A stretch of DNA of 64,000 nt, taken from positions 1 to 64,000 of the IMG/VR virus record IMGVR_UViG_3300025410_000016. The stretch is one strand, 5' to 3'. A model generated the notes under the pieces. The model was not told the DNA's origin, made no database searches, and saw nothing but the letters and a program-made list of their open reading frames with translations. The stretch comes from a virus. Positions 1-64,000 of this stretch are shown here, piece after piece; within the stretch, counting starts at the first letter, position 1; each line of letters opens with the position of its first letter. The position numbers and the translations under genes were made by a program.

Positions 1-3000
1 GAGGGCGCGCAAGAACTGAACCCGGTCGACAAGACGCTCATGGAGCACATGTCGAATAAGGCACTGGTCGCCGCTCAAGCACCCGGCAGTGGACAGAAGG
101 TCTTCACTGGGAAGATCGAAGGCTTCGACTACCCGATCCGCATTGCCGCGCAGAACAAGTCCGACGCGAACTACATGATGGGGTTGCTGTCGGAGAAGTA
201 CTTCAACAACGGCAAGGTGTCGACGCTGTATCCGTCCAACGCCTCGAAGCAAAGTTTGGGTCTGCGCTACCAGTTGAAGCAGAAGGGGCTCAACATCAAC
301 GGCAACCCCAACGCTGTGCCGGCTGGCAACTCGGCTTCTGGGGGGACCTCGACCGACACCAGTACCCAGAGCACCAGTGAGTACACCAAGCCAAGTGAGG
401 TGACCAACGACCTGCTCGCTGGCCGCATGTCGGATGCGACCTTGCAGGCTGCCAAGAACGGTGCGAACGGTCTGCAGGTGTACGCCTCGACGGTTGGGTA
501 CTTCAAGCACCCGCTGTACATCGCTGCGTCGAGTGCCAATGAGGCCAACCTCATGCTCGGCGTGTTGGGGCAGAAGTACCTAGGGGGCAAGACGCCCGCT
601 GACGCTGTGCCGGCGCTGACGCACACGGTCAACGGCGACAGCACGAAGGAGCACTTGGCGTCCCAAGGTCTCCAAATCTACGGCTACCCCAAGGGATCCG
701 ACTTCAGCGACACCCCTGCGCCCAAGGTCAGTGAAAGTGAGAAAAAGCAGCAGGAGCACGCCGCGCACATTGCTTCGATGCCTCCGGTCTCCATCGAGGG
801 CGGCAAGATCGCTTCTTGGCAGACCTCCTCAACTTCGCAATCTCATTCTCAGGTGGACAAGGACAAGACCACTGCCTACCAGTGGCAGGCCCAACATTGT
901 TCTGGCGTGATCGTTAGCAGTTACGGGAGCAGTTACGAGAACAAGGAGAAGGGGAACTTCACCAGCGACGAGCGCGCTGCGGTGGTGAAGTACACCGGCT
1001 CTTGGTACGACACTGTCAATGGCAAGTTGCGCTCTGGTGGAAAGATCACCGACAACAACCAGACGATGAACACTGCTCGGGAACTGCAGAACGCCATCGA
1101 CAAGAGCACCATCGACCAGCCGGTGACGGTGTTCCGTGGGAGTAAGGATGACTTCGCTCAAATCGTGAAGAGCCTGCAGCCCGGCGAGATCTTCCGAGAC
1201 AGCGGGTTCGTCTCTACCTCGATGCGCTATGAGACTGCGAAGGGGTTCTCTGGTGGCGGAAGTGGAGTCGTTGTCGCCATCTCCATGCCAGAAAAGTCCC
1301 GCGCACTTACGGCTGCCGGCTCAGAGACCGAGATGATCCTGAGTGCCCGGTCGCAGTTCCGTCTCGATGGCACGAGCACGATCAACGGCAACATGGTCTA
1401 CAACGTGACCTACCTCGGTGCTGACCCGACCGACAGTGGGATCATTCGCAAGGGTGCTCGGGTTCGGGGCGGGAAGAGCGACAAGTTCGTTTGGGGCGCT
1501 GACGACATCGAGATCATTACCCCATCGACTGAACTCGACAAGGCACTTGTCATCTTGGGCCGGTTCGTGGACAACCTGGCGAAGGGGTTCAACCCTGACG
1601 AACCCCGTGGCCCTGATGGTCGATGGGGGTCTGGCGGCACCGCTGAAGACAAGTTCGTGTACCCGAAGGGATCCGACTTCAGCGACCAACACTTGCTCGA
1701 CGCCACCTCCCCGCACGCCATCTCCTCTGCGACGCACGAGAAGGGCAACCGGGTCTTCCAGATCACCTACAAGGACGGGCAGAGCGTCAAGATCGTGGCG
1801 GAGTCCTACCACCACGCGAACGCTATGGGTCGCCAGTACGGCAAGCGCTTCTTAGGTGGGGCAACGGTTGGTGGTTGTACGTGGCTCGATCCATCCAAGG
1901 GTCCAATCGACGGCACGACCAAGCCCGAGCCTGCACCAAAGCCTGAGCCGGAGCAGAAGCCCGAGCCGAAGGTCGAAGGATCGAAGATTCCCGACCAACT
2001 GCAGCGCACCTACGACGAGCACCAGGCCCGCTACGACGCCGTCATGTCCAAGACTGAAGGGATGAAGACTCGGATCTCCGAACTGCAGGAGCAGCAGTAC
2101 ACGGGATCGCCCGAAGAGCGTGCTGCGGTCAAGGCAGAGATCGAGAGTCTGCGTGGTCAGGTGAAGGAGGCCGGCAAGGAAGGGCTCGCCATCTCCCGCT
2201 CCCTCGGCGCTGCAGTGACCGATCACGTCGAGCAGGTGTACAACTCCACCAAGCCCGCTGGCGAGGCCCCGAGCACCAAGGAAGCAACGGCTGCATATGA
2301 GGCTGCAGTCGGCGCTGCCAAGGAAGCCAACATGGGTGAGCGCTACACGCAGATGGTGAAGGAGATTGGCACTCAGCGCGCCGCCGCTGCCGCCCCGGTC
2401 ATCCAGCGTGCACTAATCGAAGGCGGGGTCGCACCAGAGGTCGCTGCTCGGGTCACGGTCGAGAACGCTGGCCGGCCGTTCCAGTTCGGTCTACAGAACT
2501 CCACGAGCATGGGCTTGTCCTTGGCCACTCCGTCCTTCCAGAGCAACGACCGCATCTCCATGACTGAGCAGGGCTTCTCCATCGGGGAGTACCCGTCGAC
2601 TCGCATCAACGTGAGTGACATGAGCCCCGAGACCAAGGCCGCACTCGCTGGGGTTGGGCTCTTGCAGGGCGACAAGTTGGACGTGACGACGAACGCTGCA
2701 CTGATGAACGAGACCACCGGACAGTGGAACAGCGTCATTGGTAGATACCGAGGCCCAAGCCCGAGCGAACTCCCCTCGAACGAGCAGGCCATCTCGACGT
2801 TGGTGGCGAACGGGATCTCCCATGACGTTGCTACGTCGTTCGTGAACGACAGCGCCACCCACCGCGATGCGTGCGTGAGCACTCGGACCGCACTCGATGG
2901 AGCCAAGACTGCGGTGAACGAGTACAACCAGGCCGCCCAGGTCGCGTACCACGACGCTCTATGGGGCACCATTGGTGCGATGCGTCCCCTTGGTGGGGAA

Positions 3001-3597
3001 CTGCAGACCGGGTCCTTCTCGGTTCAAGGCTTCGGCAAGACTGCTCAGGGCAAGGCGGACGCTGCTGCGTTCAAGGCTGCGGTCATGGGTGACGTGACCG
3101 CACACCTCCCCTCAGATTGGATCAACCGCACCAACTCCACAAAGAGCAGTCCGAACATTGAGTTCCGTAGCAAGGGTGGTGGGGGGTACTACCAAGAGCA
3201 TGGGGACAAGTTGGTGGTCAAGGGTGTTGGCCCGAGTTCACTTCGAGAGACGCAGTCCATCACCCTGCACGAGTTCGGTCACCGCATGCAGAACACCATT
3301 CCCGGTTTGTCCACCGTGGAAAACGCCTTCTTGAATGACCGTTGTCCGAATGGTCTCATGAAGTCCTTGGGGGCGGGTAGTGGCAAGGGTGACCCCGACA
3401 ACTTCACCCGTGCATACACCGGGCGCCGCGACTACGGTGGGAACTTCACTGAGGTTGTCACCACTGGTCTGCAAGGCATGAAGGAAACCCCGGTCTCGAC
3501 GGCGAGTTCATGGTCGAACACGCTGAAAGGTGACCCTGACTTCCAACACATGATGACCGGCGTGCTCTTGCTCGTTGGGAAAGGATCACAAGGCTGA
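1..3597 (+). CDS. Large head-associated multidomain protein: VIP2-like ADP-ribosyltransferase domain plus C-terminal HExxH metallopeptidase-like domain (probably 5'-partial)
   Basis: Frame is open from base 1. ART R-S-E motifs: VFRG (~1129-1140), FVSTS (~1207-1221), ETEMIL (~1324), preceded by YTG..Y..VNG.LR. PRGPDGRW motif ~1603; HEFGH at 3268-3282. Lies directly upstream of the MuF gene. Confidence 0.75.
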   Translation, partial: EGAQELNPVDKTLMEHMSNKALVAAQAPGSGQKVFTGKIEGFDYPIRIAAQNKSDANYMMGLLSEKYFNNGKVSTLYPSNASKQSLGLRYQLKQKGLNINGNPNAVPAGNSASGGTSTDTSTQSTSEYTKPSEVTNDLLAGRMSDATLQAAKNGANGLQVYASTVGYFKHPLYIAASSANEANLMLGVLGQKYLGGKTPADAVPALTHTVNGDSTKEHLASQGLQIYGYPKGSDFSDTPAPKVSESEKKQQEHAAHIASMPPVSIEGGKIASWQTSSTSQSHSQVDKDKTTAYQWQAQHCSGVIVSSYGSSYENKEKGNFTSDERAAVVKYTGSWYDTVNGKLRSGGKITDNNQTMNTARELQNAIDKSTIDQPVTVFRGSKDDFAQIVKSLQPGEIFRDSGFVSTSMRYETAKGFSGGGSGVVVAISMPEKSRALTAAGSETEMILSARSQFRLDGTSTINGNMVYNVTYLGADPTDSGIIRKGARVRGGKSDKFVWGADDIEIITPSTELDKALVILGRFVDNLAKGFNPDEPRGPDGRWGSGGTAEDKFVYPKGSDFSDQHLLDATSPHAISSATHEKGNRVFQITYKDGQSVKIVAESYHHANAMGRQYGKRFLGGATVGGCTWLDPSKGPIDGTTKPEPAPKPEPEQKPEPKVEGSKIPDQLQRTYDEHQARYDAVMSKTEGMKTRISELQEQQYTGSPEERAAVKAEIESLRGQVKEAGKEGLAISRSLGAAVTDHVEQVYNSTKPAGEAPSTKEATAAYEAAVGAAKEANMGERYTQMVKEIGTQRAAAAAPVIQRALIEGGVAPEVAARVTVENAGRPFQFGLQNSTSMGLSLATPSFQSNDRISMTEQGFSIGEYPSTRINVSDMSPETKAALAGVGLLQGDKLDVTTNAALMNETTGQWNSVIGRYRGPSPSELPSNEQAISTLVANGISHDVATSFVNDSATHRDACVSTRTALDGAKTAVNEYNQAAQVAYHDALWGTIGAMRPLGGELQTGSFSVQGFGKTAQGKADAAAFKAAVMGDVTAHLPSDWINRTNSTKSSPNIEFRSKGGGGYYQEHGDKLVVKGVGPSSLRETQSITLHEFGHRMQNTIPGLSTVENAFLNDRCPNGLMKSLGAGSGKGDPDNFTRAYTGRRDYGGNFTEVVTTGLQGMKETPVSTASSWSNTLKGDPDFQHMMTGVLLLVGKGSQG

Positions 3598-4868
3598 TGG
3601 ATCAATCTCTCCTGTGGCAGATGACCGCCTCGAAGGGTGACGAAACGATTGGCGTAGGGTTCACCTTTGACGGGGAACTCGTCTGCACTGATGCCAAGTT
3701 GCTCAAGGCGATGAATGACTACATCGACTCTGGCGAGATGGTGGCGGGGGTTGGCACTGTGCCTCCCATCCCAAACCTTGAGGTCGACCCCACTGACCCT
3801 GCGTCGATGGCCGGCGTGGCAAGTACCGTCATGGCCCAACTCCATCCCGATATGGACAGTATGCGCTTTTATGGAGACAGTTGGCTCGACCCTGACTACG
3901 ACCCCGACACTCCAATGGACGGTCCTGATTCTTTTGACCTGCACGCAGTAGTTGGAGATCCCGAGGATTCTCCGTACATCGTGAAGTCGCTGTTCAAAGC
4001 CAAGCCTCGTGCGGTGAAGTGGGCCGATCATCCAGTTCACGCATTGCACGACAGCATCGTGAATCACTACGCCCCGCTCATTCGCAAAGCCATGTCGAAG
4101 TCCGCTACCGGGATCACCGCTGCGGTGGCTGGTGCGAAGGCTCGTGCATCAGTGGAGAAGGAACTCGCCAAGGCCACTCCCGCAAACGCCGCACTCTCGG
4201 CTATTGCCAAGCAAGCCATTGCGGATCATATGAGCCTAAGTACTGAGCAGGTGTCTACTTTGCTCGCTTCTATGATTGGAGACACAGCCGTGTCGGGGTC
4301 AATGCTTGCTGCAGAAGCGATTGGCCCGGCTGCACAAATGGCTGAAGGTCTTCCAGATGTTGATTGGTCGAATTGGGAGCCGGGTTGGGCACAAGCCCAA
4401 GACCTAACGCAGTATGGCGGGCTTCAAGACATGCTCGACCAAGCCGGGATTTCCATCCAAGGCATTGACGACACGACCCTCGCTGGTCTTGAGCAAACAC
4501 TCGCTACCGGTCTTGGTAACGGTGACTCGGTGACGAGCATCGCCCAAGACATGAATGACTACCTCGACGACCCCGCCCGGTCGCTCTTGATCGCTGAAAC
4601 CGAGACGGCTCGTGCGATGAGCGCTACCACTGAGGACACCTACGACGCCAACGGGATTGGTCAATGGGAGTGGATGTCCGAAGAGGACGACCGCACTTGT
4701 GAAGACTGCCTCGACAAAGAAGGCGAAACCTACGACGTGGGCGGTGACGACCCGCTCCCTCCCCTGCACCCAAGATGTCGCTGCGTCATGCTCCCGGTCA
4801 TCGAGACGGATCAGTCCGACCAGAGTGACCAGTCCGACCAGAGCGACAACAGCGACCAAGGAGAGTAA
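3597..4868 (+). CDS. Phage head morphogenesis protein (MuF / SPP1 gp7 family)
   Basis: C-terminal RSLLIAETETARA...WEW...DDRTCEDC...PPLHPRCRCVMLP signature; TGATG overlap with the upstream gene. Confidence 0.85.
   Translation: MDQSLLWQMTASKGDETIGVGFTFDGELVCTDAKLLKAMNDYIDSGEMVAGVGTVPPIPNLEVDPTDPASMAGVASTVMAQLHPDMDSMRFYGDSWLDPDYDPDTPMDGPDSFDLHAVVGDPEDSPYIVKSLFKAKPRAVKWADHPVHALHDSIVNHYAPLIRKAMSKSATGITAAVAGAKARASVEKELAKATPANAALSAIAKQAIADHMSLSTEQVSTLLASMIGDTAVSGSMLAAEAIGPAAQMAEGLPDVDWSNWEPGWAQAQDLTQYGGLQDMLDQAGISIQGIDDTTLAGLEQTLATGLGNGDSVTSIAQDMNDYLDDPARSLLIAETETARAMSATTEDTYDANGIGQWEWMSEEDDRTCEDCLDKEGETYDVGGDDPLPPLHPRCRCVMLPVIETDQSDQSDQSDQSDNSDQGE
4808..4860 (+). repeat. In-frame 9-bp tandem repeat encoding (DQS)n
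   Basis: gatcagtcc gaccagagt gaccagtcc gaccagagc gacaacagc gaccaa at the end of the MuF gene. Confidence 0.85.
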
Positions 4869-5383
4869 TGGCTCGCATCGACAAGACGTTCCAGATCACC
4901 GTGACGGTAGAGACTGATGACGACACCGCTTCAAAGGCTGTCGACGATGAGTTGACTGCCGGCCTTGTCGTGAAGTCCAGCGATGAGCAGCGGTACACGC
5001 TCACCGTTGCCTATCCAGCCAACAAGCCCGACGTTGCAATCGCCCAAGACGGCTTCCGTGATTTTGCTTCTTCCGAGGCAGTCGAGAAGGCTGCTTGGAC
5101 CTACCTGCGGAAGTCTCCGAGCGTCGGTCTCTACCACGCTGACGGTACGGATGGATCGGGCGAGGTGTGCGAGTCGTACATCTACCGCGGTCCTGACTGG
5201 TCAGTTGCGGCTGCAGATGGCTCACAGCAGGTGATCAAGGCCGGCGACTGGCTTCTTGGGATCATCTGGGACGAGCAGACGTGGCCGCTCATCAAGAGCG
5301 GGAAGATCGGTGGGGTCTCCCCACAAGGACGAGCAAAGCGACGCATGCCCGACGCGGCTGCGGTCGCCAACCTGAGGGGTTAG
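4868..5383 (+). CDS. XkdF-like putative prohead serine protease
   Basis: EQRY...AYP..PD..QD..ASSEAVEKAAW.Y...GLYH...VCESYI...GDWLLGI.W....W..IKSGKIGGVS.QG pattern; position between MuF and scaffold. Confidence 0.75.
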   Translation: MARIDKTFQITVTVETDDDTASKAVDDELTAGLVVKSSDEQRYTLTVAYPANKPDVAIAQDGFRDFASSEAVEKAAWTYLRKSPSVGLYHADGTDGSGEVCESYIYRGPDWSVAAADGSQQVIKAGDWLLGIIWDEQTWPLIKSGKIGGVSPQGRAKRRMPDAAAVANLRG

Positions 5384-5385
5384 CA

Positions 5386-7110
5386 ATGGCTGATGAAGTA
5401 ACCATCACTGAACTGACCGACTTCGAGCCTACTCGGGTGGACGGAGTTCGAGCAGGTGCCAATGGTTTTCCGCTTCTGCTGATCAAGTCCACTGAGCGCC
5501 CAGAGTGCAGTCAGTGTGAGGGATCCGGGAAGATCCGAGACGGTCATCTGAAGTGCCCAAAGTGTCTCGGCTCTGGCAAGATGCCCAAGATTGGTGACAC
5601 CGAGAAGAGCATCGTTGAGGCGGGGGTTGCTCCTAGCGGCTCTGGCCCCACCCCTGCCGAGGACTGCCCGACGTGCAGTGGCTCAGGTCGGATCACCGAT
5701 GGCTCCATCGATGGGAAGGACTGCCCCGACTGCGGAGGCACTGGTGCTGACCAGGCTCGCACGAACCCTACGGAGTTAGGTGCGCGTAGCGGGTTTAGTG
5801 GTCAGATCACCGAGGGCGACCCGATGGGTCGAGAGAAGATCGACAAGGCCGACATGTCGGCTGCTGACGTGAACGATCTCCCCGACTCGGCGTTCGCTCA
5901 CATTGAGTCCGGCGGCAAGAAGGATGAAGAGGGCAAGACCACTCCCCGCTCTCTGCGGCACTTCCCCATCCACGACGCCGCTCACGTTCGCAACGCTCTT
6001 TCTCGTGCGTCACAGTCTCCTCATGGTGAAGTCGCAATGCCGAAGATCAAGGCTGCGGCGGAGAAGTTCGGCATCGCTGCAAAGGCCGACCCCACTCCAA
6101 CCATTGAAGACATCACTCCCGGCTCTCCTGCGTGGGAAGCCAAGGACGCCGAAACCGCCACCGCTGCTGCTACTGCACTGATGAGCGCTGCTGAACTGAT
6201 GCGTCAGTTCGGACAGCGTGAGTCCGCTGAAGTTGCTGCGGGAATGGGTAATGACATCTACGACACCGGCTCAGCCAACGCTGCGCTGACCTACATCAGC
6301 CAGGCTCTTGCTGTCGTGGCCCAACTTGCGTTCCATGAAGACATGGAATCCAAGAAGGGTGACGACGACATGGAGAAGGCCGGTCGTCGGCTCTCAGGGA
6401 AGACGGTCGCTGCACTCGCAACGGTCCGTGATCACCTGAACAATGTGCTGGGCGATGACGATCCAGCCAGTAAGAAAGATGATGAAGTCGACGGCGACTC
6501 CGCCGCCGACAAGTTCATCGAAAGCGCCACCAAGGCGACCACCACCACAGGAAAGGATGTGCTCGACATGGACGAGCAGGACCTGACGCGCATTGTCGCC
6601 GAGACCGTTGCCGCTACCATTGCGGCTTCTGACGCGGCCAAGGGCAAGGCGCTCGATGACGAGAAGGCTTCCGTCGCTTCGGCGAAGGATGAACACGCTG
6701 ACTCCAACGCCAAGGATCCCAAGGCTGAGGACGAGGACTTGGAAGACGAGGCGGATCACGAAGACGACGACCCCGGTAGCACCGATGCGGCCAAGGCTGC
6801 TGACGAGGCTCCGGTGTCCAAGGCACTCGAAGATGCACTCACGAAGGCTGTTGAGCAGGGCGAGTCCCTGAAGGCAGCGGTTGAGGCTCTGCGCGAGGAA
6901 GTCGAGGCAATCAAGCAGATTGCCGCTCCGAGTGACATCGTGCGGACCCGTCCGCAGGACGCCGTGACCAAGAGCGAGGTGCGTGACCGGACCGAGATCG
7001 AAATCGCTCGGTACGAAGACCTCGCACGCAACACCCCCGACGCTGACCTCCGTAAGGGCTACATCGAGAAGGCCAAGAGCCTCCGAAGTGCCGTTTCGGT
7101 TTCGGCCTAA
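5386..7110 (+). CDS. Capsid scaffolding-like protein with four DnaJ-type CxxCxGxG motifs
   Basis: CSQCEGSG, CPKCLGSG, CPTCSGSG, CPDCGGTG; DLPDSAFA...RHFPIHDAAHVRNAL motif; acidic, coiled-coil C-terminal half; directly upstream of the capsid gene. ATG 5386 follows the upstream stop. Confidence 0.65.
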   Translation: MADEVTITELTDFEPTRVDGVRAGANGFPLLLIKSTERPECSQCEGSGKIRDGHLKCPKCLGSGKMPKIGDTEKSIVEAGVAPSGSGPTPAEDCPTCSGSGRITDGSIDGKDCPDCGGTGADQARTNPTELGARSGFSGQITEGDPMGREKIDKADMSAADVNDLPDSAFAHIESGGKKDEEGKTTPRSLRHFPIHDAAHVRNALSRASQSPHGEVAMPKIKAAAEKFGIAAKADPTPTIEDITPGSPAWEAKDAETATAAATALMSAAELMRQFGQRESAEVAAGMGNDIYDTGSANAALTYISQALAVVAQLAFHEDMESKKGDDDMEKAGRRLSGKTVAALATVRDHLNNVLGDDDPASKKDDEVDGDSAADKFIESATKATTTTGKDVLDMDEQDLTRIVAETVAATIAASDAAKGKALDDEKASVASAKDEHADSNAKDPKAEDEDLEDEADHEDDDPGSTDAAKAADEAPVSKALEDALTKAVEQGESLKAAVEALREEVEAIKQIAAPSDIVRTRPQDAVTKSEVRDRTEIEIARYEDLARNTPDADLRKGYIEKAKSLRSAVSVSA

Positions 7111-7131
7111 GCAGGAAAGGAACTACTGAAC

Positions 7132-8853
7132 ATGGCTTACGCCGTTCCGCCTGCGAAGAACCTCTTTGACGACGCCCAAAGCCCTCGGGAAATGGTCGAG
7201 CGTCGGGAGGAGTTCATCGCAGAGATGACCAAGTCGACCGTTGCTGGTCTGACGGGTGCCACCACGTTCGGGGCGAAGGACCCGAACATGCAGCACGCGC
7301 CAATCCCGGCGGTCGTCACTCCCCCGACCTCGCGTGGCGTGGTCGAGAAGGCTCTTGGTGACCTTGAGGTTGCCAAGTCCACGCTCGGCTCTGCTGCTTG
7401 GGAGTCGGTCTCTAAGGAGTGGACCCTCACCAACCCGCTGTCGACCGGTCTTCTTCCGTTCGACCTTGAGGCTCCGGCGAAGTTGCTGACCCCTCGTCCT
7501 ACCCCGCTGCGGAACTCGATTCCCCGCGTCAAGGGTCAGGGTGGGAGTCGCCGGTTCAAGGTGATTAGTGGCTTCACTGGCACCGGCACTGGTGGGCAGA
7601 CCACCATCCAGCCGGGCATCACTGAGTCGACCACGAACGCTGGCCCCGGTGGGCTTTCGTACGTGCGTGGCCCGTACATCTCGTACGCGGGTTACGACGT
7701 GACGTTGAACTACGTCACCACGTCGCTCAGTGACTCCGTGTCGTGGCAGGCCGAGTACCAGGGCCAGGGCTTCGAGGACGTTCGTTCGCTCTCGAACACT
7801 GCGCTGCTGTACGCGACCATGCTGCTCGACGAGCGCCTGATGATCTACGGGCGTGGGACCACGGGCAACGGCTATGCCGGCGCTCTGGGCACCCCCGCCA
7901 GCGTCACCCTCTCTGCGGTGAACGCTTCCGTGGCTCCCGGTGCGAAGTCGACGCTGACCTCGGGTTCCCCGTGGGTCATCGTGGCTGCGGACGCTGGTGA
8001 CCTGCTCGGCACCACCGGTACTCAGATGCACCAGGGTCCGACCACCGCTGCGGCTTCGGTTGCGGTGACCGCCGGCCAGGCCATCCAGGTCACGGTCGGC
8101 GTGGACGTTGCTGGCGCTCTCGGGTACAACCTGTACGTCGCCTCGGTCCTGGCTGGGCCGTACTACTACGCTGGCCGCACCGGCTACAACGTGGGGTACG
8201 TCACCAGTCAGCCGTCGACCGGTCCCGTCGCTACTGCGTCGCAGTCTGACCAGTCTGCGGTTGCGACCAACTACGACGGTCTGCTGACCAACACGGCGGC
8301 TTCGGGTGGTTACGTGGCTCGACTGAACGCTGCGTTCTCGACCACCAACCCCGGTACGGAGTTCCAGACGGCGTTCGGTGCGCTGTACGAGGCGGTCAAG
8401 GCTGACCCCGAGGAGATCTGGCTGAACGGTTTCGACCGTCTCCAGTTGTCCAACGCCATCGTCAACAACGCGTCGAACTCTGCCTACCGTGTGTTCATCC
8501 CGAACGAGTCGGGCATGGGCGGCGTTCGCGCCGGCACGGTGGTCCAGTCCCTCTTGAACGAGGTGACTGGTTCGGAGATCCCGCTGACGGTCCACCCGTG
8601 GTTCCCGCAGGGCAACGCTCTGGTTCGCCAGAAGACCCTCCCGATTCCTGACAGCAACGTGGCCGAGACCTCGGTCATGGTCATGCCTCAGGACTACGTG
8701 GCGGTACAGTGGCCGGTGACGCAGTTCACCTACGACGCCTCGACCTTCGAGATCGGGACGTTCTGCCACTACGCTCCGGGTTGGAACGGCATCATCCAGG
8801 GCATCCAGGGCACCGGTATCGGCACCCTGCCTCCGTCCTACAGCGACTCGTAG
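7132..8853 (+). CDS. Major capsid protein (573 aa, with a central beta-rich insertion)
   Basis: Position after protease and scaffold; FDLEAPAKLL.P..TPLRN.IPRV.G.G motif; strong codon bias; RBS aaagga. Confidence 0.8.
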   Translation: MAYAVPPAKNLFDDAQSPREMVERREEFIAEMTKSTVAGLTGATTFGAKDPNMQHAPIPAVVTPPTSRGVVEKALGDLEVAKSTLGSAAWESVSKEWTLTNPLSTGLLPFDLEAPAKLLTPRPTPLRNSIPRVKGQGGSRRFKVISGFTGTGTGGQTTIQPGITESTTNAGPGGLSYVRGPYISYAGYDVTLNYVTTSLSDSVSWQAEYQGQGFEDVRSLSNTALLYATMLLDERLMIYGRGTTGNGYAGALGTPASVTLSAVNASVAPGAKSTLTSGSPWVIVAADAGDLLGTTGTQMHQGPTTAAASVAVTAGQAIQVTVGVDVAGALGYNLYVASVLAGPYYYAGRTGYNVGYVTSQPSTGPVATASQSDQSAVATNYDGLLTNTAASGGYVARLNAAFSTTNPGTEFQTAFGALYEAVKADPEEIWLNGFDRLQLSNAIVNNASNSAYRVFIPNESGMGGVRAGTVVQSLLNEVTGSEIPLTVHPWFPQGNALVRQKTLPIPDSNVAETSVMVMPQDYVAVQWPVTQFTYDASTFEIGTFCHYAPGWNGIIQGIQGTGIGTLPPSYSDS

Positions 8854-8865
8854 TCGCTAGCAGTA

Positions 8866-8923
8866 CCAAGGCTCCCGCGATGGTTCTTCGTGCCGGTTCG
8901 ATTCCGGCAGCGGGAACTCTTGG
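8866..8923 (+). ncRNA. tRNA-like structure (acceptor stem plus T-arm, no D or anticodon arm)
   Basis: TGCCGG-TTCGATT-CCGGCA T-arm (8891-8909) enclosed by TCCCGC/GCGGGA and CCAAG/CTTGG stems. Confidence 0.55.
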
Positions 8924-8968
8924 GGCGCTCTGCGCTCCTTCCGTCCCTTCCGATCTGAGAGGTCTTAC

Positions 8969-9286
8969 ATGCCTGCAGGCACTCGCTCTGTCACAAATAA
9001 ACTCACGGCGAACACCGCTGACCTCGCCTACCTGACCGACCCCGGTTTTGGCGTTCGAGTTACCAACGTGGATGGCATCTCGCCAATTTGGTTTACCGTG
9101 TCTCACCCTGGCGGGTCGAACCCGGTCCCCACCGTTGGTGGGACGAACTGTTTCTGCGCTGCGTCAGTCGCCGGTAACTCGGTCGTCGTGCGTCACGCTG
9201 GACAATTTGGCAGCACTGTTCAACTCATCTCTGCTGGCACTCCTACCTACACGGTGGACGTGACCGGTCCAGAGATCAACGCCTAG
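8969..9286 (+). CDS. Small putative virion (capsid decoration) protein
   Basis: 105 aa beta-rich G/S/T/V protein right after the capsid gene; carries an ASV motif. Confidence 0.55.
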   Translation: MPAGTRSVTNKLTANTADLAYLTDPGFGVRVTNVDGISPIWFTVSHPGGSNPVPTVGGTNCFCAASVAGNSVVVRHAGQFGSTVQLISAGTPTYTVDVTGPEINA

Positions 9287-9297
9287 GAGAAAACAAC

Positions 9298-9558
9298 ATG
9301 GCGAAGATGTTCTTTAGTTCTCAGAACTGCAAGGGAGTGACCTCCGGCGCAACTGGTCGGTCCTACGACGCAGACCGCAAGGGCTTCATCCATGTTGAAG
9401 ATCCCCGAGACATTCGAGCACTTGAGGCCGGTGGCTACGTCAAGGCTGGCGGGATGCCTCGCATGGGTCGGTTCTACGTCTGTGAGTGTGGCTGGGAGGC
9501 AGCGATCAAGTCCTGCCCCAAGTGCAACCGTCAAGACCTGATGCTTGTGGAGCGGTAA
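9298..9558 (+). CDS. Hypothetical protein with C-terminal zinc-ribbon motif
   Basis: aggaga RBS; CEC...CPKC. Confidence 0.65.
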   Translation: MAKMFFSSQNCKGVTSGATGRSYDADRKGFIHVEDPRDIRALEAGGYVKAGGMPRMGRFYVCECGWEAAIKSCPKCNRQDLMLVER

Positions 9559-9560
9559 CC

Positions 9561-10058
9561 GTGGTCAATGCCCAAGGCGAAGTCGTCCCGACCTACGGCT
9601 TCACCCAAGCCGGCAAGCCGGTCCACGCTGCAATGGTGGACCACCTCTCTGACGCGAGTGCCTACGCCCGCTTCAATAAGCGGATCGCCTTAGCACTGAC
9701 CAAGTACGTCGGGACCATGACGTGCTTCTGGGTCTTCTGCATGATCTCGCTCTGCAGCCTGCCGGCAGTGCTAAGTCTCGTGGTCCCTCACCTGCGTTAC
9801 GTTTTCCCGCACTGGCTGATCGACGCTTCCATGGTGTCCCTCGTTGCATGGGTCTCCTCAAACTTCCTGCAGTTGGTCCTGCTCCCCGCCCTGATGGTGG
9901 GACAGAACCTCCAAAGTGAAGCCTCCGACGCCCGTGCAGCGAAGACCTTTGAAGACACCGAAGCAATCTTGAGCGCACTCGACATCCACACCGAGGGCGG
10001 ACTCAAGGTCATCTTGGATCGGCTGAACGAGTTGTCTTTGTCGGACCACTCCACGTAA
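9561..10058 (+). CDS. Membrane protein, DUF1003-like
   Basis: FN.RIA...T..VGTM..F..F and QLVLLP.LMVGQN motifs; two hydrophobic segments; start codon uncertain. Confidence 0.65.
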   Translation: MVNAQGEVVPTYGFTQAGKPVHAAMVDHLSDASAYARFNKRIALALTKYVGTMTCFWVFCMISLCSLPAVLSLVVPHLRYVFPHWLIDASMVSLVAWVSSNFLQLVLLPALMVGQNLQSEASDARAAKTFEDTEAILSALDIHTEGGLKVILDRLNELSLSDHST

Positions 10059-10067
10059 GGGGTCATC

Positions 10068-10289
10068 ATGAGGTTCAAGGCTGGCGACCGAGTCGTGCAG
10101 ACCTGCAACATCGACGTTGTCATTGGGTATGCGCCCGATGGCAACGTCGTTGTCGTTTCTGCGCGCTTAGGGATTGATGATCAACCGAGGAAGGTCAGCC
10201 CAGATCAATTCCTCTCCGTCCGCACTCCCGATGGCATCACCACGAACATTTTGGACGAACAGGAGCAAGATGCCACATCCGTTTACTGA
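10068..10289 (+). CDS. Hypothetical protein
   Basis: aagggg RBS, ATG start, fits operon packing. Confidence 0.5.
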   Translation: MRFKAGDRVVQTCNIDVVIGYAPDGNVVVVSARLGIDDQPRKVSPDQFLSVRTPDGITTNILDEQEQDATSVY

Positions 10290-10815
10290 CCTCTCCGGTC
10301 TTGATGAGTTCCGCCAAGGCGGAGCGGGACCTGACGATGATCCGAAGTACCGGCTGCTGTACTCACCGGTCGATGACGTTCACGGTGCGCTGTGTGCGTT
10401 GCTGAACTCCGCTACCCGTTCAATCGTGCTGGCGATGTACGGGTTCGACGATGACGAACTGGCCGGCATCATGAAGGCCAAGATGAGCGACCCCACGGTC
10501 TACGTCCAGTTGACCCTTGATTCCTCTCAGGCTTCCGGGGTGCACGAGAAGGCGCTGCTGGCGGAGCAGAACTTCTCCGCCACCTCCGTGGCAATCGGAC
10601 GCTCAGAGAAAGGTGCGATCATGCACCTGAAGACCGTCGTGATCGATGCGTCCATCGTGATCCATGGCTCTACGAACTGGTCGACCGGTGGCGAGCACAC
10701 CCAAGATAACGAACTGGTGGTCCGCATTGACCCCAAGGAGGCCGCAGAGGTGACGACCCGCATTGCGGCCATCCACACCCACATGCTTGGAGCCGTAGCG
10801 AACCCCAGCGCGTAG
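10270..10815 (+). CDS. Phospholipase D-superfamily protein (single HKD motif, Nuc-like nuclease)
   Basis: MHLKTVVID...HGSTNWS..G...QDNE; aggag RBS before ATG 10270. Confidence 0.85.
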   Translation: MPHPFTDLSGLDEFRQGGAGPDDDPKYRLLYSPVDDVHGALCALLNSATRSIVLAMYGFDDDELAGIMKAKMSDPTVYVQLTLDSSQASGVHEKALLAEQNFSATSVAIGRSEKGAIMHLKTVVIDASIVIHGSTNWSTGGEHTQDNELVVRIDPKEAAEVTTRIAAIHTHMLGAVANPSA

Positions 10816-10831
10816 ACCAGGGTGGCTGGTG

Positions 10832-11065
10832 CTAGTCGGCGCTCCACCCGTAAGAACTGGCGGGCGGGGTGCCGTCCACGAACTCGGCCCCGTAGATCTT
10901 GGCGGTCGCCATGCCCCACCGGATCGCCTCGCCCCGGTTGCGGATCGGGGGCTCGGCGTACTCGATCTTCACGCGCTGGCCGTCGCTCTCTTCGGTGTAG
11001 TAGTGCTGCCCGTAGTGGCTGCCTACCCTGTCGTTGTCACGCCGAAGCGTTACCGTGTGCTTCAT
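10832..11065 (-). CDS. Hypothetical protein in a small reverse cassette
   Basis: 77 aa ORF, coupled by an ATGA overlap to the upstream 28 aa ORF. Confidence 0.5.
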   Translation of the reverse strand: MKHTVTLRRDNDRVGSHYGQHYYTEESDGQRVKIEYAEPPIRNRGEAIRWGMATAKIYGAEFVDGTPPASSYGWSAD

Positions 11066-11148
11066 GTCTTGCTCTCTTCAGGTTGTATGGCGGTCCCGAA
11101 GTCGGCGGACGCTGCTGCCTTCTCGATCTGTTCGCTGGTTATGTTCAT
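11062..11148 (-). CDS. 28 aa leaderless peptide (MNITSEQIEKAAASADFGTAIQPEESKT)
   Basis: ATG lies 6 nt after a CATACT -10 box; its stop overlaps the next start. Confidence 0.4.
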   Translation of the reverse strand: MNITSEQIEKAAASADFGTAIQPEESKT

Positions 11149-11154
11149 GCCCTT

Positions 11155-11182
11155 AGTATGCTCCCCTGGCCGTGAAAGTCAA
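11155..11182 (-). promoter_or_regulatory. sigma70-type promoter (leaderless)
   Basis: TTGACT-16 nt-CATACT-6 nt-ATG on the minus strand. Confidence 0.55.
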
Positions 11183-11212
11183 GGGCGATTTGCTCGGAGC
11201 CGCCGCAAACAC

Positions 11213-11241
11213 TTGACAGCCCCGTACCGACCCGCTACGTT
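11213..11241 (+). promoter_or_regulatory. sigma70-type promoter of the glycosylation operon
   Basis: TTGACA-17 nt-TACGTT, 30 nt upstream of ATG 11271. Confidence 0.6.
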
Positions 11242-11270
11242 TCTACTCGCCCACGTAAGAAAGAGGGCTC

Positions 11271-12389
11271 ATGAAGATCGCCTACTTTACGACCGACTGG
11301 CAGCAATCCCCGACCGACGTTCCCGGCAAGATCCAAATGTCCTACGGGGGCACCTTCTACTACCGAGGTGCGCTCCCCGCTGCTGCACTAGCCCAGCAGG
11401 GCTACGAAACGGTCTTGTCGTGGCGGCTTGAGCAGGCCCCTGATGGGCATCTGAGAGCGTTTGGTGTTGACGGGGAGTGGCATGACCCGGACATCTTTTG
11501 GACGCAGAGATGGATGCACAAAGACGCTGCAGAGCAAATGCGTCGAGCAAGGGCCGCTGGTCAGATCGTCATTGCTGACCTCGATGACGACTTCTGGTCA
11601 CTCGGTAAGACGAACCTTGCCTATCACACCACTGATCCCAAGAACAATCCTGATTTCAATCGTGAGCACTACAAAGCCATGCTTAGTGAGTGCGACCTCG
11701 TAACGGTCTCGACCGATGCTCTGCGTCGTCGGGCCGAGTCTTTCGGCGTGCCCGCCATTGTTGTCCGCAACTCCATCGACATCCAAAACTGGCCGCAGAA
11801 TGATCCGACGAGCAATGGCATGATCGGTTGGGTTGGGGGTATCCAGTGGCGTGCCTACGACCTAGAGATCCTGAAGCCGTGGCTCCCGCAGTTTCTCCGT
11901 GACTATGGCATCCCGGTGTACCACGGTGGGAACAGCAACGTGCCGGACGTTCCGAAGTTCCATCAGAAGACCGGGATCGACCCTACTGAAACCAACGTCT
12001 TGATGGCTCCACTTTGTCACATTGCGGATTACCCGAGGCTTTGGGCACCAATCAACGTCTCGCTCATTCCCTTGGAGCGCGTTCCCTTCAATGATGCGAA
12101 GTCGTGGCTCAAGCAACTTGAATCCTGCGCTGCAGGCGTGCCCTACGTCGTCTCTCACGGCTTCCACGAGCAAGACCTCTTGCTTGCTGAGTCTGCTGGT
12201 CGAGTGGCAAAAAATGAGAAGCCCCGTCAGTGGCGTGAGCACCTTGAGGAACTGCTCGACCCTGAGGTGCGACGAGTCGAGGGTGCAGCGAACCGCAAGG
12301 TCGCTGAAGCCCATGACATCCGACTGAGGTGGCGTGATTGGGAGAACGCCTACGCCACCGTCGTCCCTGGCATCGGTGGTGAGCAGTGA
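11271..12389 (+). CDS. Glycosyltransferase (GT-B fold, GT4-like)
   Basis: YYRG.LP, DLDDDFW, DLVTVST..L, RNSID, IGWVGG, PL....FN.AKS.LK.LE..AAGVP.V.S motifs. Confidence 0.85.
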   Translation: MKIAYFTTDWQQSPTDVPGKIQMSYGGTFYYRGALPAAALAQQGYETVLSWRLEQAPDGHLRAFGVDGEWHDPDIFWTQRWMHKDAAEQMRRARAAGQIVIADLDDDFWSLGKTNLAYHTTDPKNNPDFNREHYKAMLSECDLVTVSTDALRRRAESFGVPAIVVRNSIDIQNWPQNDPTSNGMIGWVGGIQWRAYDLEILKPWLPQFLRDYGIPVYHGGNSNVPDVPKFHQKTGIDPTETNVLMAPLCHIADYPRLWAPINVSLIPLERVPFNDAKSWLKQLESCAAGVPYVVSHGFHEQDLLLAESAGRVAKNEKPRQWREHLEELLDPEVRRVEGAANRKVAEAHDIRLRWRDWENAYATVVPGIGGEQ

Positions 12390-13168
12390 AGATCGGCATC
12401 GGGATCACCACCTACAACCGTCCCGAGTACGCCGAGAAGTGCGCCAAGTCCCTAGCACGCCTCGACGTAGACGGCGTGTACTTGGTGAACGATGGCTCTG
12501 ACCCGAAGCACCGTGGCGCGTATGAGCGTGCGTACAAACCCATCCAGCGGGTCAATGGATCTGTCTATGTCGGCGAGCAGAACCGAGGCGTTGCCGCAGC
12601 GAAGAACGCGCTGCTCCAACGGATGCTCGTAGACGGAATGGACCGACTCTTCTTGATCGAAGACGACATCTTGATCACTGACCCGGCGTGTCTCTCTGCC
12701 TACGTTGAAGCCGCTGAAGCCGCCGGCCTTCACCATCTCTCCTTCGCACACCACGGCCCAGCAAACCTCGGTGGCCCGGTCAAGGTGGAAGGAAAAGTGG
12801 AGTTCTACCCGCATAGCGTTGGTGCGTTCACCATGTTCACTGCCGAGTGCTTGAACGCCGTTGGCTTGCTTGATGAGCACTTGCATAACGCGTGGGAGCA
12901 TGTCGAGCATGAACTCCGGTTGATCGCTGGTGGTTGGATGCCCGGCGCAGATGCGTACTGCTACCCAGACCTTGCTGACTCGGCTGCTTTGTTGAAAGAG
13001 ATTCCCGGCAGTATCGAACGCTCTTCAATTCGAGTGCGGTCCGATTGGGCGCAGAGTATCCGTGAGGGGTTGGTCTACTGGAAGAGCACTCGCCCGAACA
13101 CCTACGCCATGCTGTTCGGTGAGGGGACTCCGCTAGAGCACTACGCTCAGCAAGTGACGGGGGGTTAG
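12386..13168 (+). CDS. Glycosyltransferase family 2
   Basis: GITTYNR, VNDGS, NRGVAAAKN, FLIEDD, EHVEH. Confidence 0.9.
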   Translation: MKIGIGITTYNRPEYAEKCAKSLARLDVDGVYLVNDGSDPKHRGAYERAYKPIQRVNGSVYVGEQNRGVAAAKNALLQRMLVDGMDRLFLIEDDILITDPACLSAYVEAAEAAGLHHLSFAHHGPANLGGPVKVEGKVEFYPHSVGAFTMFTAECLNAVGLLDEHLHNAWEHVEHELRLIAGGWMPGADAYCYPDLADSAALLKEIPGSIERSSIRVRSDWAQSIREGLVYWKSTRPNTYAMLFGEGTPLEHYAQQVTGG

Positions 13169-13170
13169 TT

Positions 13171-13707
13171 ATGGCGCATCAACAGCAACGTGAGTTCATT
13201 GCTTCGCTCACTGAGCAGTTCCCGCAGTTCTTTGTGGGCGGTCACATCTTGGAAGTAGGTTCGCTGAACATCAACGGCACCGTGCGAGACTTCTTCTGCG
13301 ATCCCGTGAAGTACGTGGGGGTTGACGTGGCGGACGGCCCGTGCGTGGATGTTGTCTGTCAAGGCCAAGACCTCGCGTTCCCTGATCAGACCTTCGACGT
13401 GACGGTGAGCGCGGAGTGCTTTGAACACAACCCGTTCTGGGCCGAGACGTTTACGAACATGGTTCGCATGACCCGTAGGGGTGGCCTTGTGTTTTTCACC
13501 TGCGCTACCGAGGGTCGTAAAGAACACGGCACGACTCGAAGTGAACCAGAGACTTCACCCTTGACGGTGGCGCAAGGATGGGATTACTACCGCAACCTCA
13601 CTGAGGCTGATTTTGTTGAGGCTACCGACCTCTCGGCGTTCCGCTCCTATGAGTTCTCGACGAACGATGAGGTTCATGACTTGTACTTCTGGGGGATCAC
13701 GCTATGA
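13171..13707 (+). CDS. Class I SAM-dependent methyltransferase
   Basis: LEVGSLNINGTVR, YVGVD...GP.VD, FDV..S.ECFEH. Confidence 0.9.
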   Translation: MAHQQQREFIASLTEQFPQFFVGGHILEVGSLNINGTVRDFFCDPVKYVGVDVADGPCVDVVCQGQDLAFPDQTFDVTVSAECFEHNPFWAETFTNMVRMTRRGGLVFFTCATEGRKEHGTTRSEPETSPLTVAQGWDYYRNLTEADFVEATDLSAFRSYEFSTNDEVHDLYFWGITL

Positions 13708-14360
13708 GGGTTGGGTTCGTTGGTATCACCGATGGACGAGGCTCGAACCTTGTCGACACTCTGCGCTCTGCAGAGGCTCACCTAAAATACGATTGGTACA
13801 AGCGCTACTTGTTCAACGACGCTGCAGATCTTGAGTACGGGCGTTGGTTGACGCAAACGTTCCCTGACTACATGAAGATCCATCACTACCCGCGTAGGGG
13901 ACTTGGGGGGATGGTGAAGAACGTGTGGACTCACGCTGTTGCTTTGGGTTGGGATTACCTGTGGCATGCCGAGGACGACATGCTCTACACCTCCGATATT
14001 GACGTGGCGCACATGATTGAGATCATGGAAGAGAACCCGGACCTCGCACAGTTGGCCCTGAAGCGTGCGGCGTGGTCCCCTGAAGAGATCTCTGCCGGCG
14101 GGTTTATGAACATGGCCCCCGATCAGTACCGGCAGGCAGACGGGTTTATCAGTCAGCAGAGGCTCTTCACCTTCAACCCGTGCTTGATCCGCAGAGAAGC
14201 AATGTGCCAAGCACTCGATATCGCCCCGGTCATGTTGGAGCGAGAAGTTACTGACACACTCGTGGCGCAGGGCTGGTCCTTCGGGTACTTGGGGGCTTTG
14301 GATGATCCTCCGGTCGTCACTCACACCGGGAACCTTCGAGCGCCGGGTTGGCAACTGTGA
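13704..14360 (+). CDS. Glycosyltransferase (GT-A fold)
   Basis: ITDGR, YLWHAEDD (ExD/DxD), FTFNPCLIR, V.H.G. Confidence 0.75.
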   Translation: MRVGFVGITDGRGSNLVDTLRSAEAHLKYDWYKRYLFNDAADLEYGRWLTQTFPDYMKIHHYPRRGLGGMVKNVWTHAVALGWDYLWHAEDDMLYTSDIDVAHMIEIMEENPDLAQLALKRAAWSPEEISAGGFMNMAPDQYRQADGFISQQRLFTFNPCLIRREAMCQALDIAPVMLEREVTDTLVAQGWSFGYLGALDDPPVVTHTGNLRAPGWQL

Positions 14361-14926
14361 CCACCGTCTTGGTTGGCTATGGATCTCATGGCAAAGACAT
14401 TGAGGCGATCTGGAAGCGCACCAAGACCCCTGAGGTGCTGATCGTCTGCGATGAGGACCCGACGAAAGGACACGCACTCCCCGATGCCCAACTCTTCGAC
14501 TCGGTCATCTTTGGCTCCAACTACCCCGCTGTTCGTTACGCTATGGCACAGCGGATTGAGCACGGACCAGCCCTACCCGTGCTTGATCCTGCCGCAGTCA
14601 TTGGAACGGACGTGTTCGCAGCGCGAGGTTGCGTCATCGCCCCTGCCGCCGTCCTCCTCTGCAGCGTGTACCTCGGGGTTCACGTCCACGTAAACTACGG
14701 CGCTCAGATGACCCGTTGCACGGTTGGCGAGTTCTCAACGATCAGTCCCGGTGCAACAATCTGCGGCGATGTGAACATTGGCAGGCGGTGTCTGATCGGA
14801 GCCGGCGCAACCGTGTGCGACCGCTCGGCGATTGGACATGACGTGACCATTGGGGCGGGGGCAATCGTGCCTCCGCAATCGTTCGTCCCTGATGGGGTGA
14901 CCGTCATCGGGGTGTGGAAGGGATGA
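14357..14926 (+). CDS. Sugar acetyltransferase, hexapeptide-repeat (PglD/NeuD-like)
   Basis: N-terminal VGYGSHGK followed by left-handed beta-helix repeats (ISPGATICGDVNIGRRCLIGAGATV...IGAGAIV); GTGA overlap. Confidence 0.85.
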   Translation: MTTVLVGYGSHGKDIEAIWKRTKTPEVLIVCDEDPTKGHALPDAQLFDSVIFGSNYPAVRYAMAQRIEHGPALPVLDPAAVIGTDVFAARGCVIAPAAVLLCSVYLGVHVHVNYGAQMTRCTVGEFSTISPGATICGDVNIGRRCLIGAGATVCDRSAIGHDVTIGAGAIVPPQSFVPDGVTVIGVWKG

Positions 14927-15669
14927 TCGCCGCCTGCTACACCTGTCGTAATGAGATTGGATTGGTTGAAGTCTCACTCCGGCATATGTTGGCAGAAGGT
15001 ATTGACCACCTCTACGTTGCCGACCACTGCAGTACGGACGGCACTCGCCAAGTCCTTGACCGGTTGGCTGAAGAGACCGGGCGCGTGACTGTGCTTGAGA
15101 ACTCCGACGAGTTCTACCGCCAAGTTCATTGGGTTCAACTGATGATTGACCGTGCCCGAGACGAGGGCTATGAATGGATTGTCCCGAGTGACGTAGACGA
15201 GTTCTGGTACGCACAGGACGGTCGGATCATCGCTGACGTAATCGCCGATTGTGGCACCGACAAACTCTACGCCCCGATGTACTTGCACCGTGATTGGAAT
15301 ACTCGCACTGCACCTGCAAAGCCGCTTCCCAAGGTGGCGTTTCGCCTTTTGGCTGGTGCTCAGATCACCGTTGGAAATCACGAAGTCTCCATACAAGGCG
15401 GGCGCAACGACGTGCTTGCCTTGCGAGAGATCCAGTACTTCTCCCGTGAACATTTCATCCAGAAAACTCGTGCATCAGCCGCAACGATTGGGCCGGCTGA
15501 GCGTGCGAGTGGAGTGGGATGGCATCACACACACCGCGAAGCAATGACCGATGAGCAGATGGAGGCAGAATGGGAAGCACTGTGGGCGGGCGGGACGATC
15601 TGCGATCCAATCCCAAGTCACTTGCCGTCAGCATCGTCGTACCTGTCTACGGGCCAGAGCACTTCCTAA
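14923..15669 (+). CDS. Glycosyltransferase family 2-like
   Basis: RNE....E..LRH....GID...V.DH.STDGT, WIVPSDVDEFW. Confidence 0.85.
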   Translation: MIAACYTCRNEIGLVEVSLRHMLAEGIDHLYVADHCSTDGTRQVLDRLAEETGRVTVLENSDEFYRQVHWVQLMIDRARDEGYEWIVPSDVDEFWYAQDGRIIADVIADCGTDKLYAPMYLHRDWNTRTAPAKPLPKVAFRLLAGAQITVGNHEVSIQGGRNDVLALREIQYFSREHFIQKTRASAATIGPAERASGVGWHHTHREAMTDEQMEAEWEALWAGGTICDPIPSHLPSASSYLSTGQSTS

Positions 15670-16304
15670 GGTCCATGCTCGCCGCAGTTGAGGCGAACAC
15701 TGACGGGGACTACGAACTCATCTTGGTCGACAACGGGACCGGCTATGAGGTGGACGATCCACACGTCACCGTGCTCCGTAATGAAGAGAACCAAGGCTTC
15801 GCCCGTGGCTCGAACATGGGGGCACTGGCCGCACGGGGCAACATCGTGGTCATGTTGAACGTGGACACCGAGCCACAGCCCGGTTGGATTGTGCCGTTGC
15901 TCCTAGCGTTTGAGGACCCGCAGGTTGCCGTCGCCGGCCCACGACTCATCTACCCAGACGGACGCCTGCAGTGCGCCGGGATTCGCACCTGGCACGGGGG
16001 AGGTAACGCCGGTGGCGAGAACCGTCGAGACGAGCACCCGTCGAACTCTGATGAAGACGGAGTGACCGGGGCTTGCCTAGCCGTCCGCACCGCGGTGTTC
16101 TCCGAACTCGGTGGGTTCGATGAGCAGTACTGGAATGGGTACGAAGACGTGGATCTGTGCCTTCGGGTGAAAGAGGCGGGGCACAAGATCGCCTACGTCG
16201 CTGAGTCCGTGGTCGTCCACCACGAGAGCGCCACCGGCCCCGAGCGGTGGAGCCGCACCCATGACAACGTGGCCCGCATGAACGCCTGTTGGGGTGACCG
16301 ATGA
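15570..16304 (+). CDS. Glycosyltransferase family 2 (WbbL-like)
   Basis: VSIVVPVY, LILVDNG, NQGFARGSN.G, LNVDT, VTGACL, GGFDE.Y....EDVDLCLR; exact start uncertain. Confidence 0.9.
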   Translation: MGSTVGGRDDLRSNPKSLAVSIVVPVYGPEHFLRSMLAAVEANTDGDYELILVDNGTGYEVDDPHVTVLRNEENQGFARGSNMGALAARGNIVVMLNVDTEPQPGWIVPLLLAFEDPQVAVAGPRLIYPDGRLQCAGIRTWHGGGNAGGENRRDEHPSNSDEDGVTGACLAVRTAVFSELGGFDEQYWNGYEDVDLCLRVKEAGHKIAYVAESVVVHHESATGPERWSRTHDNVARMNACWGDR

Positions 16305-16972
16305 ACCGGGCACGACTCGTCACCCGCAACGAGGTCACTTGGGAGGTTGCTGCACCATCGTCGAAGTTGGGCTACGACTTCTGGGGCGATTGGGAGAAGA
16401 GTGCGTGGGAGCCCTACACCCTTGAGGTGATTGACCGCTTCGCTGACCCGCACAAGACGTTCATCGACCTTGGTGCGTGGATCGGCCCTACGGCGATGTG
16501 GGCTTCCCGCAACTATGGACGGGTCTTGGCTGTTGAGCCTGACCGGTTGGCCTACTCGTATCTGCGAGCAAACGTGATTGCCAATACTCCTGCGGTGCAG
16601 ACACTCCGAGTGGCTATTGCAGACTACGACGGGGAGATCAACTTGGTCCCTGATCCAGAAGAGGGATGGGGGTCGTCGATGACCCGCGTGGCACTAGAAG
16701 GTGACCCGGTGTCGTGCATGTCGATCACGACGTTGTGTGAGCAGGCCGGCGTGTTCCCTGATCGTATCGGGCTGATCAAGATGGACATCGAGGGTGCGGA
16801 GTCCATCGTGCTCCCGTCGCTCACGGAGTTCTGCATCGAGCACCACGTCCCGCTGTTCGTGTCGATGCACCAGCCTTGGTGGCAGCGACCGCTCGACGTG
16901 TCGTGCTTCGATCAGTTCTCCTCCGTCGAGGGGATCCCCTCGGGTTGGAACTCGGTGCTCGCTCTCCCCTGA
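16301..16972 (+). CDS. FkbM-family methyltransferase
   Basis: FIDLGAWIG, LAVEPD, LIKMDIEGAE. Confidence 0.9.
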   Translation: MNRARLVTRNEVTWEVAAPSSKLGYDFWGDWEKSAWEPYTLEVIDRFADPHKTFIDLGAWIGPTAMWASRNYGRVLAVEPDRLAYSYLRANVIANTPAVQTLRVAIADYDGEINLVPDPEEGWGSSMTRVALEGDPVSCMSITTLCEQAGVFPDRIGLIKMDIEGAESIVLPSLTEFCIEHHVPLFVSMHQPWWQRPLDVSCFDQFSSVEGIPSGWNSVLALP

Positions 16973-16974
16973 CG

Positions 16975-17048
16975 CGGCGAAGCCGGCCACGGGAAGGGAG
17001 AACCCGTGACCGGCTCGCCGGTGCTGCCGTGCCATTAGGGGTGGCACG
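16975..17048. terminator. Two GC-rich hairpins between convergent operons
   Basis: CGGCGA-GCCGG-CACGGG pairing with CCCGTG-CCGGC-TCGCCG (16975-17020), and CGTGCCA/TGGCACG (17028-17048); no U tract. Confidence 0.55.
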
Positions 17049-17061
17049 ACACTTGTGGAGT

Positions 17062-17319
17062 CTAGCGCTGGTTCTTCACGAACGTAGCGACAGACTGGCG
17101 GGTGAGATCATCGACTACAGCGTTGCTCTTGCCAGCATCGAAGCACGGCCCACAGCCGTACTCCTGCATCCCGCACGGACAAGGCTGGTCCCACTTGCGC
17201 CTTGCCCCCGCTGCAGCCCGTAGCCGTCGCTTGAGTTTGCGGATCTTGAACCCCTCGGCAAGATCGTGCATCTCATCCCAAGTGACGAAGATTGTGATTG
17301 CGTACTCCTGCTCTCCCAT
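17062..17319 (-). CDS. Hypothetical protein (Cys cluster)
   Basis: ggaggag RBS; CPC...CGPC; coupled to the upstream ORF. Confidence 0.55.
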   Translation of the reverse strand: MGEQEYAITIFVTWDEMHDLAEGFKIRKLKRRLRAAAGARRKWDQPCPCGMQEYGCGPCFDAGKSNAVVDDLTRQSVATFVKNQR

Positions 17320-17825
17320 CACTCCTCCTCCCGGTACTCGTCCCATCCCACGTAGCGCTCCTCAAGGAGTGCCCACAGCCCAGGCAGGCCGTCTGCAGTG
17401 AGCACTTCGAGTGCCTGTGTAGCAGCAAGCCCAGAGCCGTCGTAGTGGCACTCCCCTTCGACCCACGGGCATCCCTTGGACGAGTAGACGTACTCGTGCT
17501 TCTTGGTCGTCCAGTGGTAGCCAAGGTCAGCAGCCATGATCCCGCGCTTACCGTCGACGTTGCCGATTGCACCAACTTGGCCCGGTATGAGATCGCTCAA
17601 GAACATGGCGAAGACGACCGCCCCCTTCTCGCCAATGAGTGCAAAGCGCATGTCCATCCCGTGTTGACCGTGTCTGCAGTCACCGCGGTCTTGTGAGAAG
17701 TTGCGATGATCGTAACCGGGGTTTATCTGAATAGCGCGGGTGAACTCCCCCCGCTCTTCTCTGATGATGGAGTCTGCTTCTGCACGCTTGCAGCGTTCCA
17801 TGTCTGCTGTACACGACTCTCTCAT
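17319..17825 (-). CDS. Hypothetical protein
   Basis: gaggagg RBS, ATGA overlap; DLGYH...C..DGS motif. Confidence 0.65.
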   Translation of the reverse strand: MRESCTADMERCKRAEADSIIREERGEFTRAIQINPGYDHRNFSQDRGDCRHGQHGMDMRFALIGEKGAVVFAMFLSDLIPGQVGAIGNVDGKRGIMAADLGYHWTTKKHEYVYSSKGCPWVEGECHYDGSGLAATQALEVLTADGLPGLWALLEERYVGWDEYREEE

Positions 17826-18214
17826 GATGCCTCCTCTGGCGTTGCCCTGATGCGTAGCAGCGTGTCGGCCCACGACTCTCCCACCCGTGACTCAACTTCC
17901 AGTGTGTTCGTGATCTGTGCGCTGGACCGTCCACCGTTGAGGTCGTCGATCAGGTCATCGATGGCTGCCTTCGCCTCGTCTGTCGCCGCGTTGGCTTTCC
18001 CAAGGGCACTGAGTAGATCGTCCTTCTCGTAGCAGCATGAGTAGTTGAGGTCGCCGTTGCCAATGCAGTCCCGCAAGCGGCTGATCTCGGCTTGCAGTTC
18101 AGCAACCTGCGCCAGCAAGTCCACTACGTCTTGCCGCAGCCCCGGCAAGAACGGTGGCAGTTTCCACCCCTTCGCCTGTTCTACCCGTGCCAAGATGGCT
18201 ACCTCGTCCATCAC
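17822..18214 (-). CDS. Hypothetical protein (coiled coil)
   Basis: 4-bp overlaps at both ends. Confidence 0.6.
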   Translation of the reverse strand: MMDEVAILARVEQAKGWKLPPFLPGLRQDVVDLLAQVAELQAEISRLRDCIGNGDLNYSCCYEKDDLLSALGKANAATDEAKAAIDDLIDDLNGGRSSAQITNTLEVESRVGESWADTLLRIRATPEEAS

Positions 18215-18681
18215 GCCTCCTCTTCACTAGGCATCGCAAGCGCAGCGGCAAGAGCCTGGCGGACCACCTGTTGCGCCTCCCGGTAAGCATCCTCCGTGAA
18301 ATCGGGGTCGCCGAAGAGGTCGCCACAGATGACAGGGAGTGCCCGATCTACCATGTCGTTGGTGACCTGATCGACCGGCTTTAGCCATACGCGCCAGCCG
18401 TCGCTCCACTCCAAGTTCGTTGCCGGGCCGCGGTAGAGCACCACCTCCTCGGCGAGCGCATTGGTGTCGTCGTTGTCGATCCAGTCACCAATCAAGCACC
18501 GGCCGGCGTCGATCAGTTCGTGTTCGTGGTTCCCGACCTCGAACTCCTCACACTCCTCGGGACAGTCGAGACGGCAGCCGGCTCCCTCCTTCGCCTTGCA
18601 CTCAACCGTCAGCGACGCTCCCCACCGGTCAACCGTGACGGTGAAGACGTGGTCCCTGAGCATTGCCTCGTGAGCGTTCAC
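18211..18681 (-). CDS. Hypothetical protein
   Basis: 4-bp overlaps at both ends; acidic, Cys/His cluster. Confidence 0.65.
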   Translation of the reverse strand: MNAHEAMLRDHVFTVTVDRWGASLTVECKAKEGAGCRLDCPEECEEFEVGNHEHELIDAGRCLIGDWIDNDDTNALAEEVVLYRGPATNLEWSDGWRVWLKPVDQVTNDMVDRALPVICGDLFGDPDFTEDAYREAQQVVRQALAAALAMPSEEEA

Positions 18682-19034
18682 TCTGCCGCCTCAAGTGCCT
18701 CGACCAAGATGGCGAGGGCCTCAAGTTCTTGCGCGGTCGTGCCACTGCTTGCGCGACTGTGCGACCGGTACACCTCCGCCGCATCGTAGCGACGACGCAA
18801 CTCCTTGATCTGTCCCGGCGTCATCTCCATGGTGACGGGCTTGGTGACGGGCTTGAGATTGTTGGCGTCGTTGATTGCGATGCCTCCGTCATGGTACTGG
18901 TAAGCAACATCTGCGTAGTTCCTGACAGACGGTCCCAAGACGGTGACGGTGAACGCACCAACCCTGCGCTGCTCGCCTTTCGTGAACGTAATGCCGCCAG
19001 CGGTGAACGTGTCGGGCTTGGTGGTGTCAGACAT
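18678..19034 (-). CDS. Hypothetical protein
   Basis: Operon packing with RBS. Confidence 0.6.
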   Translation of the reverse strand: MSDTTKPDTFTAGGITFTKGEQRRVGAFTVTVLGPSVRNYADVAYQYHDGGIAINDANNLKPVTKPVTMEMTPGQIKELRRRYDAAEVYRSHSRASSGTTAQELEALAILVEALEAAE

Positions 19035-19464
19035 TGGGGTTCTCCCCCTCTTCTGCGCCCTTGGCTAACTCATGCAGGCTGGGCGGGCAGATCCATTCGA
19101 CTTTCTCAGTGACAACGGTCCGCTTGATTTTGGGAAGTGCGGCGACTGCTTTCGGGTCTGGTTCTTCGACCTGAATCTCTTCTGACCCCACCACTACCCG
19201 CTGGCAGATGTTGTCCCGTCGAGTGAAGAGTTGGAAGCGATGCGGACCAAACTTCCTAGAGACGTTGTACCAAGTGTCATCAGAAGACTTGGCACTAGGA
19301 CCAAGTTGCAACGCCAATGCGGCGAACTGCGTCGGGTCGTCTGGTCCAAAGTTGTACACAGTCAACCCGCAACCTTCGATGAGGTCGGGGTGCTGTTCAA
19401 GATGATCAGTGAGTTCCCGCAACCCGTCGATGTACGACTGCTGGTAGTCATCGAGTTTGGTCAT
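19027..19464 (-). CDS. Hypothetical protein
   Basis: aagggag RBS; C.RVVVG.E...VEW.C.P motif typical of small actinophage proteins. Confidence 0.65.
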   Translation of the reverse strand: MTKLDDYQQSYIDGLRELTDHLEQHPDLIEGCGLTVYNFGPDDPTQFAALALQLGPSAKSSDDTWYNVSRKFGPHRFQLFTRRDNICQRVVVGSEEIQVEEPDPKAVAALPKIKRTVVTEKVEWICPPSLHELAKGAEEGENPNV

Positions 19465-19745
19465 TGCTGTCTCCCTTGTGTTCGGTGCTGCTGTCGGACC
19501 TCTGAACTTCGATCATCATCCGGCAAAGGGTCGGGCCTGGCAAACCCTCGCATCGCCAGATTCCACGCCTGCATGTAGAGCCGCCAGTTCGGGGTGCGGA
19601 GGTTGCATTCTTGCGCCAAAGCGTTGAGGCATGCCTGCTCTTCCGAGTGGTCACCACGGAAGTCGGACAGGATCGTCATCTTCGAGATGGCATCGGCGGT
19701 GCGCTCGATCAAGCGCCGGTCAGGCAGGGAGGCTAGGTCGCTCAC
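19461..19745 (-). CDS. Hypothetical protein
   Basis: 4-bp overlaps at both ends. Confidence 0.55.
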   Translation of the reverse strand: MSDLASLPDRRLIERTADAISKMTILSDFRGDHSEEQACLNALAQECNLRTPNWRLYMQAWNLAMRGFARPDPLPDDDRSSEVRQQHRTQGRQQ

Positions 19746-20638
19746 TCCTCCACCTCCTCTTCCTCATTGATCCCCAGGATCAGGTCGGCAGCCTTCTGTG
19801 CCTGCCCTGCAGCCCACACCACGATCTTGGGGTCGTCGGCGATGGACTTACGCCACCCGGCGATGTAGGCAGCGGAGTTGTCGAGCGTAGTCGGGAGTAC
19901 CCCAACGTGCCCGCAGAGGAAGGCGGCGGTGAACTCGGCGACCAACTCCTCTCGGGAGTAGTTGGCATCTCCGAACCGCCCGGCCTCGCTCAACGTCTTT
20001 CGGTTGAGTCGCTTCTCCGCGCCGGTCGAGTGGCCGAGTTCGTGGAAGACGGTCGAGTAGAACTCGCCGCTCCCGGTGAAGGAGGTAAAGTGCGGGAGGC
20101 GCACCTCGTCGGTGGCGATGTTGTAGTAGGCCCGGTCGCCTCCGTAGGTGAGGGTCGGTCCACCGTCTTCCAAGTAGCGATTGATCAAGGTGGCTGCACC
20201 CGCGTCCACCTCAAAGTCGGTGCGTTGGGCGGGCGTCTCCCACGTCGGAGCCTTGCCCTCCTCCCAATCGGCCTGACCGCTGTTGAAGAGCGTGAAGCCC
20301 CGCAGCAGCGGGATCTTCTTGATAGTGCCGTCCTCCTGCTCCTTCTCGATGATGGAGAAGTAGACCGCATACGTGCCCTTCTCACCCTTGCGGACCTGTC
20401 CACCAAGAGTGGTGATCTGCTTGTAGGTGCCCCACCACGGGGACTCGTAGTTGCACACCTCGGCGGTGAGCGACAGCATCAACTGATTGATGCCCCGGTA
20501 AGGCTTTTTGGTGGAGAGGGACTGAGCGACGTAGCCGGTGGCGATCCAAGGCTTGCGCCACGGCGCAGTCCCCTGATCCAGCGCGGCGATGATCGTCTCG
20601 GCGATCCGTTCGTACCCGTTGCGGTGATCGGTCTTCAT
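19742..20638 (-). CDS. ardC: ArdC-like antirestriction / ssDNA-binding protein with zincin-like domain
   Basis: II..L..G..PWRKPW, Y.GIN...L, W.TYKQ....GGQVRKGEKG, FT.FN..Q, AYY....D.V.LP, FHELGHSTG...RL.R, FG...Y..EELVAE, AAYI..W. Confidence 0.9.
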   Translation of the reverse strand: MKTDHRNGYERIAETIIAALDQGTAPWRKPWIATGYVAQSLSTKKPYRGINQLMLSLTAEVCNYESPWWGTYKQITTLGGQVRKGEKGTYAVYFSIIEKEQEDGTIKKIPLLRGFTLFNSGQADWEEGKAPTWETPAQRTDFEVDAGAATLINRYLEDGGPTLTYGGDRAYYNIATDEVRLPHFTSFTGSGEFYSTVFHELGHSTGAEKRLNRKTLSEAGRFGDANYSREELVAEFTAAFLCGHVGVLPTTLDNSAAYIAGWRKSIADDPKIVVWAAGQAQKAADLILGINEEEEVEE

Positions 20639-20679
20639 TGTTGCCTCCCTTGCCGGCCCCTACCGGCTTCACTGAGTTG

Positions 20680-20710
20680 ATTGTACCGACCAAGGCCGGT
20701 GGGATCAACC
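20680..20710 (-). promoter_or_regulatory. sigma70-type promoter upstream of ardC
   Basis: GG-TTGATC-17 nt-TACAAT. Confidence 0.65.
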
Positions 20711-20711
20711 G

Positions 20712-21191
20712 CTATTCCCAAATCTGGTGAATGGCGGCACCGCAGTTGCGTCCCGGCGCGTGCTCCCCAATGAATCCCAAGCGGCCAACGCGAGCGATGT
20801 GACTCCCGCTGTGGCCTTGACTGCGGGTGCAGGTGTAACCGTCCTTCTGTTCTCCGCACCAAACCACGCTGTAGTCGGTCGTGCGCTTTTTTGTAAGCGG
20901 TGCGGCACAAATGTTGCAGTCCATGATTCTCTCTTTCATTGTGAATGAGGCGCACGTCGTAACGTCGGGTGCTGCGTCCCGAGGCACCTCGACGGTGGCC
21001 GGCGGGAGGCAGTAGTGCTCGGGGTCGTGCTTATGGTGCCACTCGTTGTGGCGCACCTTGTCCTTCACCACTGCACCACAGGTGTTGCAGATCCCCATCT
21101 CCGTGTCGTACACCTCCTCGGTGGAAGTGTCGGGGTCCCACGTCGAAGTCTTGACCTCGATGATCTCGTAGGTGTCCGTGTATTCGTTCAT
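20712..21191 (-). CDS. Hypothetical Cys/His-rich protein
   Basis: CNTCGA...H..WH; CNIC; CTR..GH.G.H; ATGA overlap. Confidence 0.6.
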   Translation of the reverse strand: MNEYTDTYEIIEVKTSTWDPDTSTEEVYDTEMGICNTCGAVVKDKVRHNEWHHKHDPEHYCLPPATVEVPRDAAPDVTTCASFTMKERIMDCNICAAPLTKKRTTDYSVVWCGEQKDGYTCTRSQGHSGSHIARVGRLGFIGEHAPGRNCGAAIHQIWE

Positions 21192-22012
21192 GCTGCCACC
21201 TCCACAATCTCGGCCTTGGTCGGCCGCTTGAAGAAACCGAACGTCTCGTCGTCGTCGCTGCGCTGCACCGTTGCGGTGAACCGCACCACCTGACCCTTCT
21301 CAACGTCAAGGGAGGAAGGAACGGTGCCCCACACTTTGTAGGAACCCTGCTCGGTCATGACCTTGACGAGCATCTTGAATCCCCCGGCGTTGTAGCCGAA
21401 CGGGCTGGGCTGCCACTTGACGGTCAGCACCTCACCCTCAACTTGGACCTTGCCCTCGATGACGGGGATAGTGGGCTCGACTGGAGCCTCGCCCTTCTCG
21501 GCGTCCTTGGCGAGTGCCTTGCAGATGGCCTCGAACTGGCGGTCCGAGAGGTTCCCGTACTGGCGACCCTTGCGGAGCACGTCTTGGATGAAGAGGTTGG
21601 CGCTGGCGTCGAGCGCTTCCCAATCGGCCTCGTGGGTCGAGCGGTACTCGTTCCACTCGGTCAGGATGCGCTGGCGCTCCCGGTCGAGTTGAGCAGCCTT
21701 CCGCATGCTCTGGAACTCAGCCGTCGCCCGACCGAACCGGTTGCCGAGGCAGGTCTCGCCAACGTGGATGTGGGTCCCCGTGGGGCGGTGCAGCATCTCG
21801 GCCCCGTAGCGAAGCCCGTGCTGGCCGCAGTGGTCACATCGGGTGAGGTCTTCGCCGTACTGGCCTCCCCAGAGGGTCGAGTCATAGTTGACCTCTTCGG
21901 AGAGGCGGATCATGGGCCGCTCGGTCTCGGTTCCCAGGTCGTAGAAGCCGATCTCGACGTAGTCCTCGGTGGTGAGGGTGGCCGGGCGGTGGATGTCGGT
22001 TCGAGTGGTCAT
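21188..22012 (-). CDS. Hypothetical protein with CxxC motif and C-terminal OB-fold-like region
   Basis: CDHCG...VGETC; VEGEVLTVK...KMLV...KVWGTVP...VRFTATV...FFKRP; leaderless start. Confidence 0.75.
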   Translation of the reverse strand: MTTRTDIHRPATLTTEDYVEIGFYDLGTETERPMIRLSEEVNYDSTLWGGQYGEDLTRCDHCGQHGLRYGAEMLHRPTGTHIHVGETCLGNRFGRATAEFQSMRKAAQLDRERQRILTEWNEYRSTHEADWEALDASANLFIQDVLRKGRQYGNLSDRQFEAICKALAKDAEKGEAPVEPTIPVIEGKVQVEGEVLTVKWQPSPFGYNAGGFKMLVKVMTEQGSYKVWGTVPSSLDVEKGQVVRFTATVQRSDDDETFGFFKRPTKAEIVEVAA

Positions 22013-22018
22013 GTGACC

Positions 22019-22049
22019 AGTGTACGAGAAATGAACCGAGTTGTCAACC
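22019..22049 (-). promoter_or_regulatory. Leaderless sigma70-type promoter (repeat copy 1)
   Basis: GG-TTGACA-actcggttcatttctcg-TACACT-6 nt-ATGACCACT. Confidence 0.8.
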
Positions 22050-22098
22050 CCTACAGGATGACGACATGCACCAGGCGCAGGAGATGTAAGGCGACCAT

Positions 22099-22351
22099 CT
22101 CCGTCTGCTCAGCCATTTCCCTCCCCTTTCGCCTCGGTGGTGGGGAACGTCACGACTCCATCCTCGCCGAACTCAGCGTCACACCAATGGCAGTGGATTG
22201 GGGGCGAGGGTCTGCAAGTCGGTTGCAGTACGGGCATCGGTTGACAAAGACGCGAAGCAGCGGCGACAGGACGCCTCCAGTCCTCCAACGGTCACAGAAC
22301 CAGCACTCCGTCTGCTCAACCATTCCCCTCCCCCTTCGCCTCGGTGGTGGG
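22099..22351. repeat. ~46 bp imperfect direct repeat (22099-22144 and 22306-22351)
   Basis: ctccgtctgctcaRccattYccctccccYttcgcctcggtggtggg in both copies; spans an RBS, stop and start junction on the minus strand. Confidence 0.85.
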
Positions 22352-22741
22352 CAGGAGGGCGACGGCGTTCACCAGATCGTCGTGGGAGTCGTTCCACTCG
22401 TCCTGGCCTGACTGCCAGAGCGACGAGGGCGAGTCAGGGTTGTTGTCCATCCAGATCGCCACAACTCGCCGGGCGGCGTCCGTCACCGCATTGGCGGCGG
22501 CGAGGGCGGCTTCCAGTTCAGCGACTCGGGCCAGCAGGTCGGGGATGTCCTGGCGGGCGTTGGCGATGAACTCGCCGTTGAGGTGGTAAAGGTGCTCGTC
22601 ACGCACTACCAAAGACGGCCCACGGAACGGTTCGCCGTCTGCGTACTTGTGCATCACGCCGAAGGTATCGGTGAACTCCCACGGCCCCGGCGTTGCCGCC
22701 TCTGCTCGTGCTCGGATGGCTTCGGTGACGATGTCGGTCAC
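22316..22741 (-). CDS. Ead/Ea22-like phage protein
   Basis: AIRARAEAATPGPW...FIANARQDIPDLLARVAELE. Confidence 0.65.
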   Translation of the reverse strand: MTDIVTEAIRARAEAATPGPWEFTDTFGVMHKYADGEPFRGPSLVVRDEHLYHLNGEFIANARQDIPDLLARVAELEAALAAANAVTDAARRVVAIWMDNNPDSPSSLWQSGQDEWNDSHDDLVNAVALLPTTEAKGEGNG

Positions 22742-23046
22742 GACTGCTCCTTTAGGGCTGTAGCGAGGGCTTCCTCAAGATTTCGGATCGGCCCAGGCTG
22801 CCAGGTGACACGCACCTTCTCCATGTATGCCTCTGCCACCTTGCGGGGAATGGTGATGGTTGGCTCGGGGATGGGGCGAAGTTGGGCGGGATCTGCGGGG
22901 CAAACTAGGTCCTCGCCAACGGCAACCATCAGCCATGAGTCGTGGTCTTCACTTTCATACCCCAGCACCCGGCATTTACCCACAAAGCCCCAATCCCATT
23001 CACTTCCGATCGGAAACTGCTCTCTGGTGTTAGTAAGGGTTGACAC
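22738..23046 (-). CDS. Hypothetical protein, paralogue of 57443-57739
   Basis: REQFPI.SEW...CRV.GY...PIPEPTITIPRKVAE...ALKEQS shared between the two. Confidence 0.7.
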   Translation of the reverse strand: MSTLTNTREQFPIGSEWDWGFVGKCRVLGYESEDHDSWLMVAVGEDLVCPADPAQLRPIPEPTITIPRKVAEAYMEKVRVTWQPGPIRNLEEALATALKEQS

Positions 23047-23188
23047 GCATCTCCTCCTCCTCTTGGGCGGTGCTGAACGCCTCCGCACAGTCTTCTCGTT
23101 CGTTCTCGTCGTGGTCCGAGATGTCCCTGCCGCAGATGACACAGCGGGTATCGTACTCGATGTCCTCATACTCGATCTCAAAGTGCAT
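23030..23188 (-). CDS. Small acidic CxxC protein (52 aa)
   Basis: MHFEIEYEDIEYDTRCVICGRDISDH...; gagggag RBS; TAATG overlap. Confidence 0.5.
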   Translation of the reverse strand: MHFEIEYEDIEYDTRCVICGRDISDHDENEREDCAEAFSTAQEEEEMRVNPY

Positions 23189-23273
23189 TACTTCTCTCCC
23201 TCAATCTCGTAGGCGAGGAGTGCTCGACAGAGACGGTCTGCGATCTGGTAAAGCGCTTGCTTGGCTGCTTCGC

Positions 23274-23999
23274 TCATGCCCCCTCTGGCTTGTGTGCTCG
23301 GATCTTGCCCCGACTGGTTACCGCAACCCAGCGTCCACACTCGCACCGAGTAGATCCACCGTAGGGGTGGCTGGCCGAGTAGGTCCCCGAGAACTGGCAT
23401 TGCGCCGCCTTCTTGGCTGCCTTCGCCAACTCCTCGCCGTTGGTGTACTCGACCGGAGCGGAGGGGAAGCAAACCGTGCAGAGCCATGCCCCGTGGGCGG
23501 CGACCGCGTCGGCCTCGGTGAGCCCGCTCAGGTCGGTGAGCCACATGAACGTGGTCGGGCTCTGACCCTTATTGCAGGACGAGCAGTCGGTGGACGAGTG
23601 GATGTGTCCACCGGGGACGAGGTAGAACCGGCTCCACCCCTCGTAGCGGGCGTCGGCGTCTTGGTAGGCGTCAAACTTGGCCGCTACCGTAGCCTTGGCG
23701 GTGTCGTAAGCGGCAAGCGCATTGGCTACATCGATGAGTCGGTAGGTGGAGAAGAAGCCACTGTCGACCCGGCTCCGCACCTCGTCGATGGAGTAGTTGG
23801 TCTCGGTGCCGTTTTCGTTCTTGAAGAAGTACCTCGTCTCGCCGTAGCCGCTGTAATCGGCAACGGGGTTGACGGCGTAGCGGATCTTGTCGCTTGCCCG
23901 CTTCGCGGCATGCACGGCATCGTCAAAAGCCACGTAAGCCTTGACGATTGCTGCGTCGATGGTGGATTCCCGCTCGTTGATCTTGGAAGTAGTGGTCAT
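23274..23999 (-). CDS. Hypothetical protein with His/Cys metal-binding motifs
   Basis: RFYLV.GGHIHSS..CSSC, LCTVCFPSAP, CECG; leaderless start. Confidence 0.75.
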   Translation of the reverse strand: MTTTSKINERESTIDAAIVKAYVAFDDAVHAAKRASDKIRYAVNPVADYSGYGETRYFFKNENGTETNYSIDEVRSRVDSGFFSTYRLIDVANALAAYDTAKATVAAKFDAYQDADARYEGWSRFYLVPGGHIHSSTDCSSCNKGQSPTTFMWLTDLSGLTEADAVAAHGAWLCTVCFPSAPVEYTNGEELAKAAKKAAQCQFSGTYSASHPYGGSTRCECGRWVAVTSRGKIRAHKPEGA

Positions 24000-24005
24000 G
24001 GGTCC

Positions 24006-24036
24006 AGCGTACGAGAAATGAACCGAGTGGTCAACC
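24006..24036 (-). promoter_or_regulatory. Leaderless sigma70-type promoter (repeat copy 2)
   Basis: GG-TTGACC-actcggttcatttctcg-TACGCT-6 nt-ATGACCACT. Confidence 0.8.
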
Positions 24037-24064
24037 TATGTCCACAATGCCTTCTCTAAACTTG

Positions 24065-24091
24065 AGGCAGCCGCTTCGGGTGGCTGCTTTT
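24065..24091 (+). terminator. Intrinsic terminator-like hairpin directly upstream of the endolysin RBS
   Basis: GGCAGCCGC-TTCGG-GTGGCTGCT followed by TTT. Confidence 0.6.
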
Positions 24092-24108
24092 CCACCTTAG
24101 GAGACTTG

Positions 24109-24906
24109 ATGGCGATTCTTACTTGCTACGACGCTGCGTATCCGCTGGCGAACCCGCCTGCTACCGATGTCGTGCTCATCTACTCGGGCGGCAACGCTAC
24201 TCATATTTGGACTGCTGCGGAGATTGCTGCACAGAAGGCTCGCTTCCGTCTCCCCTGTTGGGTGCGCTCGAACCCGGTGCAAGCCAATTCCGTGTTGGAT
24301 GCAAACGCAATGGTCGCATGGTTGCATGCCCACAAGGTTCCCGCTGGGGTGGCTACGGTCCTCGACCTTGAGACGGCCGTCGCCCCCGCCTACGTGAACT
24401 CCTACGCTTCGATTTTGCATGCAGCCGGATACAGGGTTCTCCCCTACGGCTCGACCTCAACGCTGTTCAATAACCCCAAGTGTGACGGCTACTTCTCTGC
24501 TGAGCCGGGCGCTAAGTCGATTGATGCTCGTTGCGTTGCGACGCAGTACGGGTACGAAGGCACCTACGACCTTTCATGGATTGAGGACACCGTGTCATTA
24601 TGGGATACCGCTCCACCTGCGCCGAAGCCGAAGCCGAAGCCACTGCCTGCCCCCACGACTCCGATTACCGTTCACATTGTCGGTGCGACTGAGGCGGCGG
24701 AACCTGGCGTGACGAGGGCCGTGCAGTCGCTCTTGCTGGCGAAGTTCAACTACGACCTTGGAACGACCGGTCCGCACAAGAACGGCATCGATGGGGTTTT
24801 TGGTGCCAAGACCGAAGCAGCCGTGAAGGCGTTTCAGACTGCCCACAAGATTGCCCCTAATGGATTAGTGACCAACACCACTTGGGTTGCTCTGTTGGAG
24901 GCATGA
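24109..24906 (+). CDS. Endolysin: GH25/DUF1906-like catalytic domain plus peptidoglycan-binding domain
   Basis: YDAA, LDLET, PYGS, ATQY...DLS; PKPKP linker; VQSLL...IDGVFGAKTEAAVKAFQ......NGLV...TW.AL. Confidence 0.85.
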   Translation: MAILTCYDAAYPLANPPATDVVLIYSGGNATHIWTAAEIAAQKARFRLPCWVRSNPVQANSVLDANAMVAWLHAHKVPAGVATVLDLETAVAPAYVNSYASILHAAGYRVLPYGSTSTLFNNPKCDGYFSAEPGAKSIDARCVATQYGYEGTYDLSWIEDTVSLWDTAPPAPKPKPKPLPAPTTPITVHIVGATEAAEPGVTRAVQSLLLAKFNYDLGTTGPHKNGIDGVFGAKTEAAVKAFQTAHKIAPNGLVTNTTWVALLEA

Positions 24907-24907
24907 G

Positions 24908-25294
24908 ATGGCGGAAGACCAAGGTAGTGAGCACGCGTCGATTAGGGATGTCTACGAACTCGTAGACCGAAGCCGCAAAGAAACCACCGAACAAATTGGT
25001 GCGCTTTCTGAGCGCTTCGAGACGTTTGCCCAGGCGAATGAGCACCGTCTCTCCGTTGTAGAAACTCATCAGGCAGCCCAAGCGCAGCAGATGTCCGAAG
25101 TCTCCTCTCGGCTCGACAAGCACAACATTGACATTGGCAATTTGAAGGAATCTCAAAAGGCCAGTGCCGCCGCTGACGCTGCGATTGAGGAGAAGAGCAG
25201 GACGGATTCTAATCGCCACATTGCCCTAACGGGCGCTGCAGCCGCGATTGCTGCAGCGCTGGCGACCCTCTTCAATCGCATCCACTTTCACTAA
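24908..25294 (+). CDS. Coiled-coil protein with C-terminal hydrophobic helix (holin or lysis accessory-like)
   Basis: Follows the endolysin; ggagg RBS; C-terminal IALTGAAAAIAAALATLF. Confidence 0.55.
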   Translation: MAEDQGSEHASIRDVYELVDRSRKETTEQIGALSERFETFAQANEHRLSVVETHQAAQAQQMSEVSSRLDKHNIDIGNLKESQKASAAADAAIEEKSRTDSNRHIALTGAAAAIAAALATLFNRIHFH

Positions 25295-25325
25295 CCGCAC
25301 GACCCCAAAGAGAAGGGCGGGTCAA

Positions 25326-25973
25326 GTGTCGAGTGTCGCCATCCTTGTGCCGATCCTCAATCGTCCGCATCGCATCGAGCCTTTGTTGCAATCCATTGCA
25401 GACTCGACCACCTTGCCGCACCGTGTCGTGTTCGCTGCAAGCGATCAGCCGAGCATTGACGAACTGACCAGACTCGGTGCGTCATTCATTACCGATGAGG
25501 GCGGGGACGAGGGATCTTACCCGAGGCGGATCAACCGGCTCTACGCAGAGACGACCGATCCCTACCTCCTCCTTGCAGCCGACGACTTAGCGTTCCGTCC
25601 GCAGTGGCTCGAAGAGGCCATGAAGGTCATGGAAACGCTTGACGGTGTCGTGGCGTTGAATGATCAGTACAACCCGGCCGGTGTCCACTTCCTCGTGAGC
25701 CGCAACTACATCGAGACGTTCGGTGGTTGCATGGACGATTCAGGTGTCGTGCTCCATGAAGGCTACCGGCACGCCTACTGCGACGATGAGTTCCGTGCGA
25801 CGGCTCGTGCTCGTGGGAAGTGGGCTCTCGCCCATTCCGCAGTGATTGAACATCTCCATGTTGGCGCAGGCAAAGCCCCGATGGATGAGACTTACCGCAT
25901 TGGCGAAGCCGCCATGCCCCATGACTTTGGCGTCTTCATGTCACGCGCCCACCTCTGGAACACAGGAGATTAG
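25326..25973 (+). CDS. Glycosyltransferase family 2-like (stand-alone)
   Basis: AILVP.L.RP, YLLLAADDL.F...WLE, Y.H.YCDDE, VIEHLH. Confidence 0.8.
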   Translation: MSSVAILVPILNRPHRIEPLLQSIADSTTLPHRVVFAASDQPSIDELTRLGASFITDEGGDEGSYPRRINRLYAETTDPYLLLAADDLAFRPQWLEEAMKVMETLDGVVALNDQYNPAGVHFLVSRNYIETFGGCMDDSGVVLHEGYRHAYCDDEFRATARARGKWALAHSAVIEHLHVGAGKAPMDETYRIGEAAMPHDFGVFMSRAHLWNTGD

Positions 25974-26336
25974 ATGGCGACGATCACTCAACTCCCCGCT
26001 CCCCTGACGCTGAACGCTGTCGCAGGGAACCCGGCCATCTTGACGTTCGCCTTGACGGCGACTGACTCGTCTGGCAACCCGATCCCCTGGTCGTCGATCA
26101 CGAACTACGCGATGAACGTCTACGACCAGTACGGCAACGTCCTCACTGCGGCCACGCCAACGGTGACCTCTCCCTCGTCGGGGAACGTGACCGTGACGTG
26201 GAGCGCTGCACAGACCTCCGTGCTCGGCCAGCACCAGCAAGCCCGCATGGCGTTCTCTGTCTACATCAACGGCGTTGGTCCCTACACCCTCGCATCTGGC
26301 CAGATCGTGATGACCCCGGAGGCGTACCCCTCGTGA
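25974..26336 (+). CDS. Putative fibre adaptor / BppU-N-like virion protein
   Basis: Beta-rich 120 aa protein (G....LTF...D..G.P...T.Y...G.VTVTW...QT); aggag RBS; coupled to the giant fibre gene. Confidence 0.5.
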   Translation: MATITQLPAPLTLNAVAGNPAILTFALTATDSSGNPIPWSSITNYAMNVYDQYGNVLTAATPTVTSPSSGNVTVTWSAAQTSVLGQHQQARMAFSVYINGVGPYTLASGQIVMTPEAYPS

Positions 26337-29300
26337 CTGAACCTGTGAACGTGACCGTCGGCGCTGCGTCCGTTGGACTCGCAGTGTCGCTTCAAGATCA
26401 GACCGTCGCCCTCACCGCTCCGGTGGGGGCTGCCAGCGTCGCGCTTGGAGTCACGGTCGGCGGGGCGGTTTCGTTCTCGCTCGGCACCATCGACCCGGTC
26501 TACTCCGTCGGAGTTGGTTCCGCGGCATCTATCGGCGTCTACTCCGCATCGGTCGGGCAACTCGGCGTCGTCGCTCTCGGAACGGATCTCGGTGGCACCG
26601 CAGCATCTCCGATCGTTGTCGGTCTCGACGGGACCCCGCTCGGTCCGCTCGCGGTCGCGAGCGTGGGGCAAGTGCTGCAGTGGAACGGCACAGCGTGGGT
26701 CCCCGGCACGATCACCTCGGGCGTGACTTCGGTCAATGGAGCGACTGGCGTCGTTGTCCTCAACGCTGCCAGCGTGGGGGCGGACCCGGCTGGCAGCGCC
26801 GCTGCTGCTTCAATGCAACTTCTGCCGCTCTCTGGCGGGACGCTCACGGGTCCGCTGGCGGGGACGAGCGCGTCGTTCTCTGGCGAGATCGTCGCTCAGG
26901 ACTTCTCTGCGACCGGCATTGGCTCGGCATCTGCAGGGGCGCGGTTCGTCGGCGGGACGACCTCCGGCGCTCCGACGAGCGGGACGTTCAATGCTGGAGA
27001 CTTCATCATCGACCAGACCGGCAAGATCTGGTTCTGCAACGTCGCCGGTTCCCCTGGCCAGTGGTTCACTGCTGGGAAGACGGCGGTGGTTCGGTCAACC
27101 TCTGCGAGCGTTGGCCCGAACGAGCAGACGGTCTGGAACGGCACCACGGCTGCTCAGACTCTCACGCTCCCTACTGCGGCAGTGTCGGGCTACACCAACA
27201 TTCTGGTGAACTACAGCACTACGCTCGCCGGGTCGGGAACGGTCACGATTGCCCCGAACACTGGCCAGTCGCTCAACTACTTCGGCAAGACTGGCAACTA
27301 CAACTTGAGCCAAGGCGAAAGCGTCATCTTGTCTTACGTTGCCACGAGTGCGACGACGGGAACGTGGTACGCGGTCGAGGCGAACAACCTCGCCTACGCC
27401 TTCTTCCCTGAGGCAAGCATCACGGCGACTGGGTCGACGCTCAACAACGCTGCTCCGCTTGCACTCGGCTACAACCTCGTAACGGGCGCGACGGCGAGTG
27501 CGAACTACGGCTCTGGGACTGGCGTGATCCTGCCAAAGCCCACCATCCTCGGCACGCAGATCCTCGTCGAGAACACTTCAGCGAACTGGTTGGTGATGTA
27601 CCCGACTCCGGGCGGCAACATCGACGGTGGCGGGCAGGACAGCCCCGTTTGGCTCCCTCCGAACTGCGTCTGGACTGGCGTCTTGAACTCCCTAAGCCCC
27701 GTTGCTTGGACGAGCCTCGTTCCCGGCATGGTCGGCTCACCTGGCCAGACGACGATTGCCTACGGGTACGGGAACGCCTCTGTCGGACTGACCACGACCG
27801 GCGTGTCGGCGAACACCTACGGGCTGTCAGCCTCGACCTCGCCGACGTTGACGATCGACTCCTACGGGCGCATCACGGCGGCGTCCTCTACCCCTATCGT
27901 TATCCCCGCTTCGCAGTTGTCCTCCGGCTCCGTCAACACGACCGCTGGACAACTGACGGGTGGCGGTGCGCTATCGAGCAACCCGACGCTCGGCCTTGCG
28001 ACGAGTGGAGTGTCTGCGAATACCTACGGGCTCTCGGCGTCGACTTCGCCGACCTTGGCAATCGACGCCTACGGGCGCACCACCGCAGCATCTTCAACGC
28101 CCATCGCCATCCCGCACACCTCGGTCACCGACTGGGCGTCGAACGTGAGCGCTCTCGGTCTGAGTGTGCAGGCTGCCACTGGTGGCACGACGTGGAACGG
28201 GACTGCGGCTGACGGTGGGACGATCGTCCAGTGGACCGGCTCGGGCACGTCGACCTACAACCTGCCGACGACGGTCCCGTCGACTCCGTGGTGGGTCATC
28301 GTCACCAACTTGAACACGACCGGCAACGTGCAGTTGGCTCCAGGGTCGAAGTTGCTCAACAACGGCAGTACGGGGTACACGGTCCAGCCTGGCCAGTCCG
28401 CTCTGGTCTGGTCCGACGGATCGAACTACCAGATGTTTGCCAACTTCTCCCCGGCCACCTACACCTTCTTGAACAACCTCGCGACTGCGTTCACCTTGAT
28501 TACTACATCGGCGTCGGTGTTCCAGGGATCGACCAACACTAGGGTTGTGTTCACCGGCTCGGCGTTCGGGCAGACAGTGACGTTCCCTTGTTACTCGGCT
28601 GGCGCCATCAACATAGTCACCAACGACTCATCGCAGCCAATCAACATCGTAAGTGGCAACACGGCTGGGACTGCCGGTGTCGGCGTCATCACGAAACTCG
28701 ACGGGACGACGACGGTCGCTGGTGGTGTTGGCTCCGCCTCCGTCTCCGGAACTCCAACCATCACGAGCGGTACGGGTGGGAGTGTCACCGTCGGGGCTGC
28801 GACCTTCCCGTTCCCTGCCTCTGGTGGTTCGATCTACGTCGTCCACAATGGCGCCGGGTATGCCATGCCTTACACGTCCTACTCGGCGAGCACGTTTGTC
28901 ATTCCGAGCACCTACTCCGGCCCGACCGTGACGCTTGGGCCGAATGACTTGGTGACCTCGTACGGGTTTCTGTTGTCGCCGAACTCTTCGGTGATGATGC
29001 TCCAGCAGACGTCGACGGCGTGGTGGGTCGTGTCTCAGAGCAGCAGTGCGAACTCACTCTACGGCGGTCCGGTGTGGAACTACGTCCCGCTGACCAACAT
29101 CTTGACCTCTGCGATCACCAACGGGTCGACGATCACATCTCTCTCGACATCTGCTCTGCCGTATGCAATCAACGCCGGGTCGGTCCAACTTGTACTCGGG
29201 GCTACGAATCAGATTCTCGCGACAAGTGGGGCGTCCGTCGGGTCGACGAGCATCCCCATCACTGGATCTCCGGTGGCATCGTTCGGCGCATCAGTTGGGA

Positions 29301-32300
29301 CTGGGATCTTCCCGAACAGCATCACGCTCCAGAGCCCGTGGACTCACGCAGATCAAACCGGAACTGCATGTCAGTTGGCGGTCGGCCTAACGAGCGGCGT
29401 ATCGAGCGGGTCAACGCTGACCGTGTCGCCGCTGAAGTTCGCTCTGCCAAGCGGGGCAACGGTCTACGTCTTCGCTAGCACGTCCACCTACCAGGCGTTC
29501 ACCCTGACGGCGCGAGCCGAGATTGGGGCGACAACGCTCTACGTGACTGCACAGACCGCGAACGCTACGTACAACACCGCCACCAGAGTGGTCGTGGTCG
29601 GCTCGGGAACAGTGACTCTGACGCAGAATGTCTACTTGCCTGCTGCGACTGCTGCCGGGCAACAGGTCGTGGTCGAGCGGACGCTTGGCGTCGCAATGAC
29701 GGTGTATGCCCCGACGAACTCGACTCTCGGTGGCAATAACTCCTCTTACACCATCCAAGCCGCTGGAGCCAACCTGGGAGCAGTAGTCGTGTTCCAGAGT
29801 GCCACTGGCGGAGAATGGCAGCCGGTTGGATCGTTCTCTACTGACTTTTCCCACGGTTACCAAGTCTCTGGCACGCTGGAAATGTACAACAACTCGCAGT
29901 TTCGAGCGGTCCCAACGACGTTCACGTCGGCGCAAACGCTTGGGTCGGGTAGCGGCCAGTACCAGAACCTGTCGATGCTGTTCTCGAACTCATCCACGAC
30001 CCCGTACACCTCCACGTTCGGGACGTCGATGACGACGGGCATCGTCATGTGGATTGAGAACTCTGCATCGTCGGCTGGCGCGGTCATCTTCAACTGCGCT
30101 GGGACCGGGACCATCGGAGGACTCTCTTCCTTGACGCTCCCTCCAGGTTCCAGCATGTGCGTTCGAGTTGACGTCGCGGGGAATAACCCCGTCATCGCCG
30201 TGCTCGGTTTCTTCGGTCCAAACAGTGTCGAACCGGCGACGCTGCTCGAAGGGCTGCCGTTCACGGTGTACGGCCACTCGTTCACGACGCCGCTGCAGAA
30301 CAACGCGATCTCTTGGCCTCCCGCTCAGGGCGGCACCTTCGCCCCGGCTGGGAACGGACTGGCATGGTCATGGCCGAACCGAGTCGCGCTGCGACTGCGG
30401 ACGATGGACTATGCGCTCGGTCGCCTCGGCTCGCTCCGCCTCGGAGGCATCCCCGGCACGACCCTGGCGACTACGGCGAACACGATTGTGTCTGGCAATG
30501 GCCTGCGGAACTCTGGTGGTGTCTCGGACGCTGACGCCTACAGCGACCTCCAGTGGAACCCCGGTCATGGCGCTGTCGCAGGATCGTACGGCTTGACTCC
30601 TGCATCTGGGCTGACGACGCAGAGCGCAGCGGACCCCGGAATCGTGGCGATGAGTTGTGCAGTCAACGACGCGACCGCTCAGACCCTCCACCAGAACTCC
30701 GTCTTCGGCGGATGGTGGACAATCATGCACCGGGGCGGCACGGGCTACTCGTCGAACAACCTCTACATGTGGAGGGACTACGGCATCACGTTCCAGGGAA
30801 CGGGGCTCAACGCGAACTCGAACGGGATCGTAGGTAACGGTAGCAACTCGTACAGCACGCTCTACTGCTCGCCGCTGCCCTACACGATCTCATCTGGGCA
30901 GACGTTCCTGATTGCTAACGGTTCGTCTCTGGGCAACGGGGCTTCGTACCTGGCAGCGACGGCGAGCGCTACTGCCTCCATCGGAGCGACGCAAATCAAC
31001 ATCAACACCGTGACCCCTGCCTCCGGCTCATACTCGGTGAGTCAGACGTCCAGCCCGGTGAAGATGTACCCCGCCTACCTTCTCGGCACCGAAGCGACCG
31101 CCGCTGCATGGAGCACGGCGACCTCCGCAGCAAGCGTGCAGGCAGCGCTCGCTGCGCTGAACTACTCAACGACAGTGAAGGTGTCGACGCCAACATCACC
31201 AACGGTGTCCACGACGAACGGCTCGACCTCTGCATCAGTGACGTCAGGGACAACCTATGCAGCGGACTACTTCCAAGTCGGCGACTACGCCACGATCAAC
31301 GCGGCTGGTTACACCGTCGCATCCGTGGGACCCGCGTCAGTCTTCCTCCTCGGCAGCAATGCTGGGTCGACCGGGTCCTACACGGCGACCATCGTCAACC
31401 GCTACCGCTTCTACTACACGACTCCCGCTCCCGTTGCGGGGGCGGGGTCACTCCTCGGGAACCCGGTGTCTCTAGTCGGCATGGCTGGGGCGGCCCAAGA
31501 CACGGTCACCACAGCGTACGGGGGCTACACCAGTGACACGCCGCTCTACACCATCCCGCAGTCTGGCATTATCACCACGACAGCGGGGACGACTTCAGCA
31601 AGCATCCCCGCAGCAGGCACCATCACGACGACTCGCGGGTCGCAGATCGCTTCATTCACTGGGCCTCCTCCTGCTCCTGGCCAGCCCATCTGGATTGCTG
31701 GGGCGGGACTGAGCGGTACGCACTTCCAGACCAACGTCCAAGGGGTCGGCGTGGCGTGGGGCTTGACGGCCTCGCAGGTCCGGCTGGCGAGCGCCGCGAG
31801 CGCGGGCACCGGGTCGAGCGCGAACTGGTGGACGGTCCCCGCTCAGTACGACGCGATCCAGTCCGCCCCTACGGTCCTGACAATCACGCCTGGGGCGACG
31901 AGCGGCAACGCTCAGGCGACTGGTGGATACCTCACTGCATGGTACGGAGGGGCGTCCGCGGTTGTCTCGTACAACACTCCAGCATCGGCTGTCGCGACCG
32001 CCCTGCAAGGTCTCACGATCGGTTCTGGGGCGTCTTGCTCGGCAACTGGTGGGTCGGTGAACTCTGCTGCCACTGTCCTGACGTTCACCTCTCCAGTCGC
32101 CGGGCTCTGGGTCGACTTCTCGACGCTCACGACGAACTTCGGCATGGCCGGTGGCTACACCGCGGCCTGGACGACGGCGAGCGCGAGCGGCACGTTCAGC
32201 GGTGTCCCGACATGGAGCGGCACGCCCTTCTCGTCCAACCTGACCTGCACAACTGCTGCGACGATGGCAGCGGCTGCATCGGTCAACGCTCGCCTCGCAT

Positions 32301-33916
32301 CGAGCCAGTGGTATGGCGTGAGCAGTGCGATCTACGGTGGAGCGGGCTTCGCCGGGGTCAAGGCTGCGTGGAAGAACGGCCTGACCGCGTCGCTGCGGTG
32401 GTTCAAGTCTGACGCTGGCGCAGCGAACAACGGCTACGCAGCCTTCAGTGGCCCGAACAAGGCGACGACGACCCTCCCATCAACTTCGACTACCCGATGC
32501 ACCACGAGCATTTACGGCGCTGCCGTGCCGCCCGGCTACACGGGTGGGCAGTTCCCCTGGGGGCAGGTCATCTACCTTCAAGGTAACGGTTTAGACACTT
32601 CGCTTTCATGCCCGCAAGTGGGCGCGTACGCGACGGTAACGGGTGGCGGTTTCACTACGGTCAGCGGGACTGTCCTGTATGTCGGCCCGAACTCGTCGTA
32701 CTTCGTGATTAGCAACGCGACATCACAGAGCACGCTGAGCGGCATCGTAGCGAACTACACTCTCGGTGGCGCCAGCGTCGGGGCAGCATCGGTCTCCCTC
32801 AACGGCTCAACCACTCCAGTTGTCGGCGACTACCTCTATGACGTCGTGGTCGGACACACGAGTTATCTGGCCACGGGAACGAAGATCACGTCAGTGACGG
32901 GAGCCTCTCCGAACTGGGTTGTCGGCTTGAGCGCTTCGGTGGTTACGGCAGCAACAGGTGACGTGGTCACCATGAGCACGTACGACTTGCTGACGGCGAC
33001 GTTCAATGACTGGGTGACTGAGGCAGACTCATACGCCACGGGCACACCGACGTACACGTCGAACACTAACTTCGGTGGCTCTGGGAACCAGAGCGCTACA
33101 GCGCCGAACGCTGGAGTCGTGAACCTGGGCTGCTCGAACACCTACGGCAGCACCATCCGGACGACCAGTGTCTCGTCGACTCCTCCGTCGTACGTGCTCA
33201 CGGTCAACGACGCTCAGAGCGCTGGCGAAGTCATCGCCCTCTACCCCGTCTACCCGTACCAGAACAACGACCTCACGGTGTCCAACAGTTACTCCACGGG
33301 CTTCTCGATGGTCGCCAGCGTCGGCCAGACGAGGTACGGCGTGCGCACCTATGGGATGCCGTCGGCGAGGACTCCCTTGCAGACGAGCCCGCTGCGGACG
33401 CAGGGCACGGTGGCGGCTCCGCTCTCGGTGACTGGTGGGTCGGTGAACACGGTGACCATCACCAAGCCTGCTGGGGACACCCTCAGCCCGACGCTCCACA
33501 CGGGTCTGCCGGTGGAGTTCGACTGCGTCTTCACCACGACGCAATACCCGCCACTCGTCCTTCTCGTGGCGGAGTACTCACCACCGGCGCAGACGCTGCT
33601 CTTCATGTCACAAGCCTTCTGCGAACTCATGCAGTCGTACGCGGACGTGTCGAGTCAATCGGAGTTCGCATGGTACGTGGTGACCGTGCCTCCGATGACG
33701 ACTCTTCTCGCCAGCGATCTCAACGGCTCGACCTACCAGCAACTCCACCCGAACAACACCGGCCAGCAGAAGATGACGACGTACCTGTCGAACTGGATGG
33801 CGGCGAACGTGCCGCTCTGGTACTACGGGCCGCTCCCCTTCAGCCGGTACAACTCTCAAGGCATCGCACTGAGCGCTGGCACTACCGGCCTCGGCTCACG
33901 TATCGGCTACGCCTAG
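26333..33916 (+). CDS. Giant (~2,527 aa) fibre/spike-like virion protein with a dispersed SGNH-hydrolase-like domain
   Basis: Fibre motifs DLGGT..P.V, GQVLQWNG, VTSVNG.TG.V.L, LPLSGGTLTG, TIDSYGRIT, GAPTSGTF..GD...AGSPG.W; G/S/T/A/V-rich; VYGHS...AVND...LHPN..G; GTGA overlap. Confidence 0.8.
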   Translation: MTEPVNVTVGAASVGLAVSLQDQTVALTAPVGAASVALGVTVGGAVSFSLGTIDPVYSVGVGSAASIGVYSASVGQLGVVALGTDLGGTAASPIVVGLDGTPLGPLAVASVGQVLQWNGTAWVPGTITSGVTSVNGATGVVVLNAASVGADPAGSAAAASMQLLPLSGGTLTGPLAGTSASFSGEIVAQDFSATGIGSASAGARFVGGTTSGAPTSGTFNAGDFIIDQTGKIWFCNVAGSPGQWFTAGKTAVVRSTSASVGPNEQTVWNGTTAAQTLTLPTAAVSGYTNILVNYSTTLAGSGTVTIAPNTGQSLNYFGKTGNYNLSQGESVILSYVATSATTGTWYAVEANNLAYAFFPEASITATGSTLNNAAPLALGYNLVTGATASANYGSGTGVILPKPTILGTQILVENTSANWLVMYPTPGGNIDGGGQDSPVWLPPNCVWTGVLNSLSPVAWTSLVPGMVGSPGQTTIAYGYGNASVGLTTTGVSANTYGLSASTSPTLTIDSYGRITAASSTPIVIPASQLSSGSVNTTAGQLTGGGALSSNPTLGLATSGVSANTYGLSASTSPTLAIDAYGRTTAASSTPIAIPHTSVTDWASNVSALGLSVQAATGGTTWNGTAADGGTIVQWTGSGTSTYNLPTTVPSTPWWVIVTNLNTTGNVQLAPGSKLLNNGSTGYTVQPGQSALVWSDGSNYQMFANFSPATYTFLNNLATAFTLITTSASVFQGSTNTRVVFTGSAFGQTVTFPCYSAGAINIVTNDSSQPINIVSGNTAGTAGVGVITKLDGTTTVAGGVGSASVSGTPTITSGTGGSVTVGAATFPFPASGGSIYVVHNGAGYAMPYTSYSASTFVIPSTYSGPTVTLGPNDLVTSYGFLLSPNSSVMMLQQTSTAWWVVSQSSSANSLYGGPVWNYVPLTNILTSAITNGSTITSLSTSALPYAINAGSVQLVLGATNQILATSGASVGSTSIPITGSPVASFGASVGTGIFPNSITLQSPWTHADQTGTACQLAVGLTSGVSSGSTLTVSPLKFALPSGATVYVFASTSTYQAFTLTARAEIGATTLYVTAQTANATYNTATRVVVVGSGTVTLTQNVYLPAATAAGQQVVVERTLGVAMTVYAPTNSTLGGNNSSYTIQAAGANLGAVVVFQSATGGEWQPVGSFSTDFSHGYQVSGTLEMYNNSQFRAVPTTFTSAQTLGSGSGQYQNLSMLFSNSSTTPYTSTFGTSMTTGIVMWIENSASSAGAVIFNCAGTGTIGGLSSLTLPPGSSMCVRVDVAGNNPVIAVLGFFGPNSVEPATLLEGLPFTVYGHSFTTPLQNNAISWPPAQGGTFAPAGNGLAWSWPNRVALRLRTMDYALGRLGSLRLGGIPGTTLATTANTIVSGNGLRNSGGVSDADAYSDLQWNPGHGAVAGSYGLTPASGLTTQSAADPGIVAMSCAVNDATAQTLHQNSVFGGWWTIMHRGGTGYSSNNLYMWRDYGITFQGTGLNANSNGIVGNGSNSYSTLYCSPLPYTISSGQTFLIANGSSLGNGASYLAATASATASIGATQININTVTPASGSYSVSQTSSPVKMYPAYLLGTEATAAAWSTATSAASVQAALAALNYSTTVKVSTPTSPTVSTTNGSTSASVTSGTTYAADYFQVGDYATINAAGYTVASVGPASVFLLGSNAGSTGSYTATIVNRYRFYYTTPAPVAGAGSLLGNPVSLVGMAGAAQDTVTTAYGGYTSDTPLYTIPQSGIITTTAGTTSASIPAAGTITTTRGSQIASFTGPPPAPGQPIWIAGAGLSGTHFQTNVQGVGVAWGLTASQVRLASAASAGTGSSANWWTVPAQYDAIQSAPTVLTITPGATSGNAQATGGYLTAWYGGASAVVSYNTPASAVATALQGLTIGSGASCSATGGSVNSAATVLTFTSPVAGLWVDFSTLTTNFGMAGGYTAAWTTASASGTFSGVPTWSGTPFSSNLTCTTAATMAAAASVNARLASSQWYGVSSAIYGGAGFAGVKAAWKNGLTASLRWFKSDAGAANNGYAAFSGPNKATTTLPSTSTTRCTTSIYGAAVPPGYTGGQFPWGQVIYLQGNGLDTSLSCPQVGAYATVTGGGFTTVSGTVLYVGPNSSYFVISNATSQSTLSGIVANYTLGGASVGAASVSLNGSTTPVVGDYLYDVVVGHTSYLATGTKITSVTGASPNWVVGLSASVVTAATGDVVTMSTYDLLTATFNDWVTEADSYATGTPTYTSNTNFGGSGNQSATAPNAGVVNLGCSNTYGSTIRTTSVSSTPPSYVLTVNDAQSAGEVIALYPVYPYQNNDLTVSNSYSTGFSMVASVGQTRYGVRTYGMPSARTPLQTSPLRTQGTVAAPLSVTGGSVNTVTITKPAGDTLSPTLHTGLPVEFDCVFTTTQYPPLVLLVAEYSPPAQTLLFMSQAFCELMQSYADVSSQSEFAWYVVTVPPMTTLLASDLNGSTYQQLHPNNTGQQKMTTYLSNWMAANVPLWYYGPLPFSRYNSQGIALSAGTTGLGSRIGYA
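27782..28113 (+). repeat. Internal ~42 aa duplication in the fibre gene
   Basis: GLTTTGVSANTYGLSASTSPTLTIDSYGRITAASSTPIVIP versus GLATSGVSANTYGLSASTSPTLAIDAYGRTTAASSTPIAIP. Confidence 0.85.
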
Positions 33917-33938
33917 ACCTGCGCCCACGGAGGCAAAC

Positions 33939-34886
33939 ATGACCATGACCAGCGCGTACGCACCTTTTGATGTCTCGTACAGTCAGCGGACTCCGTACTT
34001 GACCGTTACGGAGTACCAGAACGCCCCGACCGCTTTAGACATCGGTAACCTTGTGGCAGGTGGTAGCCCTCTCGTTCAGCAACAGGCGCTCCAAGAGGTC
34101 ATTGGGCGCGCCTCGTCTTGGATGGATCAGTTCTGTTGCGGAGCGTGGGGGACCCTTGCTGCGACGCAGAACATCGAGAACGGTCGAGTGTGGGGGAATC
34201 GTAATGGGCAGTTAGTCGTCCACCCGAAGTACTGGCCCATCTTGTCGGTGGACACCTTCTCCTACAGCGCCATTGGTGGGAACCAGTGGGGAGTAGGTGG
34301 TCTGTCCGGTGGGTTTGGAACGACCGCCGCTTCGATCACCCCGGCGGGGAACATCTGGATTGAGCCACAGCAGTTCGTGGTGTCTCCTTCTGGTGTGTCA
34401 TCATGGAACGTCAACTCCGCGCAAGGCATCGGCACCGCCGAGTACTTCTGCGAGTGGACGTACACGAACGGTTGGCCGGTCACCACCTTGGCGGCTTCGG
34501 TCGCTGCAGGGTCTCAGTCGATCACGTTGACGAACGTGACCGGGATCTTCCCCGGCACCGCGCTCACGCTGTACGACATGCCCAACGATGAGCAGATCCA
34601 AGTGGCGTCGACCTACTCGGTCGGCGCTTCGGTTGTGCCTCTGGTGTCCCCGCTGCAGTACACCCACTTCAGCGCCATGGCGACCAACCTGCCCCCGGCG
34701 ATCAAGCAGGCAGCGATCCTGGCGACGACGGCGTTCATCAAGGAGCGGGGGTCCGGTGCACTCGTGGTGAACGACATCGGTGAGGTCACCCACAGTGAGC
34801 AGGGATCAGTCCAGAACAGTGCCGGCGATTGGGCACAAGCGGAGTTCTTGCTCATGCCGTTCCGTCAAACGTTCGTGGGGTACTAA
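33939..34886 (+). CDS. Head-tail connector/adaptor-like protein with a beta-rich insertion
   Basis: PYLTV.EY, I.RAS.WMD.FC, P.YWPILSV, YT.GW, LPPAIKQAAIL, A..LL.PFR; ggagg RBS. Confidence 0.65.
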   Translation: MTMTSAYAPFDVSYSQRTPYLTVTEYQNAPTALDIGNLVAGGSPLVQQQALQEVIGRASSWMDQFCCGAWGTLAATQNIENGRVWGNRNGQLVVHPKYWPILSVDTFSYSAIGGNQWGVGGLSGGFGTTAASITPAGNIWIEPQQFVVSPSGVSSWNVNSAQGIGTAEYFCEWTYTNGWPVTTLAASVAAGSQSITLTNVTGIFPGTALTLYDMPNDEQIQVASTYSVGASVVPLVSPLQYTHFSAMATNLPPAIKQAAILATTAFIKERGSGALVVNDIGEVTHSEQGSVQNSAGDWAQAEFLLMPFRQTFVGY

Positions 34887-35398
34887 TGCCCAAGACCGAA
34901 GTCCGCAACGCGATTGAGGCGTACCTCACCCCACAGAAGTCGAACATCACTCACCTTGGGGCGGTGTACCCCGCGCTCCCGAAGGTGGCGAACGAGAGCG
35001 ACCTGTTCGCGTTCGAGCCGCCCGGTACTGGTGTTGGTGCGCTGATCTTCATGTTCATCGAGTCCCAAGAAGAGACTCGCATTGCGTTCGGTGGTCCCTA
35101 CAACGGGCGCAAGTTTCGTCCCTACACCTTGGCGCTGCTGTGCGTCATGAAGAGCGACCTGCGGACTGCTGCGGAAGGACAAGCCGAGTTCGATACGTTT
35201 ATCGACTCCCTCACTGCGTACATCCAGGCAGACCGCAACGCCGGGGATCCCTCGGTGATCTTCCAGTGGGGTGAGGGTGGCGAGCGTTCCGGCCCCGACC
35301 TACGTATTGACTACCCCGTGCCGAAGACGAGCAAGGGTGGGGTCATGATCTTTCAGGCGGTGGCCCGCATCACCGTCTGTGAAGTGCTCGACACCTAG
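34886..35398 (+). CDS. Putative tail terminator / tail completion protein
   Basis: TAATG overlap; size and position between connector and tail tube. Confidence 0.55.
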   Translation: MPKTEVRNAIEAYLTPQKSNITHLGAVYPALPKVANESDLFAFEPPGTGVGALIFMFIESQEETRIAFGGPYNGRKFRPYTLALLCVMKSDLRTAAEGQAEFDTFIDSLTAYIQADRNAGDPSVIFQWGEGGERSGPDLRIDYPVPKTSKGGVMIFQAVARITVCEVLDT

Positions 35399-35409
35399 GA
35401 GGCAACGCC

Positions 35410-35661
35410 GTGAGCACATACAAGTACGCCTACGTCGGCGACCAGCCAACTGTCTTCACCTCTCTGCAGAACGAGGACGGGACGACTTGGGTTCCGGCGA
35501 AGGGCGAGGTGATTGAGTTGAGTGAGCCGGTAGCACACCCGCTCCTCCGCTTGGTCACGGCAGCACCCGTCATTGAAGTTGATGACGTAACCGACCCAGA
35601 ACCGGACGACGTGCCGGACAGCGACCCGGTCTCTGAGCCGGCGAAGAACGAGGAGAAGTAA
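35410..35661 (+). CDS. Small hypothetical protein preceding the tail tube gene
   Basis: aggagg RBS; acidic, Pro-rich tail. Confidence 0.6.
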   Translation: MSTYKYAYVGDQPTVFTSLQNEDGTTWVPAKGEVIELSEPVAHPLLRLVTAAPVIEVDDVTDPEPDDVPDSDPVSEPAKNEEK

Positions 35662-35663
35662 CC

Positions 35664-36653
35664 GTGCCATTTTTGACCGCGAACTCCTACTTTGGCCTTG
35701 CGCCAGAGTCGACCTACGGAACGGCGGCGTCGATTGCGACGTTCACCCCCGTGACGAGCCCGAAGGTCGCCAACGACGTGACGTGGCTAGACGACAGCGC
35801 CTTCCGTGGCTCCCCTGTCGATCACTACGATCAGGTCCCTGGCGTCATCAAGGCTGCCTACGACGGGAAGACCTACATCTTCTCCGACGTGTTCCCGCAT
35901 CTCGTCAGAGCCGCCCTCGGTTCGACGGACAGCGTTGGTGCCTCGGTGACGGTGGTGAACTCTGCCGGCGCATCGGTGACCGCTTACCCGCACACCATCG
36001 GTCTGCAGAACCAGGCCAACACCGGGTCCCAGGCTCCGTCGTACACCATCATCAACGACTCGGTCGACAACTCGTACCAGTTGACCGGTGCTCGTCTGAG
36101 CGACCTGGCGATTGCGGTGTCGGTGGACGCGGCGATTGACGCCACGTTCTCCTTCATGGGCAACGCCGCTTCGGTGGTGGCTTCGGTCTCCCCGAACGAG
36201 TCGACGCAGCACTTGGTCCCGGCGTGGAGCACGTCTGCGTCCATCAGTGGTGCATCGGTGGCGGTGATTGAGTCCCTTGAGATCAACATCAAGCGCAACG
36301 CCACCTCGATCCACACCCTTGGACAGCAGGGTCCTTACAACAACTTCCAGTCGCCGATCTCCGTTGAGGGCAAGTTCCTCTTCGTGGTTGAGGCGAACGA
36401 GACGTTCTACGCCAACGCCTTGCAGCGTGCTCAGTTGCCGGTGCGGCTGCAGTTCACTGACCCGGCCACTGGTTACAACGTGGTTGTGCAGATGTCTGCG
36501 GTCCAGTTGGAAGCCCCGGTCATTGACCAGAGCAAGTCCTACGTGACCTTGCAGGCCAACTTCGTGGCCGTCGCCAACACCACCGACGCGGTGGCGGGTG
36601 GCTACTCCCCGATCAAGTTCATCATCACGAACGGGCAGTCGACGCAGTACTAA
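35664..36653 (+). CDS. Major tail (tube) protein
   Basis: FGLAPESTYGT N-terminus, YPHTI, PSYTI, LEINIKRN; position before chaperone and tape measure. Confidence 0.8.
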   Translation: MPFLTANSYFGLAPESTYGTAASIATFTPVTSPKVANDVTWLDDSAFRGSPVDHYDQVPGVIKAAYDGKTYIFSDVFPHLVRAALGSTDSVGASVTVVNSAGASVTAYPHTIGLQNQANTGSQAPSYTIINDSVDNSYQLTGARLSDLAIAVSVDAAIDATFSFMGNAASVVASVSPNESTQHLVPAWSTSASISGASVAVIESLEINIKRNATSIHTLGQQGPYNNFQSPISVEGKFLFVVEANETFYANALQRAQLPVRLQFTDPATGYNVVVQMSAVQLEAPVIDQSKSYVTLQANFVAVANTTDAVAGGYSPIKFIITNGQSTQY

Positions 36654-36689
36654 GCCGACCCCCCTGGCCCGAAGAAAGAAGGTGCCGAC

Positions 36690-37001
36690 ATGGAGATGAG
36701 TCAACTCTTCAGCCGGCGCACTGACGCGGCAGTAGATTTCAGGCCAGACGTTCGGCCCGAGTCTGCTTCCGCGCAGTTGCGCCGGCTGTCGCAGCATTTG
36801 CGGACGGACGTTCCGCCCGCTGACGACATCATTGATTGCCCAGAAGCACTTGCCGCGTTGCGTGAGTACACGTACCGCAAGATCTTCACGCAGACCTCTC
36901 ACGAGGACTTCGTGAGGTTGGACAGCACCTCGCCAGAGGTCATTGACTGGCTGATCGCTGTCCATGAAGTAGCAAGCGACGCACACCGGCAGCGCCGGTA
37001 A
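36690..37001 (+). CDS. Hypothetical protein
   Basis: aaggtg RBS; fills the gap between tail tube and chaperone. Confidence 0.5.
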   Translation: MEMSQLFSRRTDAAVDFRPDVRPESASAQLRRLSQHLRTDVPPADDIIDCPEALAALREYTYRKIFTQTSHEDFVRLDSTSPEVIDWLIAVHEVASDAHRQRR

Positions 37002-37021
37002 CCCAAACAAAGGAGACAGAA

Positions 37022-37441
37022 GTGCCCATCACCATTGACCTCCCCGGTGGGGAGACCGCCGTCCTGCGTGACGACGCAGACATGACCAACCGTGACGTGA
37101 AGGCGCTGCGCCGTGCAGCCCGCATTGCGTCCGGCATCGTCAACCGCCTCAAGGCGTTTGGCTTCGATGAGAACGACCCCGATACTTGGACCTCCTTCGC
37201 TGAGTTGTCCGAAGAGGACGCCGAGTCGCTTGACCTGTTCCAGCGCCAGTGCGTCGTCACCCGTCTGCAGTCATGGACGCTCGGTCGTGACCTCCCGAAG
37301 ACCGTGGACGAGGTAGACGACCTGCCCCGTCCGATCTACGCCGCGATCACGGGGGCAGCGACCAAGATCAACCTCGCCGACGACTTCGGGGTTGAGAACG
37401 CTGCAAACCCTTCAGTGGCTACCGGAGACTCCGTCAACTAA
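37022..37441 (+). CDS. Tail assembly chaperone (short form)
   Basis: aaggag RBS; acidic; SWTL...LP motif; position upstream of tape measure. Confidence 0.75.
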   Translation: MPITIDLPGGETAVLRDDADMTNRDVKALRRAARIASGIVNRLKAFGFDENDPDTWTSFAELSEEDAESLDLFQRQCVVTRLQSWTLGRDLPKTVDEVDDLPRPIYAAITGAATKINLADDFGVENAANPSVATGDSVN

Positions 37442-37635
37442 AGGCGGCGCTCAAAGGTGGCCTGCTCCTAGAACCTCTGGACACTGAGACGGCGGAGTTG
37501 TACCGGGCCTACCGGTACTGCACGCTGTTCCACTGTTCGATGTCGGAGTACGAAGACCGTCCCTACTCGGAGACCTCGTGGATGCTTGAGATCGACGCGG
37601 TGTACCAAGAAGTCGTGAACTCCGAGCAGCAGTAG
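37405..37635 (+). CDS. Tail assembly chaperone -1 frameshift extension
   Basis: Slippery heptamer A AAC CCT at 37405-37411; -1 frame open to TAG 37635 (KPFSGYRRLRQLKAALKGG...WMLEIDAVYQEVVNSEQQ). Confidence 0.7.
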   Translation, partial: KPFSGYRRLRQLKAALKGGLLLEPLDTETAELYRAYRYCTLFHCSMSEYEDRPYSETSWMLEIDAVYQEVVNSEQQ

Positions 37636-37642
37636 GAGCCCC

Positions 37643-38101
37643 GTGAAGATCAACGTCGACCTTGCGAAGTTCTCCAAGAGCATCGAAGCCCTCATCGAAG
37701 CAGTCGATGAAGGAACGCGCCTTGGAGTGGTCGACGCCATCTCACTTGTAGAGCGGGAAGCGAAGCGGAACTTCGCCGGGCAGATCTCCATCGGGCAGGC
37801 TCGACCTCCCGGTGGGGATCGCCCGTGGGCGCACAGTGAAGCACTGAAGCGTTCCATCACCCGCTTCCCCACCGTGCCCATGCAGATCGGCGTGGGGCAA
37901 TACGAGCAGAAACTCGCTCCGACCATGGTCTACGCACGGCGCGTCGAACTTGGTTTTGTTGGTCGGGACAGCCTCAATCGTCTGTACAACCAACCGCCGT
38001 ACCCGTACATGAAGCCGGCGCACGAGCGTGCCTTACCCCAACTCCTCGGCATCTTCAAGTCGCATTGGTCGAGGGCAATAAGAGGGAACCAACATGGCTG
38101 A
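37643..38101 (+). CDS. HK97 gp10-like tail completion protein
   Basis: VEREAK...L.RSI...PTMVYARRVELG...PPYPYMKPA. Confidence 0.7.
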   Translation: MKINVDLAKFSKSIEALIEAVDEGTRLGVVDAISLVEREAKRNFAGQISIGQARPPGGDRPWAHSEALKRSITRFPTVPMQIGVGQYEQKLAPTMVYARRVELGFVGRDSLNRLYNQPPYPYMKPAHERALPQLLGIFKSHWSRAIRGNQHG

Positions 38102-41100
38102 GATCCTTGAACCAGTAGTCGTCTCCATTGCGGGCAACACCACTGAGTTCATCGCGTCTCTGGTCGAGGCGCAGCGTCAAGCAGAAGAGTTCGCCAAGAA
38201 GACGGACAGCATCGGTGGGACCGGTGGGCTTGGGAACCTTGGCGCAGGTGCGGCGGCAGACACCGAGAAGATTGTCAAGAACGCAGAGCAAGAAGGCTCG
38301 CGGGCTGGCATAGGGTTTGGCTCGCACATGATGAGTGGGCTGGAGAAGTCCCTCTCCATGCTTGGAAGTTTTGGTCTTCCCCTCGGACCGTTGCAAGAAG
38401 GTCTTCGTAAGACGAGTGACGCCGCCCACGGCACCGCCAAGGAAGCCACCGGCCTGTTCGACACGTTGGCGGGGTACGGCAAGGTCGCTGCCATTGGGCT
38501 TGGGGCGACGTTCGCCGCTGCGGCTGGTGAGGGCATCCACCTCTCCATTTCCTTGCAGAACGAGTCTGCGACCCTAGCGGCCAACGCCAACATCTCGGTC
38601 GCCCAGGCGACCAAGATCTCCAATGCGTTCTTGGACACCGCCGGCACCGCCGAGTACTCCGCCCAAGAGATGACCACGGCGTTCGCCGGGGTTGCTGGTC
38701 AGTTGGCGGCGACGAAGGGTAGTGCGCTCACCACTGCTCAGTCCGTCCACTTCATGCGGCAGTCCATGGAACTCGCCACGGCGACCGGGACCAGTCTCAA
38801 CACCGCTACGAAGACCATGGCGGACACCTTGCAGGCGTTCCAGTTGAACGCTTCGCAAGCCGGTCATGTCGCTGACATCTTGACCGTTTCTTCGCATATG
38901 ACCGGTCAGAGTATCGGCGGCGTTGAAAAGTCATTGACAAGAGTTCGCTCGTCCCTTGGTTCGGTGTCTCCCCCAATTGGGCAACTCGCCAGTCTTTTGG
39001 TTGACATGACCAAGCACGGCGAAAGCGGCCGTAAGGCCATGGCTACCCTGCAGACCACGTTCACGTCGTTCCTCAAGCCGGCGCAGCAAGTGGCGAAGGC
39101 ACAAGATCAGTTGAAGGTAGGTCTCCAAGACCTGCCTCCGCATCTGCGCGCCCTGGCAGCGGAGTATGAGAAGGGCAACGTCCAAGCCTCGGTGATTTCA
39201 AAGGCGACCAAGGGTCTTACCATCGGACAAGCCGCATTGTGGGGGCAGTTCAAGAAGGGTGCCGACGCCGTCAGGTTGTCGAACAGTTCTCTGCAGATGA
39301 TGGGTGTTCAGGCGCTCGACTCTCACGGCAAGTTGAAGCCGCTAGAGAACATCATTGGCCAACTGCACAACCGCATCAAGGGACTTGGCCCGGCCCAGGC
39401 CGCTGCGACGTTGAGCGCGATGGGCTTTGGCTCGGGTGCTGCGAAGATGGTCCCGGTTATTGAAGCCGGGGTGAAGGCGTACAAAGACACCGTCACTCAG
39501 GTGACTCATGTTGGTTCTGCACATGAAGCCGCTGCCAAGCGCAGTCAGTCGCTCCAAGTGCAGTTCATGATCATGAAGGCTGCCGTCGAGGACCTGTTGA
39601 CCAAGTTGGGTCAAGCGCTCATGCCGGTCATCCACGCGGTCGTTGGTGCGTTTGCCAAGGTCATTGGTGTTGTCGTGCGTTGCAAGCCGCTGCTCATTGG
39701 ACTTGCAGTGGTGGTTGGTGGGATCTTGACCGCGACCATCGGTGCGTTTGCCATCCGTGGACTCGGCAAGTTGATTGCGATGCTGTCTGAGGCCGGCGGG
39801 TCGGTCATGAAGTTTGGCCGCAAGATCCATGATCTCGTTCCACCGATTAGTGCTGCCAAGCGTGCCGAGGAGGAGCACGCTGCAGTGGCGCGTGAGACTT
39901 CTCAGAAAATGCAGAACTACGCTAAGGCTCTGACCAATTCGGTTGAGTACAACACCGAGCAACAGACTCGGGAGTTGGAGTCGTTGGCTGAGGCTTCTGG
40001 CAACACTGAGCGGGTCTGGCAATCGTCGATGGCTGGGATTGCTGAAGCCTACGGTGCTGCCACCGACGAGGTTGCTGCTGGCACTTCGGCTATGGAAGGG
40101 TCGATGGACAGCGTCATGGCGACCGCCGAGGCAGACGGTCCTGCTACCGGGTTGGCACTCGACTCCATGCTTGGCCCCATCGGTCTCCTCATCCCGATCA
40201 TCATGCTCGTGGCGACGCACTGGAAAGAAATCTGGGGCGTCATCAAGAAGGTTGCCGTAACGGTGTGGCATGTTCTTGATGGTGTGTGGGAAGGGATCAA
40301 ACATGCCGTCATTACTGCGTTCGAGTTCATCAAGCACCACCTGAAGATCATCATCGAGGCCATCGTGGCGATCATCTTGGGTCCGATTGGCATTTTGGTC
40401 ATCTTGCTCGTCACGCACTGGAAGCAGGTAAAGAAAGATGCCATCGAAGCATGGAACTGGCTGCTCAACTTCTTCAAGGAGATCCCCGGCAAGATCATTG
40501 GCTTCTTCTCCTCTGCGCTCAAGTGGCTTGAGAAGGCTGGCAAGTGGATCTTGCAAGGATTGTGGACCGGTCTCAAGATTGAGTGGCGCATCGTAGAGTT
40601 CTTCTGGGTCCAACTGCCGTTGAAGATTCTTGGATACTTGGCAAGCGCTGGGCAATGGCTCTATCACACTGGCCTCGACATCATCAAGGGTCTTTGGCAC
40701 GGCATTGTTACTGCGGCGAAGGATGTGTGGAACTTCTACACCAGCATCAATTCCAAGATCCTTGGTTTCTTTGTAAACGCCGGCAAATGGTTGATCAATG
40801 TCGGCATCGACATCATCAAGGGTCTGGCAAATGGAATTGGTAAGGGTGCCAAGTTTGTTTGGGATGGGGTAAAGAACATCGGGGGAGGAATCCTTCATAC
40901 CTTTACGAGTTTCTTTCACATCTCGTCACCCTCACGGCTCATGAGTGTCCACGGCCTCTACCTCATGCAAGGTCTTGCTAACGGCATCGAAGAGAACTTG
41001 AATGAAGTGCAAGGCTCTTTGTACCGCGTCACTCATTTGTTCACTGCATTCCAAAACAGTCTGCTGTCGCTGTTCGGTACGGCGAGTACGTGGCTCACCA

Positions 41101-41498
41101 AGGCCGGCCACGATATTACCTACGGGCTGGTGAATGGGTTGACCTCTGGGATGGCGGCGGTCATGCAAGCCATGTTGCACCTGCGAGCCATGATGTCGTC
41201 AAACGCTTCAACGCTTGCACAATCGTTTACCGCATCATTACAAACGTCATTGCAAACGTCGCTGTCGTCGATGTCGCTCAATGTGGCAACTCCCGCGGCA
41301 GTGCCCGCAGGTGGTGGATCTTCGACCGTGTTGTACGTCACTTCCCCAATCAGCATCGACGGCCGTACCGTGGCCCAAGTGGTGACGAAGTACCAATTGA
41401 AGGACGCCCGAGGCACGGGGTCGGTGTATGGACGTTACGCAGGTGGTAACCAAACCGGGCTTTCGACCGGTACGAACGTCAACGGTATTTCCCGCTAA
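38094..41498 (+). CDS. Tape measure protein
   Basis: Long Ala-rich helical protein; LATATG..L..A......L..FQL...A..VADIL core; Trp-periodic repeats; ISSPSR; IDGR.VA. Confidence 0.9.
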   Translation: MAEILEPVVVSIAGNTTEFIASLVEAQRQAEEFAKKTDSIGGTGGLGNLGAGAAADTEKIVKNAEQEGSRAGIGFGSHMMSGLEKSLSMLGSFGLPLGPLQEGLRKTSDAAHGTAKEATGLFDTLAGYGKVAAIGLGATFAAAAGEGIHLSISLQNESATLAANANISVAQATKISNAFLDTAGTAEYSAQEMTTAFAGVAGQLAATKGSALTTAQSVHFMRQSMELATATGTSLNTATKTMADTLQAFQLNASQAGHVADILTVSSHMTGQSIGGVEKSLTRVRSSLGSVSPPIGQLASLLVDMTKHGESGRKAMATLQTTFTSFLKPAQQVAKAQDQLKVGLQDLPPHLRALAAEYEKGNVQASVISKATKGLTIGQAALWGQFKKGADAVRLSNSSLQMMGVQALDSHGKLKPLENIIGQLHNRIKGLGPAQAAATLSAMGFGSGAAKMVPVIEAGVKAYKDTVTQVTHVGSAHEAAAKRSQSLQVQFMIMKAAVEDLLTKLGQALMPVIHAVVGAFAKVIGVVVRCKPLLIGLAVVVGGILTATIGAFAIRGLGKLIAMLSEAGGSVMKFGRKIHDLVPPISAAKRAEEEHAAVARETSQKMQNYAKALTNSVEYNTEQQTRELESLAEASGNTERVWQSSMAGIAEAYGAATDEVAAGTSAMEGSMDSVMATAEADGPATGLALDSMLGPIGLLIPIIMLVATHWKEIWGVIKKVAVTVWHVLDGVWEGIKHAVITAFEFIKHHLKIIIEAIVAIILGPIGILVILLVTHWKQVKKDAIEAWNWLLNFFKEIPGKIIGFFSSALKWLEKAGKWILQGLWTGLKIEWRIVEFFWVQLPLKILGYLASAGQWLYHTGLDIIKGLWHGIVTAAKDVWNFYTSINSKILGFFVNAGKWLINVGIDIIKGLANGIGKGAKFVWDGVKNIGGGILHTFTSFFHISSPSRLMSVHGLYLMQGLANGIEENLNEVQGSLYRVTHLFTAFQNSLLSLFGTASTWLTKAGHDITYGLVNGLTSGMAAVMQAMLHLRAMMSSNASTLAQSFTASLQTSLQTSLSSMSLNVATPAAVPAGGGSSTVLYVTSPISIDGRTVAQVVTKYQLKDARGTGSVYGRYAGGNQTGLSTGTNVNGISR

Positions 41499-41513
41499 TC
41501 AAAGGCAAGGGAC

Positions 41514-44500
41514 ATGACTATTTCAGCCGTACAAAACGTCAATGCTTTGGGCGGTGCATCGGTTTCTACCATTGCTGCGACCTTGCCTTCTCCAACCGGA
41601 TCCGGCAATACACTGATCGCTACTATTGCTTGCCAGTACGGCTTGAGCGTGGCGAGCATTGTTGATACTGCAGGCAACCCTTGGATCAGGGCGGCGGTCG
41701 CATCTGGTACTGGTGCGTCGGTTGGTCAATCTATTGGTTTCCCAACGACGACGAGTAGTTCGCCCGTCAATCTGCCAATTGCAGGTTACGGGACCTCGAT
41801 GGCTGTTTTGAACCCTGCGGTGTTTTCTGCTTCCGGTGGAAGTGGATTCGTTGGTATCAGTGGAAGCGTTTTTGCGATTACGTACACGGGCATTAGTGGC
41901 AATTCGCTGCTCAATGTGAATTGCACCGTAGCACTTACAGCCCCGGCGTACTCACCTGTTGGCGTGTCGTTGCCCGGTACTGGCAACTATTGTGAAATCT
42001 GGTACAGCCGTGGAGTGAAGTCTGCGAGTACCACCGCATCGGTTACGTTTTCTGGGCCTCTTACTGCTGGCGCAGTCAACATTGCTGAGTTCAATGGGAT
42101 TTGGTATGTCGATCCTCTTGACCAAACTGGTGCAACGTTTACCAATTACAACTACAGCGCTGGTGCTTCTGTCGGTGCGACCAGTGCATCGATGTCACCA
42201 AGGACAAACGGTGAGTTGGTCGTAAGCGTTATCGCAAACGATCAACGTGCTGCTGCCCCCGCTGGTTATTCGTCACTCCCCTTGAGCACCTACAGCGGGT
42301 GGAACGCTGCGTACTCAATTTTGAGTGGTTCGGCTACCGTTGCCCCGACGTGGCAACTCACGACGGCTTCTAGCGTCCAGCGTTGGGCAATCGCCACGGC
42401 AACGTTTGTCTCCGGTGCGGTTGGCCTCAATCCACGTTTGCAATTCCCCGAGACTCTGGTCCAGATCTCTACGCAGTCTGATTACCTTGCCCCACTCAAG
42501 GGTTACGGAGTGTGGAGAAACATCTCGTCGTACTTGCGGAGCGCCACTCTTGGTCCGCTTGGCCGGCAACATGAACTTGACCGGGTCCAAGCCTCACAAG
42601 GTCAGTTCGTCTTCGACAACCGTACCGGTGTGTTCAATACGTGGAACACGAGTAGTTTCCTGTACAGCGGCGGGTACGGCCTTGAGCCTATGAATCCGAT
42701 TCGCGTCGTTGCTGCGTGGAATGGAGTGACCTACCCCAAGTACTACGGCTACCTCACCGCGGTCGAACCGCAGATTGCTGACGTGCTGAACGTCGACACT
42801 AGGGTCAATGCGAGCGACCTGTTCCAAATCATGTCGCTGAGGTACTTGGCGAGCAACAACTACTTCCAGCAGATCATGGGCGATAATCCCGTGGCGGTGT
42901 ATCGCATGGGAGATCCGAACAACCAGATTGCTGTTGCTGACTCCTCTGGTAATGGGTACACCATGTCGCTTATCCCGAATGAGTCTGGCATGCCGCTCTT
43001 CGGAGACAATGGGTTTTTGCTGTACGACGCAAACACTTCTGTTGATTTGACCGCTGGAACAAAAATCAGTAATGGCGGGATTTATGGAGTAAACCGCTAC
43101 GGAGTTTCAACTCCGAATAATCACTCGGCTTCTATCGTGACTCCTCTTGCCTCTGCGTCGGCAGGTTGGTCAGTGGAGTTATGGTACAAGTACACCGGCA
43201 CGTCCGATATGACTTCTGGTACTGCGTTATTCAAAGACGCTGTGAGTACGACCTCAGAGAGCAGCCTTGTCACTCCGCCGTCTTCTGATGGGTTTGGATT
43301 TGGCAATCTCGTTACCGGCAATAGTATTCCGACCCGCACGTTGGTTGTGGCAAATGAAGTGCCGATCAGTCAAGGGATTGCACTCTCCAACGCCGCAACG
43401 TCGACAAGTAGTAGCGATATGTTGACGTGCCTGCCGGGTTCGTACACCTTGTTCTCCGCTTCAACTGTTGGCGGGCAATTCAGTCTTCGTATTGGTTCTG
43501 CAGTTGATGGAAAGACCAACACGGTTTCTGGACCGGGATCGCCAAACGTGTATTGGGACCGATTGAGTTTCGGCGTCTACACGGCGAGTGCAAGTGGCGC
43601 AGTCAATGGTGCGGGCATATGGAATCACCAGTACTACTTGCCCTACGGCGCGACTTACAGCCAAACGTTGCTTGATGGTGCATGGCATCATGTCGTGTGT
43701 ACATGGACCTCGGCGAGCGTGGTGAGCCTGTACGTCGACGGAGCGCTCGACACCGCGTTCACTTCCCCGCACTTCAATGCCGCTTACGCCACGGGCATGA
43801 ACTTCGCCACTCCTGCCCAGATTAGTTTCGGGTGCGACATGAATAACCCGAGTCTGCCCTCGCCTTCCACCCCGGCCAATGCCTTGCCGGGGAACCTCCA
43901 AGACGTTGCGCTGTACAACTACGCACTCAACGCCTCCCAAGTTGCCCAGCACTACCAAGTGGGGACGTGGTTCGCTTCATCAGAGGTGGGGGCTTCGGTT
44001 GGTCCTGCTTCAGCGGGCCGGCTCAACAAAGCCCTTGAGGTCATTGGTCTTGATCCAACGGTCGTACTCGTTTGTCCGTATCCGTTCAAGACGGTGTTGT
44101 ACCCGGAAACCAACTACACCACCACCACCTCGCACCTCAACTACCTGCAGACGATGACGCAGACAGAACCGGGACTCATCTTCCAGGGTCCTGATGGGTA
44201 TGTGTATGCCCATAATCGTCAGTACCAATACTTGAACCCCACGACGGCGAGTGCTGCGTATGTGTACGGAGATGACCAGTCTTCCCAATACCACTACGAC
44301 GGCAAGTCGTTGCAGATTGCTAAAGACGACCTTGATGTGTGGAACGACATCCAAGCGCAGTCGGGTCGAACGGCCAATGCGTTGACCGGCCAGACTGCTG
44401 GTGCTTTGCAAGAGTGGGGACCGGCGCAATCTGTCACGGTCTCGGTCTCTGCGATCAAGTACGGCAACCGGACCATGCAAGGCTTGACGGCGCTGCAGCA

Positions 44501-44879
44501 ACTCTACGACAGCGACGCTTTGGCATTGGCGCAAAACTACGCCGCTTGGTACAACTTGCCAATCAACCGCATCCAGCAAATTGTCCAGACCTCTGCAATG
44601 GCCGGCGGTGCCAACCTTGTGCCGATGCTCAACGCCAAACTGATTGACCGGGTGACGATTCGTTACACCGGACAGACTCCTGGTCCCACGTTCGTTCAAG
44701 ACTCCGTGATTGAATCGATCAAAGATGAGATTGCCCTTGACAATGGTCCAATGTGGACGACGACATGGGCGATGAGTCCGTATGAGATCTTGATGAACGC
44801 TATCTACCTGTACGACTTCCAAACCCCTGACGCCACGTTTACCGGTGCTTCGGTGACGACCGGCCAACTCGTTCTCTAG
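41514..44879 (+). CDS. Minor tail protein with LamG/concanavalin-like domain
   Basis: GRQHELDR.Q......FDN..G.F; WSVELW; DG.WHHVV.T....LYVDG; G.LQDVALYNYAL...QV..HY. Confidence 0.8.
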   Translation: MTISAVQNVNALGGASVSTIAATLPSPTGSGNTLIATIACQYGLSVASIVDTAGNPWIRAAVASGTGASVGQSIGFPTTTSSSPVNLPIAGYGTSMAVLNPAVFSASGGSGFVGISGSVFAITYTGISGNSLLNVNCTVALTAPAYSPVGVSLPGTGNYCEIWYSRGVKSASTTASVTFSGPLTAGAVNIAEFNGIWYVDPLDQTGATFTNYNYSAGASVGATSASMSPRTNGELVVSVIANDQRAAAPAGYSSLPLSTYSGWNAAYSILSGSATVAPTWQLTTASSVQRWAIATATFVSGAVGLNPRLQFPETLVQISTQSDYLAPLKGYGVWRNISSYLRSATLGPLGRQHELDRVQASQGQFVFDNRTGVFNTWNTSSFLYSGGYGLEPMNPIRVVAAWNGVTYPKYYGYLTAVEPQIADVLNVDTRVNASDLFQIMSLRYLASNNYFQQIMGDNPVAVYRMGDPNNQIAVADSSGNGYTMSLIPNESGMPLFGDNGFLLYDANTSVDLTAGTKISNGGIYGVNRYGVSTPNNHSASIVTPLASASAGWSVELWYKYTGTSDMTSGTALFKDAVSTTSESSLVTPPSSDGFGFGNLVTGNSIPTRTLVVANEVPISQGIALSNAATSTSSSDMLTCLPGSYTLFSASTVGGQFSLRIGSAVDGKTNTVSGPGSPNVYWDRLSFGVYTASASGAVNGAGIWNHQYYLPYGATYSQTLLDGAWHHVVCTWTSASVVSLYVDGALDTAFTSPHFNAAYATGMNFATPAQISFGCDMNNPSLPSPSTPANALPGNLQDVALYNYALNASQVAQHYQVGTWFASSEVGASVGPASAGRLNKALEVIGLDPTVVLVCPYPFKTVLYPETNYTTTTSHLNYLQTMTQTEPGLIFQGPDGYVYAHNRQYQYLNPTTASAAYVYGDDQSSQYHYDGKSLQIAKDDLDVWNDIQAQSGRTANALTGQTAGALQEWGPAQSVTVSVSAIKYGNRTMQGLTALQQLYDSDALALAQNYAAWYNLPINRIQQIVQTSAMAGGANLVPMLNAKLIDRVTIRYTGQTPGPTFVQDSVIESIKDEIALDNGPMWTTTWAMSPYEILMNAIYLYDFQTPDATFTGASVTTGQLVL

Positions 44880-44887
44880 GAGCAGAC

Positions 44888-45415
44888 ATGACCGCTTGGA
44901 CCCCACTCACTCCCCATGCTGCAGGCGAGTACATCTCGCTCAGTGATTGGAACAACGCAGTTGGGAACTTGAACTTCCTGTACGAGCGTGCTTACGCTAT
45001 TGCGTACAACTCCTCATCTGCCTCTGTTCCCACTGGTGGGACGAAGCAGGTCCCGCTCACTGCGTCCGCTCCCGGTGTCGTGAACTACGGCGCGACGGTG
45101 TCAGCAAATAACGTGGTCGTTCCTTTCGACGGACTCTACCAAGTGTTGTTTGCCGTGAACTTCACGTCCGCTGCCGGCTCTGGCTCGAACGCCGTCTACT
45201 CCGCTGTGTACCAAAATGGCAATCAGGTGATCTTGGGTTCTGAAGTTCCTTCTTATGTCCAAGGAGGTGCAACGACCAATGGCAGTGGATTGATTGCTTG
45301 CAGTGCCAATGACACGATAGGTTTGTACGCATCGAACCTTTCAGGAAGCACCCTGTACACCAACAACGCGTTCACTGCGACGTTTCTGCATGTGAACTTT
45401 ATGGGAGCAAACTAA
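44888..45415 (+). CDS. Minor tail protein (C1q-like beta domain)
   Basis: W.......GE......WN..V.NLNFL; V.P..GLYQV; L..C..NDTI.L. Confidence 0.65.
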   Translation: MTAWTPLTPHAAGEYISLSDWNNAVGNLNFLYERAYAIAYNSSSASVPTGGTKQVPLTASAPGVVNYGATVSANNVVVPFDGLYQVLFAVNFTSAAGSGSNAVYSAVYQNGNQVILGSEVPSYVQGGATTNGSGLIACSANDTIGLYASNLSGSTLYTNNAFTATFLHVNFMGAN

Positions 45416-45442
45416 TTAGTCCCGACGAATGAAAGGTGCAGT

Positions 45443-46801
45443 GTGTCGAAGATTGACGAGTTGCCTCTGACCGCTGATCAACGTAGAGCGTTGGACGAAG
45501 ACCTTGCCAACGGTTTAGTACCTCATACCGCCATCTCCCGCAAAGTGGAGTCGTGGGGGTTCACTTGGAGCGAAGCGTCGGTCCGGCGATATCGGAGCAA
45601 CATGGGGGTTGTGTTAGAGCAAAGCGATGATTCCGAAGAGGCAGATTGGGAAACCGCCAGCGTGGTCGTTGATGCTGACGGTGCGGATCTTTCTACCGGG
45701 GCGCTGACCAAGCCTCTTGACCTCTCGAAAGATTGGGATGCGGTACTCAGAGATTTTGGTTTGGACCCCGAGATCTTTTACGTCGTTGACGACACGGTTC
45801 GCATGTCGAAGTGGCAGCAGTCGAAGCGACTAGACAATGGCGACCGTGACGTGGTTTGGCTCTACTCCTACCGTGCCCGGTTTGCCCGTCGTAAGGCCGG
45901 CGCAGAACTTCTCGATCTTGACGCATTGACTGAGCGGGTACGGAACTGGAAGCCCAAGAAATACACTGCTACCTCTGACGATCTTCCAAGTACGTTCGTC
46001 GTTACTTGGGCCGACTGGCAGATTGGGAAGTCTGCCGGGGGCGGAGTGGAGCGCACCATTGAACGCATCCACGAGAGCATTGAGTTGAGTGTTGCACGCA
46101 TTAGTGAATTGCGAAAGATTGGTCGCAACATCGAGAAGATTGTTGTAGCCAACATGGGAGATCCGTCCGAAGGATGTGACGGCCAGTACGAAAGCCAACT
46201 CTTCTCTGTTGAATTGACTCAGCGTGCACAACTGAATCTGATCATGGACGAGTGGACCAACGGCATCATGGCTCTTGAACCCGATATGTTCTTGAGCGTG
46301 CTCTGCAATCATGGTGAGTGGACCCGTCGTGGCCCAGGTACTCGCCCGGTCACGACTGACAGTGACAACGTAGGCGGATACTTAGCCGATACCCTGCAGC
46401 GGATCTTTGAGGGGCGTGACGGCGGGCCGAGTGAATGGGTCATCCCTCATGATGAGATGGTGCAGATGGTGAACTTGTCTGGGCTTGACGTAGCGTTCAC
46501 TCACGGCCACAAGATCCCGAGTGAATCAAGAGAGGTTGATTGGCTTCGCGGTCAGTCAATCCGGCTTCTCCGTGATTACGGACGTGAGCCTCGCCTCTGG
46601 GTCACCGCACATCGTCACCACGTTCGAGTTGACGACTTTGGTCCGTGGTGGCGGCTGCAATGTCCTTCTCTTGACGGTGGGTCGAAGTATTTCACCGACA
46701 CTACGAGTAAGTGGGCTACTCCTGGCACCCTCACTTTTCTTGCCGGCCAGCATGACCCTCGTGGGTTCTCTGACCTTGCTGTTCTTGGTTCCATCTCCTA
46801 A
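45443..46801 (+). CDS. Calcineurin-like metallophosphoesterase / Mre11-like nuclease with N-terminal HTH-like region
   Basis: ADWQIGK, MGD..EG, CNHGE, THGH, TAHRHH, PSLDGGS. Confidence 0.8.
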   Translation: MSKIDELPLTADQRRALDEDLANGLVPHTAISRKVESWGFTWSEASVRRYRSNMGVVLEQSDDSEEADWETASVVVDADGADLSTGALTKPLDLSKDWDAVLRDFGLDPEIFYVVDDTVRMSKWQQSKRLDNGDRDVVWLYSYRARFARRKAGAELLDLDALTERVRNWKPKKYTATSDDLPSTFVVTWADWQIGKSAGGGVERTIERIHESIELSVARISELRKIGRNIEKIVVANMGDPSEGCDGQYESQLFSVELTQRAQLNLIMDEWTNGIMALEPDMFLSVLCNHGEWTRRGPGTRPVTTDSDNVGGYLADTLQRIFEGRDGGPSEWVIPHDEMVQMVNLSGLDVAFTHGHKIPSESREVDWLRGQSIRLLRDYGREPRLWVTAHRHHVRVDDFGPWWRLQCPSLDGGSKYFTDTTSKWATPGTLTFLAGQHDPRGFSDLAVLGSIS

Positions 46802-46817
46802 CCCGTAGGGGTCTTTC

Positions 46818-46961
46818 GTGCTGTCGTACACCTGCGAGGTGTGCGGTGCGGTCTACGTTCTTCATCGTGGACCGCTCCACACCATGCCTCCTGCTCCGTC
46901 TCTTTTAGAACTGATCGTGGTTGCCTCTAGCCACGATTGCTCAACCCGAAAGGATCAATAA
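46818..46961 (+). CDS. 47 aa putative zinc-binding protein
   Basis: MLSYTCEVCG...HDC; TAATG overlap with the next gene; below the ORF-track length cutoff. Confidence 0.4.
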   Translation: MLSYTCEVCGAVYVLHRGPLHTMPPAPSLLELIVVASSHDCSTRKDQ

Positions 46962-47686
46962 TGGCTGTTCGTTACCGCCTTGGAGCACTTGCTCCCAAGC
47001 GACCTCATGGGCTTTCTACCCTTGCCGTGTACTCCAAAGGCAAGTTGCCCGCTCCTCCTTCTTCCGCTGCGATTCCACAAGTGGCTGAGTGGGGGATGCT
47101 CGACAACGACCGGCTCGGGTGTTGCACCGTGTCTGGTGTTGGGCACGCGCTCATGGCGTGGAACTTTGAAGTGAGTGAGAACGATCACCTCCCCACTGAT
47201 GCTGAAGTCGAGCAGACGTACTTTTCTCTGACTGGTGGAGCAGACTCGGGATGCGTCGAGGCCGACGTGCTTGAGACGTGGCGCACCAAGGGGCTGTTCG
47301 GTCAGACCATTGCGGCCTACGCACCGGTTGAGACCAACGACTTCCTCGGGCTACAGCAAGCCATTGCCTTCTACGGAGCGGCGTACTTGGGCGTTGCACT
47401 CCCCATGTCCGCACAAGAACAGTTTCAAGCCGGCCAGCCTTGGACGGTAGATCCTTTCTCTCCCATCGAAGGCGGGCACTGCATCGTTGCAGTTGGTTAC
47501 ACCCCTGAGTACGTCCAGTGTGTCACTTGGGGTCAGGTAGTAAACGTGTCATACCCTTGGCTCTCGTCGTACCTGACGGAGTGTTGGGCTATCATCAGCA
47601 ATGAGTTCGTGGAAGCCGGCCACGGAACTGCCGCCGGGATCGACCTCGATTCCCTGCGGGCTGACCTCGACAGCATCGGCCACTGA
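46961..47686 (+). CDS. Papain-like cysteine peptidase
   Basis: ND.LGCCT (catalytic Cys), GGHCIVAVGY (His), VTWG. Confidence 0.75.
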   Translation: MAVRYRLGALAPKRPHGLSTLAVYSKGKLPAPPSSAAIPQVAEWGMLDNDRLGCCTVSGVGHALMAWNFEVSENDHLPTDAEVEQTYFSLTGGADSGCVEADVLETWRTKGLFGQTIAAYAPVETNDFLGLQQAIAFYGAAYLGVALPMSAQEQFQAGQPWTVDPFSPIEGGHCIVAVGYTPEYVQCVTWGQVVNVSYPWLSSYLTECWAIISNEFVEAGHGTAAGIDLDSLRADLDSIGH

Positions 47687-47695
47687 AAGGACATC

Positions 47696-48199
47696 ATGTC
47701 AATCAAGACCCCGACTCCTCCTGCACCGCTTCCAAAGTGGGCGTTCCCAAAGTGGACGGACGCTCCTGCGGTCATCTCCTACCTCACCTCACTCGTCGCT
47801 GCGATCTTCGTGGTGGTGTCGTTGGTGAGCAGTAAGGGTGAGCCAACCGTTCTGCGAGCGCTCATCCCTGCCGTTGGCTTAGTGATTGCTGGTGGGGCGC
47901 AGATCTTCAACGTCATCTCTCACCGCAAAGTGCAGGTGGCGGTGGCGGCTGCTCTGTCGAGTCCAACCAACCCAATCCTGCCATCGTGGACGGACGCTGC
48001 ATCAGTGACCTCATACCTCACGTCATTGATTGCTGCGGTGTTCGCTATCGTGACCTCGTCGACCGGTAAGGGTGAGCCTGCTGCCGTACAGGCAATTCTG
48101 CCTGCAGTTGGTTTTCTGATTGCGGGCGTGGCGCAGATCGTGAACGTGGTCATGCACCGCAACGTGCAGAAGGCTGCGCTGATCGCACTCAAGCACTAG
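47696..48199 (+). CDS. Holin-like membrane protein built from two tandem copies of a 2-TM unit
   Basis: PKWTDAPAVISYLTSLVAAIF...KGEP..L.A.IPAVG..IAG.AQI.NV..HR.VQ occurs twice; aaagga RBS. Confidence 0.7.
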   Translation: MSIKTPTPPAPLPKWAFPKWTDAPAVISYLTSLVAAIFVVVSLVSSKGEPTVLRALIPAVGLVIAGGAQIFNVISHRKVQVAVAAALSSPTNPILPSWTDAASVTSYLTSLIAAVFAIVTSSTGKGEPAAVQAILPAVGFLIAGVAQIVNVVMHRNVQKAALIALKH

Positions 48200-48216
48200 C
48201 CAACTAATTCGGAACG

Positions 48217-48259
48217 CGAAAAAGCCCCCTGGCCCATGACGGGTCAGGGGGCTTTTTCG
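48217..48259. terminator. Bidirectional intrinsic terminator
   Basis: CGAAAAAGCCCCCTGGCCC-ATGAC-GGGTCAGGGGGCTTTTTCG between convergent arms. Confidence 0.9.
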
Positions 48260-48264
48260 TGTCT

Positions 48265-48522
48265 TCAGTCTGCTTGGTGGTCGCGAAGGTACTGCTGCAC
48301 TACTGCGTCAAGTGTGATTGGATCCTTGTAGGCAGTCACCACGTCAGCACCAAACTTGCGCTCCCGTGCTAGAAGCACCTGCAACTCTTCAACTTCAGCC
48401 TGCACACTGAGGAGTCGGTAGTGAACCCCGTGCAGTTCTTCTGCCTTGCGTACTGCGGCGTCACGTTCTTGTCGCATCTGCTCAAACGCCGCCTGCAGTT
48501 GGAACTCGTCAGTGAAACTCAC
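48265..48522 (-). CDS. Hypothetical coiled-coil protein
   Basis: GTGA overlap with the Rpf-like gene. Confidence 0.55.
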   Translation of the reverse strand: MSFTDEFQLQAAFEQMRQERDAAVRKAEELHGVHYRLLSVQAEVEELQVLLARERKFGADVVTAYKDPITLDAVVQQYLRDHQAD

Positions 48523-49016
48523 CAAGACCCCCCACATCCGTTTTGGTCGGGAACGTATGTCCCTCCCTCGATCCGCTCTGCCACGTAGACCTGTTGAGCG
48601 GGAGTGGCATCAGCAGCGTTGGCCGGGAACCCAAGGCCGGCACTGTAGATCGACCAGTTGACATCGCTGATCCCAAGTCCCCCCGAGTACACCCCGCCAC
48701 GGACGTACCAGTTCCCACCTTCTTCACAGACGTTGACCTTGCTCCACTCAGCCATGACGTATGGACTGGGCGGGAAACCGCTAGGCGCAGATGGCGCAGT
48801 CGTCGTCGTTGTTGAGGGAGGCGAGGTGTGCCTCCCACTCATCGTGTGTCCACCAACGGCCTTTGGCGTAGACGTGCTCGTTGAGCCAGCCCTGAGGGCG
48901 ACAGTTGTCGTGGTCTTGAATGATCTTTCCGTCTCCTGTGTCTGGGCCGACATGCCGGCAATGATGAACATGACAGTGGCCGCACTAGCGGCAAGTACAG
49001 CATGAAAGCGGCGCAT
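48519..49016 (-). CDS. Secreted resuscitation-promoting factor (Rpf)-like transglycosylase
   Basis: Signal peptide MRRFHAVLAASAATVMFIIAG; S/T/P linker; W..V..CEEGGNW......Y.GGL......W...A..ATP.QQ..VAERI; ggaggtg RBS. Confidence 0.85.
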   Translation of the reverse strand: MRRFHAVLAASAATVMFIIAGMSAQTQETERSFKTTTTVALRAGSTSTSTPKAVGGHTMSGRHTSPPSTTTTTAPSAPSGFPPSPYVMAEWSKVNVCEEGGNWYVRGGVYSGGLGISDVNWSIYSAGLGFPANAADATPAQQVYVAERIEGGTYVPDQNGCGGSW

Positions 49017-49182
49017 GTTACGCACCTCCGATCTTCTCGATGGTGTGAACATCCGTTCGCATGCTGCCTCGCAACACAGCACCGGGAAGGGTGACAGTGC
49101 CTCGCCTTTACGGCTTCGAGTGTGCTTCGGGTGTTCGAGAGTAGTGGGCTAATCCAACGGCAAACCTCCTTGGTTGATTTTA

Positions 49183-49587
49183 TCACTTACCAATGGACGG
49201 ATTGTACTTATCGCCGTCACGGGCACGCTTTGGTGCTTGGTTTTGCGGCCACATCCAATGATGAAAAGGAATACCTTGGATGGCTTCGGTGACATCATCA
49301 TCAATCTGCATGACCGGTACTGCACCAAGAAGACCGCGCACTTGCTCGACCGTTGCTTCTAGGTACGGAAACTTGTCGAAGTATCGAGTGACGAAGTGGG
49401 CGACGCCAAGTTTGTTTGCGTGCCACTCGGCCCACTTGGCTCCACCGCCAGACCAGAGGACAATTTCGTACCCCATGCTGTTGAGTAGCGTCATGAACTG
49501 ACGCCACTCTTTGACCGGCTCGAACTCCCAACTTTGGTTAGAGCGGTTGAGTACCCCGTCAACGTCACTGAGAATGATTGGCTTCAC
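49183..49587 (-). CDS. HAD-superfamily phosphatase-like protein
   Basis: ILSDVDGVL, VLWSGGG..WA, K, IDD. Confidence 0.75.
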   Translation of the reverse strand: MKPIILSDVDGVLNRSNQSWEFEPVKEWRQFMTLLNSMGYEIVLWSGGGAKWAEWHANKLGVAHFVTRYFDKFPYLEATVEQVRGLLGAVPVMQIDDDVTEAIQGIPFHHWMWPQNQAPKRARDGDKYNPSIGK

Positions 49588-50048
49588 TTTCCGTACCCGT
49601 GGTTCTCCCAAGCCTCCCAGTTGGGCTCTGGCCCATCCCAAGAGGCGCACTCAACGGGCTTCCAAGTGCCCGAAGAGTAGACGTAGCAGAACAGGTCTGC
49701 GTCCCCAAGGACGTAGGCCCACTCGGTCCCCATCGAGTCACCGAACTGCGTCACCCAACTGTCGGGGCTGCTCTGGTTCTCTTGGGTCGTGTAGGCGATG
49801 CCGTAGTTCGGGACGCCGACGAACCGACCGTCTGGGTGCTCGATGCTCAACTGCTGCTCGGCGTCTCCGTTGAGCGTTGACCACCCGTAGTAGTCTTGGG
49901 TGAGCGTCTTGCGAACGGTCTCTAGGCCGTCTCGCTGCACGAGTGTCCAGAGCATGCTGCCCATCCACGTCGGGTAGCCGTCCCAATGGACGTACCGCCC
50001 CTTCCAGGTGTCTCCGTCTGGGACGGCGACGACTGATCGAGTTCCCAT
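49584..50048 (-). CDS. Conserved-type hypothetical phage protein (YxHWDGYP motif)
   Basis: MGTRS...YVHWDGYP..MG..L...EWAYV; aagggag RBS. Confidence 0.75.
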   Translation of the reverse strand: MGTRSVVAVPDGDTWKGRYVHWDGYPTWMGSMLWTLVQRDGLETVRKTLTQDYYGWSTLNGDAEQQLSIEHPDGRFVGVPNYGIAYTTQENQSSPDSWVTQFGDSMGTEWAYVLGDADLFCYVYSSGTWKPVECASWDGPEPNWEAWENHGYGK

Positions 50049-50049
50049 T

Positions 50050-50250
50050 TCACTTGCTCCCTTCCAGCACTTCAACGTGCTCTTCTCTATTGATCAGATC
50101 TTGCTCTCGGATGCGTCGCCATTCTCTCTTCTGAGCGTTGCGCTTGGCTCGTTGATAGCAAGCGTTTGCGAAGTCGCTGACCAGCGCTACGATTCCGACG
50201 CCGATAATAAAAAAGGCGACGATGGCGGAAAATCCAATGAGGCTGTTCAT
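50050..50250 (-). CDS. Small membrane protein
   Basis: N-terminal hydrophobic helix followed by a basic tail. Confidence 0.55.
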   Translation of the reverse strand: MNSLIGFSAIVAFFIIGVGIVALVSDFANACYQRAKRNAQKREWRRIREQDLINREEHVEVLEGSK

Positions 50251-50252
50251 CT

Positions 50253-50663
50253 CTACCACCACGAGTAGTAGTAGACCTGCATGTCCTGGGCGATGGCCTG
50301 TCGAGCCTTCTCGATGAACGCAAGGTCGTCCTGACGGTAACTATCGTCCGACGAATGACCGAAGAAAAAACCTTCCGTCAATGGAAGGGCCTCGCCGTCC
50401 TCTCGCTTGACCGCGGCCTCAAGGCTGTCGAGGTCGGTCGGCGTGAGTTCGACGAAAGCGCAGTTGAACTCCTCTTCCCCGCCCTTCTGCTCGTACAGCC
50501 GCTCCATCCAACCCTGCAGGTTGGGGTGCTTGCGCCAGTAAGCGATCTCGGTCTTCGGCTCGATGCCGGGAGGAGGGTTCGACTCCTCCGAGGACCAGAA
50601 CATGCTGGTCGGGGTGTTCTTGGGGTGCGGCAGAACCGCAAAAGCGTACTGGTCAAGGCCCAT
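50253..50663 (-). CDS. Conserved-type hypothetical phage protein
   Basis: MGLDQY...EIAYWRKHP.LQGWM...FNC...LP.TEGFFFG...YYYSWW; aagggag RBS. Confidence 0.75.
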   Translation of the reverse strand: MGLDQYAFAVLPHPKNTPTSMFWSSEESNPPPGIEPKTEIAYWRKHPNLQGWMERLYEQKGGEEEFNCAFVELTPTDLDSLEAAVKREDGEALPLTEGFFFGHSSDDSYRQDDLAFIEKARQAIAQDMQVYYYSWW

Positions 50664-50699
50664 TTGTTTCTCCCTTGCTAGGTAGGTTGGAATGAACTC

Positions 50700-50730
50700 A
50701 GTGTACAGACCTGACCCGTGGCGGTCAACC
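50700..50730 (-). promoter_or_regulatory. sigma70-type promoter overlapping the upstream stop codon
   Basis: GG-TTGACC-17 nt-TACACT. Confidence 0.7.
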
Positions 50731-50916
50731 TCTGGCGGCCAAGATCTTCCGGTTGAGAACTTTGGCAACCCCCTGCGGGGTCATTGATGCAGCGTTGGCA
50801 ATAGCGTGCAACGTCGAGCCTTCTGCCCGCGCCCGGACAATTGCCTCGTCACGGTTGGCGAGCGCGTCCTTGGCTGCAGACGAAAATGCTTGCACTTTCT
50901 TGAGTGTGTCGTTCAT
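50725..50916 (-). CDS. Small helix-turn-helix protein
   Basis: RDEAIVRARAEGSTLHAIANAASMTPQGVAKVL. Confidence 0.65.
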   Translation of the reverse strand: MNDTLKKVQAFSSAAKDALANRDEAIVRARAEGSTLHAIANAASMTPQGVAKVLNRKILAARG

Positions 50917-51422
50917 GCTCTTCCTTCTCCGTCGAACACCGCTGCGAATACTTTGCGATGTAGATCTTCAATTGTCCCATCATTGATGATGAGTACGTCA
51001 GGCTTGAAAGCGTCAACCCCGACTTCGCTTACATGCTCATTCCTTGGCCCAACGCCGGGTCGGTCGATGCGTATCACCCGACCTCCCCTGCCACGCACCT
51101 CTAGGGCTTCGTAAGCAAAACGGCAATCGGGGACGACGAGTCGACCATTGTGAGGCTCGTTGAAGAGCATGTCAACCCAGAAGTACGCACCGAACGTTGC
51201 CTTGAGATGATCACTCGTCACCTGCAGGCTCCGTCGCCAGTAGTCCCGGTCCTTCAGTGCTTCGACCTCTTCTACAGTGAGGGAGTGCTGCGTTGCGACG
51301 AGACGCTTGATGGGATCTGCGAACGCCTTGCGGTCCCATCCTTTTTGGATGAGTGCTTTTGCGGCTTCATCTTTACCCGAGCCTGCGTATCCGGTGAACG
51401 CAACTAGATTGATGGAGTCCAT
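50913..51422 (-). CDS. Deoxynucleoside monophosphate kinase
   Basis: GYAGSGKD P-loop, AFADPIK, VVPDCRF..E, HVSE, IINDGT. Confidence 0.85.
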   Translation of the reverse strand: MDSINLVAFTGYAGSGKDEAAKALIQKGWDRKAFADPIKRLVATQHSLTVEEVEALKDRDYWRRSLQVTSDHLKATFGAYFWVDMLFNEPHNGRLVVPDCRFAYEALEVRGRGGRVIRIDRPGVGPRNEHVSEVGVDAFKPDVLIINDGTIEDLHRKVFAAVFDGEGRA

Positions 51423-51568
51423 AAAACTCCCTGTCGCGGACAGTTCCATCCCTCACTGATTTGAGTGCCGGAACGATTGATGATGAGCGCCCCGTTTTGG
51501 GTTGAAGGATCTGGACTACAAGTAGCGTACTCAAACGCTTTCTTCATCCAATGAATGTGATCCGTCAC
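51404..51568 (-). pseudogene. Truncated dCMP deaminase (N-terminal 54 aa only)
   Basis: MTDHIHWMKKAFEYATCSPDPSTQNGALIINRSGTQISEGWNCPRQG matches the M..A...A..S.DP.TQ.GA.I......G.N..P.G start of dCMP deaminases; the HAE and PCxxC motifs are absent. Confidence 0.6.
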
Positions 51569-51855
51569 TCGACGGTCCCAATGATTTCGTGCGGGGCAAG
51601 AAACAGGTACTCGACTTGGTCGATCTCAATGGCCTGTCCAGCATGGCGAGGAAAGAACACCCGGTCCCCTGCGGCGAAGTCAGACAGAGAGGTGCGCTGT
51701 CCGGTCTCGTTGTATGGCCCGCTTCCGACGTGGCTAATCGTGCCGTACCGAATTGGGCTTTGTGCACTCTCGGTAAGGACGAGTCCGCTCTTCGAGACTT
51801 CCTCAACCGGGTCAGCAACTAGGGCAATGCGGTTGTCATTCAATCTGAACGCCAT
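51565..51855 (-). CDS. groS: Co-chaperonin GroES
   Basis: L.DNRI.L.....EE.SKSGLVL..SA......G.I..VG.G...GDRV.F...AG..IEID..EYL.L...EIIG.V. Confidence 0.9.
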   Translation of the reverse strand: MAFRLNDNRIALVADPVEEVSKSGLVLTESAQSPIRYGTISHVGSGPYNETGQRTSLSDFAAGDRVFFPRHAGQAIEIDQVEYLFLAPHEIIGTVE

Positions 51856-52121
51856 GACGGTCCTTTCGTTTGATGGGTCATGATGTACGGCACCAAGTTA
51901 GCGTATCGCTCGCTTGGCTTTTGCTTCTGCAAGTGTCTTGCGACACTTGTCTAGGTAAAACTCCATTACTTCACGGGGGGCGGCGTAGTCGTCCTCTCGC
52001 TCCCCCGCTGCTCGTTGCTGATGATCAAGCGCAGTCATAAGTGCACCCGCACGGCACTTCGCCGATAGTGGCATGGTTGCGATAATTGCATGAAATGTTG
52101 TGTGCAGGGTGACCGCACGCT

Positions 52122-52505
52122 TTACACAATGGCGCCCACGACATCCGTAGGCCGCTCGATGTGATCGGTGGTGCAGTCGAGGTCGTGGTAGACCCGCTGT
52201 CGCTTGATGTCTTCGATGTAGTCGAAGTCCCAAGAGTGGGCGGAGTAGCCGTGGCGGTAAGCCCAGCCGGGGTAGTCGGTCTTGCGTCGGTGGCATGTTC
52301 GACAGAGGGCTTGGAAGAGGATGACGATAAGTTGGGCACCGGGGTACACTCCTCTGCTGATGATTTCGTCAATGTCTGTGGCGGGGGCTTGTCGGCACAT
52401 CTCACAGTGGGGATGCTCGGCAAGGTATTCATTACGCAACGCAGTCCGTGTGGCATCGTCAGTAATCCTCTTCTTGGAGCGGCGGTTGATCGGCGAGCGC
52501 TTCAC
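52122..52505 (-). CDS. HNH-endonuclease-like protein
   Basis: MKRSPI.R.S; CEMC...ATDIDE...R...LCRTCH. Confidence 0.65.
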   Translation of the reverse strand: MKRSPINRRSKKRITDDATRTALRNEYLAEHPHCEMCRQAPATDIDEIISRGVYPGAQLIVILFQALCRTCHRRKTDYPGWAYRHGYSAHSWDFDYIEDIKRQRVYHDLDCTTDHIERPTDVVGAIV

Positions 52506-52515
52506 GTACCATGAC

Positions 52516-52968
52516 TCACTTCCTGTCTAAGATGAGCCGACCGTCGAGGTGGTCGACCTCATGCTGAGCGATCCTTGCCGCGTGTTGGTTGAGGGAAACA
52601 GTGTGAGGCTGAAGAGACGAGTCAAAGTACGTCAACTCGATTTCTTTGAATCGCATCACCCTGCTCTTTGTTCCTGGCAGGCTAAGGCATCCTTCAAGCC
52701 CAGCACTGGTGACCTTGCTCATTGGCCGGATCATAGGGTTCAAGTAGACACCTTCTTTGAGTAAGGTGCCGTCTTGTCCCTTGGTAATGAAAAACCGCAA
52801 TGAACTCCCGACCTGCGGAGCGGCTAGACCAACCCCGTGGGCAAGTTCCATTGCACCGAACATGCGCCGGCTGAGTTGACGCACCTCTTCGAGATCCGCT
52901 TCAACAACAAACCTGCACCGTTCCCGTAGTACTGGTTCTCCAAGTTTGAGAATCTTCAACTCAGGCAT
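52516..52968 (-). CDS. def: Peptide deformylase
   Basis: GVGLAAPQVG, EGCLS, QHEVDHLDG: all three canonical motifs. Confidence 0.95.
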   Translation of the reverse strand: MPELKILKLGEPVLRERCRFVVEADLEEVRQLSRRMFGAMELAHGVGLAAPQVGSSLRFFITKGQDGTLLKEGVYLNPMIRPMSKVTSAGLEGCLSLPGTKSRVMRFKEIELTYFDSSLQPHTVSLNQHAARIAQHEVDHLDGRLILDRK

Positions 52969-53059
52969 CAGTGCGCCGTCCCTTCGCAGAGCAACATCAA
53001 AAGAGTTCCCCAGAACAATGCGAAGAGCACGATTGCGTAGATGGCAATCACGATCTTCA

Positions 53060-53353
53060 TCATTCGACTGCTATCCCCAGATACTCGCAAGCAGGTTTAC
53101 CGGTCAGCCATTCGTATTCGTCCTCTAGTCCTTCGACTGGCGCAAGGACAGAAATCTGTTCGGCCTGCTCTGGTCGCACCCGTGATTTCATCGTGCGTAA
53201 TGCGGCGTGCGCTGCTTCAATCCATGAAGTCCATTGCGGTTCGTTGAGTTCTCTCGGTCCTTCTCCGCTGTAAGGGAGAGGAGATCGATGATCCGGGTTG
53301 AGTCCCTTCGCTCCACAAATAGCCCGAGCGACCTGCTCAATTTCAGTCGACAA
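53060..53353 (-). CDS. Hypothetical protein
   Basis: IEQVARAIC...G..PD...W.....A.AA motif; aaggagg RBS. Confidence 0.55.
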   Translation of the reverse strand: MSTEIEQVARAICGAKGLNPDHRSPLPYSGEGPRELNEPQWTSWIEAAHAALRTMKSRVRPEQAEQISVLAPVEGLEDEYEWLTGKPACEYLGIAVE

Positions 53354-53729
53354 AACGACCCTCCTTGAATGGCCTCCGTTGTAACTCGATCACTCCGTCA
53401 GGGCGACGACGCATGTAGAAGTGCCCTCTCTCTCCTCCCAAGACATGCCGCAGGTCAATTTTGCCGCCACGCGTAACCGGGGTGCAATAAAACGCCGGAG
53501 CGTCATTCGGGTCGATGGCTTTCTGCTCAGGAGCAATTGCCGCTGTCTCTCTCCAAGCAATCCACGATCCCTCTTTGACCTTGCCGCAGTAAGTGTCATC
53601 CCCGGTCTCGGTCAAGGTGAGGTCGCCCATAGCACTGCTGACGAAACAGTTTGGGTACACCAGCCACGTCAATGAGTCGTTGGTGGAGACGAGTACTTCA
53701 ACGTTGGTTGAAGTCTCTTCGTCGCTCAT
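53343..53729 (-). CDS. Hypothetical protein
   Basis: ATGA overlap; aaagga RBS. Confidence 0.55.
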   Translation of the reverse strand: MSDEETSTNVEVLVSTNDSLTWLVYPNCFVSSAMGDLTLTETGDDTYCGKVKEGSWIAWRETAAIAPEQKAIDPNDAPAFYCTPVTRGGKIDLRHVLGGERGHFYMRRRPDGVIELQRRPFKEGRFVD

Positions 53730-54016
53730 GCAACGTCCTTTCTTGGTGCGGTGAACGGTCGACGCTTGATCGGATTCTTATTGGGGGAGTTGCGCTTATT
53801 GCGCTCTCTCCACGCCGCCTTGTCTCTCTGCTCGGGATAGCGGTCGAGGTAGTCCCGGTGTGACGCCGCCCACGCCTTCTTGCAAGGCGCGCAACGACAA
53901 CGCAGATTGTTGTACCCGTTCGGCGTACCGTGCCGAGGGTCCTCGGCGGACAACGTGCACTTGTGCCCGTTGCACCCGCATGGGTTCTTGGGTCCCCGAG
54001 TGAAGTCGTCGGTCAT
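53726..54016 (-). CDS. Small Cys/His-rich basic protein (HGT..GY....CRC..C)
   Basis: RHGTPNGYNNLRCRCAPCK motif; ATGA overlap. Confidence 0.65.
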   Translation of the reverse strand: MTDDFTRGPKNPCGCNGHKCTLSAEDPRHGTPNGYNNLRCRCAPCKKAWAASHRDYLDRYPEQRDKAAWRERNKRNSPNKNPIKRRPFTAPRKDVA

Positions 54017-54300
54017 GGCATCCTCGCAATCCACAGAGCGATGGCAGAGAACAGCGCCTCACGGAGATCCTTCAGTCTCTCCTGCTCATCTCCTTTCGCA
54101 GAACCCTTGACCAACTCATTAGCCATGGACCACGCACTCACCAGACCATTGGGAGCGCACTTGAAGAACTGACTGCGAGCGTCCTCTAGTTGCTCCAACT
54201 GCGCCTGTAGAACTGGCGGCAGGTAAGGCTGTCGGGACAGTACGTCGACTGCCTCGTCGACTGCCGTTGCAAGCGTGCGAAGTAAGCCGTGCTCAGACAT
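54013..54300 (-). CDS. Hypothetical protein
   Basis: Operon packing with RBS. Confidence 0.55.
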   Translation of the reverse strand: MSEHGLLRTLATAVDEAVDVLSRQPYLPPVLQAQLEQLEDARSQFFKCAPNGLVSAWSMANELVKGSAKGDEQERLKDLREALFSAIALWIARMP

Positions 54301-54586
54301 CTACGGTCTCCAACGTTGCAGTATGGAACTGCTTGGCGCAGTCCTTGTCGAGACAGTACGCATCGAGCGCGTCGCTCTGGGTTACGCCGGCTTCGTAGCC
54401 GTCACCTCCAATGAAGACTTGGTACGGAGGCTCGGTGAGCGGCAGCCCGCAAGCCGCACAGTCATCGAGCGTCGAGAACCGCTCGGGGTGGAACGAGCGG
54501 TGGTGGTCGGCGAGTGCGAAGAGGTTGGGTGCTGGCCTCGCGGTCTGCACCACCTCCACCTTGCCAAATGCAAACTTGTCAGTCAT
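54293..54586 (-). CDS. Hypothetical protein (CxxC)
   Basis: aagga RBS; CAACG...C...C. Confidence 0.5.
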   Translation of the reverse strand: MTDKFAFGKVEVVQTARPAPNLFALADHHRSFHPERFSTLDDCAACGLPLTEPPYQVFIGGDGYEAGVTQSDALDAYCLDKDCAKQFHTATLETVDV

Positions 54587-54724
54587 TTCCTTCTCCCTTT
54601 CTTTGACGCTCTTTGAGTGCTGCTCGGTGGCCCCTGTGTTCTGCAAGTGAGCACCACAGCGCTCCTAATAGAAAACCAAGAATCCAACCAACAACATACA
54701 CGACGATGACAATGGCGGCGCTAC

Positions 54725-55051
54725 TCATAGCAGCACCCACGTTCCATAGACGCAGAACGTACCGGTGGGGATTGTCGTGTGGCTGTCGGTCGACCAAGAC
54801 CATGCGTCCATTTCTTCCGGTTCGAATCCGTTTGCCACGAAACCAAAAGTGAACTCATCGTAAGGGGAACTGACTGTTGCTCCCAAGTCGTTGCGGGTGA
54901 GTACTTTCCAGCCTTGTTCTTCAAAGATCTTGCAGAGCAGGTCAATTCCTGCTTTGCATGGATCGTCTTTGTCTGCTATCCCTGATGCCCACCACTCATC
55001 GATTGGCTCAATGGAGATATCAGTTCCGGCGAGTACGTCAGTCAAGATCAT
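54725..55051 (-). CDS. Hypothetical protein
   Basis: ATGA overlap with the phosphoesterase gene. Confidence 0.55.
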   Translation of the reverse strand: MILTDVLAGTDISIEPIDEWWASGIADKDDPCKAGIDLLCKIFEEQGWKVLTRNDLGATVSSPYDEFTFGFVANGFEPEEMDAWSWSTDSHTTIPTGTFCVYGTWVLL

Positions 55052-55698
55052 GATGCACCTTCCGTGTAGGGAACGAGAGGAACGGCGCTCCATCGGAGCG
55101 GGTTGAGGTCGTGTCGGTCAAGCAAGAGATCTTGGACGTAACCAAGTGGGACCGGGAATCCTGCCCACGCATCCACTCCAACGTCGATCATCTTTCCGTT
55201 CTTGCGCCAGTACCCGTGCAGGTGACCGTGGATAAAGAAATCGGCGTCATTGGGGTCGGGACGCAAGTCGCTGAACCGGTCGTCGTAAGACGTGCAGACC
55301 GGTGGGAGGTGAGAGATGTTGATCACCCCTCCCCTCGGGTGCATGTGACGGATGCTGGCGATGCCGTTCGTCCATGGGTGAACGACCGTGCATCCTGCTT
55401 CCTCATAGCGGCGGGCGACCTTCTTCCACGCTTCACCCGTCTTCTGCCATGGGCGGTCGTGGTTACCGGGGATGAGGACCTTGCACCCGTTCATCTGGGC
55501 GACCCAAGCAAGCGACAGGTTCTTGTCACCCATCGCCAAGTCACCGACCAGCCACACTTCATCGTTAGGGTGCACGACAAGATTGTGTCGGCGGACGAGG
55601 TCGGCGTTCATCTCCTCGACGGAGTCGTAGGGACGGTTGCAGAACTTGATGATGTTGGCGTGACCAAAGTGGTGGTCGCTACTGAGCCAAATCGTCAT
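55048..55698 (-). CDS. Calcineurin-like metallophosphoesterase
   Basis: SDHHFGH, VGD, GNHD, SH.P, HGHLH, DVGVD. Confidence 0.9.
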   Translation of the reverse strand: MTIWLSSDHHFGHANIIKFCNRPYDSVEEMNADLVRRHNLVVHPNDEVWLVGDLAMGDKNLSLAWVAQMNGCKVLIPGNHDRPWQKTGEAWKKVARRYEEAGCTVVHPWTNGIASIRHMHPRGGVINISHLPPVCTSYDDRFSDLRPDPNDADFFIHGHLHGYWRKNGKMIDVGVDAWAGFPVPLGYVQDLLLDRHDLNPLRWSAVPLVPYTEGAS

Positions 55699-55736
55699 CA
55701 GTACTTCTCGATGTCTAGTTGAGTGTCCATGGGGTC

Positions 55737-55767
55737 ATTGTATGCTACCCCAACTCAGTTGGCAACC
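55737..55767 (-). promoter_or_regulatory. Leaderless promoter driving a 10-codon uORF (55698-55730)
   Basis: GG-TTGCCA-17 nt-TACAAT-6 nt-ATG GAC ACT CAA CTA GAC ATC GAG AAG TAC TGA, with the stop overlapping the next ATG. Confidence 0.65.
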
Positions 55768-55903
55768 CCTGACGCGAAGCGACCCCTCGGCTTCGGTCGG
55801 GGATGCACTTAGGTCTCATCGACCTTACGCAGATCGGGCAATCGGGGTTGTGCTCACGCGGCCACCTCCCGTAGCCACTGCTCGGCCTGGTCATATGCAC
55901 TGC

Positions 55904-56467
55904 TCATGATGCCTCCCTTACGATGCCGTCTCTAGTGGAGATGACGTAGATGGTTCCCCCTACTCCGTCAGCAATCTTCGCTGCTTCATGCACTGCGGTC
56001 ACAATATCATCCTCGGTCCACACTCCGACTGTCCCGAGTACTCCGAGTGCGATCTGCGCTCCGCTCCCGATTGCCATCCGTCCGGTGGTGTCGCTGATGA
56101 CGGCAAAACTCCCATCGACCATCACCAACTTGTTACCGCAAGCGATGATGAGGTCGGCGTCGATCTTGGTCGCCTCGTCCTCTTTGTAGACCCCTGCTTC
56201 TTGCGTAGCAGAGATCATGGCAGGGACAATGGACCGGACGACCTTGCATTCGTCGAGCCCGGTGCTCCGTGACCATTGCTGTGACCAGTCCACGCAGTAG
56301 CGGAGCACCTGAGAGGTGCGGAGTTCTCCGGTGGCCCCGAAGACGTAGTTGCCATCTGACCAGATCTTCGGAGTGGTGAGTTGGCCGCGGTTGTAGCCGT
56401 CGAAGTACTCAGAGTCTCCGGCAAGTACAACCCCCCTGTCTGTCTTGGCTGCAACGACGAGGGTCAT
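55904..56467 (-). CDS. HslV/proteasome-beta-like Ntn threonine protease
   Basis: MT.VVA......VVLAGDS...PKI...FG..G; AIGSG...ALG.L; A...A.GVGG. Confidence 0.8.
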   Translation of the reverse strand: MTLVVAAKTDRGVVLAGDSEYFDGYNRGQLTTPKIWSDGNYVFGATGELRTSQVLRYCVDWSQQWSRSTGLDECKVVRSIVPAMISATQEAGVYKEDEATKIDADLIIACGNKLVMVDGSFAVISDTTGRMAIGSGAQIALGVLGTVGVWTEDDIVTAVHEAAKIADGVGGTIYVISTRDGIVREAS

Positions 56468-56730
56468 GAGTTGACCTTGGCGGACCGGACCTCGTACACC
56501 ACGCCGTCTTGGTTGGCGACGACCGCATCATTGGTCCACCAACCGCTTGCCTCCCACTCAAGAGGCTGCTCTTGAGCGTTGCGCTCCTTGGCCCGTCCGT
56601 CCGCCTCGTCCTGGCAAGCCTTGAGTGCGTCACCCTTGGACGCGTAGATCCCGGCGAACCCGCACAGTGGCGATCCGCAGCCATACGTCGAGTCCTCGTC
56701 GTGGATCCCAGCAACCCAATACTTTTCCAT
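56464..56730 (-). CDS. Hypothetical protein
   Basis: Overlapping start and stop codons on both sides. Confidence 0.55.
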   Translation of the reverse strand: MEKYWVAGIHDEDSTYGCGSPLCGFAGIYASKGDALKACQDEADGRAKERNAQEQPLEWEASGWWTNDAVVANQDGVVYEVRSAKVNS

Positions 56731-57446
56731 CAGAATCCCTTCTTGAGTACGGCGAGCAGTTCGCCGTCCACCCTGACGTTGCCGTTGCGACCAAAGCGTT
56801 GCCGCTTGGTGGCGATGCGCTGCGCTTCAACCAAGTGTAAGCCAAGGTTGGAGAGTAGGTGAAGGTGCCACGCCTCAACGGGGACGCGGACACCCTTCCT
56901 GATGTGATCGCTGATGTTGAGCACGAAGAGTCCACCGGGCTCTAGTTGGTCAACAGCAAGGCACCACGCCTTCTCGTGGAACTCTTGGTACTCCTTGCCC
57001 CACTGCATTGCTGCAGCGGACCCCTCGGTGAGTGGCCGGCCGAGCGTGTGGCGGTAGGTGTTCCGCTTGCTCCCCTCCTTGGGCTGGTGGTGGTCGGCCA
57101 TCCGATTCCCGTAGCAAGGCGAGGTGACGATGGCGTTTACCGGCAACTCAAGCGGCCAGTTGCCCCGGTCGAGGCAACTCCCCACGACGACCCACGACCC
57201 TTGGTCAGCCGTCACCCAGACGTTGTGATCGGTCTGCCTCCATCCCGACCAGATTGGCTCTAGCGCCCACTCGGGCTCCAACTCGATCCCCCAGGTGTCC
57301 CACGGGCCTCGAAGTTCGTGGATCGACCCCACACCTGCAAAGGGGTCAACGATGACCCCCTCCTCGAAAGGGACGTGGTGCCGGAAGAGCACTTGGCTGA
57401 TCAGTTCGCTGGTCAATCCGCTGAGCGTTGCGGGGTGAGCGATCAT
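56730..57446 (-). CDS. DNA methyltransferase (N4-C/N6-A type)
   Basis: VDPFAGVGS SAM-binding motif, GIELE, VTSPCY (SPPY-like), L.PGG..VLNI.D. Confidence 0.8.
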   Translation of the reverse strand: MIAHPATLSGLTSELISQVLFRHHVPFEEGVIVDPFAGVGSIHELRGPWDTWGIELEPEWALEPIWSGWRQTDHNVWVTADQGSWVVVGSCLDRGNWPLELPVNAIVTSPCYGNRMADHHQPKEGSKRNTYRHTLGRPLTEGSAAAMQWGKEYQEFHEKAWCLAVDQLEPGGLFVLNISDHIRKGVRVPVEAWHLHLLSNLGLHLVEAQRIATKRQRFGRNGNVRVDGELLAVLKKGF

Positions 57447-57739
57447 GACTGCTCCTTGAGGGCTTCGCGAACTAGTTCGTAGAGTGAACGAGTCAAGGCA
57501 CCAGTCCCAAGTTTCATCCAGGCCCCAACCCACTCCTCCGCCACCTTGCGGGGAATGGTGATGGTTGGCTCGGGGATGGGGAAAAGAAGGCTGGGTTTAC
57601 AGATCCACGCCTCCCCGTCGTCGTTGACGCAAACCGGGTCCTTCCCCTCAGTGGCGTGGTAACCCACCACCCGGCACTCGCCGAGTAGATGGTGCTCCCA
57701 CTCGCTATTGATCGGGAACTGCTCTCGGATGTTGCTCAT
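57443..57739 (-). CDS. Hypothetical protein, paralogue of 22738-23046
   Basis: Shares 42 identical bp (57540-57581 = 22835-22876). Confidence 0.7.
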   Translation of the reverse strand: MSNIREQFPINSEWEHHLLGECRVVGYHATEGKDPVCVNDDGEAWICKPSLLFPIPEPTITIPRKVAEEWVGAWMKLGTGALTRSLYELVREALKEQS

Positions 57740-58134
57740 TGGTCCTCCCTTTCGGTCATGTCCTTGAGCACCTGTAGTGCTTTCCGGTATCTCTGCGACC
57801 ACAAGTGTCGCTCCCTTGCGTAGAGATCCTTGTCCCCTGACTCCAACTCGGCAAGCCCAAGGCAGGCGAGCGTGACCTCAAGTGCCGCTTGGGTCTCCGT
57901 CGATGCCCCCAGGTAGAGATCAACGTAGAAGGGGTGGTCGGTGTTGATGTAGAGCACCGTCGTGCCGGCTTCCACCGCACACCGGTAGAACGACCCCTCA
58001 CAGACGCGCTCGAACTCGACGGTGAACGTCTTGCCCTTGCGCTGTGCGACGAGTGCGTCGGCCATGATCTCTGTGTCGATCCCGATCTTGGCACCGCGCT
58101 TGGCGGCTTCTTGCATGAGGCTGTCGGTTGTCAT
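57736..58134 (-). CDS. Hypothetical protein (YINTDHPFY motif)
   Basis: IN..HPF motif resembling the C-terminal part of HSP90/MORC-like ATPases; operon packing. Confidence 0.55.
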   Translation of the reverse strand: MTTDSLMQEAAKRGAKIGIDTEIMADALVAQRKGKTFTVEFERVCEGSFYRCAVEAGTTVLYINTDHPFYVDLYLGASTETQAALEVTLACLGLAELESGDKDLYARERHLWSQRYRKALQVLKDMTEREDQ

Positions 58135-58136
58135 GT

Positions 58137-58433
58137 TCACGAACTCTCCCTTGGGGCTTTCCTCGGGTCGTACCCGTCCCCTGTCCCGTTGCCTCTGTCC
58201 TGGTAGGTCAGATCGTATTCGATTGCCTTCCGCACCTTTGGTAGCAGGTCGTAGACGTACTGCCCTTCTAGGTAGTAGCGGTCCTCTGGGTAGTCGACCA
58301 CGACGCCGTCCTTGCACACCACCGGGAACCGGTGAACGTCCTCGACGACGAGCGCCCATGCCTCGGCGATGGAGTCAGCGGTGCCGAACTCCTCGGCCCC
58401 GAGTGCATCGACGTAGACGAGGCTGTAGGTCAT
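58137..58433 (-). CDS. Hypothetical protein
   Basis: gaggtga RBS. Confidence 0.55.
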   Translation of the reverse strand: MTYSLVYVDALGAEEFGTADSIAEAWALVVEDVHRFPVVCKDGVVVDYPEDRYYLEGQYVYDLLPKVRKAIEYDLTYQDRGNGTGDGYDPRKAPRESS

Positions 58434-58440
58434 AAGTGGC

Positions 58441-58737
58441 TCACCTCTCCCCAAGTAAGGAGAAAGTCTCGCTGTACCCAACCCTCACGCCGTCTTGGTA
58501 GTTGATCACCATGGGGTTGCGTGGTGGGTCTTGCACCGGGGCGGCGACTGCTGCCTCTGCCTCCCGCTTGGTGCTGGTGTACCGAGCGAAGGTGTGCTCT
58601 TCACCGTCGACATCAGTGAGGACCAGTGCGTACCGCCACTTGGCCCAACTCGGTCGGCCTTCGGCTTTGTAATCGACCTTCTCGACCGGCCCGGCGAACC
58701 GGGACTTGATGACCTTGATCTCGCTGAAGACGGTCAC
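58441..58737 (-). CDS. Hypothetical protein
   Basis: GTGA overlap. Confidence 0.55.
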   Translation of the reverse strand: MTVFSEIKVIKSRFAGPVEKVDYKAEGRPSWAKWRYALVLTDVDGEEHTFARYTSTKREAEAAVAAPVQDPPRNPMVINYQDGVRVGYSETFSLLGER

Positions 58738-59417
58738 TTCTTCTCCATCCACCAGAACGATGACATCGTGGGTCGGATGGGCATGAGCATGTAGCGGTAG
58801 ATGCCCGTCTTCTCGTTGCCCATCTCGAACACCACCGGCTTGATGTGAGTGTCCTCTTGGGTAGCGATGGTGACCGGCAGCGGCCCACTGGTCAAGATCT
58901 TGCGAGCGGTTTCTAGTGTTGACAAGAACGCGGGGTTGAGCGTCACGCCGTTGGTGACCTTCACCGGCACGTTCACTCCGGTGAAGATGCTCTCAAGCGA
59001 TGGGTAGGTCCCAGCGACAAACTTGAACGACAGTCCTCCGTCGCCCCACTTGAGCCGCCAGTTGCCCCCGTTGCGGATCGTGTCGAGCACCGGGTACTCC
59101 TGCGGGGTCGGGACCCGTCGTCCCGGTCGAACCCGCGGGCAGAACCGGTTGGCGATGACCGCTGCGGCGGTGAGTTGGTCCGAACGCAGCAACACCGTGT
59201 TCTCTGGTGCGGCGTCGTCATTGACCAAGGCGAGGTCCATCCAAGCGACGCGGTAGGAGTCGGTCGCCACGGCGATTGCCTTGGCGCTGGTCTTGGCCCA
59301 ACTTGGCGTCGGCATGATCGCCACCGTCCTGGTGACGGGTCGGCTGTCGTCAGGAGATGCGGCGAGGGCGACTGCGCGCAGCGCCTTCAGGTTCCTTGGG
59401 GTCATGGTGATTTTCAT
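58734..59417 (-). CDS. DNA sliding clamp (DnaN beta)-like protein, two-domain length
   Basis: A.S.DDSRP, AVATDSYR, G.YP, LNP.FL, KPV, YMLMPIR. Confidence 0.7.
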   Translation of the reverse strand: MKITMTPRNLKALRAVALAASPDDSRPVTRTVAIMPTPSWAKTSAKAIAVATDSYRVAWMDLALVNDDAAPENTVLLRSDQLTAAAVIANRFCPRVRPGRRVPTPQEYPVLDTIRNGGNWRLKWGDGGLSFKFVAGTYPSLESIFTGVNVPVKVTNGVTLNPAFLSTLETARKILTSGPLPVTIATQEDTHIKPVVFEMGNEKTGIYRYMLMPIRPTMSSFWWMEKK

Positions 59418-59920
59418 TTGGTTCCTTTCATTGGTATCTGCTCAACATCGTCTTCGTGGAGTTGATCAATGTCCACGACGTACTCGCTCTCGTTGCGTTC
59501 GGTGAACCGAGCCAAGACCAAAGTCTCTGGAACGGTCACCTGCCAGAGCAAGCCCTCCGCGGTCGTACCGGCGAGTCGAGTGGCGAACCACTGCGCCTTG
59601 TCTTGATCGTCGGTCCACGACAACCCCACTGCGTAGTTGGGATGTGCGCCTCGCCAGAGCGTGACGCAACGATCCGTCAAGTCGTCGTTGGGAACGAGCG
59701 TTCCGTCATCGGTGAGGTAGCCACCCTTGTCGGTGGCGTGGTAGAAGAAGTCGAGCCACTGCCACGTTGGGAGCATGAGGCCGGGCCACTCCGGTCCGCT
59801 CCATGCTTGGGGGAGTGCTATGCGGAACTCCTCGTCGCTCAACTCCCCGAACGACTTGAGCAAGATGACCGGCAGTTCGTTGCGACCGGCTCTTGCGCTG
59901 ACCTCTGCCCAGGTCTTCAT
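59414..59920 (-). CDS. Possible ADP-ribosyltransferase-fold protein
   Basis: TLWRG...GLSWT.D...A.WFA...RNESEYVV (R-S-ExE spacing). Confidence 0.5.
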   Translation of the reverse strand: MKTWAEVSARAGRNELPVILLKSFGELSDEEFRIALPQAWSGPEWPGLMLPTWQWLDFFYHATDKGGYLTDDGTLVPNDDLTDRCVTLWRGAHPNYAVGLSWTDDQDKAQWFATRLAGTTAEGLLWQVTVPETLVLARFTERNESEYVVDIDQLHEDDVEQIPMKGTK

Positions 59921-60750
59921 CGCTTGGTCTGGTGCTCTGCAGCGTGGCGCACCTCATCGAAGTTGGGGATGGCCCGCAACTCGGCCAAGGTTTGCCGGCT
60001 CTCGGCTTGGTCCTTCAGCCGCTCAGAGATCTGGGCACCCACGTACTCGTTTACTTGAGTCAGCAACTCCTCGTAAGCAGTGTCGATGTCGTGGATCTGC
60101 TCAAGCCTGCAGGTGCCGCTGCCCACAGCGAAGGAGTGCATGGGGTATCCAGACTTAGGGTCGGGCCGAAGAGAGACCGTGATCTCGAAGACCTTCGAGG
60201 TGAACATCTTGCGGTCGTCCATCATGTGCTGGAAGTCGGCGTAGCAACCGACTGCCACCTGATACCGGTCGGTGCCTCGCACGTCGTTCCACCACCAGTT
60301 CACCGAAGTCCCTCGGTGTCCGGCGCTGTCCTCTAGTGCCTCGATCTGGCGGAGCGCCATCCTCATCGACTCGCGCTCTGCTGCTGCTTGGCGATTCTGG
60401 TAGGCGTTGGTGAGTAACTTGACGAGCAAAGTACGGGCTCGCTTGCTCTGCGGGTCGTGGCATTCCAACCTCTCAAGTTCGGTGAGCATGATGTCCTGCC
60501 CACCCTTGCTGAAGGTGAAGGAGGAACGCCTGCCCAGGTCAAGAGAGAAGATGTCCTTCTTGATCTTGCGCCACGTTGCCCAAGCGTCTCCCTCGTAGAT
60601 CGGACCATCGATCTTGGTCTCTGAGCGGAAGCGGGCAACCATGCACACTTGCAAGATTGCGGCTTGAGTGTTGGTGACCGTGACCGTGATTGGCTCGTCG
60701 ATGGTGACGCCGAAACCGGCGAGGGCTTGGTAGATCTCTTGTGCGTCCAT
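59917..60750 (-). CDS. Hypothetical protein
   Basis: aaagggag RBS; long ORF; ATGA overlap. Confidence 0.7.
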   Translation of the reverse strand: MDAQEIYQALAGFGVTIDEPITVTVTNTQAAILQVCMVARFRSETKIDGPIYEGDAWATWRKIKKDIFSLDLGRRSSFTFSKGGQDIMLTELERLECHDPQSKRARTLLVKLLTNAYQNRQAAAERESMRMALRQIEALEDSAGHRGTSVNWWWNDVRGTDRYQVAVGCYADFQHMMDDRKMFTSKVFEITVSLRPDPKSGYPMHSFAVGSGTCRLEQIHDIDTAYEELLTQVNEYVGAQISERLKDQAESRQTLAELRAIPNFDEVRHAAEHQTKR

Positions 60751-60773
60751 GGCTTCTCCCTTTGGTTGGACTC

Positions 60774-60803
60774 AGTATCTACAGGTCGTGGTGAAGATCA
60801 ACC
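60774..60803 (-). promoter_or_regulatory. Possible sigma70-type promoter overlapping the upstream stop codon
   Basis: GG-TTGATC-16 nt-GATACT. Confidence 0.45.
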
Positions 60804-61394
60804 GCGCATACCGGCAAGGATGGACATCGAGTTCCGCTCTGCTTCGGCTTGGTCCTCAAGTGCCTTGAGGCCGGCCTCGATCACCGCAGACAGGGCGTCC
60901 ATTTTGGCAACGTCCTTGCCGAAGAAGTTCAGGGTGGTGTAGTCGGAGATGTAAGGCTTGCGCCCGTCCACCGTCGCCGCCTCTCTCAACAGAGCGGCCA
61001 ACCGCTCCGCAGAGGGCACGAGCACGTTGTCGGTGTAGTTCTTGTGCTGGGCGTGGCTCTCCTTGGCGTAGGCCGAGTACTTCTCGGCGTAGGCGACCCA
61101 CTCACCCAAGGGGTACAGGTTGTCGAGGCTGGCGTAGACGGTCTTGGTCTCGTCGATGGTGCCGTCAGCGGCAACTCGAACGACCGTGACACCCTTGCTG
61201 CTCTTGGCGGGGACGATCTTGCTGCCGTAAACCCCGTTGACCTTCTTGACCGGGTCGACGGAGACGACTCGAACCCGGCCCGAGTAGTTCTCGCCGCCGT
61301 TACGTCCCCGGTATGCGAACGTCATGTCGTAGTCCTTACCAGCCACGAGGTCGGTGCGGGTGAGGGACTGAGGGCGAGTGGGGGGGTTGATCAT
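60798..61394 (-). CDS. Hypothetical protein (first gene of the leftward arm)
   Basis: aaggag RBS; strong codon bias. Confidence 0.7.
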   Translation of the reverse strand: MINPPTRPQSLTRTDLVAGKDYDMTFAYRGRNGGENYSGRVRVVSVDPVKKVNGVYGSKIVPAKSSKGVTVVRVAADGTIDETKTVYASLDNLYPLGEWVAYAEKYSAYAKESHAQHKNYTDNVLVPSAERLAALLREAATVDGRKPYISDYTTLNFFGKDVAKMDALSAVIEAGLKALEDQAEAERNSMSILAGMRG

Positions 61395-61427
61395 TGGGGG
61401 CTCCTTGGTGTGTTCTTGACTTCCCCA

Positions 61428-61517
61428 TAGTCTGCGACCCTACGATGAAAGTCAACAGGGTTGACATATTTTGTGAAAAGGGTTGACCACCAAGTTCATT
61501 TGTTGTACGCTCCGCCC
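61428..61517. promoter_or_regulatory. Divergent promoter region
   Basis: Leftward TTGACT (61450-61455); inverted repeat GTCAAC-AGG-GTTGAC (61451-61465); rightward TTGACC-accaagttcatttgttg-TACGCT-6 nt-ATGACCACT (61483-61526). Confidence 0.75.
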
Positions 61518-61955
61518 ATGACCACTGACCGAAACAACCCATTAGATGTTTGCCAGTCCATCCCTGAGGCCAATCGGCTTTACGTCAATCTCTTCCATGA
61601 GGCAGAGGACCATGTGCGTTTGGCTGAAGACCTGCGATTGACGCTGATCCGTCTCTCTGGTGCAGAGAAGAAGGAGTACGGCAAGCCCATCGCCAACGAC
61701 ATGCCCACCACCCGTGAACTGCGAGCGTGGGCGACCGCACAGGGCATCACCCTTGAGTCCAAGGGCCGCATCCCCTCTTACGTGGTGGTCCGCTACCGCG
61801 AGGCCCACGACCTCCCACCGCTTGAGGGGGTGAAGATTGACTCCTTGCCCGTTCGCGTCCGACGCTGGGCGAGGGAGCAGAAGATCGAAGTGAATCGCCG
61901 CGGCAAGATCCCCGCCGACATCATCGCTCAGTATGAGGCTGCTCAGAAGGCTTGA
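61518..61955 (+). CDS. Lsr2-like nucleoid protein with two DNA-binding domains
   Basis: LRAWA..QGI....KGRIP..V...Y.EAH and VRRWA..Q.I.VN.RGKIP.DI...YEAA; leaderless start. Confidence 0.85.
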   Translation: MTTDRNNPLDVCQSIPEANRLYVNLFHEAEDHVRLAEDLRLTLIRLSGAEKKEYGKPIANDMPTTRELRAWATAQGITLESKGRIPSYVVVRYREAHDLPPLEGVKIDSLPVRVRRWAREQKIEVNRRGKIPADIIAQYEAAQKA

Positions 61956-62016
61956 CCTTGTCCTGTGTCACACCTCAGTGCCATGATTGAGTGAACTACT
62001 TGATGAAAGGGATTGC

Positions 62017-62898
62017 ATGACTGACGCTGCAGAAGCAACGAGCACCGCCTTGAAGATCTTCGAGGAAGTCGATGTCGCTCGACCCTTGGCCGACGACCTG
62101 CGGCTCTGGTCGATCACGACGATCCTTGGGGTGCTCGACAAGCCCGCGTTGCAGTACTGGTCCGCCACAGAGACCGCCAAGGCCGCGGTGCGAGCAGCCA
62201 AGTCCCTTGGGCAACGAGTGGACGAAGAGGGTCCCGATGCCGTGGTCGATTGGTTGTCGGGCGCTCGCTTCCGTCAACCTCAAGGCCAGCGCAGTGCAGC
62301 GCAGTTAGGTACTGACGTGCACGCCGCACTAGAAGAGTTGGCGCTGACCGGCATCATGCCAGAGGTCGATGACGAGGTGCGTCCGTTCGTTGAGCAGTTC
62401 GACCGCTGGGCGCAGATCTGGCAGCCCGAGTACATGGCCGCGGAGATGACCGTCTACAGTCCGACTTACGGCTACGCAGGCACCGCTGACGGCATCATGA
62501 AAATTGCCGGCTCGGTGGTGAACTTCGACTACAAGACGAGTCGCAAGTCCCACGACAAGAAGGGCAAGCCCACCGGCCCCTATCCCGAAGTTGGCTTGCA
62601 GATCGCCGCCGCCCGCTACGCAGAGTTCGCTGCGGGGTGGCGTCCTCGACGCTTCGAGGAGTTCCGTCGCCGCTACTACTTGCTCGGTGAAGCCGAGCGG
62701 GAGTTGGCGCTACCGGTTCCGAAGGTCGATGGGGGGATCGTGATTCACATCACCCCCGAGCACTGCACCGCCTTCCCGGTCCGCTGCGACGAAGAGATGC
62801 ACCGCTACTTCCTGTACATCTTGGAAGCCGCCCGGTTCAACTTCAACGTGGCGAAGACCGTGATTGGCGCTCCGCTCACCCACACGACTGAGTTCTAA
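62017..62898 (+). CDS. PD-(D/E)XK exonuclease (RecE/Cas4-like)
   Basis: SITTILG.LDKPAL..W, GT.VH, E..V......YAGT.D, DYKTS, E..LQ..A. Confidence 0.85.
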   Translation: MTDAAEATSTALKIFEEVDVARPLADDLRLWSITTILGVLDKPALQYWSATETAKAAVRAAKSLGQRVDEEGPDAVVDWLSGARFRQPQGQRSAAQLGTDVHAALEELALTGIMPEVDDEVRPFVEQFDRWAQIWQPEYMAAEMTVYSPTYGYAGTADGIMKIAGSVVNFDYKTSRKSHDKKGKPTGPYPEVGLQIAAARYAEFAAGWRPRRFEEFRRRYYLLGEAERELALPVPKVDGGIVIHITPEHCTAFPVRCDEEMHRYFLYILEAARFNFNVAKTVIGAPLTHTTEF

Positions 62899-62920
62899 CC
62901 AACAAACACAAGGAGGCATC

Positions 62921-63958
62921 ATGCCCATCATCAACCTGCAGCGTCGGCTTCGACCTGCCGGGCGGATTCGCATTGGCGAGACCGTCCCGACCAGTAAGGG
63001 AAGGGGACGCCCGGTCAAGTTGACCACGTTCCGCTTCACCTCCCCCGACCTGTCGAGCATCGAAGCAATTGCCCGGCTCTACGGTGGTGAGGTCGAGCCG
63101 TGGCCCGACGCTCCCGGTGGCCCGCAGTACCAAGTGACCACTGAGGCCGCGTCGATCCCCGTGCTCATCCCGCCGTCTGGTCTGTCGTTCAGTCAGTTCT
63201 ACGAGACGTGGTCCGGTGGGGGATGTACCCGTCGCTGCGACGGCGAGTACCAGACTGACGACAGCCCGTGCGTGTGCGATCCCGACAACCGAGAGTGCAA
63301 GCCCCACACCCGCCTGTCGCTCATCTTGCGAGACCTCGACGGCATTGGGGTTTGGCGACTCGACACACAGGGATACTACGCCGCTACCGAACTGGCCGCG
63401 GTGGTGGACCTGATCGAAGGGCTGCGAGGGAGTCGTCTCGTTGAGGGTCGGCTGCTGCTGCAGCAACGCTCGGTGAAGCGTCCCGGCGAGCAGACGAAGA
63501 ACTTTGCCGTGCCGTGCCTCGACCTCGACTTGAACGTGGCGGAAGAGTTGGGCGGGGTGAAGTCGCACATCACTCCAATCCAGCGCCCCGACGAGATCCC
63601 TGCGTTGAGCGTGGGCGAGCAGTTGTCGGCAGTGGACAACCCCGACCGACTCCGCTCTACTCGGAGCAACGCTGCCCAGGCATTGCCGGCGACCGGGCTT
63701 GAGCCTCGCTCTGTCGAGCAGGTGTCAGATGATGCTGCCCCTGCCCGTCGCATGCTCGTTGCTGCGCTGCGAGGCGTGAAGGTGAGCGACGCCGACCAGG
63801 CTCAGTGGGCCAGTGGCATGCTCGGCAAGCAGGTGGCTGACCTCGCTGATCTGGACAAGGACGAGATCGAAGAGTTGGTGCAGAAGGTGAGGTCGGGTCT
63901 TGCGGCATCTGTCTCTCCTGAGCCGGTGTACGCACCGGGAGAGGAGCCGTTCGAGTAA
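62921..63958 (+). CDS. Recombination-associated protein (actinophage RDF/Gp3-like family)
   Basis: GRIRIG...P..L.TFRFTS......IA.LYGG...W; RCDG; C.C; CKP.TRL...L....G.GVWR..T.GY.A; follows the exonuclease; aggagg RBS. Confidence 0.7.
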   Translation: MPIINLQRRLRPAGRIRIGETVPTSKGRGRPVKLTTFRFTSPDLSSIEAIARLYGGEVEPWPDAPGGPQYQVTTEAASIPVLIPPSGLSFSQFYETWSGGGCTRRCDGEYQTDDSPCVCDPDNRECKPHTRLSLILRDLDGIGVWRLDTQGYYAATELAAVVDLIEGLRGSRLVEGRLLLQQRSVKRPGEQTKNFAVPCLDLDLNVAEELGGVKSHITPIQRPDEIPALSVGEQLSAVDNPDRLRSTRSNAAQALPATGLEPRSVEQVSDDAAPARRMLVAALRGVKVSDADQAQWASGMLGKQVADLADLDKDEIEELVQKVRSGLAASVSPEPVYAPGEEPFE

Positions 63959-64000
63959 TGGACATTGAAGCCATCCGAGCGCAAGTAGAGACAGACAAGA
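63958..64000 (+). CDS. 5' end of next gene (partial)
   Basis: TAATG overlap; MDIEAIRAQVETDK runs off the window. Confidence 0.45.
   Translation, partial: MDIEAIRAQVETDK

Follow-up and report, generated by a model that had tools for sequence, protein, structure and literature searches.

The GT4-type O-glycosyltransferases of the Firmicutes, SdgA/SdgB acting on Ser-Asp repeats and GtfA/GtfB acting on serine-rich repeat adhesins, work in the cytoplasm and transfer sugar directly from a nucleotide sugar to serines in a short repeated context. O-glycosylation in the Bacteroidota follows the sequon D-(S/T)-(A/I/L/V/M/T) and depends on a periplasmic, lipid-linked system, and the autotransporter heptosyltransferases TibC and Aah modify, in the cytoplasm, many serines of TibA and AIDA-I, folded beta-rich surface proteins. 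In mycobacteriophages, glycosyltransferases of the phage itself O-glycosylate the virion (Freeman et al. 2023, Cell Host Microbe, as cited in PMC12619734 and PMC13313380). PMC12619734 also places the glycosylation sites at the C-termini of the subunits and cites Pyle et al. 2024 for related phage glycosyltransferases that also modify DNA.

The window, i.e. the whole stretch of 64,000 nucleotides that was analysed, comes from an uncultured actinobacterial phage whose host lineage is probably Acidimicrobiia. Its virion proteins contain an excess of the tripeptide A-S-[V/I] which, judging from the sequence, is probably an attachment signal for a sugar coat made by the phage (Table 1).

Table 1. 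Motif-bearing virion proteins, glycosyltransferase cassette and internal controls, with positions in the window
Feature	Coordinates	Strand	Matches and motif counts
Internal control: ADP-ribosyltransferase-bearing (ART) head protein, 1,185 aa	40..3597	+	0 ASV vs 0.68 expected
Major capsid protein, 573 aa	7132..8853	+	4 ASV (residues 256, 265, 308, 337; codons at 7897, 7924, 8053, 8140); phrog_13692 1.5e-93
Small 105-aa ORF behind capsid gene	8969..9286	+	1 ASV; conserved in clade loci
GT-B (GT4-like) glycosyltransferase, phage-specific family; candidate A-S-[V/I] reader	11271..12389	+	phrog_7162 3e-25
GT2 glycosyltransferase	12386..13168	+	PF00535 3.7e-8; homologues in L030, L109, L117
Class I SAM methyltransferase	13171..13707	+	PF08241, PF13489
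Putative GT-A glycosyltransferase, 218 aa	13704..14360	+	phrog_3047 'galactosyl transferase' 3.5e-7; no Pfam match
Hexapeptide-repeat acyl/acetyltransferase	14348..14926	+	PF00132 3.4e-12
GT2 glycosyltransferase	14914..15669	+	PF13704 4.3e-13
GT2 glycosyltransferase	15570..16304	+	PF00535 1e-20
FkbM-type methyltransferase	16301..16972	+	PF05050 5.6e-9
GT2 glycosyltransferase directly upstream of fibre gene	25248..25973	+	PF00535 4.6e-5; same position in L109
Giant fibre ORF, 2,572 aa as called	26198..33916	+	20 ASV + 4 ASI vs 4.47 expected
Conserved 315-aa virion-module protein ('connector' of the earlier note)	33939..34886	+	2 ASV + 1 ASI vs 0.41 expected
Tail tube protein, double-domain P74-26/T5 pb6 type	35664..36653	+	PF18906; 5 ASV + 2 ASI vs 0.77 expected
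Internal control: tape measure protein, 1,134 aa	38094..41498	+	1 ASV vs 0.81 expected
Minor tail / distal tail protein, 1,121 aa, Laminin_G_3 domain	41514..44879	+	7 ASV + 2 ASI vs 1.63 expected
BclA_C-like tail protein, 175 aa	44888..45415	+	1 ASV

Excess of A-S-[V/I] in the virion proteins

An earlier note on this DNA had counted ASV and ASI protein by protein, and all of its counts were reproduced exactly; the capsid codons that it listed are those of the four residues in Table 1, and the strings that it quoted (VASVGPASV, GGASVGAASV, NAASVVASVS, SASISGASVA and VTSVNGATGVVVLNAASVGA) were all found. ASV occurs 40 times in the seven virion proteins (5,190 aa), against 5.84 +/- 2.45 expected from 1000 composition-preserving shuffles, among which the maximum was 14 and none reached the observed number of ASV or of AS[VI] (49 vs 8.43 expected, about sixfold). 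The expectation for ASV under a first-order Markov model was 14.7. Control words stayed at chance (SAV 8, VSA 5, AVS 5, SVA 7, VAS 9, ATV 5, GSV 7), so that the comparison with shuffles and permuted words proposed in the earlier note singled out ASV. When an exonuclease-like protein (45443-46801), which is no obvious virion protein and has itself 2 ASV against 0.17 expected, was pooled with the seven (5,642 aa), ASV was the strongest outlier among all tripeptides (42 vs 5.98 expected, Poisson p 8.5e-22), followed by SAS (p 1.8e-6), found 24 times vs 7.44 expected in the seven virion proteins. The remaining 104 ORFs of the 82-kb genome (21,127 aa) contain 8 ASV vs 9.5 expected and 15 AS[VI] vs 15.7. 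The excess is confined to virion proteins taken as exposed, while the ART protein, MuF, the tape measure, chaperones, the portal and the other proteome are at expectation; the contrast that the earlier note had drawn with the ART protein and the tape measure holds.

The 51 AS[VI] sites comprise 35 different 9-mers and use serine codons from both families, in agreement with the earlier statement that codons vary and no DNA repeat is involved. As the codons vary and the permuted words as well as ATV and GSV do not exceed chance, the signal lies at the protein level. Before the serine, AS[VI] reaches 5.9 times its expectation, with 1.0 for GS[VI], 0.3 for SS[VI] and 1.1 for TS[VI]; after it, ASV stands at 6.9, ASI at 3.5 and ASL at 0.2. 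The motif reads A-S-[V/I]: at -1 Ala is obligatory, and at +1 Leu is avoided. Weaker flanking preferences were seen for Ser directly before the Ala, for Thr at the second position upstream of the Ala and for Gly behind the Val, and Ser or Thr precedes 13 of the 49 AS[VI] sites.

The predicted tail tube (pLDDT 86.6) matches the folds of 8xan, 8ed0 and T5. Its motif serines are residues 23, 94, 104, 170, 174, 193 and 198, and by secondary-structure context three of these seven sites coincide exactly with the passage from a loop into a strand; the model suggests that the motif is mostly placed where a loop enters a beta-strand. The C-termini of capsid and tube have neither AS[VI] nor a long Ser/Thr tail. 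No internal repeats were found in the fibre by self-BLAST and its Pfam search gave no match; its true start is probably later than called. Homologues of the 315-aa protein are present in 78 loci, and the L003 homologue of the distal tail protein has a count of 7 vs 1.18 expected.

Distribution of the motif and of the glycosyltransferase cassette

Every one of the 106 tube homologues with an identity of at least 46% has two to seven AS[VI] (about 0.3-0.6 expected) and none was found in the three homologues at 36-38% identity. The tube sites shift inside an indel-rich loop, reference position 192 being kept in 91 of 109, and among the best 120 capsid homologues ASV is present at reference position 308 in 101 and AS[VIL] at 265 in 102. 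Conservation is higher for motif serines than for the remaining serines in the capsid (0.84 vs 0.55, p 0.02) and, with p 0.11, in the tube (0.64 vs 0.48); the serine is the most conserved position of the motif and its sole nucleophile. Outside the clade, 53 tube, 85 capsid and 74 neck homologues have a different tripeptide or a gap where the motif sites align, and several motif sites fall in clade-specific insertions. Pooled ORFs outside the clade contain 72 ASV vs 100.4 expected, against 60 vs 18.5 in the clade loci other than the window, and in high-GC, Ala-rich relatives ASV is at or under expectation. The AS[VI] excess is clade-specific.

The earlier note had credited the phage with six glycosyltransferases; four (those starting at 12386, 14914, 15570 and 25248) are GT2 enzymes by Pfam, and the ones at 11271 and 13704 are recognised by PHROGs only. 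The 11271-12389 product falls below the Pfam Glycos_transf_1 threshold (13.6 vs 26.4 bits) and has no detected sequence match to any PDB chain; of its EX7E motif the first Glu is missing. Its model is a confident GT-B fold (pLDDT 95.2) and the best PDB folds are MshA, BshA, PglA, GlgM and PimA; its fold neighbours are GT4-type retaining transferases, and SdgB (7vfo), a protein-serine glycosyltransferase, appears among them at rank 26 (E 2.3e-10). The nearest Atlas clusters are 97-100% viral, and a tblastn search of 50,697 phage records gave 123 matching records, with no Mycobacterium phage among the matches listed (organism names covering 121 of the 123 records). Transferases of PglL/Wzy_C type or PMT type are not encoded in the complete genome, which fits direct transfer in the cytoplasm.

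This GT-B family was found in records G000, L032, L109, L031/L180, L030 and L117. A homologue is present in every motif-rich record spanning the region downstream of the capsid, where it is the only cassette gene common to all, and in none of nine relatives poor in the motif, among which six are 100% complete. The earlier note had proposed comparing relatives with and without glycosyltransferases, and the outcome was as it expected: capsid, neck and tube proteins of relatives lacking the transferase are without the motif and relatives that have it retain the motif. One case is L032, the only one of 71 loci with capsid and neck genes together that has an insert between them (2,276 bp), holding homologues of the GT-B gene and of methyltransferase 13171-13707 and no other enzyme gene. 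L032 alone is motif-rich, with 10 sites in capsid, neck and tube vs 0-4 in the other 70 loci; no GT2 was found in this record (88% complete), and the acyltransferase is absent from the locus. In L117, GT-B and GT2 genes stand beside a related portal, and there are ASV-rich ORFs without homologue in the window, e.g. with 6 sites in 203 aa. By sequence comparison, the enzyme that tracks the motif is the GT-B and not the GT2 set.

Other genomes loosen this association. Capsid homologues in satellite-like chromosomal islands of Acidimicrobiaceae keep three to five AS[VI], and a transferase of the 11271 family is absent (at E <= 1e-10) from four of the five island genomes. Most loci of distant GT homologues (30-39% identity) have no AS[VI] excess; pooled, they show ASV at 1.36 times expectation and SAS, the main enriched Ser word, at 2.2 times, and these homologues occur in non-structural contexts. 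The motif-rich group being approximately one clade, one or two events in evolution may account for the association of enzyme and motif. The link between them is one that we infer, because of this near-single clade, because islands without the transferase retain the motif and because modification and exposure are predicted.

Possible roles of the motif

We hold with moderate confidence that A-S-[V/I] is a serine O-glycosylation sequon read by the GT-B enzyme, the glycan being extended by the GT2, methyltransferase and acetyltransferase cassette. Glycosylation would take place in the cytoplasm of the infected cell, where the GT-B would use a nucleotide sugar of the host to place the first sugar on motif serines in the capsid, the neck and distal-tail proteins, the tail tube and the fibre. 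Elongation would then fall to the four GT2 enzymes together with the GT-A-like product of 13704, followed by decoration through both methyltransferases and the hexapeptide acyltransferase, an order of enzymes that we infer. The resulting coat may act as a glycan shield or adhesion layer, as the earlier note proposed. The earlier proposal of ASV as the sequon of an O-glycosyltransferase is thus backed by enrichment and co-occurrence with the transferase, and weakened by the near-single clade and by the islands. Chance, composition or a DNA-level repeat was rejected and has next to no probability: the proteins concerned are indeed rich in Ala, Ser and Val, but the shuffles, the Markov expectation, the permutations and the Ala-rich relatives all argue against composition, and the varied 9-mers and the fibre without internal repeats argue against a repeat.

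A lineage-specific structural or assembly motif, for instance one starting a strand after a loop in surface insertions, with a hitch-hiking transferase that acts on DNA, the host envelope or other virion residues, seems to us unlikely. The clade structure, the positional conservation in capsid and tube, the islands and the non-structural contexts of the distant homologues would suit it, and so would the fact that phage glycosyltransferases can target DNA (as cited in PMC12619734). Yet the exact tripeptide is shared by the capsid, the neck protein, the tube, the distal tail and the fibre, at least five folds that are unrelated, as well as by the L117 ORFs; it is absent from same-fold homologues outside the clade and turns over within loops, and the strict Ala and the avoidance of Leu resemble enzyme recognition and not a folding rule; in L032, moreover, the transferase is inside the virion operon. 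It is quite unlikely that the cassette glycosylates the virion at other Ser, Thr or Tyr residues, e.g. at C-termini, while A-S-[V/I] is a docking or priming element or binds glycans or the host surface. The known published sites are C-terminal (as cited in PMC12619734), and SAS is enriched both here and near distant GT homologues, so the true determinant may be wider than ASV; the C-termini of capsid and tube, however, offer neither the motif nor a long Ser/Thr tail, and the serine is the motif's sole nucleophile and most conserved position. That the serine is modified otherwise (phosphorylation, ADP-ribosylation by the phage ART, acylation or host glycosylation), the GT-B link being a coincidence, we regard as very unlikely. 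The genome does encode an ADP-ribosyltransferase domain and a hexapeptide acyltransferase, but it is the GT-B gene whose presence follows the motif from record to record, the L032 virion operon has the motif with only GT-B and methyltransferase, and the ART protein is MuF-associated and would resemble typical injected head proteins.

Comparison with described systems

Like the mycobacteriophage system, this one belongs to an actinobacterial phage in which genes for glycosyltransferases and methyltransferases lie within or next to the virion operon; with the subunits of capsid and tail tube as presumed targets, the process would run in the cytoplasm without flippase or oligosaccharyltransferase. 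The sites published for that system are C-terminal, whereas the candidates here are internal, defined by a tripeptide and scattered among five or more virion proteins; the probable host lineage also differs. With the protein-serine GT4 enzymes of the Firmicutes the candidate reader shares the GT-B fold and the match to SdgB, although its best matches are small-molecule and lipid enzymes (MshA, BshA, PglA, PimA); the Firmicutes enzymes modify secreted adhesins in their long disordered repeats, whereas A-S-[V/I] occurs singly and scattered in folded beta-rich virion proteins. The motif resembles the Bacteroidota sequon in being a tripeptide with a central hydroxyl residue followed by an aliphatic one, found on many unrelated proteins, but position -1 is Ala and not Asp (AS[VI] 49 vs 8.4 expected; DS[VI] 4 vs 2.0), and unlike that periplasmic system the genome has no PglL/Wzy_C- or PMT-type enzyme and virions assemble in the cytoplasm. 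As with TibC and Aah, many serines of beta-rich surface proteins would be glycosylated in the cytoplasm, at short strand-loop elements; the acceptors of TibC and Aah are repeats of one passenger domain, whereas here they would form a proteome-wide set of virion proteins.

Genome organization and probable host

The source record is a single contig of 82,209 bp, rated 100% complete, with a G+C content of ~60% and the gene content of a siphovirus-like actinophage; the window covers its first 64 kb. The portal and terminase genes are found outside the window. Most relatives have their capsid, neck and tube genes side by side, and capsid and neck adjoin each other in 70 of 71 related loci. Here they are separated by an insert of ~24 kb (9486-33916) that contains the PLD-like nuclease, the glycan cassette, the ArdC-N/zincin block, the PG_binding_1 protein, a gene of the GT2 (PF00535-type) glycosyltransferase set and the giant fibre. 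Counting all the glycan genes located between capsid and neck, there are six glycosyltransferase-like genes, two methyltransferases and one acyltransferase.

Main features of the window, with positions and family assignments
Feature	Position	Family match
ADP-ribosyltransferase (ART)-bearing head protein	40-3597	
MuF protein	3597-4868	
Protein of 609 aa preceding the capsid gene, in scaffold position	5281-7110	
Capsid	7132-8853	phrog_13692
PLD-like nuclease gene	10174-10815	
Glycan cassette	11271-16972	
Methyltransferase	13171-13707	
ArdC-N + zincin metallopeptidase gene, in a minus-strand block	19742-20638	
PG_binding_1 protein	24106-24906	
GT2 gene	25248-25973	
Giant fibre ORF, 2,572 aa as called	26198-33916	
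Conserved 315-aa protein	33939-34886	
Tail tube, 329 aa	35664-36653	PF18906
Tape measure	38094-41498	
Distal tail protein, 1,121 aa	41514-44879	
BclA_C-like protein	44888-45415	
Exonuclease-like protein, 452 aa, after the tail genes	45443-46801	phrog_284 'exonuclease', 7.9e-38

Among 50,697 isolated phage records no close relative of the capsid gene was found by megablast, tblastn identities being only 25-27%, and its profile had no match among PDB sequences. The nearest genomic relatives of this gene are found in Acidimicrobiaceae metagenome-assembled genomes (53-74% identity), followed at 37-47% by prophages of Streptomyces, Streptosporangium, Amycolatopsis and similar genera. Since the closest capsid relatives belong to Acidimicrobiaceae genomes, the host is probably an actinobacterium of the Acidimicrobiia. 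The product of the gene preceding the capsid has sub-threshold matches to DnaJ-type CXXCXGXG zinc fingers and Anti-TRAP-like proteins at residues 75-155. The fibre gave no Pfam match at E <= 1, its residues 160-330 matched nothing among the phage records, and the pattern around its AASVGA-type motif had no other instance among the compared loci. The first ~45 codons from the GTG at 26198 (26198-26330) are rich in Arg, Pro, His and Cys and resemble non-coding sequence, and the true start of the fibre is probably further downstream.

Excess, anatomy and conservation of the Ala-Ser-[Val/Ile] word

The tripeptide Ala-Ser-Val (ASV), and to a lesser degree Ala-Ser-Ile, had been described in an earlier note as recurring across unrelated virion proteins independently of any DNA repeat, and the counts per protein, codon positions and strings quoted there were all reproduced exactly. 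In an initial pool of eight proteins ASV was the most over-represented tripeptide (42 against 5.98 expected, p 8.5e-22), followed by SAS (p 1.8e-6). This pool contained the exonuclease-like protein, so the test was redone with the seven virion proteins (5,190 aa) and 1000 composition-preserving shuffles. ASV was then found 40 times against 5.84 +/- 2.45 expected, with a maximum of 14 in any shuffle, and AS[VI] 49 times against 8.43, whereas the permuted or near words SAV, VSA, AVS, SVA, VAS, ATV and GSV appeared only 5-9 times each against ~6. A first-order Markov expectation raises the ASV figure only to 14.7. Furthermore, 51 sites span 35 different 9-mers and use both serine codon families, and the fibre compared with itself by BLAST has no internal repeats. 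Amino acid composition, dinucleotide preference and DNA repetition are thus ruled out as the origin of the excess. The other 104 ORFs of the genome (21,127 aa) contain ASV 8 times against 9.5 expected and AS[VI] 15 times against 15.7. The ART protein and the tape measure, both presumed internal in the earlier note and said to lack the excess, were indeed at expectation, as were MuF, chaperones and portal for ASV. Given the shuffles and permuted controls, the variety of codons and 9-mers, the lack of repeats and a remaining proteome at expectation, the signal is real, acts at the protein level and does not extend beyond the proteins of capsid, neck, tube, distal tail and fibre.

The exonuclease-like protein contains two ASV against 0.17 expected. 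This counts against reading the word as a glycosylation sequon of the virion, and the two copies are either due to chance or mark an unexpected substrate.

The residues of the word are sharply chosen. Before Ser-[Val/Ile], Ala is enriched 5.9x, compared to 1.0x for Gly, 0.3x for Ser and 1.1x for Thr. After Ala-Ser, Val is enriched 6.9x and Ile 3.5x, with Thr at 1.0x and Leu at 0.2x (1 vs 4.8). There are weaker preferences for Ser right before the Ala (Ser or Thr precedes AS[VI] at 13 of 49 sites), for Thr two positions before it and for Gly after the Val, followed by Ala. The word is therefore short, ordered, enriched over composition and restricted to one class of proteins. The candidate sites are internal, at residues 256-337 of 573 in the capsid and 22-197 of 329 in the tube, and no AS[VI] is found in the last 40 residues of either protein. 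The tail tube was predicted (pLDDT 86.6) to share its double-domain fold with the tubes of P74-26 and T5; in this model three of its seven sites coincide exactly with the transition from a loop to a beta-strand, and the remaining ones lie in short strands or loops.

Close relatives keep the word. Of 109 tail-tube homologues, all 106 with at least 46% identity carry 2-7 AS[VI] (~0.3-0.6 expected), and none of the three at 36-38% identity has any. The tube sites at reference positions 22, 92/93, 169, 173, 192 and 197 are each kept by 33-91 of the 109, and within the indel-rich loop 92-105 the word is found at shifting alignment columns. Similarly, of the best 120 of 2,878 capsid homologues, 101 retain ASV at reference 308 and 102 retain AS[VIL] at 265, positions 256 and 337 alternate between ASV and GSV, and a single homologue has no AS[VI] at all. 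Conservation of the motif serines is 0.84 against 0.55 for other serines in the capsid (p 0.02) and 0.64 against 0.48 in the tube (p 0.11). ORFs in the relatives were taken from homology searches with all ORFs plus a GC-dependent gene caller. In dereplicated ORFs of at least 250 aa, the pooled loci of the clade, leaving out the window, have 60 ASV vs 18.5 expected and those outside the clade 72 vs 100.4.

A requirement of the protein fold itself as the explanation is ruled out by same-fold homologues outside the clade in which the word is missing. At the aligned sites, 53 tube, 85 capsid and 74 neck homologues have other tripeptides or gaps, in agreement with the expectation that relatives lacking the glycosyltransferase would also lack the motif. 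Streptomyces-type prophages and low-GC freshwater viral contigs (capsids of 37-48% identity) have 0-2 sites per capsid, neck or tube homologue, at or below expectation, and the word is also missing from high-GC, Ala-rich relatives. Several sites fall within insertions specific to the clade in the alignment to outside homologues. Judging from these alignments, the folds do not need the word.

Glycosyltransferase genes accompanying the word

We have examined which gene varies together with the word. Capsid and neck genes are found together in 71 loci, and in 70 of them the gap between both is at most 1.4 kb and capsid, neck and tube sum 0-4 AS[VI]. The sole exception, L032, has a gap of 2,276 bp and 10 sites, and this gap holds a 369-aa homologue of the product of 11271-12389 (E 8e-114), a gene of the glycan cassette, together with a homologue of the methyltransferase. 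The profile of this glycosyltransferase family (GT-B) is present in one copy each in the motif-rich record G000 and in the records of L032, L109, L117 and L031/L180, with a further homologue in L030, and in none of nine motif-poor relatives (L052, L088, L037, L047, L101, L105, L102, L093 and L035), six of which are rated 100% complete. The fragments L003 and L004 (33% and 18% complete) comprise the tail region only and are uninformative on this point. The presence of the word thus goes together with that of the transferase in six motif-rich records, with the exception of the satellite-like islands described below, and essentially within one clade, on which the enzyme-motif association mainly rests.

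The GT2 enzymes encoded in the window were the other candidates. The record of L032 (88% complete) is rich in the motif and has no PF00535 match; therefore the motif does not need GT2 enzymes, and this set is ruled out as the one that tracks it. The entire glycan cassette is also found in L109, which is syntenic with the window. In L117 (9794-20948) a GT-B 58% identical, a 283-aa unknown protein and a GT2 are located directly upstream of a closely related portal gene. They are followed by short ORFs rich in Ala, Ser and Asn and packed with ASV (6 sites in 203 aa, 3 in 212 aa and 2 in 124 aa) that have no homologue in the window.

The product of 11271-12389 (372 aa) matches phrog_7162, 'glycosyltransferase'. 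Its model (pLDDT 95.2, pTM 0.93) has a GT-B fold with two Rossmann-like domains, and Foldseek assigned a probability of 1.00 to MshA, BshA, PglA, GlgM and PimA (TM 0.60-0.67), so that the best neighbours of the predicted structure are GT4-type retaining transferases. SdgB, a staphylococcal protein-serine glycosyltransferase, is also among the fold matches, at rank 26. By sequence, no Pfam family passed its threshold, PF00534 (Glycos_transf_1) scoring 13.6 bits (E 0.051) against a gathering cut-off of 26.4, and PDB sequences gave no match. The family comprises 3,098 representatives at E <= 0.001, and the nearest Atlas clusters are 97-100% viral, with PF13692/PF00534 in 50-85% of their members. 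GT4-like enzymes have in their C-terminal domain the nucleotide-sugar motif EX7E. In 44 family sequences E284 is invariant; eight positions upstream of it, at the place of the first Glu, the protein of the window has Ala276, followed by invariant K277 and S278.

In the phage collection 123 records matched by tblastn. The best among the matches listed were Arthrobacter phages (27-28% identity), and no homologue from a Mycobacterium phage was among them. The best cultured-phage homologue listed, in Arthrobacter phage Atuin (L196, OK040794.2 94217-135113; 28% identity), is surrounded by non-structural genes, including two more glycosyltransferases, nucleotidyl transferases and a UDP-glucose dehydrogenase (only the surroundings of the GT were considered). 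A PglL/Wzy_C-type or PMT-type enzyme was also considered. No such transferase is encoded in the complete genome, and the annotated cassette showed no gene for the synthesis of nucleotide sugars. A direct, stepwise and cytoplasmic transfer from host nucleotide sugars would fit.

The exception mentioned comes from islands inserted in Acidimicrobiaceae chromosomes (L005:3787-15064, and also L026, L023, L022, L006 and L025). They contain an AAA_25 replication-type ATPase, a terminase-large-like gene, an integrase and a capsid homologue 53-74% identical to that of the window, and no portal, neck or tail genes were found within 10 kb of the latter. These capsids keep 3-5 AS[VI], and four of five of those genomes are without the GT family (E <= 1e-10). 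From this gene content the islands may be capsid-encoding satellites of this phage clade, and one could speculate that a helper phage coats their capsids in trans. Taken at face value, they contradict a strict dependence of the word on a transferase in cis.

In 80 further viral loci with GT homologues, mostly of 30-39% identity, the AS[VI] excess is absent in most. Five loci of 44-47% G+C (L163, L175, L181, L186 and L194) have a fibre-like ORF of ~1,000-1,150 aa with 5-9 AS[VI] against 1.5-2.0 expected, and in two of them SAS and ASV rank highest among its tripeptides, partly inside repeated segments. The adjacent ORF in these five loci (~5553-8312, minus strand; 700-900 aa) has extreme RTA, GLH and LHT repeats, up to 24 copies, and may represent a repeat gene, e.g. 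a collagen-like fibre, read in the wrong frame. In 208 dereplicated ORFs from the distant-GT loci SAS was found 156 times vs 70.4 expected (2.2x) and ASV at 1.36x, compared to 0.91x for SAS in the outside-clade control loci.

Interpretation and comparison with known virion glycosylation

The earlier note had proposed ASV as the acceptor sequon of a phage-encoded O-glycosyltransferase. This proposal is supported in part, by the enrichment and by the co-occurrence with the transferase, and can be sharpened to A-S-[V/I] as the word and to the GT-B of 11271-12389 as the enzyme. We consider it the best explanation, and a reasonably likely one, that A-S-[V/I] is a serine O-glycosylation sequon read by this GT-B. 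Against it, DNA is another possible target of phage glycosyltransferases, according to work cited in PMC12619734. A broader version of the sequon reading is tentative and, in our opinion, rather doubtful. In it, a phage-specific GT-B family would read a tripeptide sequon on folded virion proteins, A-S-[V/I] in this clade of Acidimicrobiia phages and a related x-A-S ([S/T]-A-S) in other subfamilies. Sequon-directed coats would be common and evolvable in uncultured actinophages, GT-B and methyltransferase (as in L032) would be sufficient, and satellite capsids would keep the sequon to be coated in trans by the enzyme of the helper.

If true, a word of three residues would predict the coated serines of particle proteins from sequence alone, and metagenomic phages could be screened for glycan coats. 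A compact enzyme-substrate pair would be available in the GT-B (372 aa) and the tube protein (329 aa, seven sites), and the word might serve as a tool to glycosylate protein assemblies at chosen sites. The satellite-like islands, in which the word is kept, may be an example of a helper phage providing a modification in trans.

No description of an acceptor motif for phage virion glycosylation was found in the full-text literature searched, to which subscription journals are largely external. A few mycobacteriophages are known to glycosylate their virions with enzymes of their own. According to PMC12619734 (citing Freeman et al. 2023), the glycans are attached to the C-terminal ends of the capsid and tail-tube subunits and shield the particle. 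In Rhodococcus phages a glycosyltransferase together with a methyltransferase has been taken as a hint of glycosylated virions, according to PMC13313380. Unlike the C-terminal sites reported for mycobacteriophages, the candidate sites here, which are motif positions and not measured sites, are internal and defined by a word. They are also spread over at least five proteins, and no mycobacteriophage homologue of the GT-B, the only enzyme compared, was among the matches listed. As in the mycobacteriophage type, phage-encoded glycosyltransferase genes are found here in or beside the virion structural genes. The glycosylation of mycobacteriophage virions (Freeman et al. 2023) is the closest described system, and by analogy the present case would be the same in kind.
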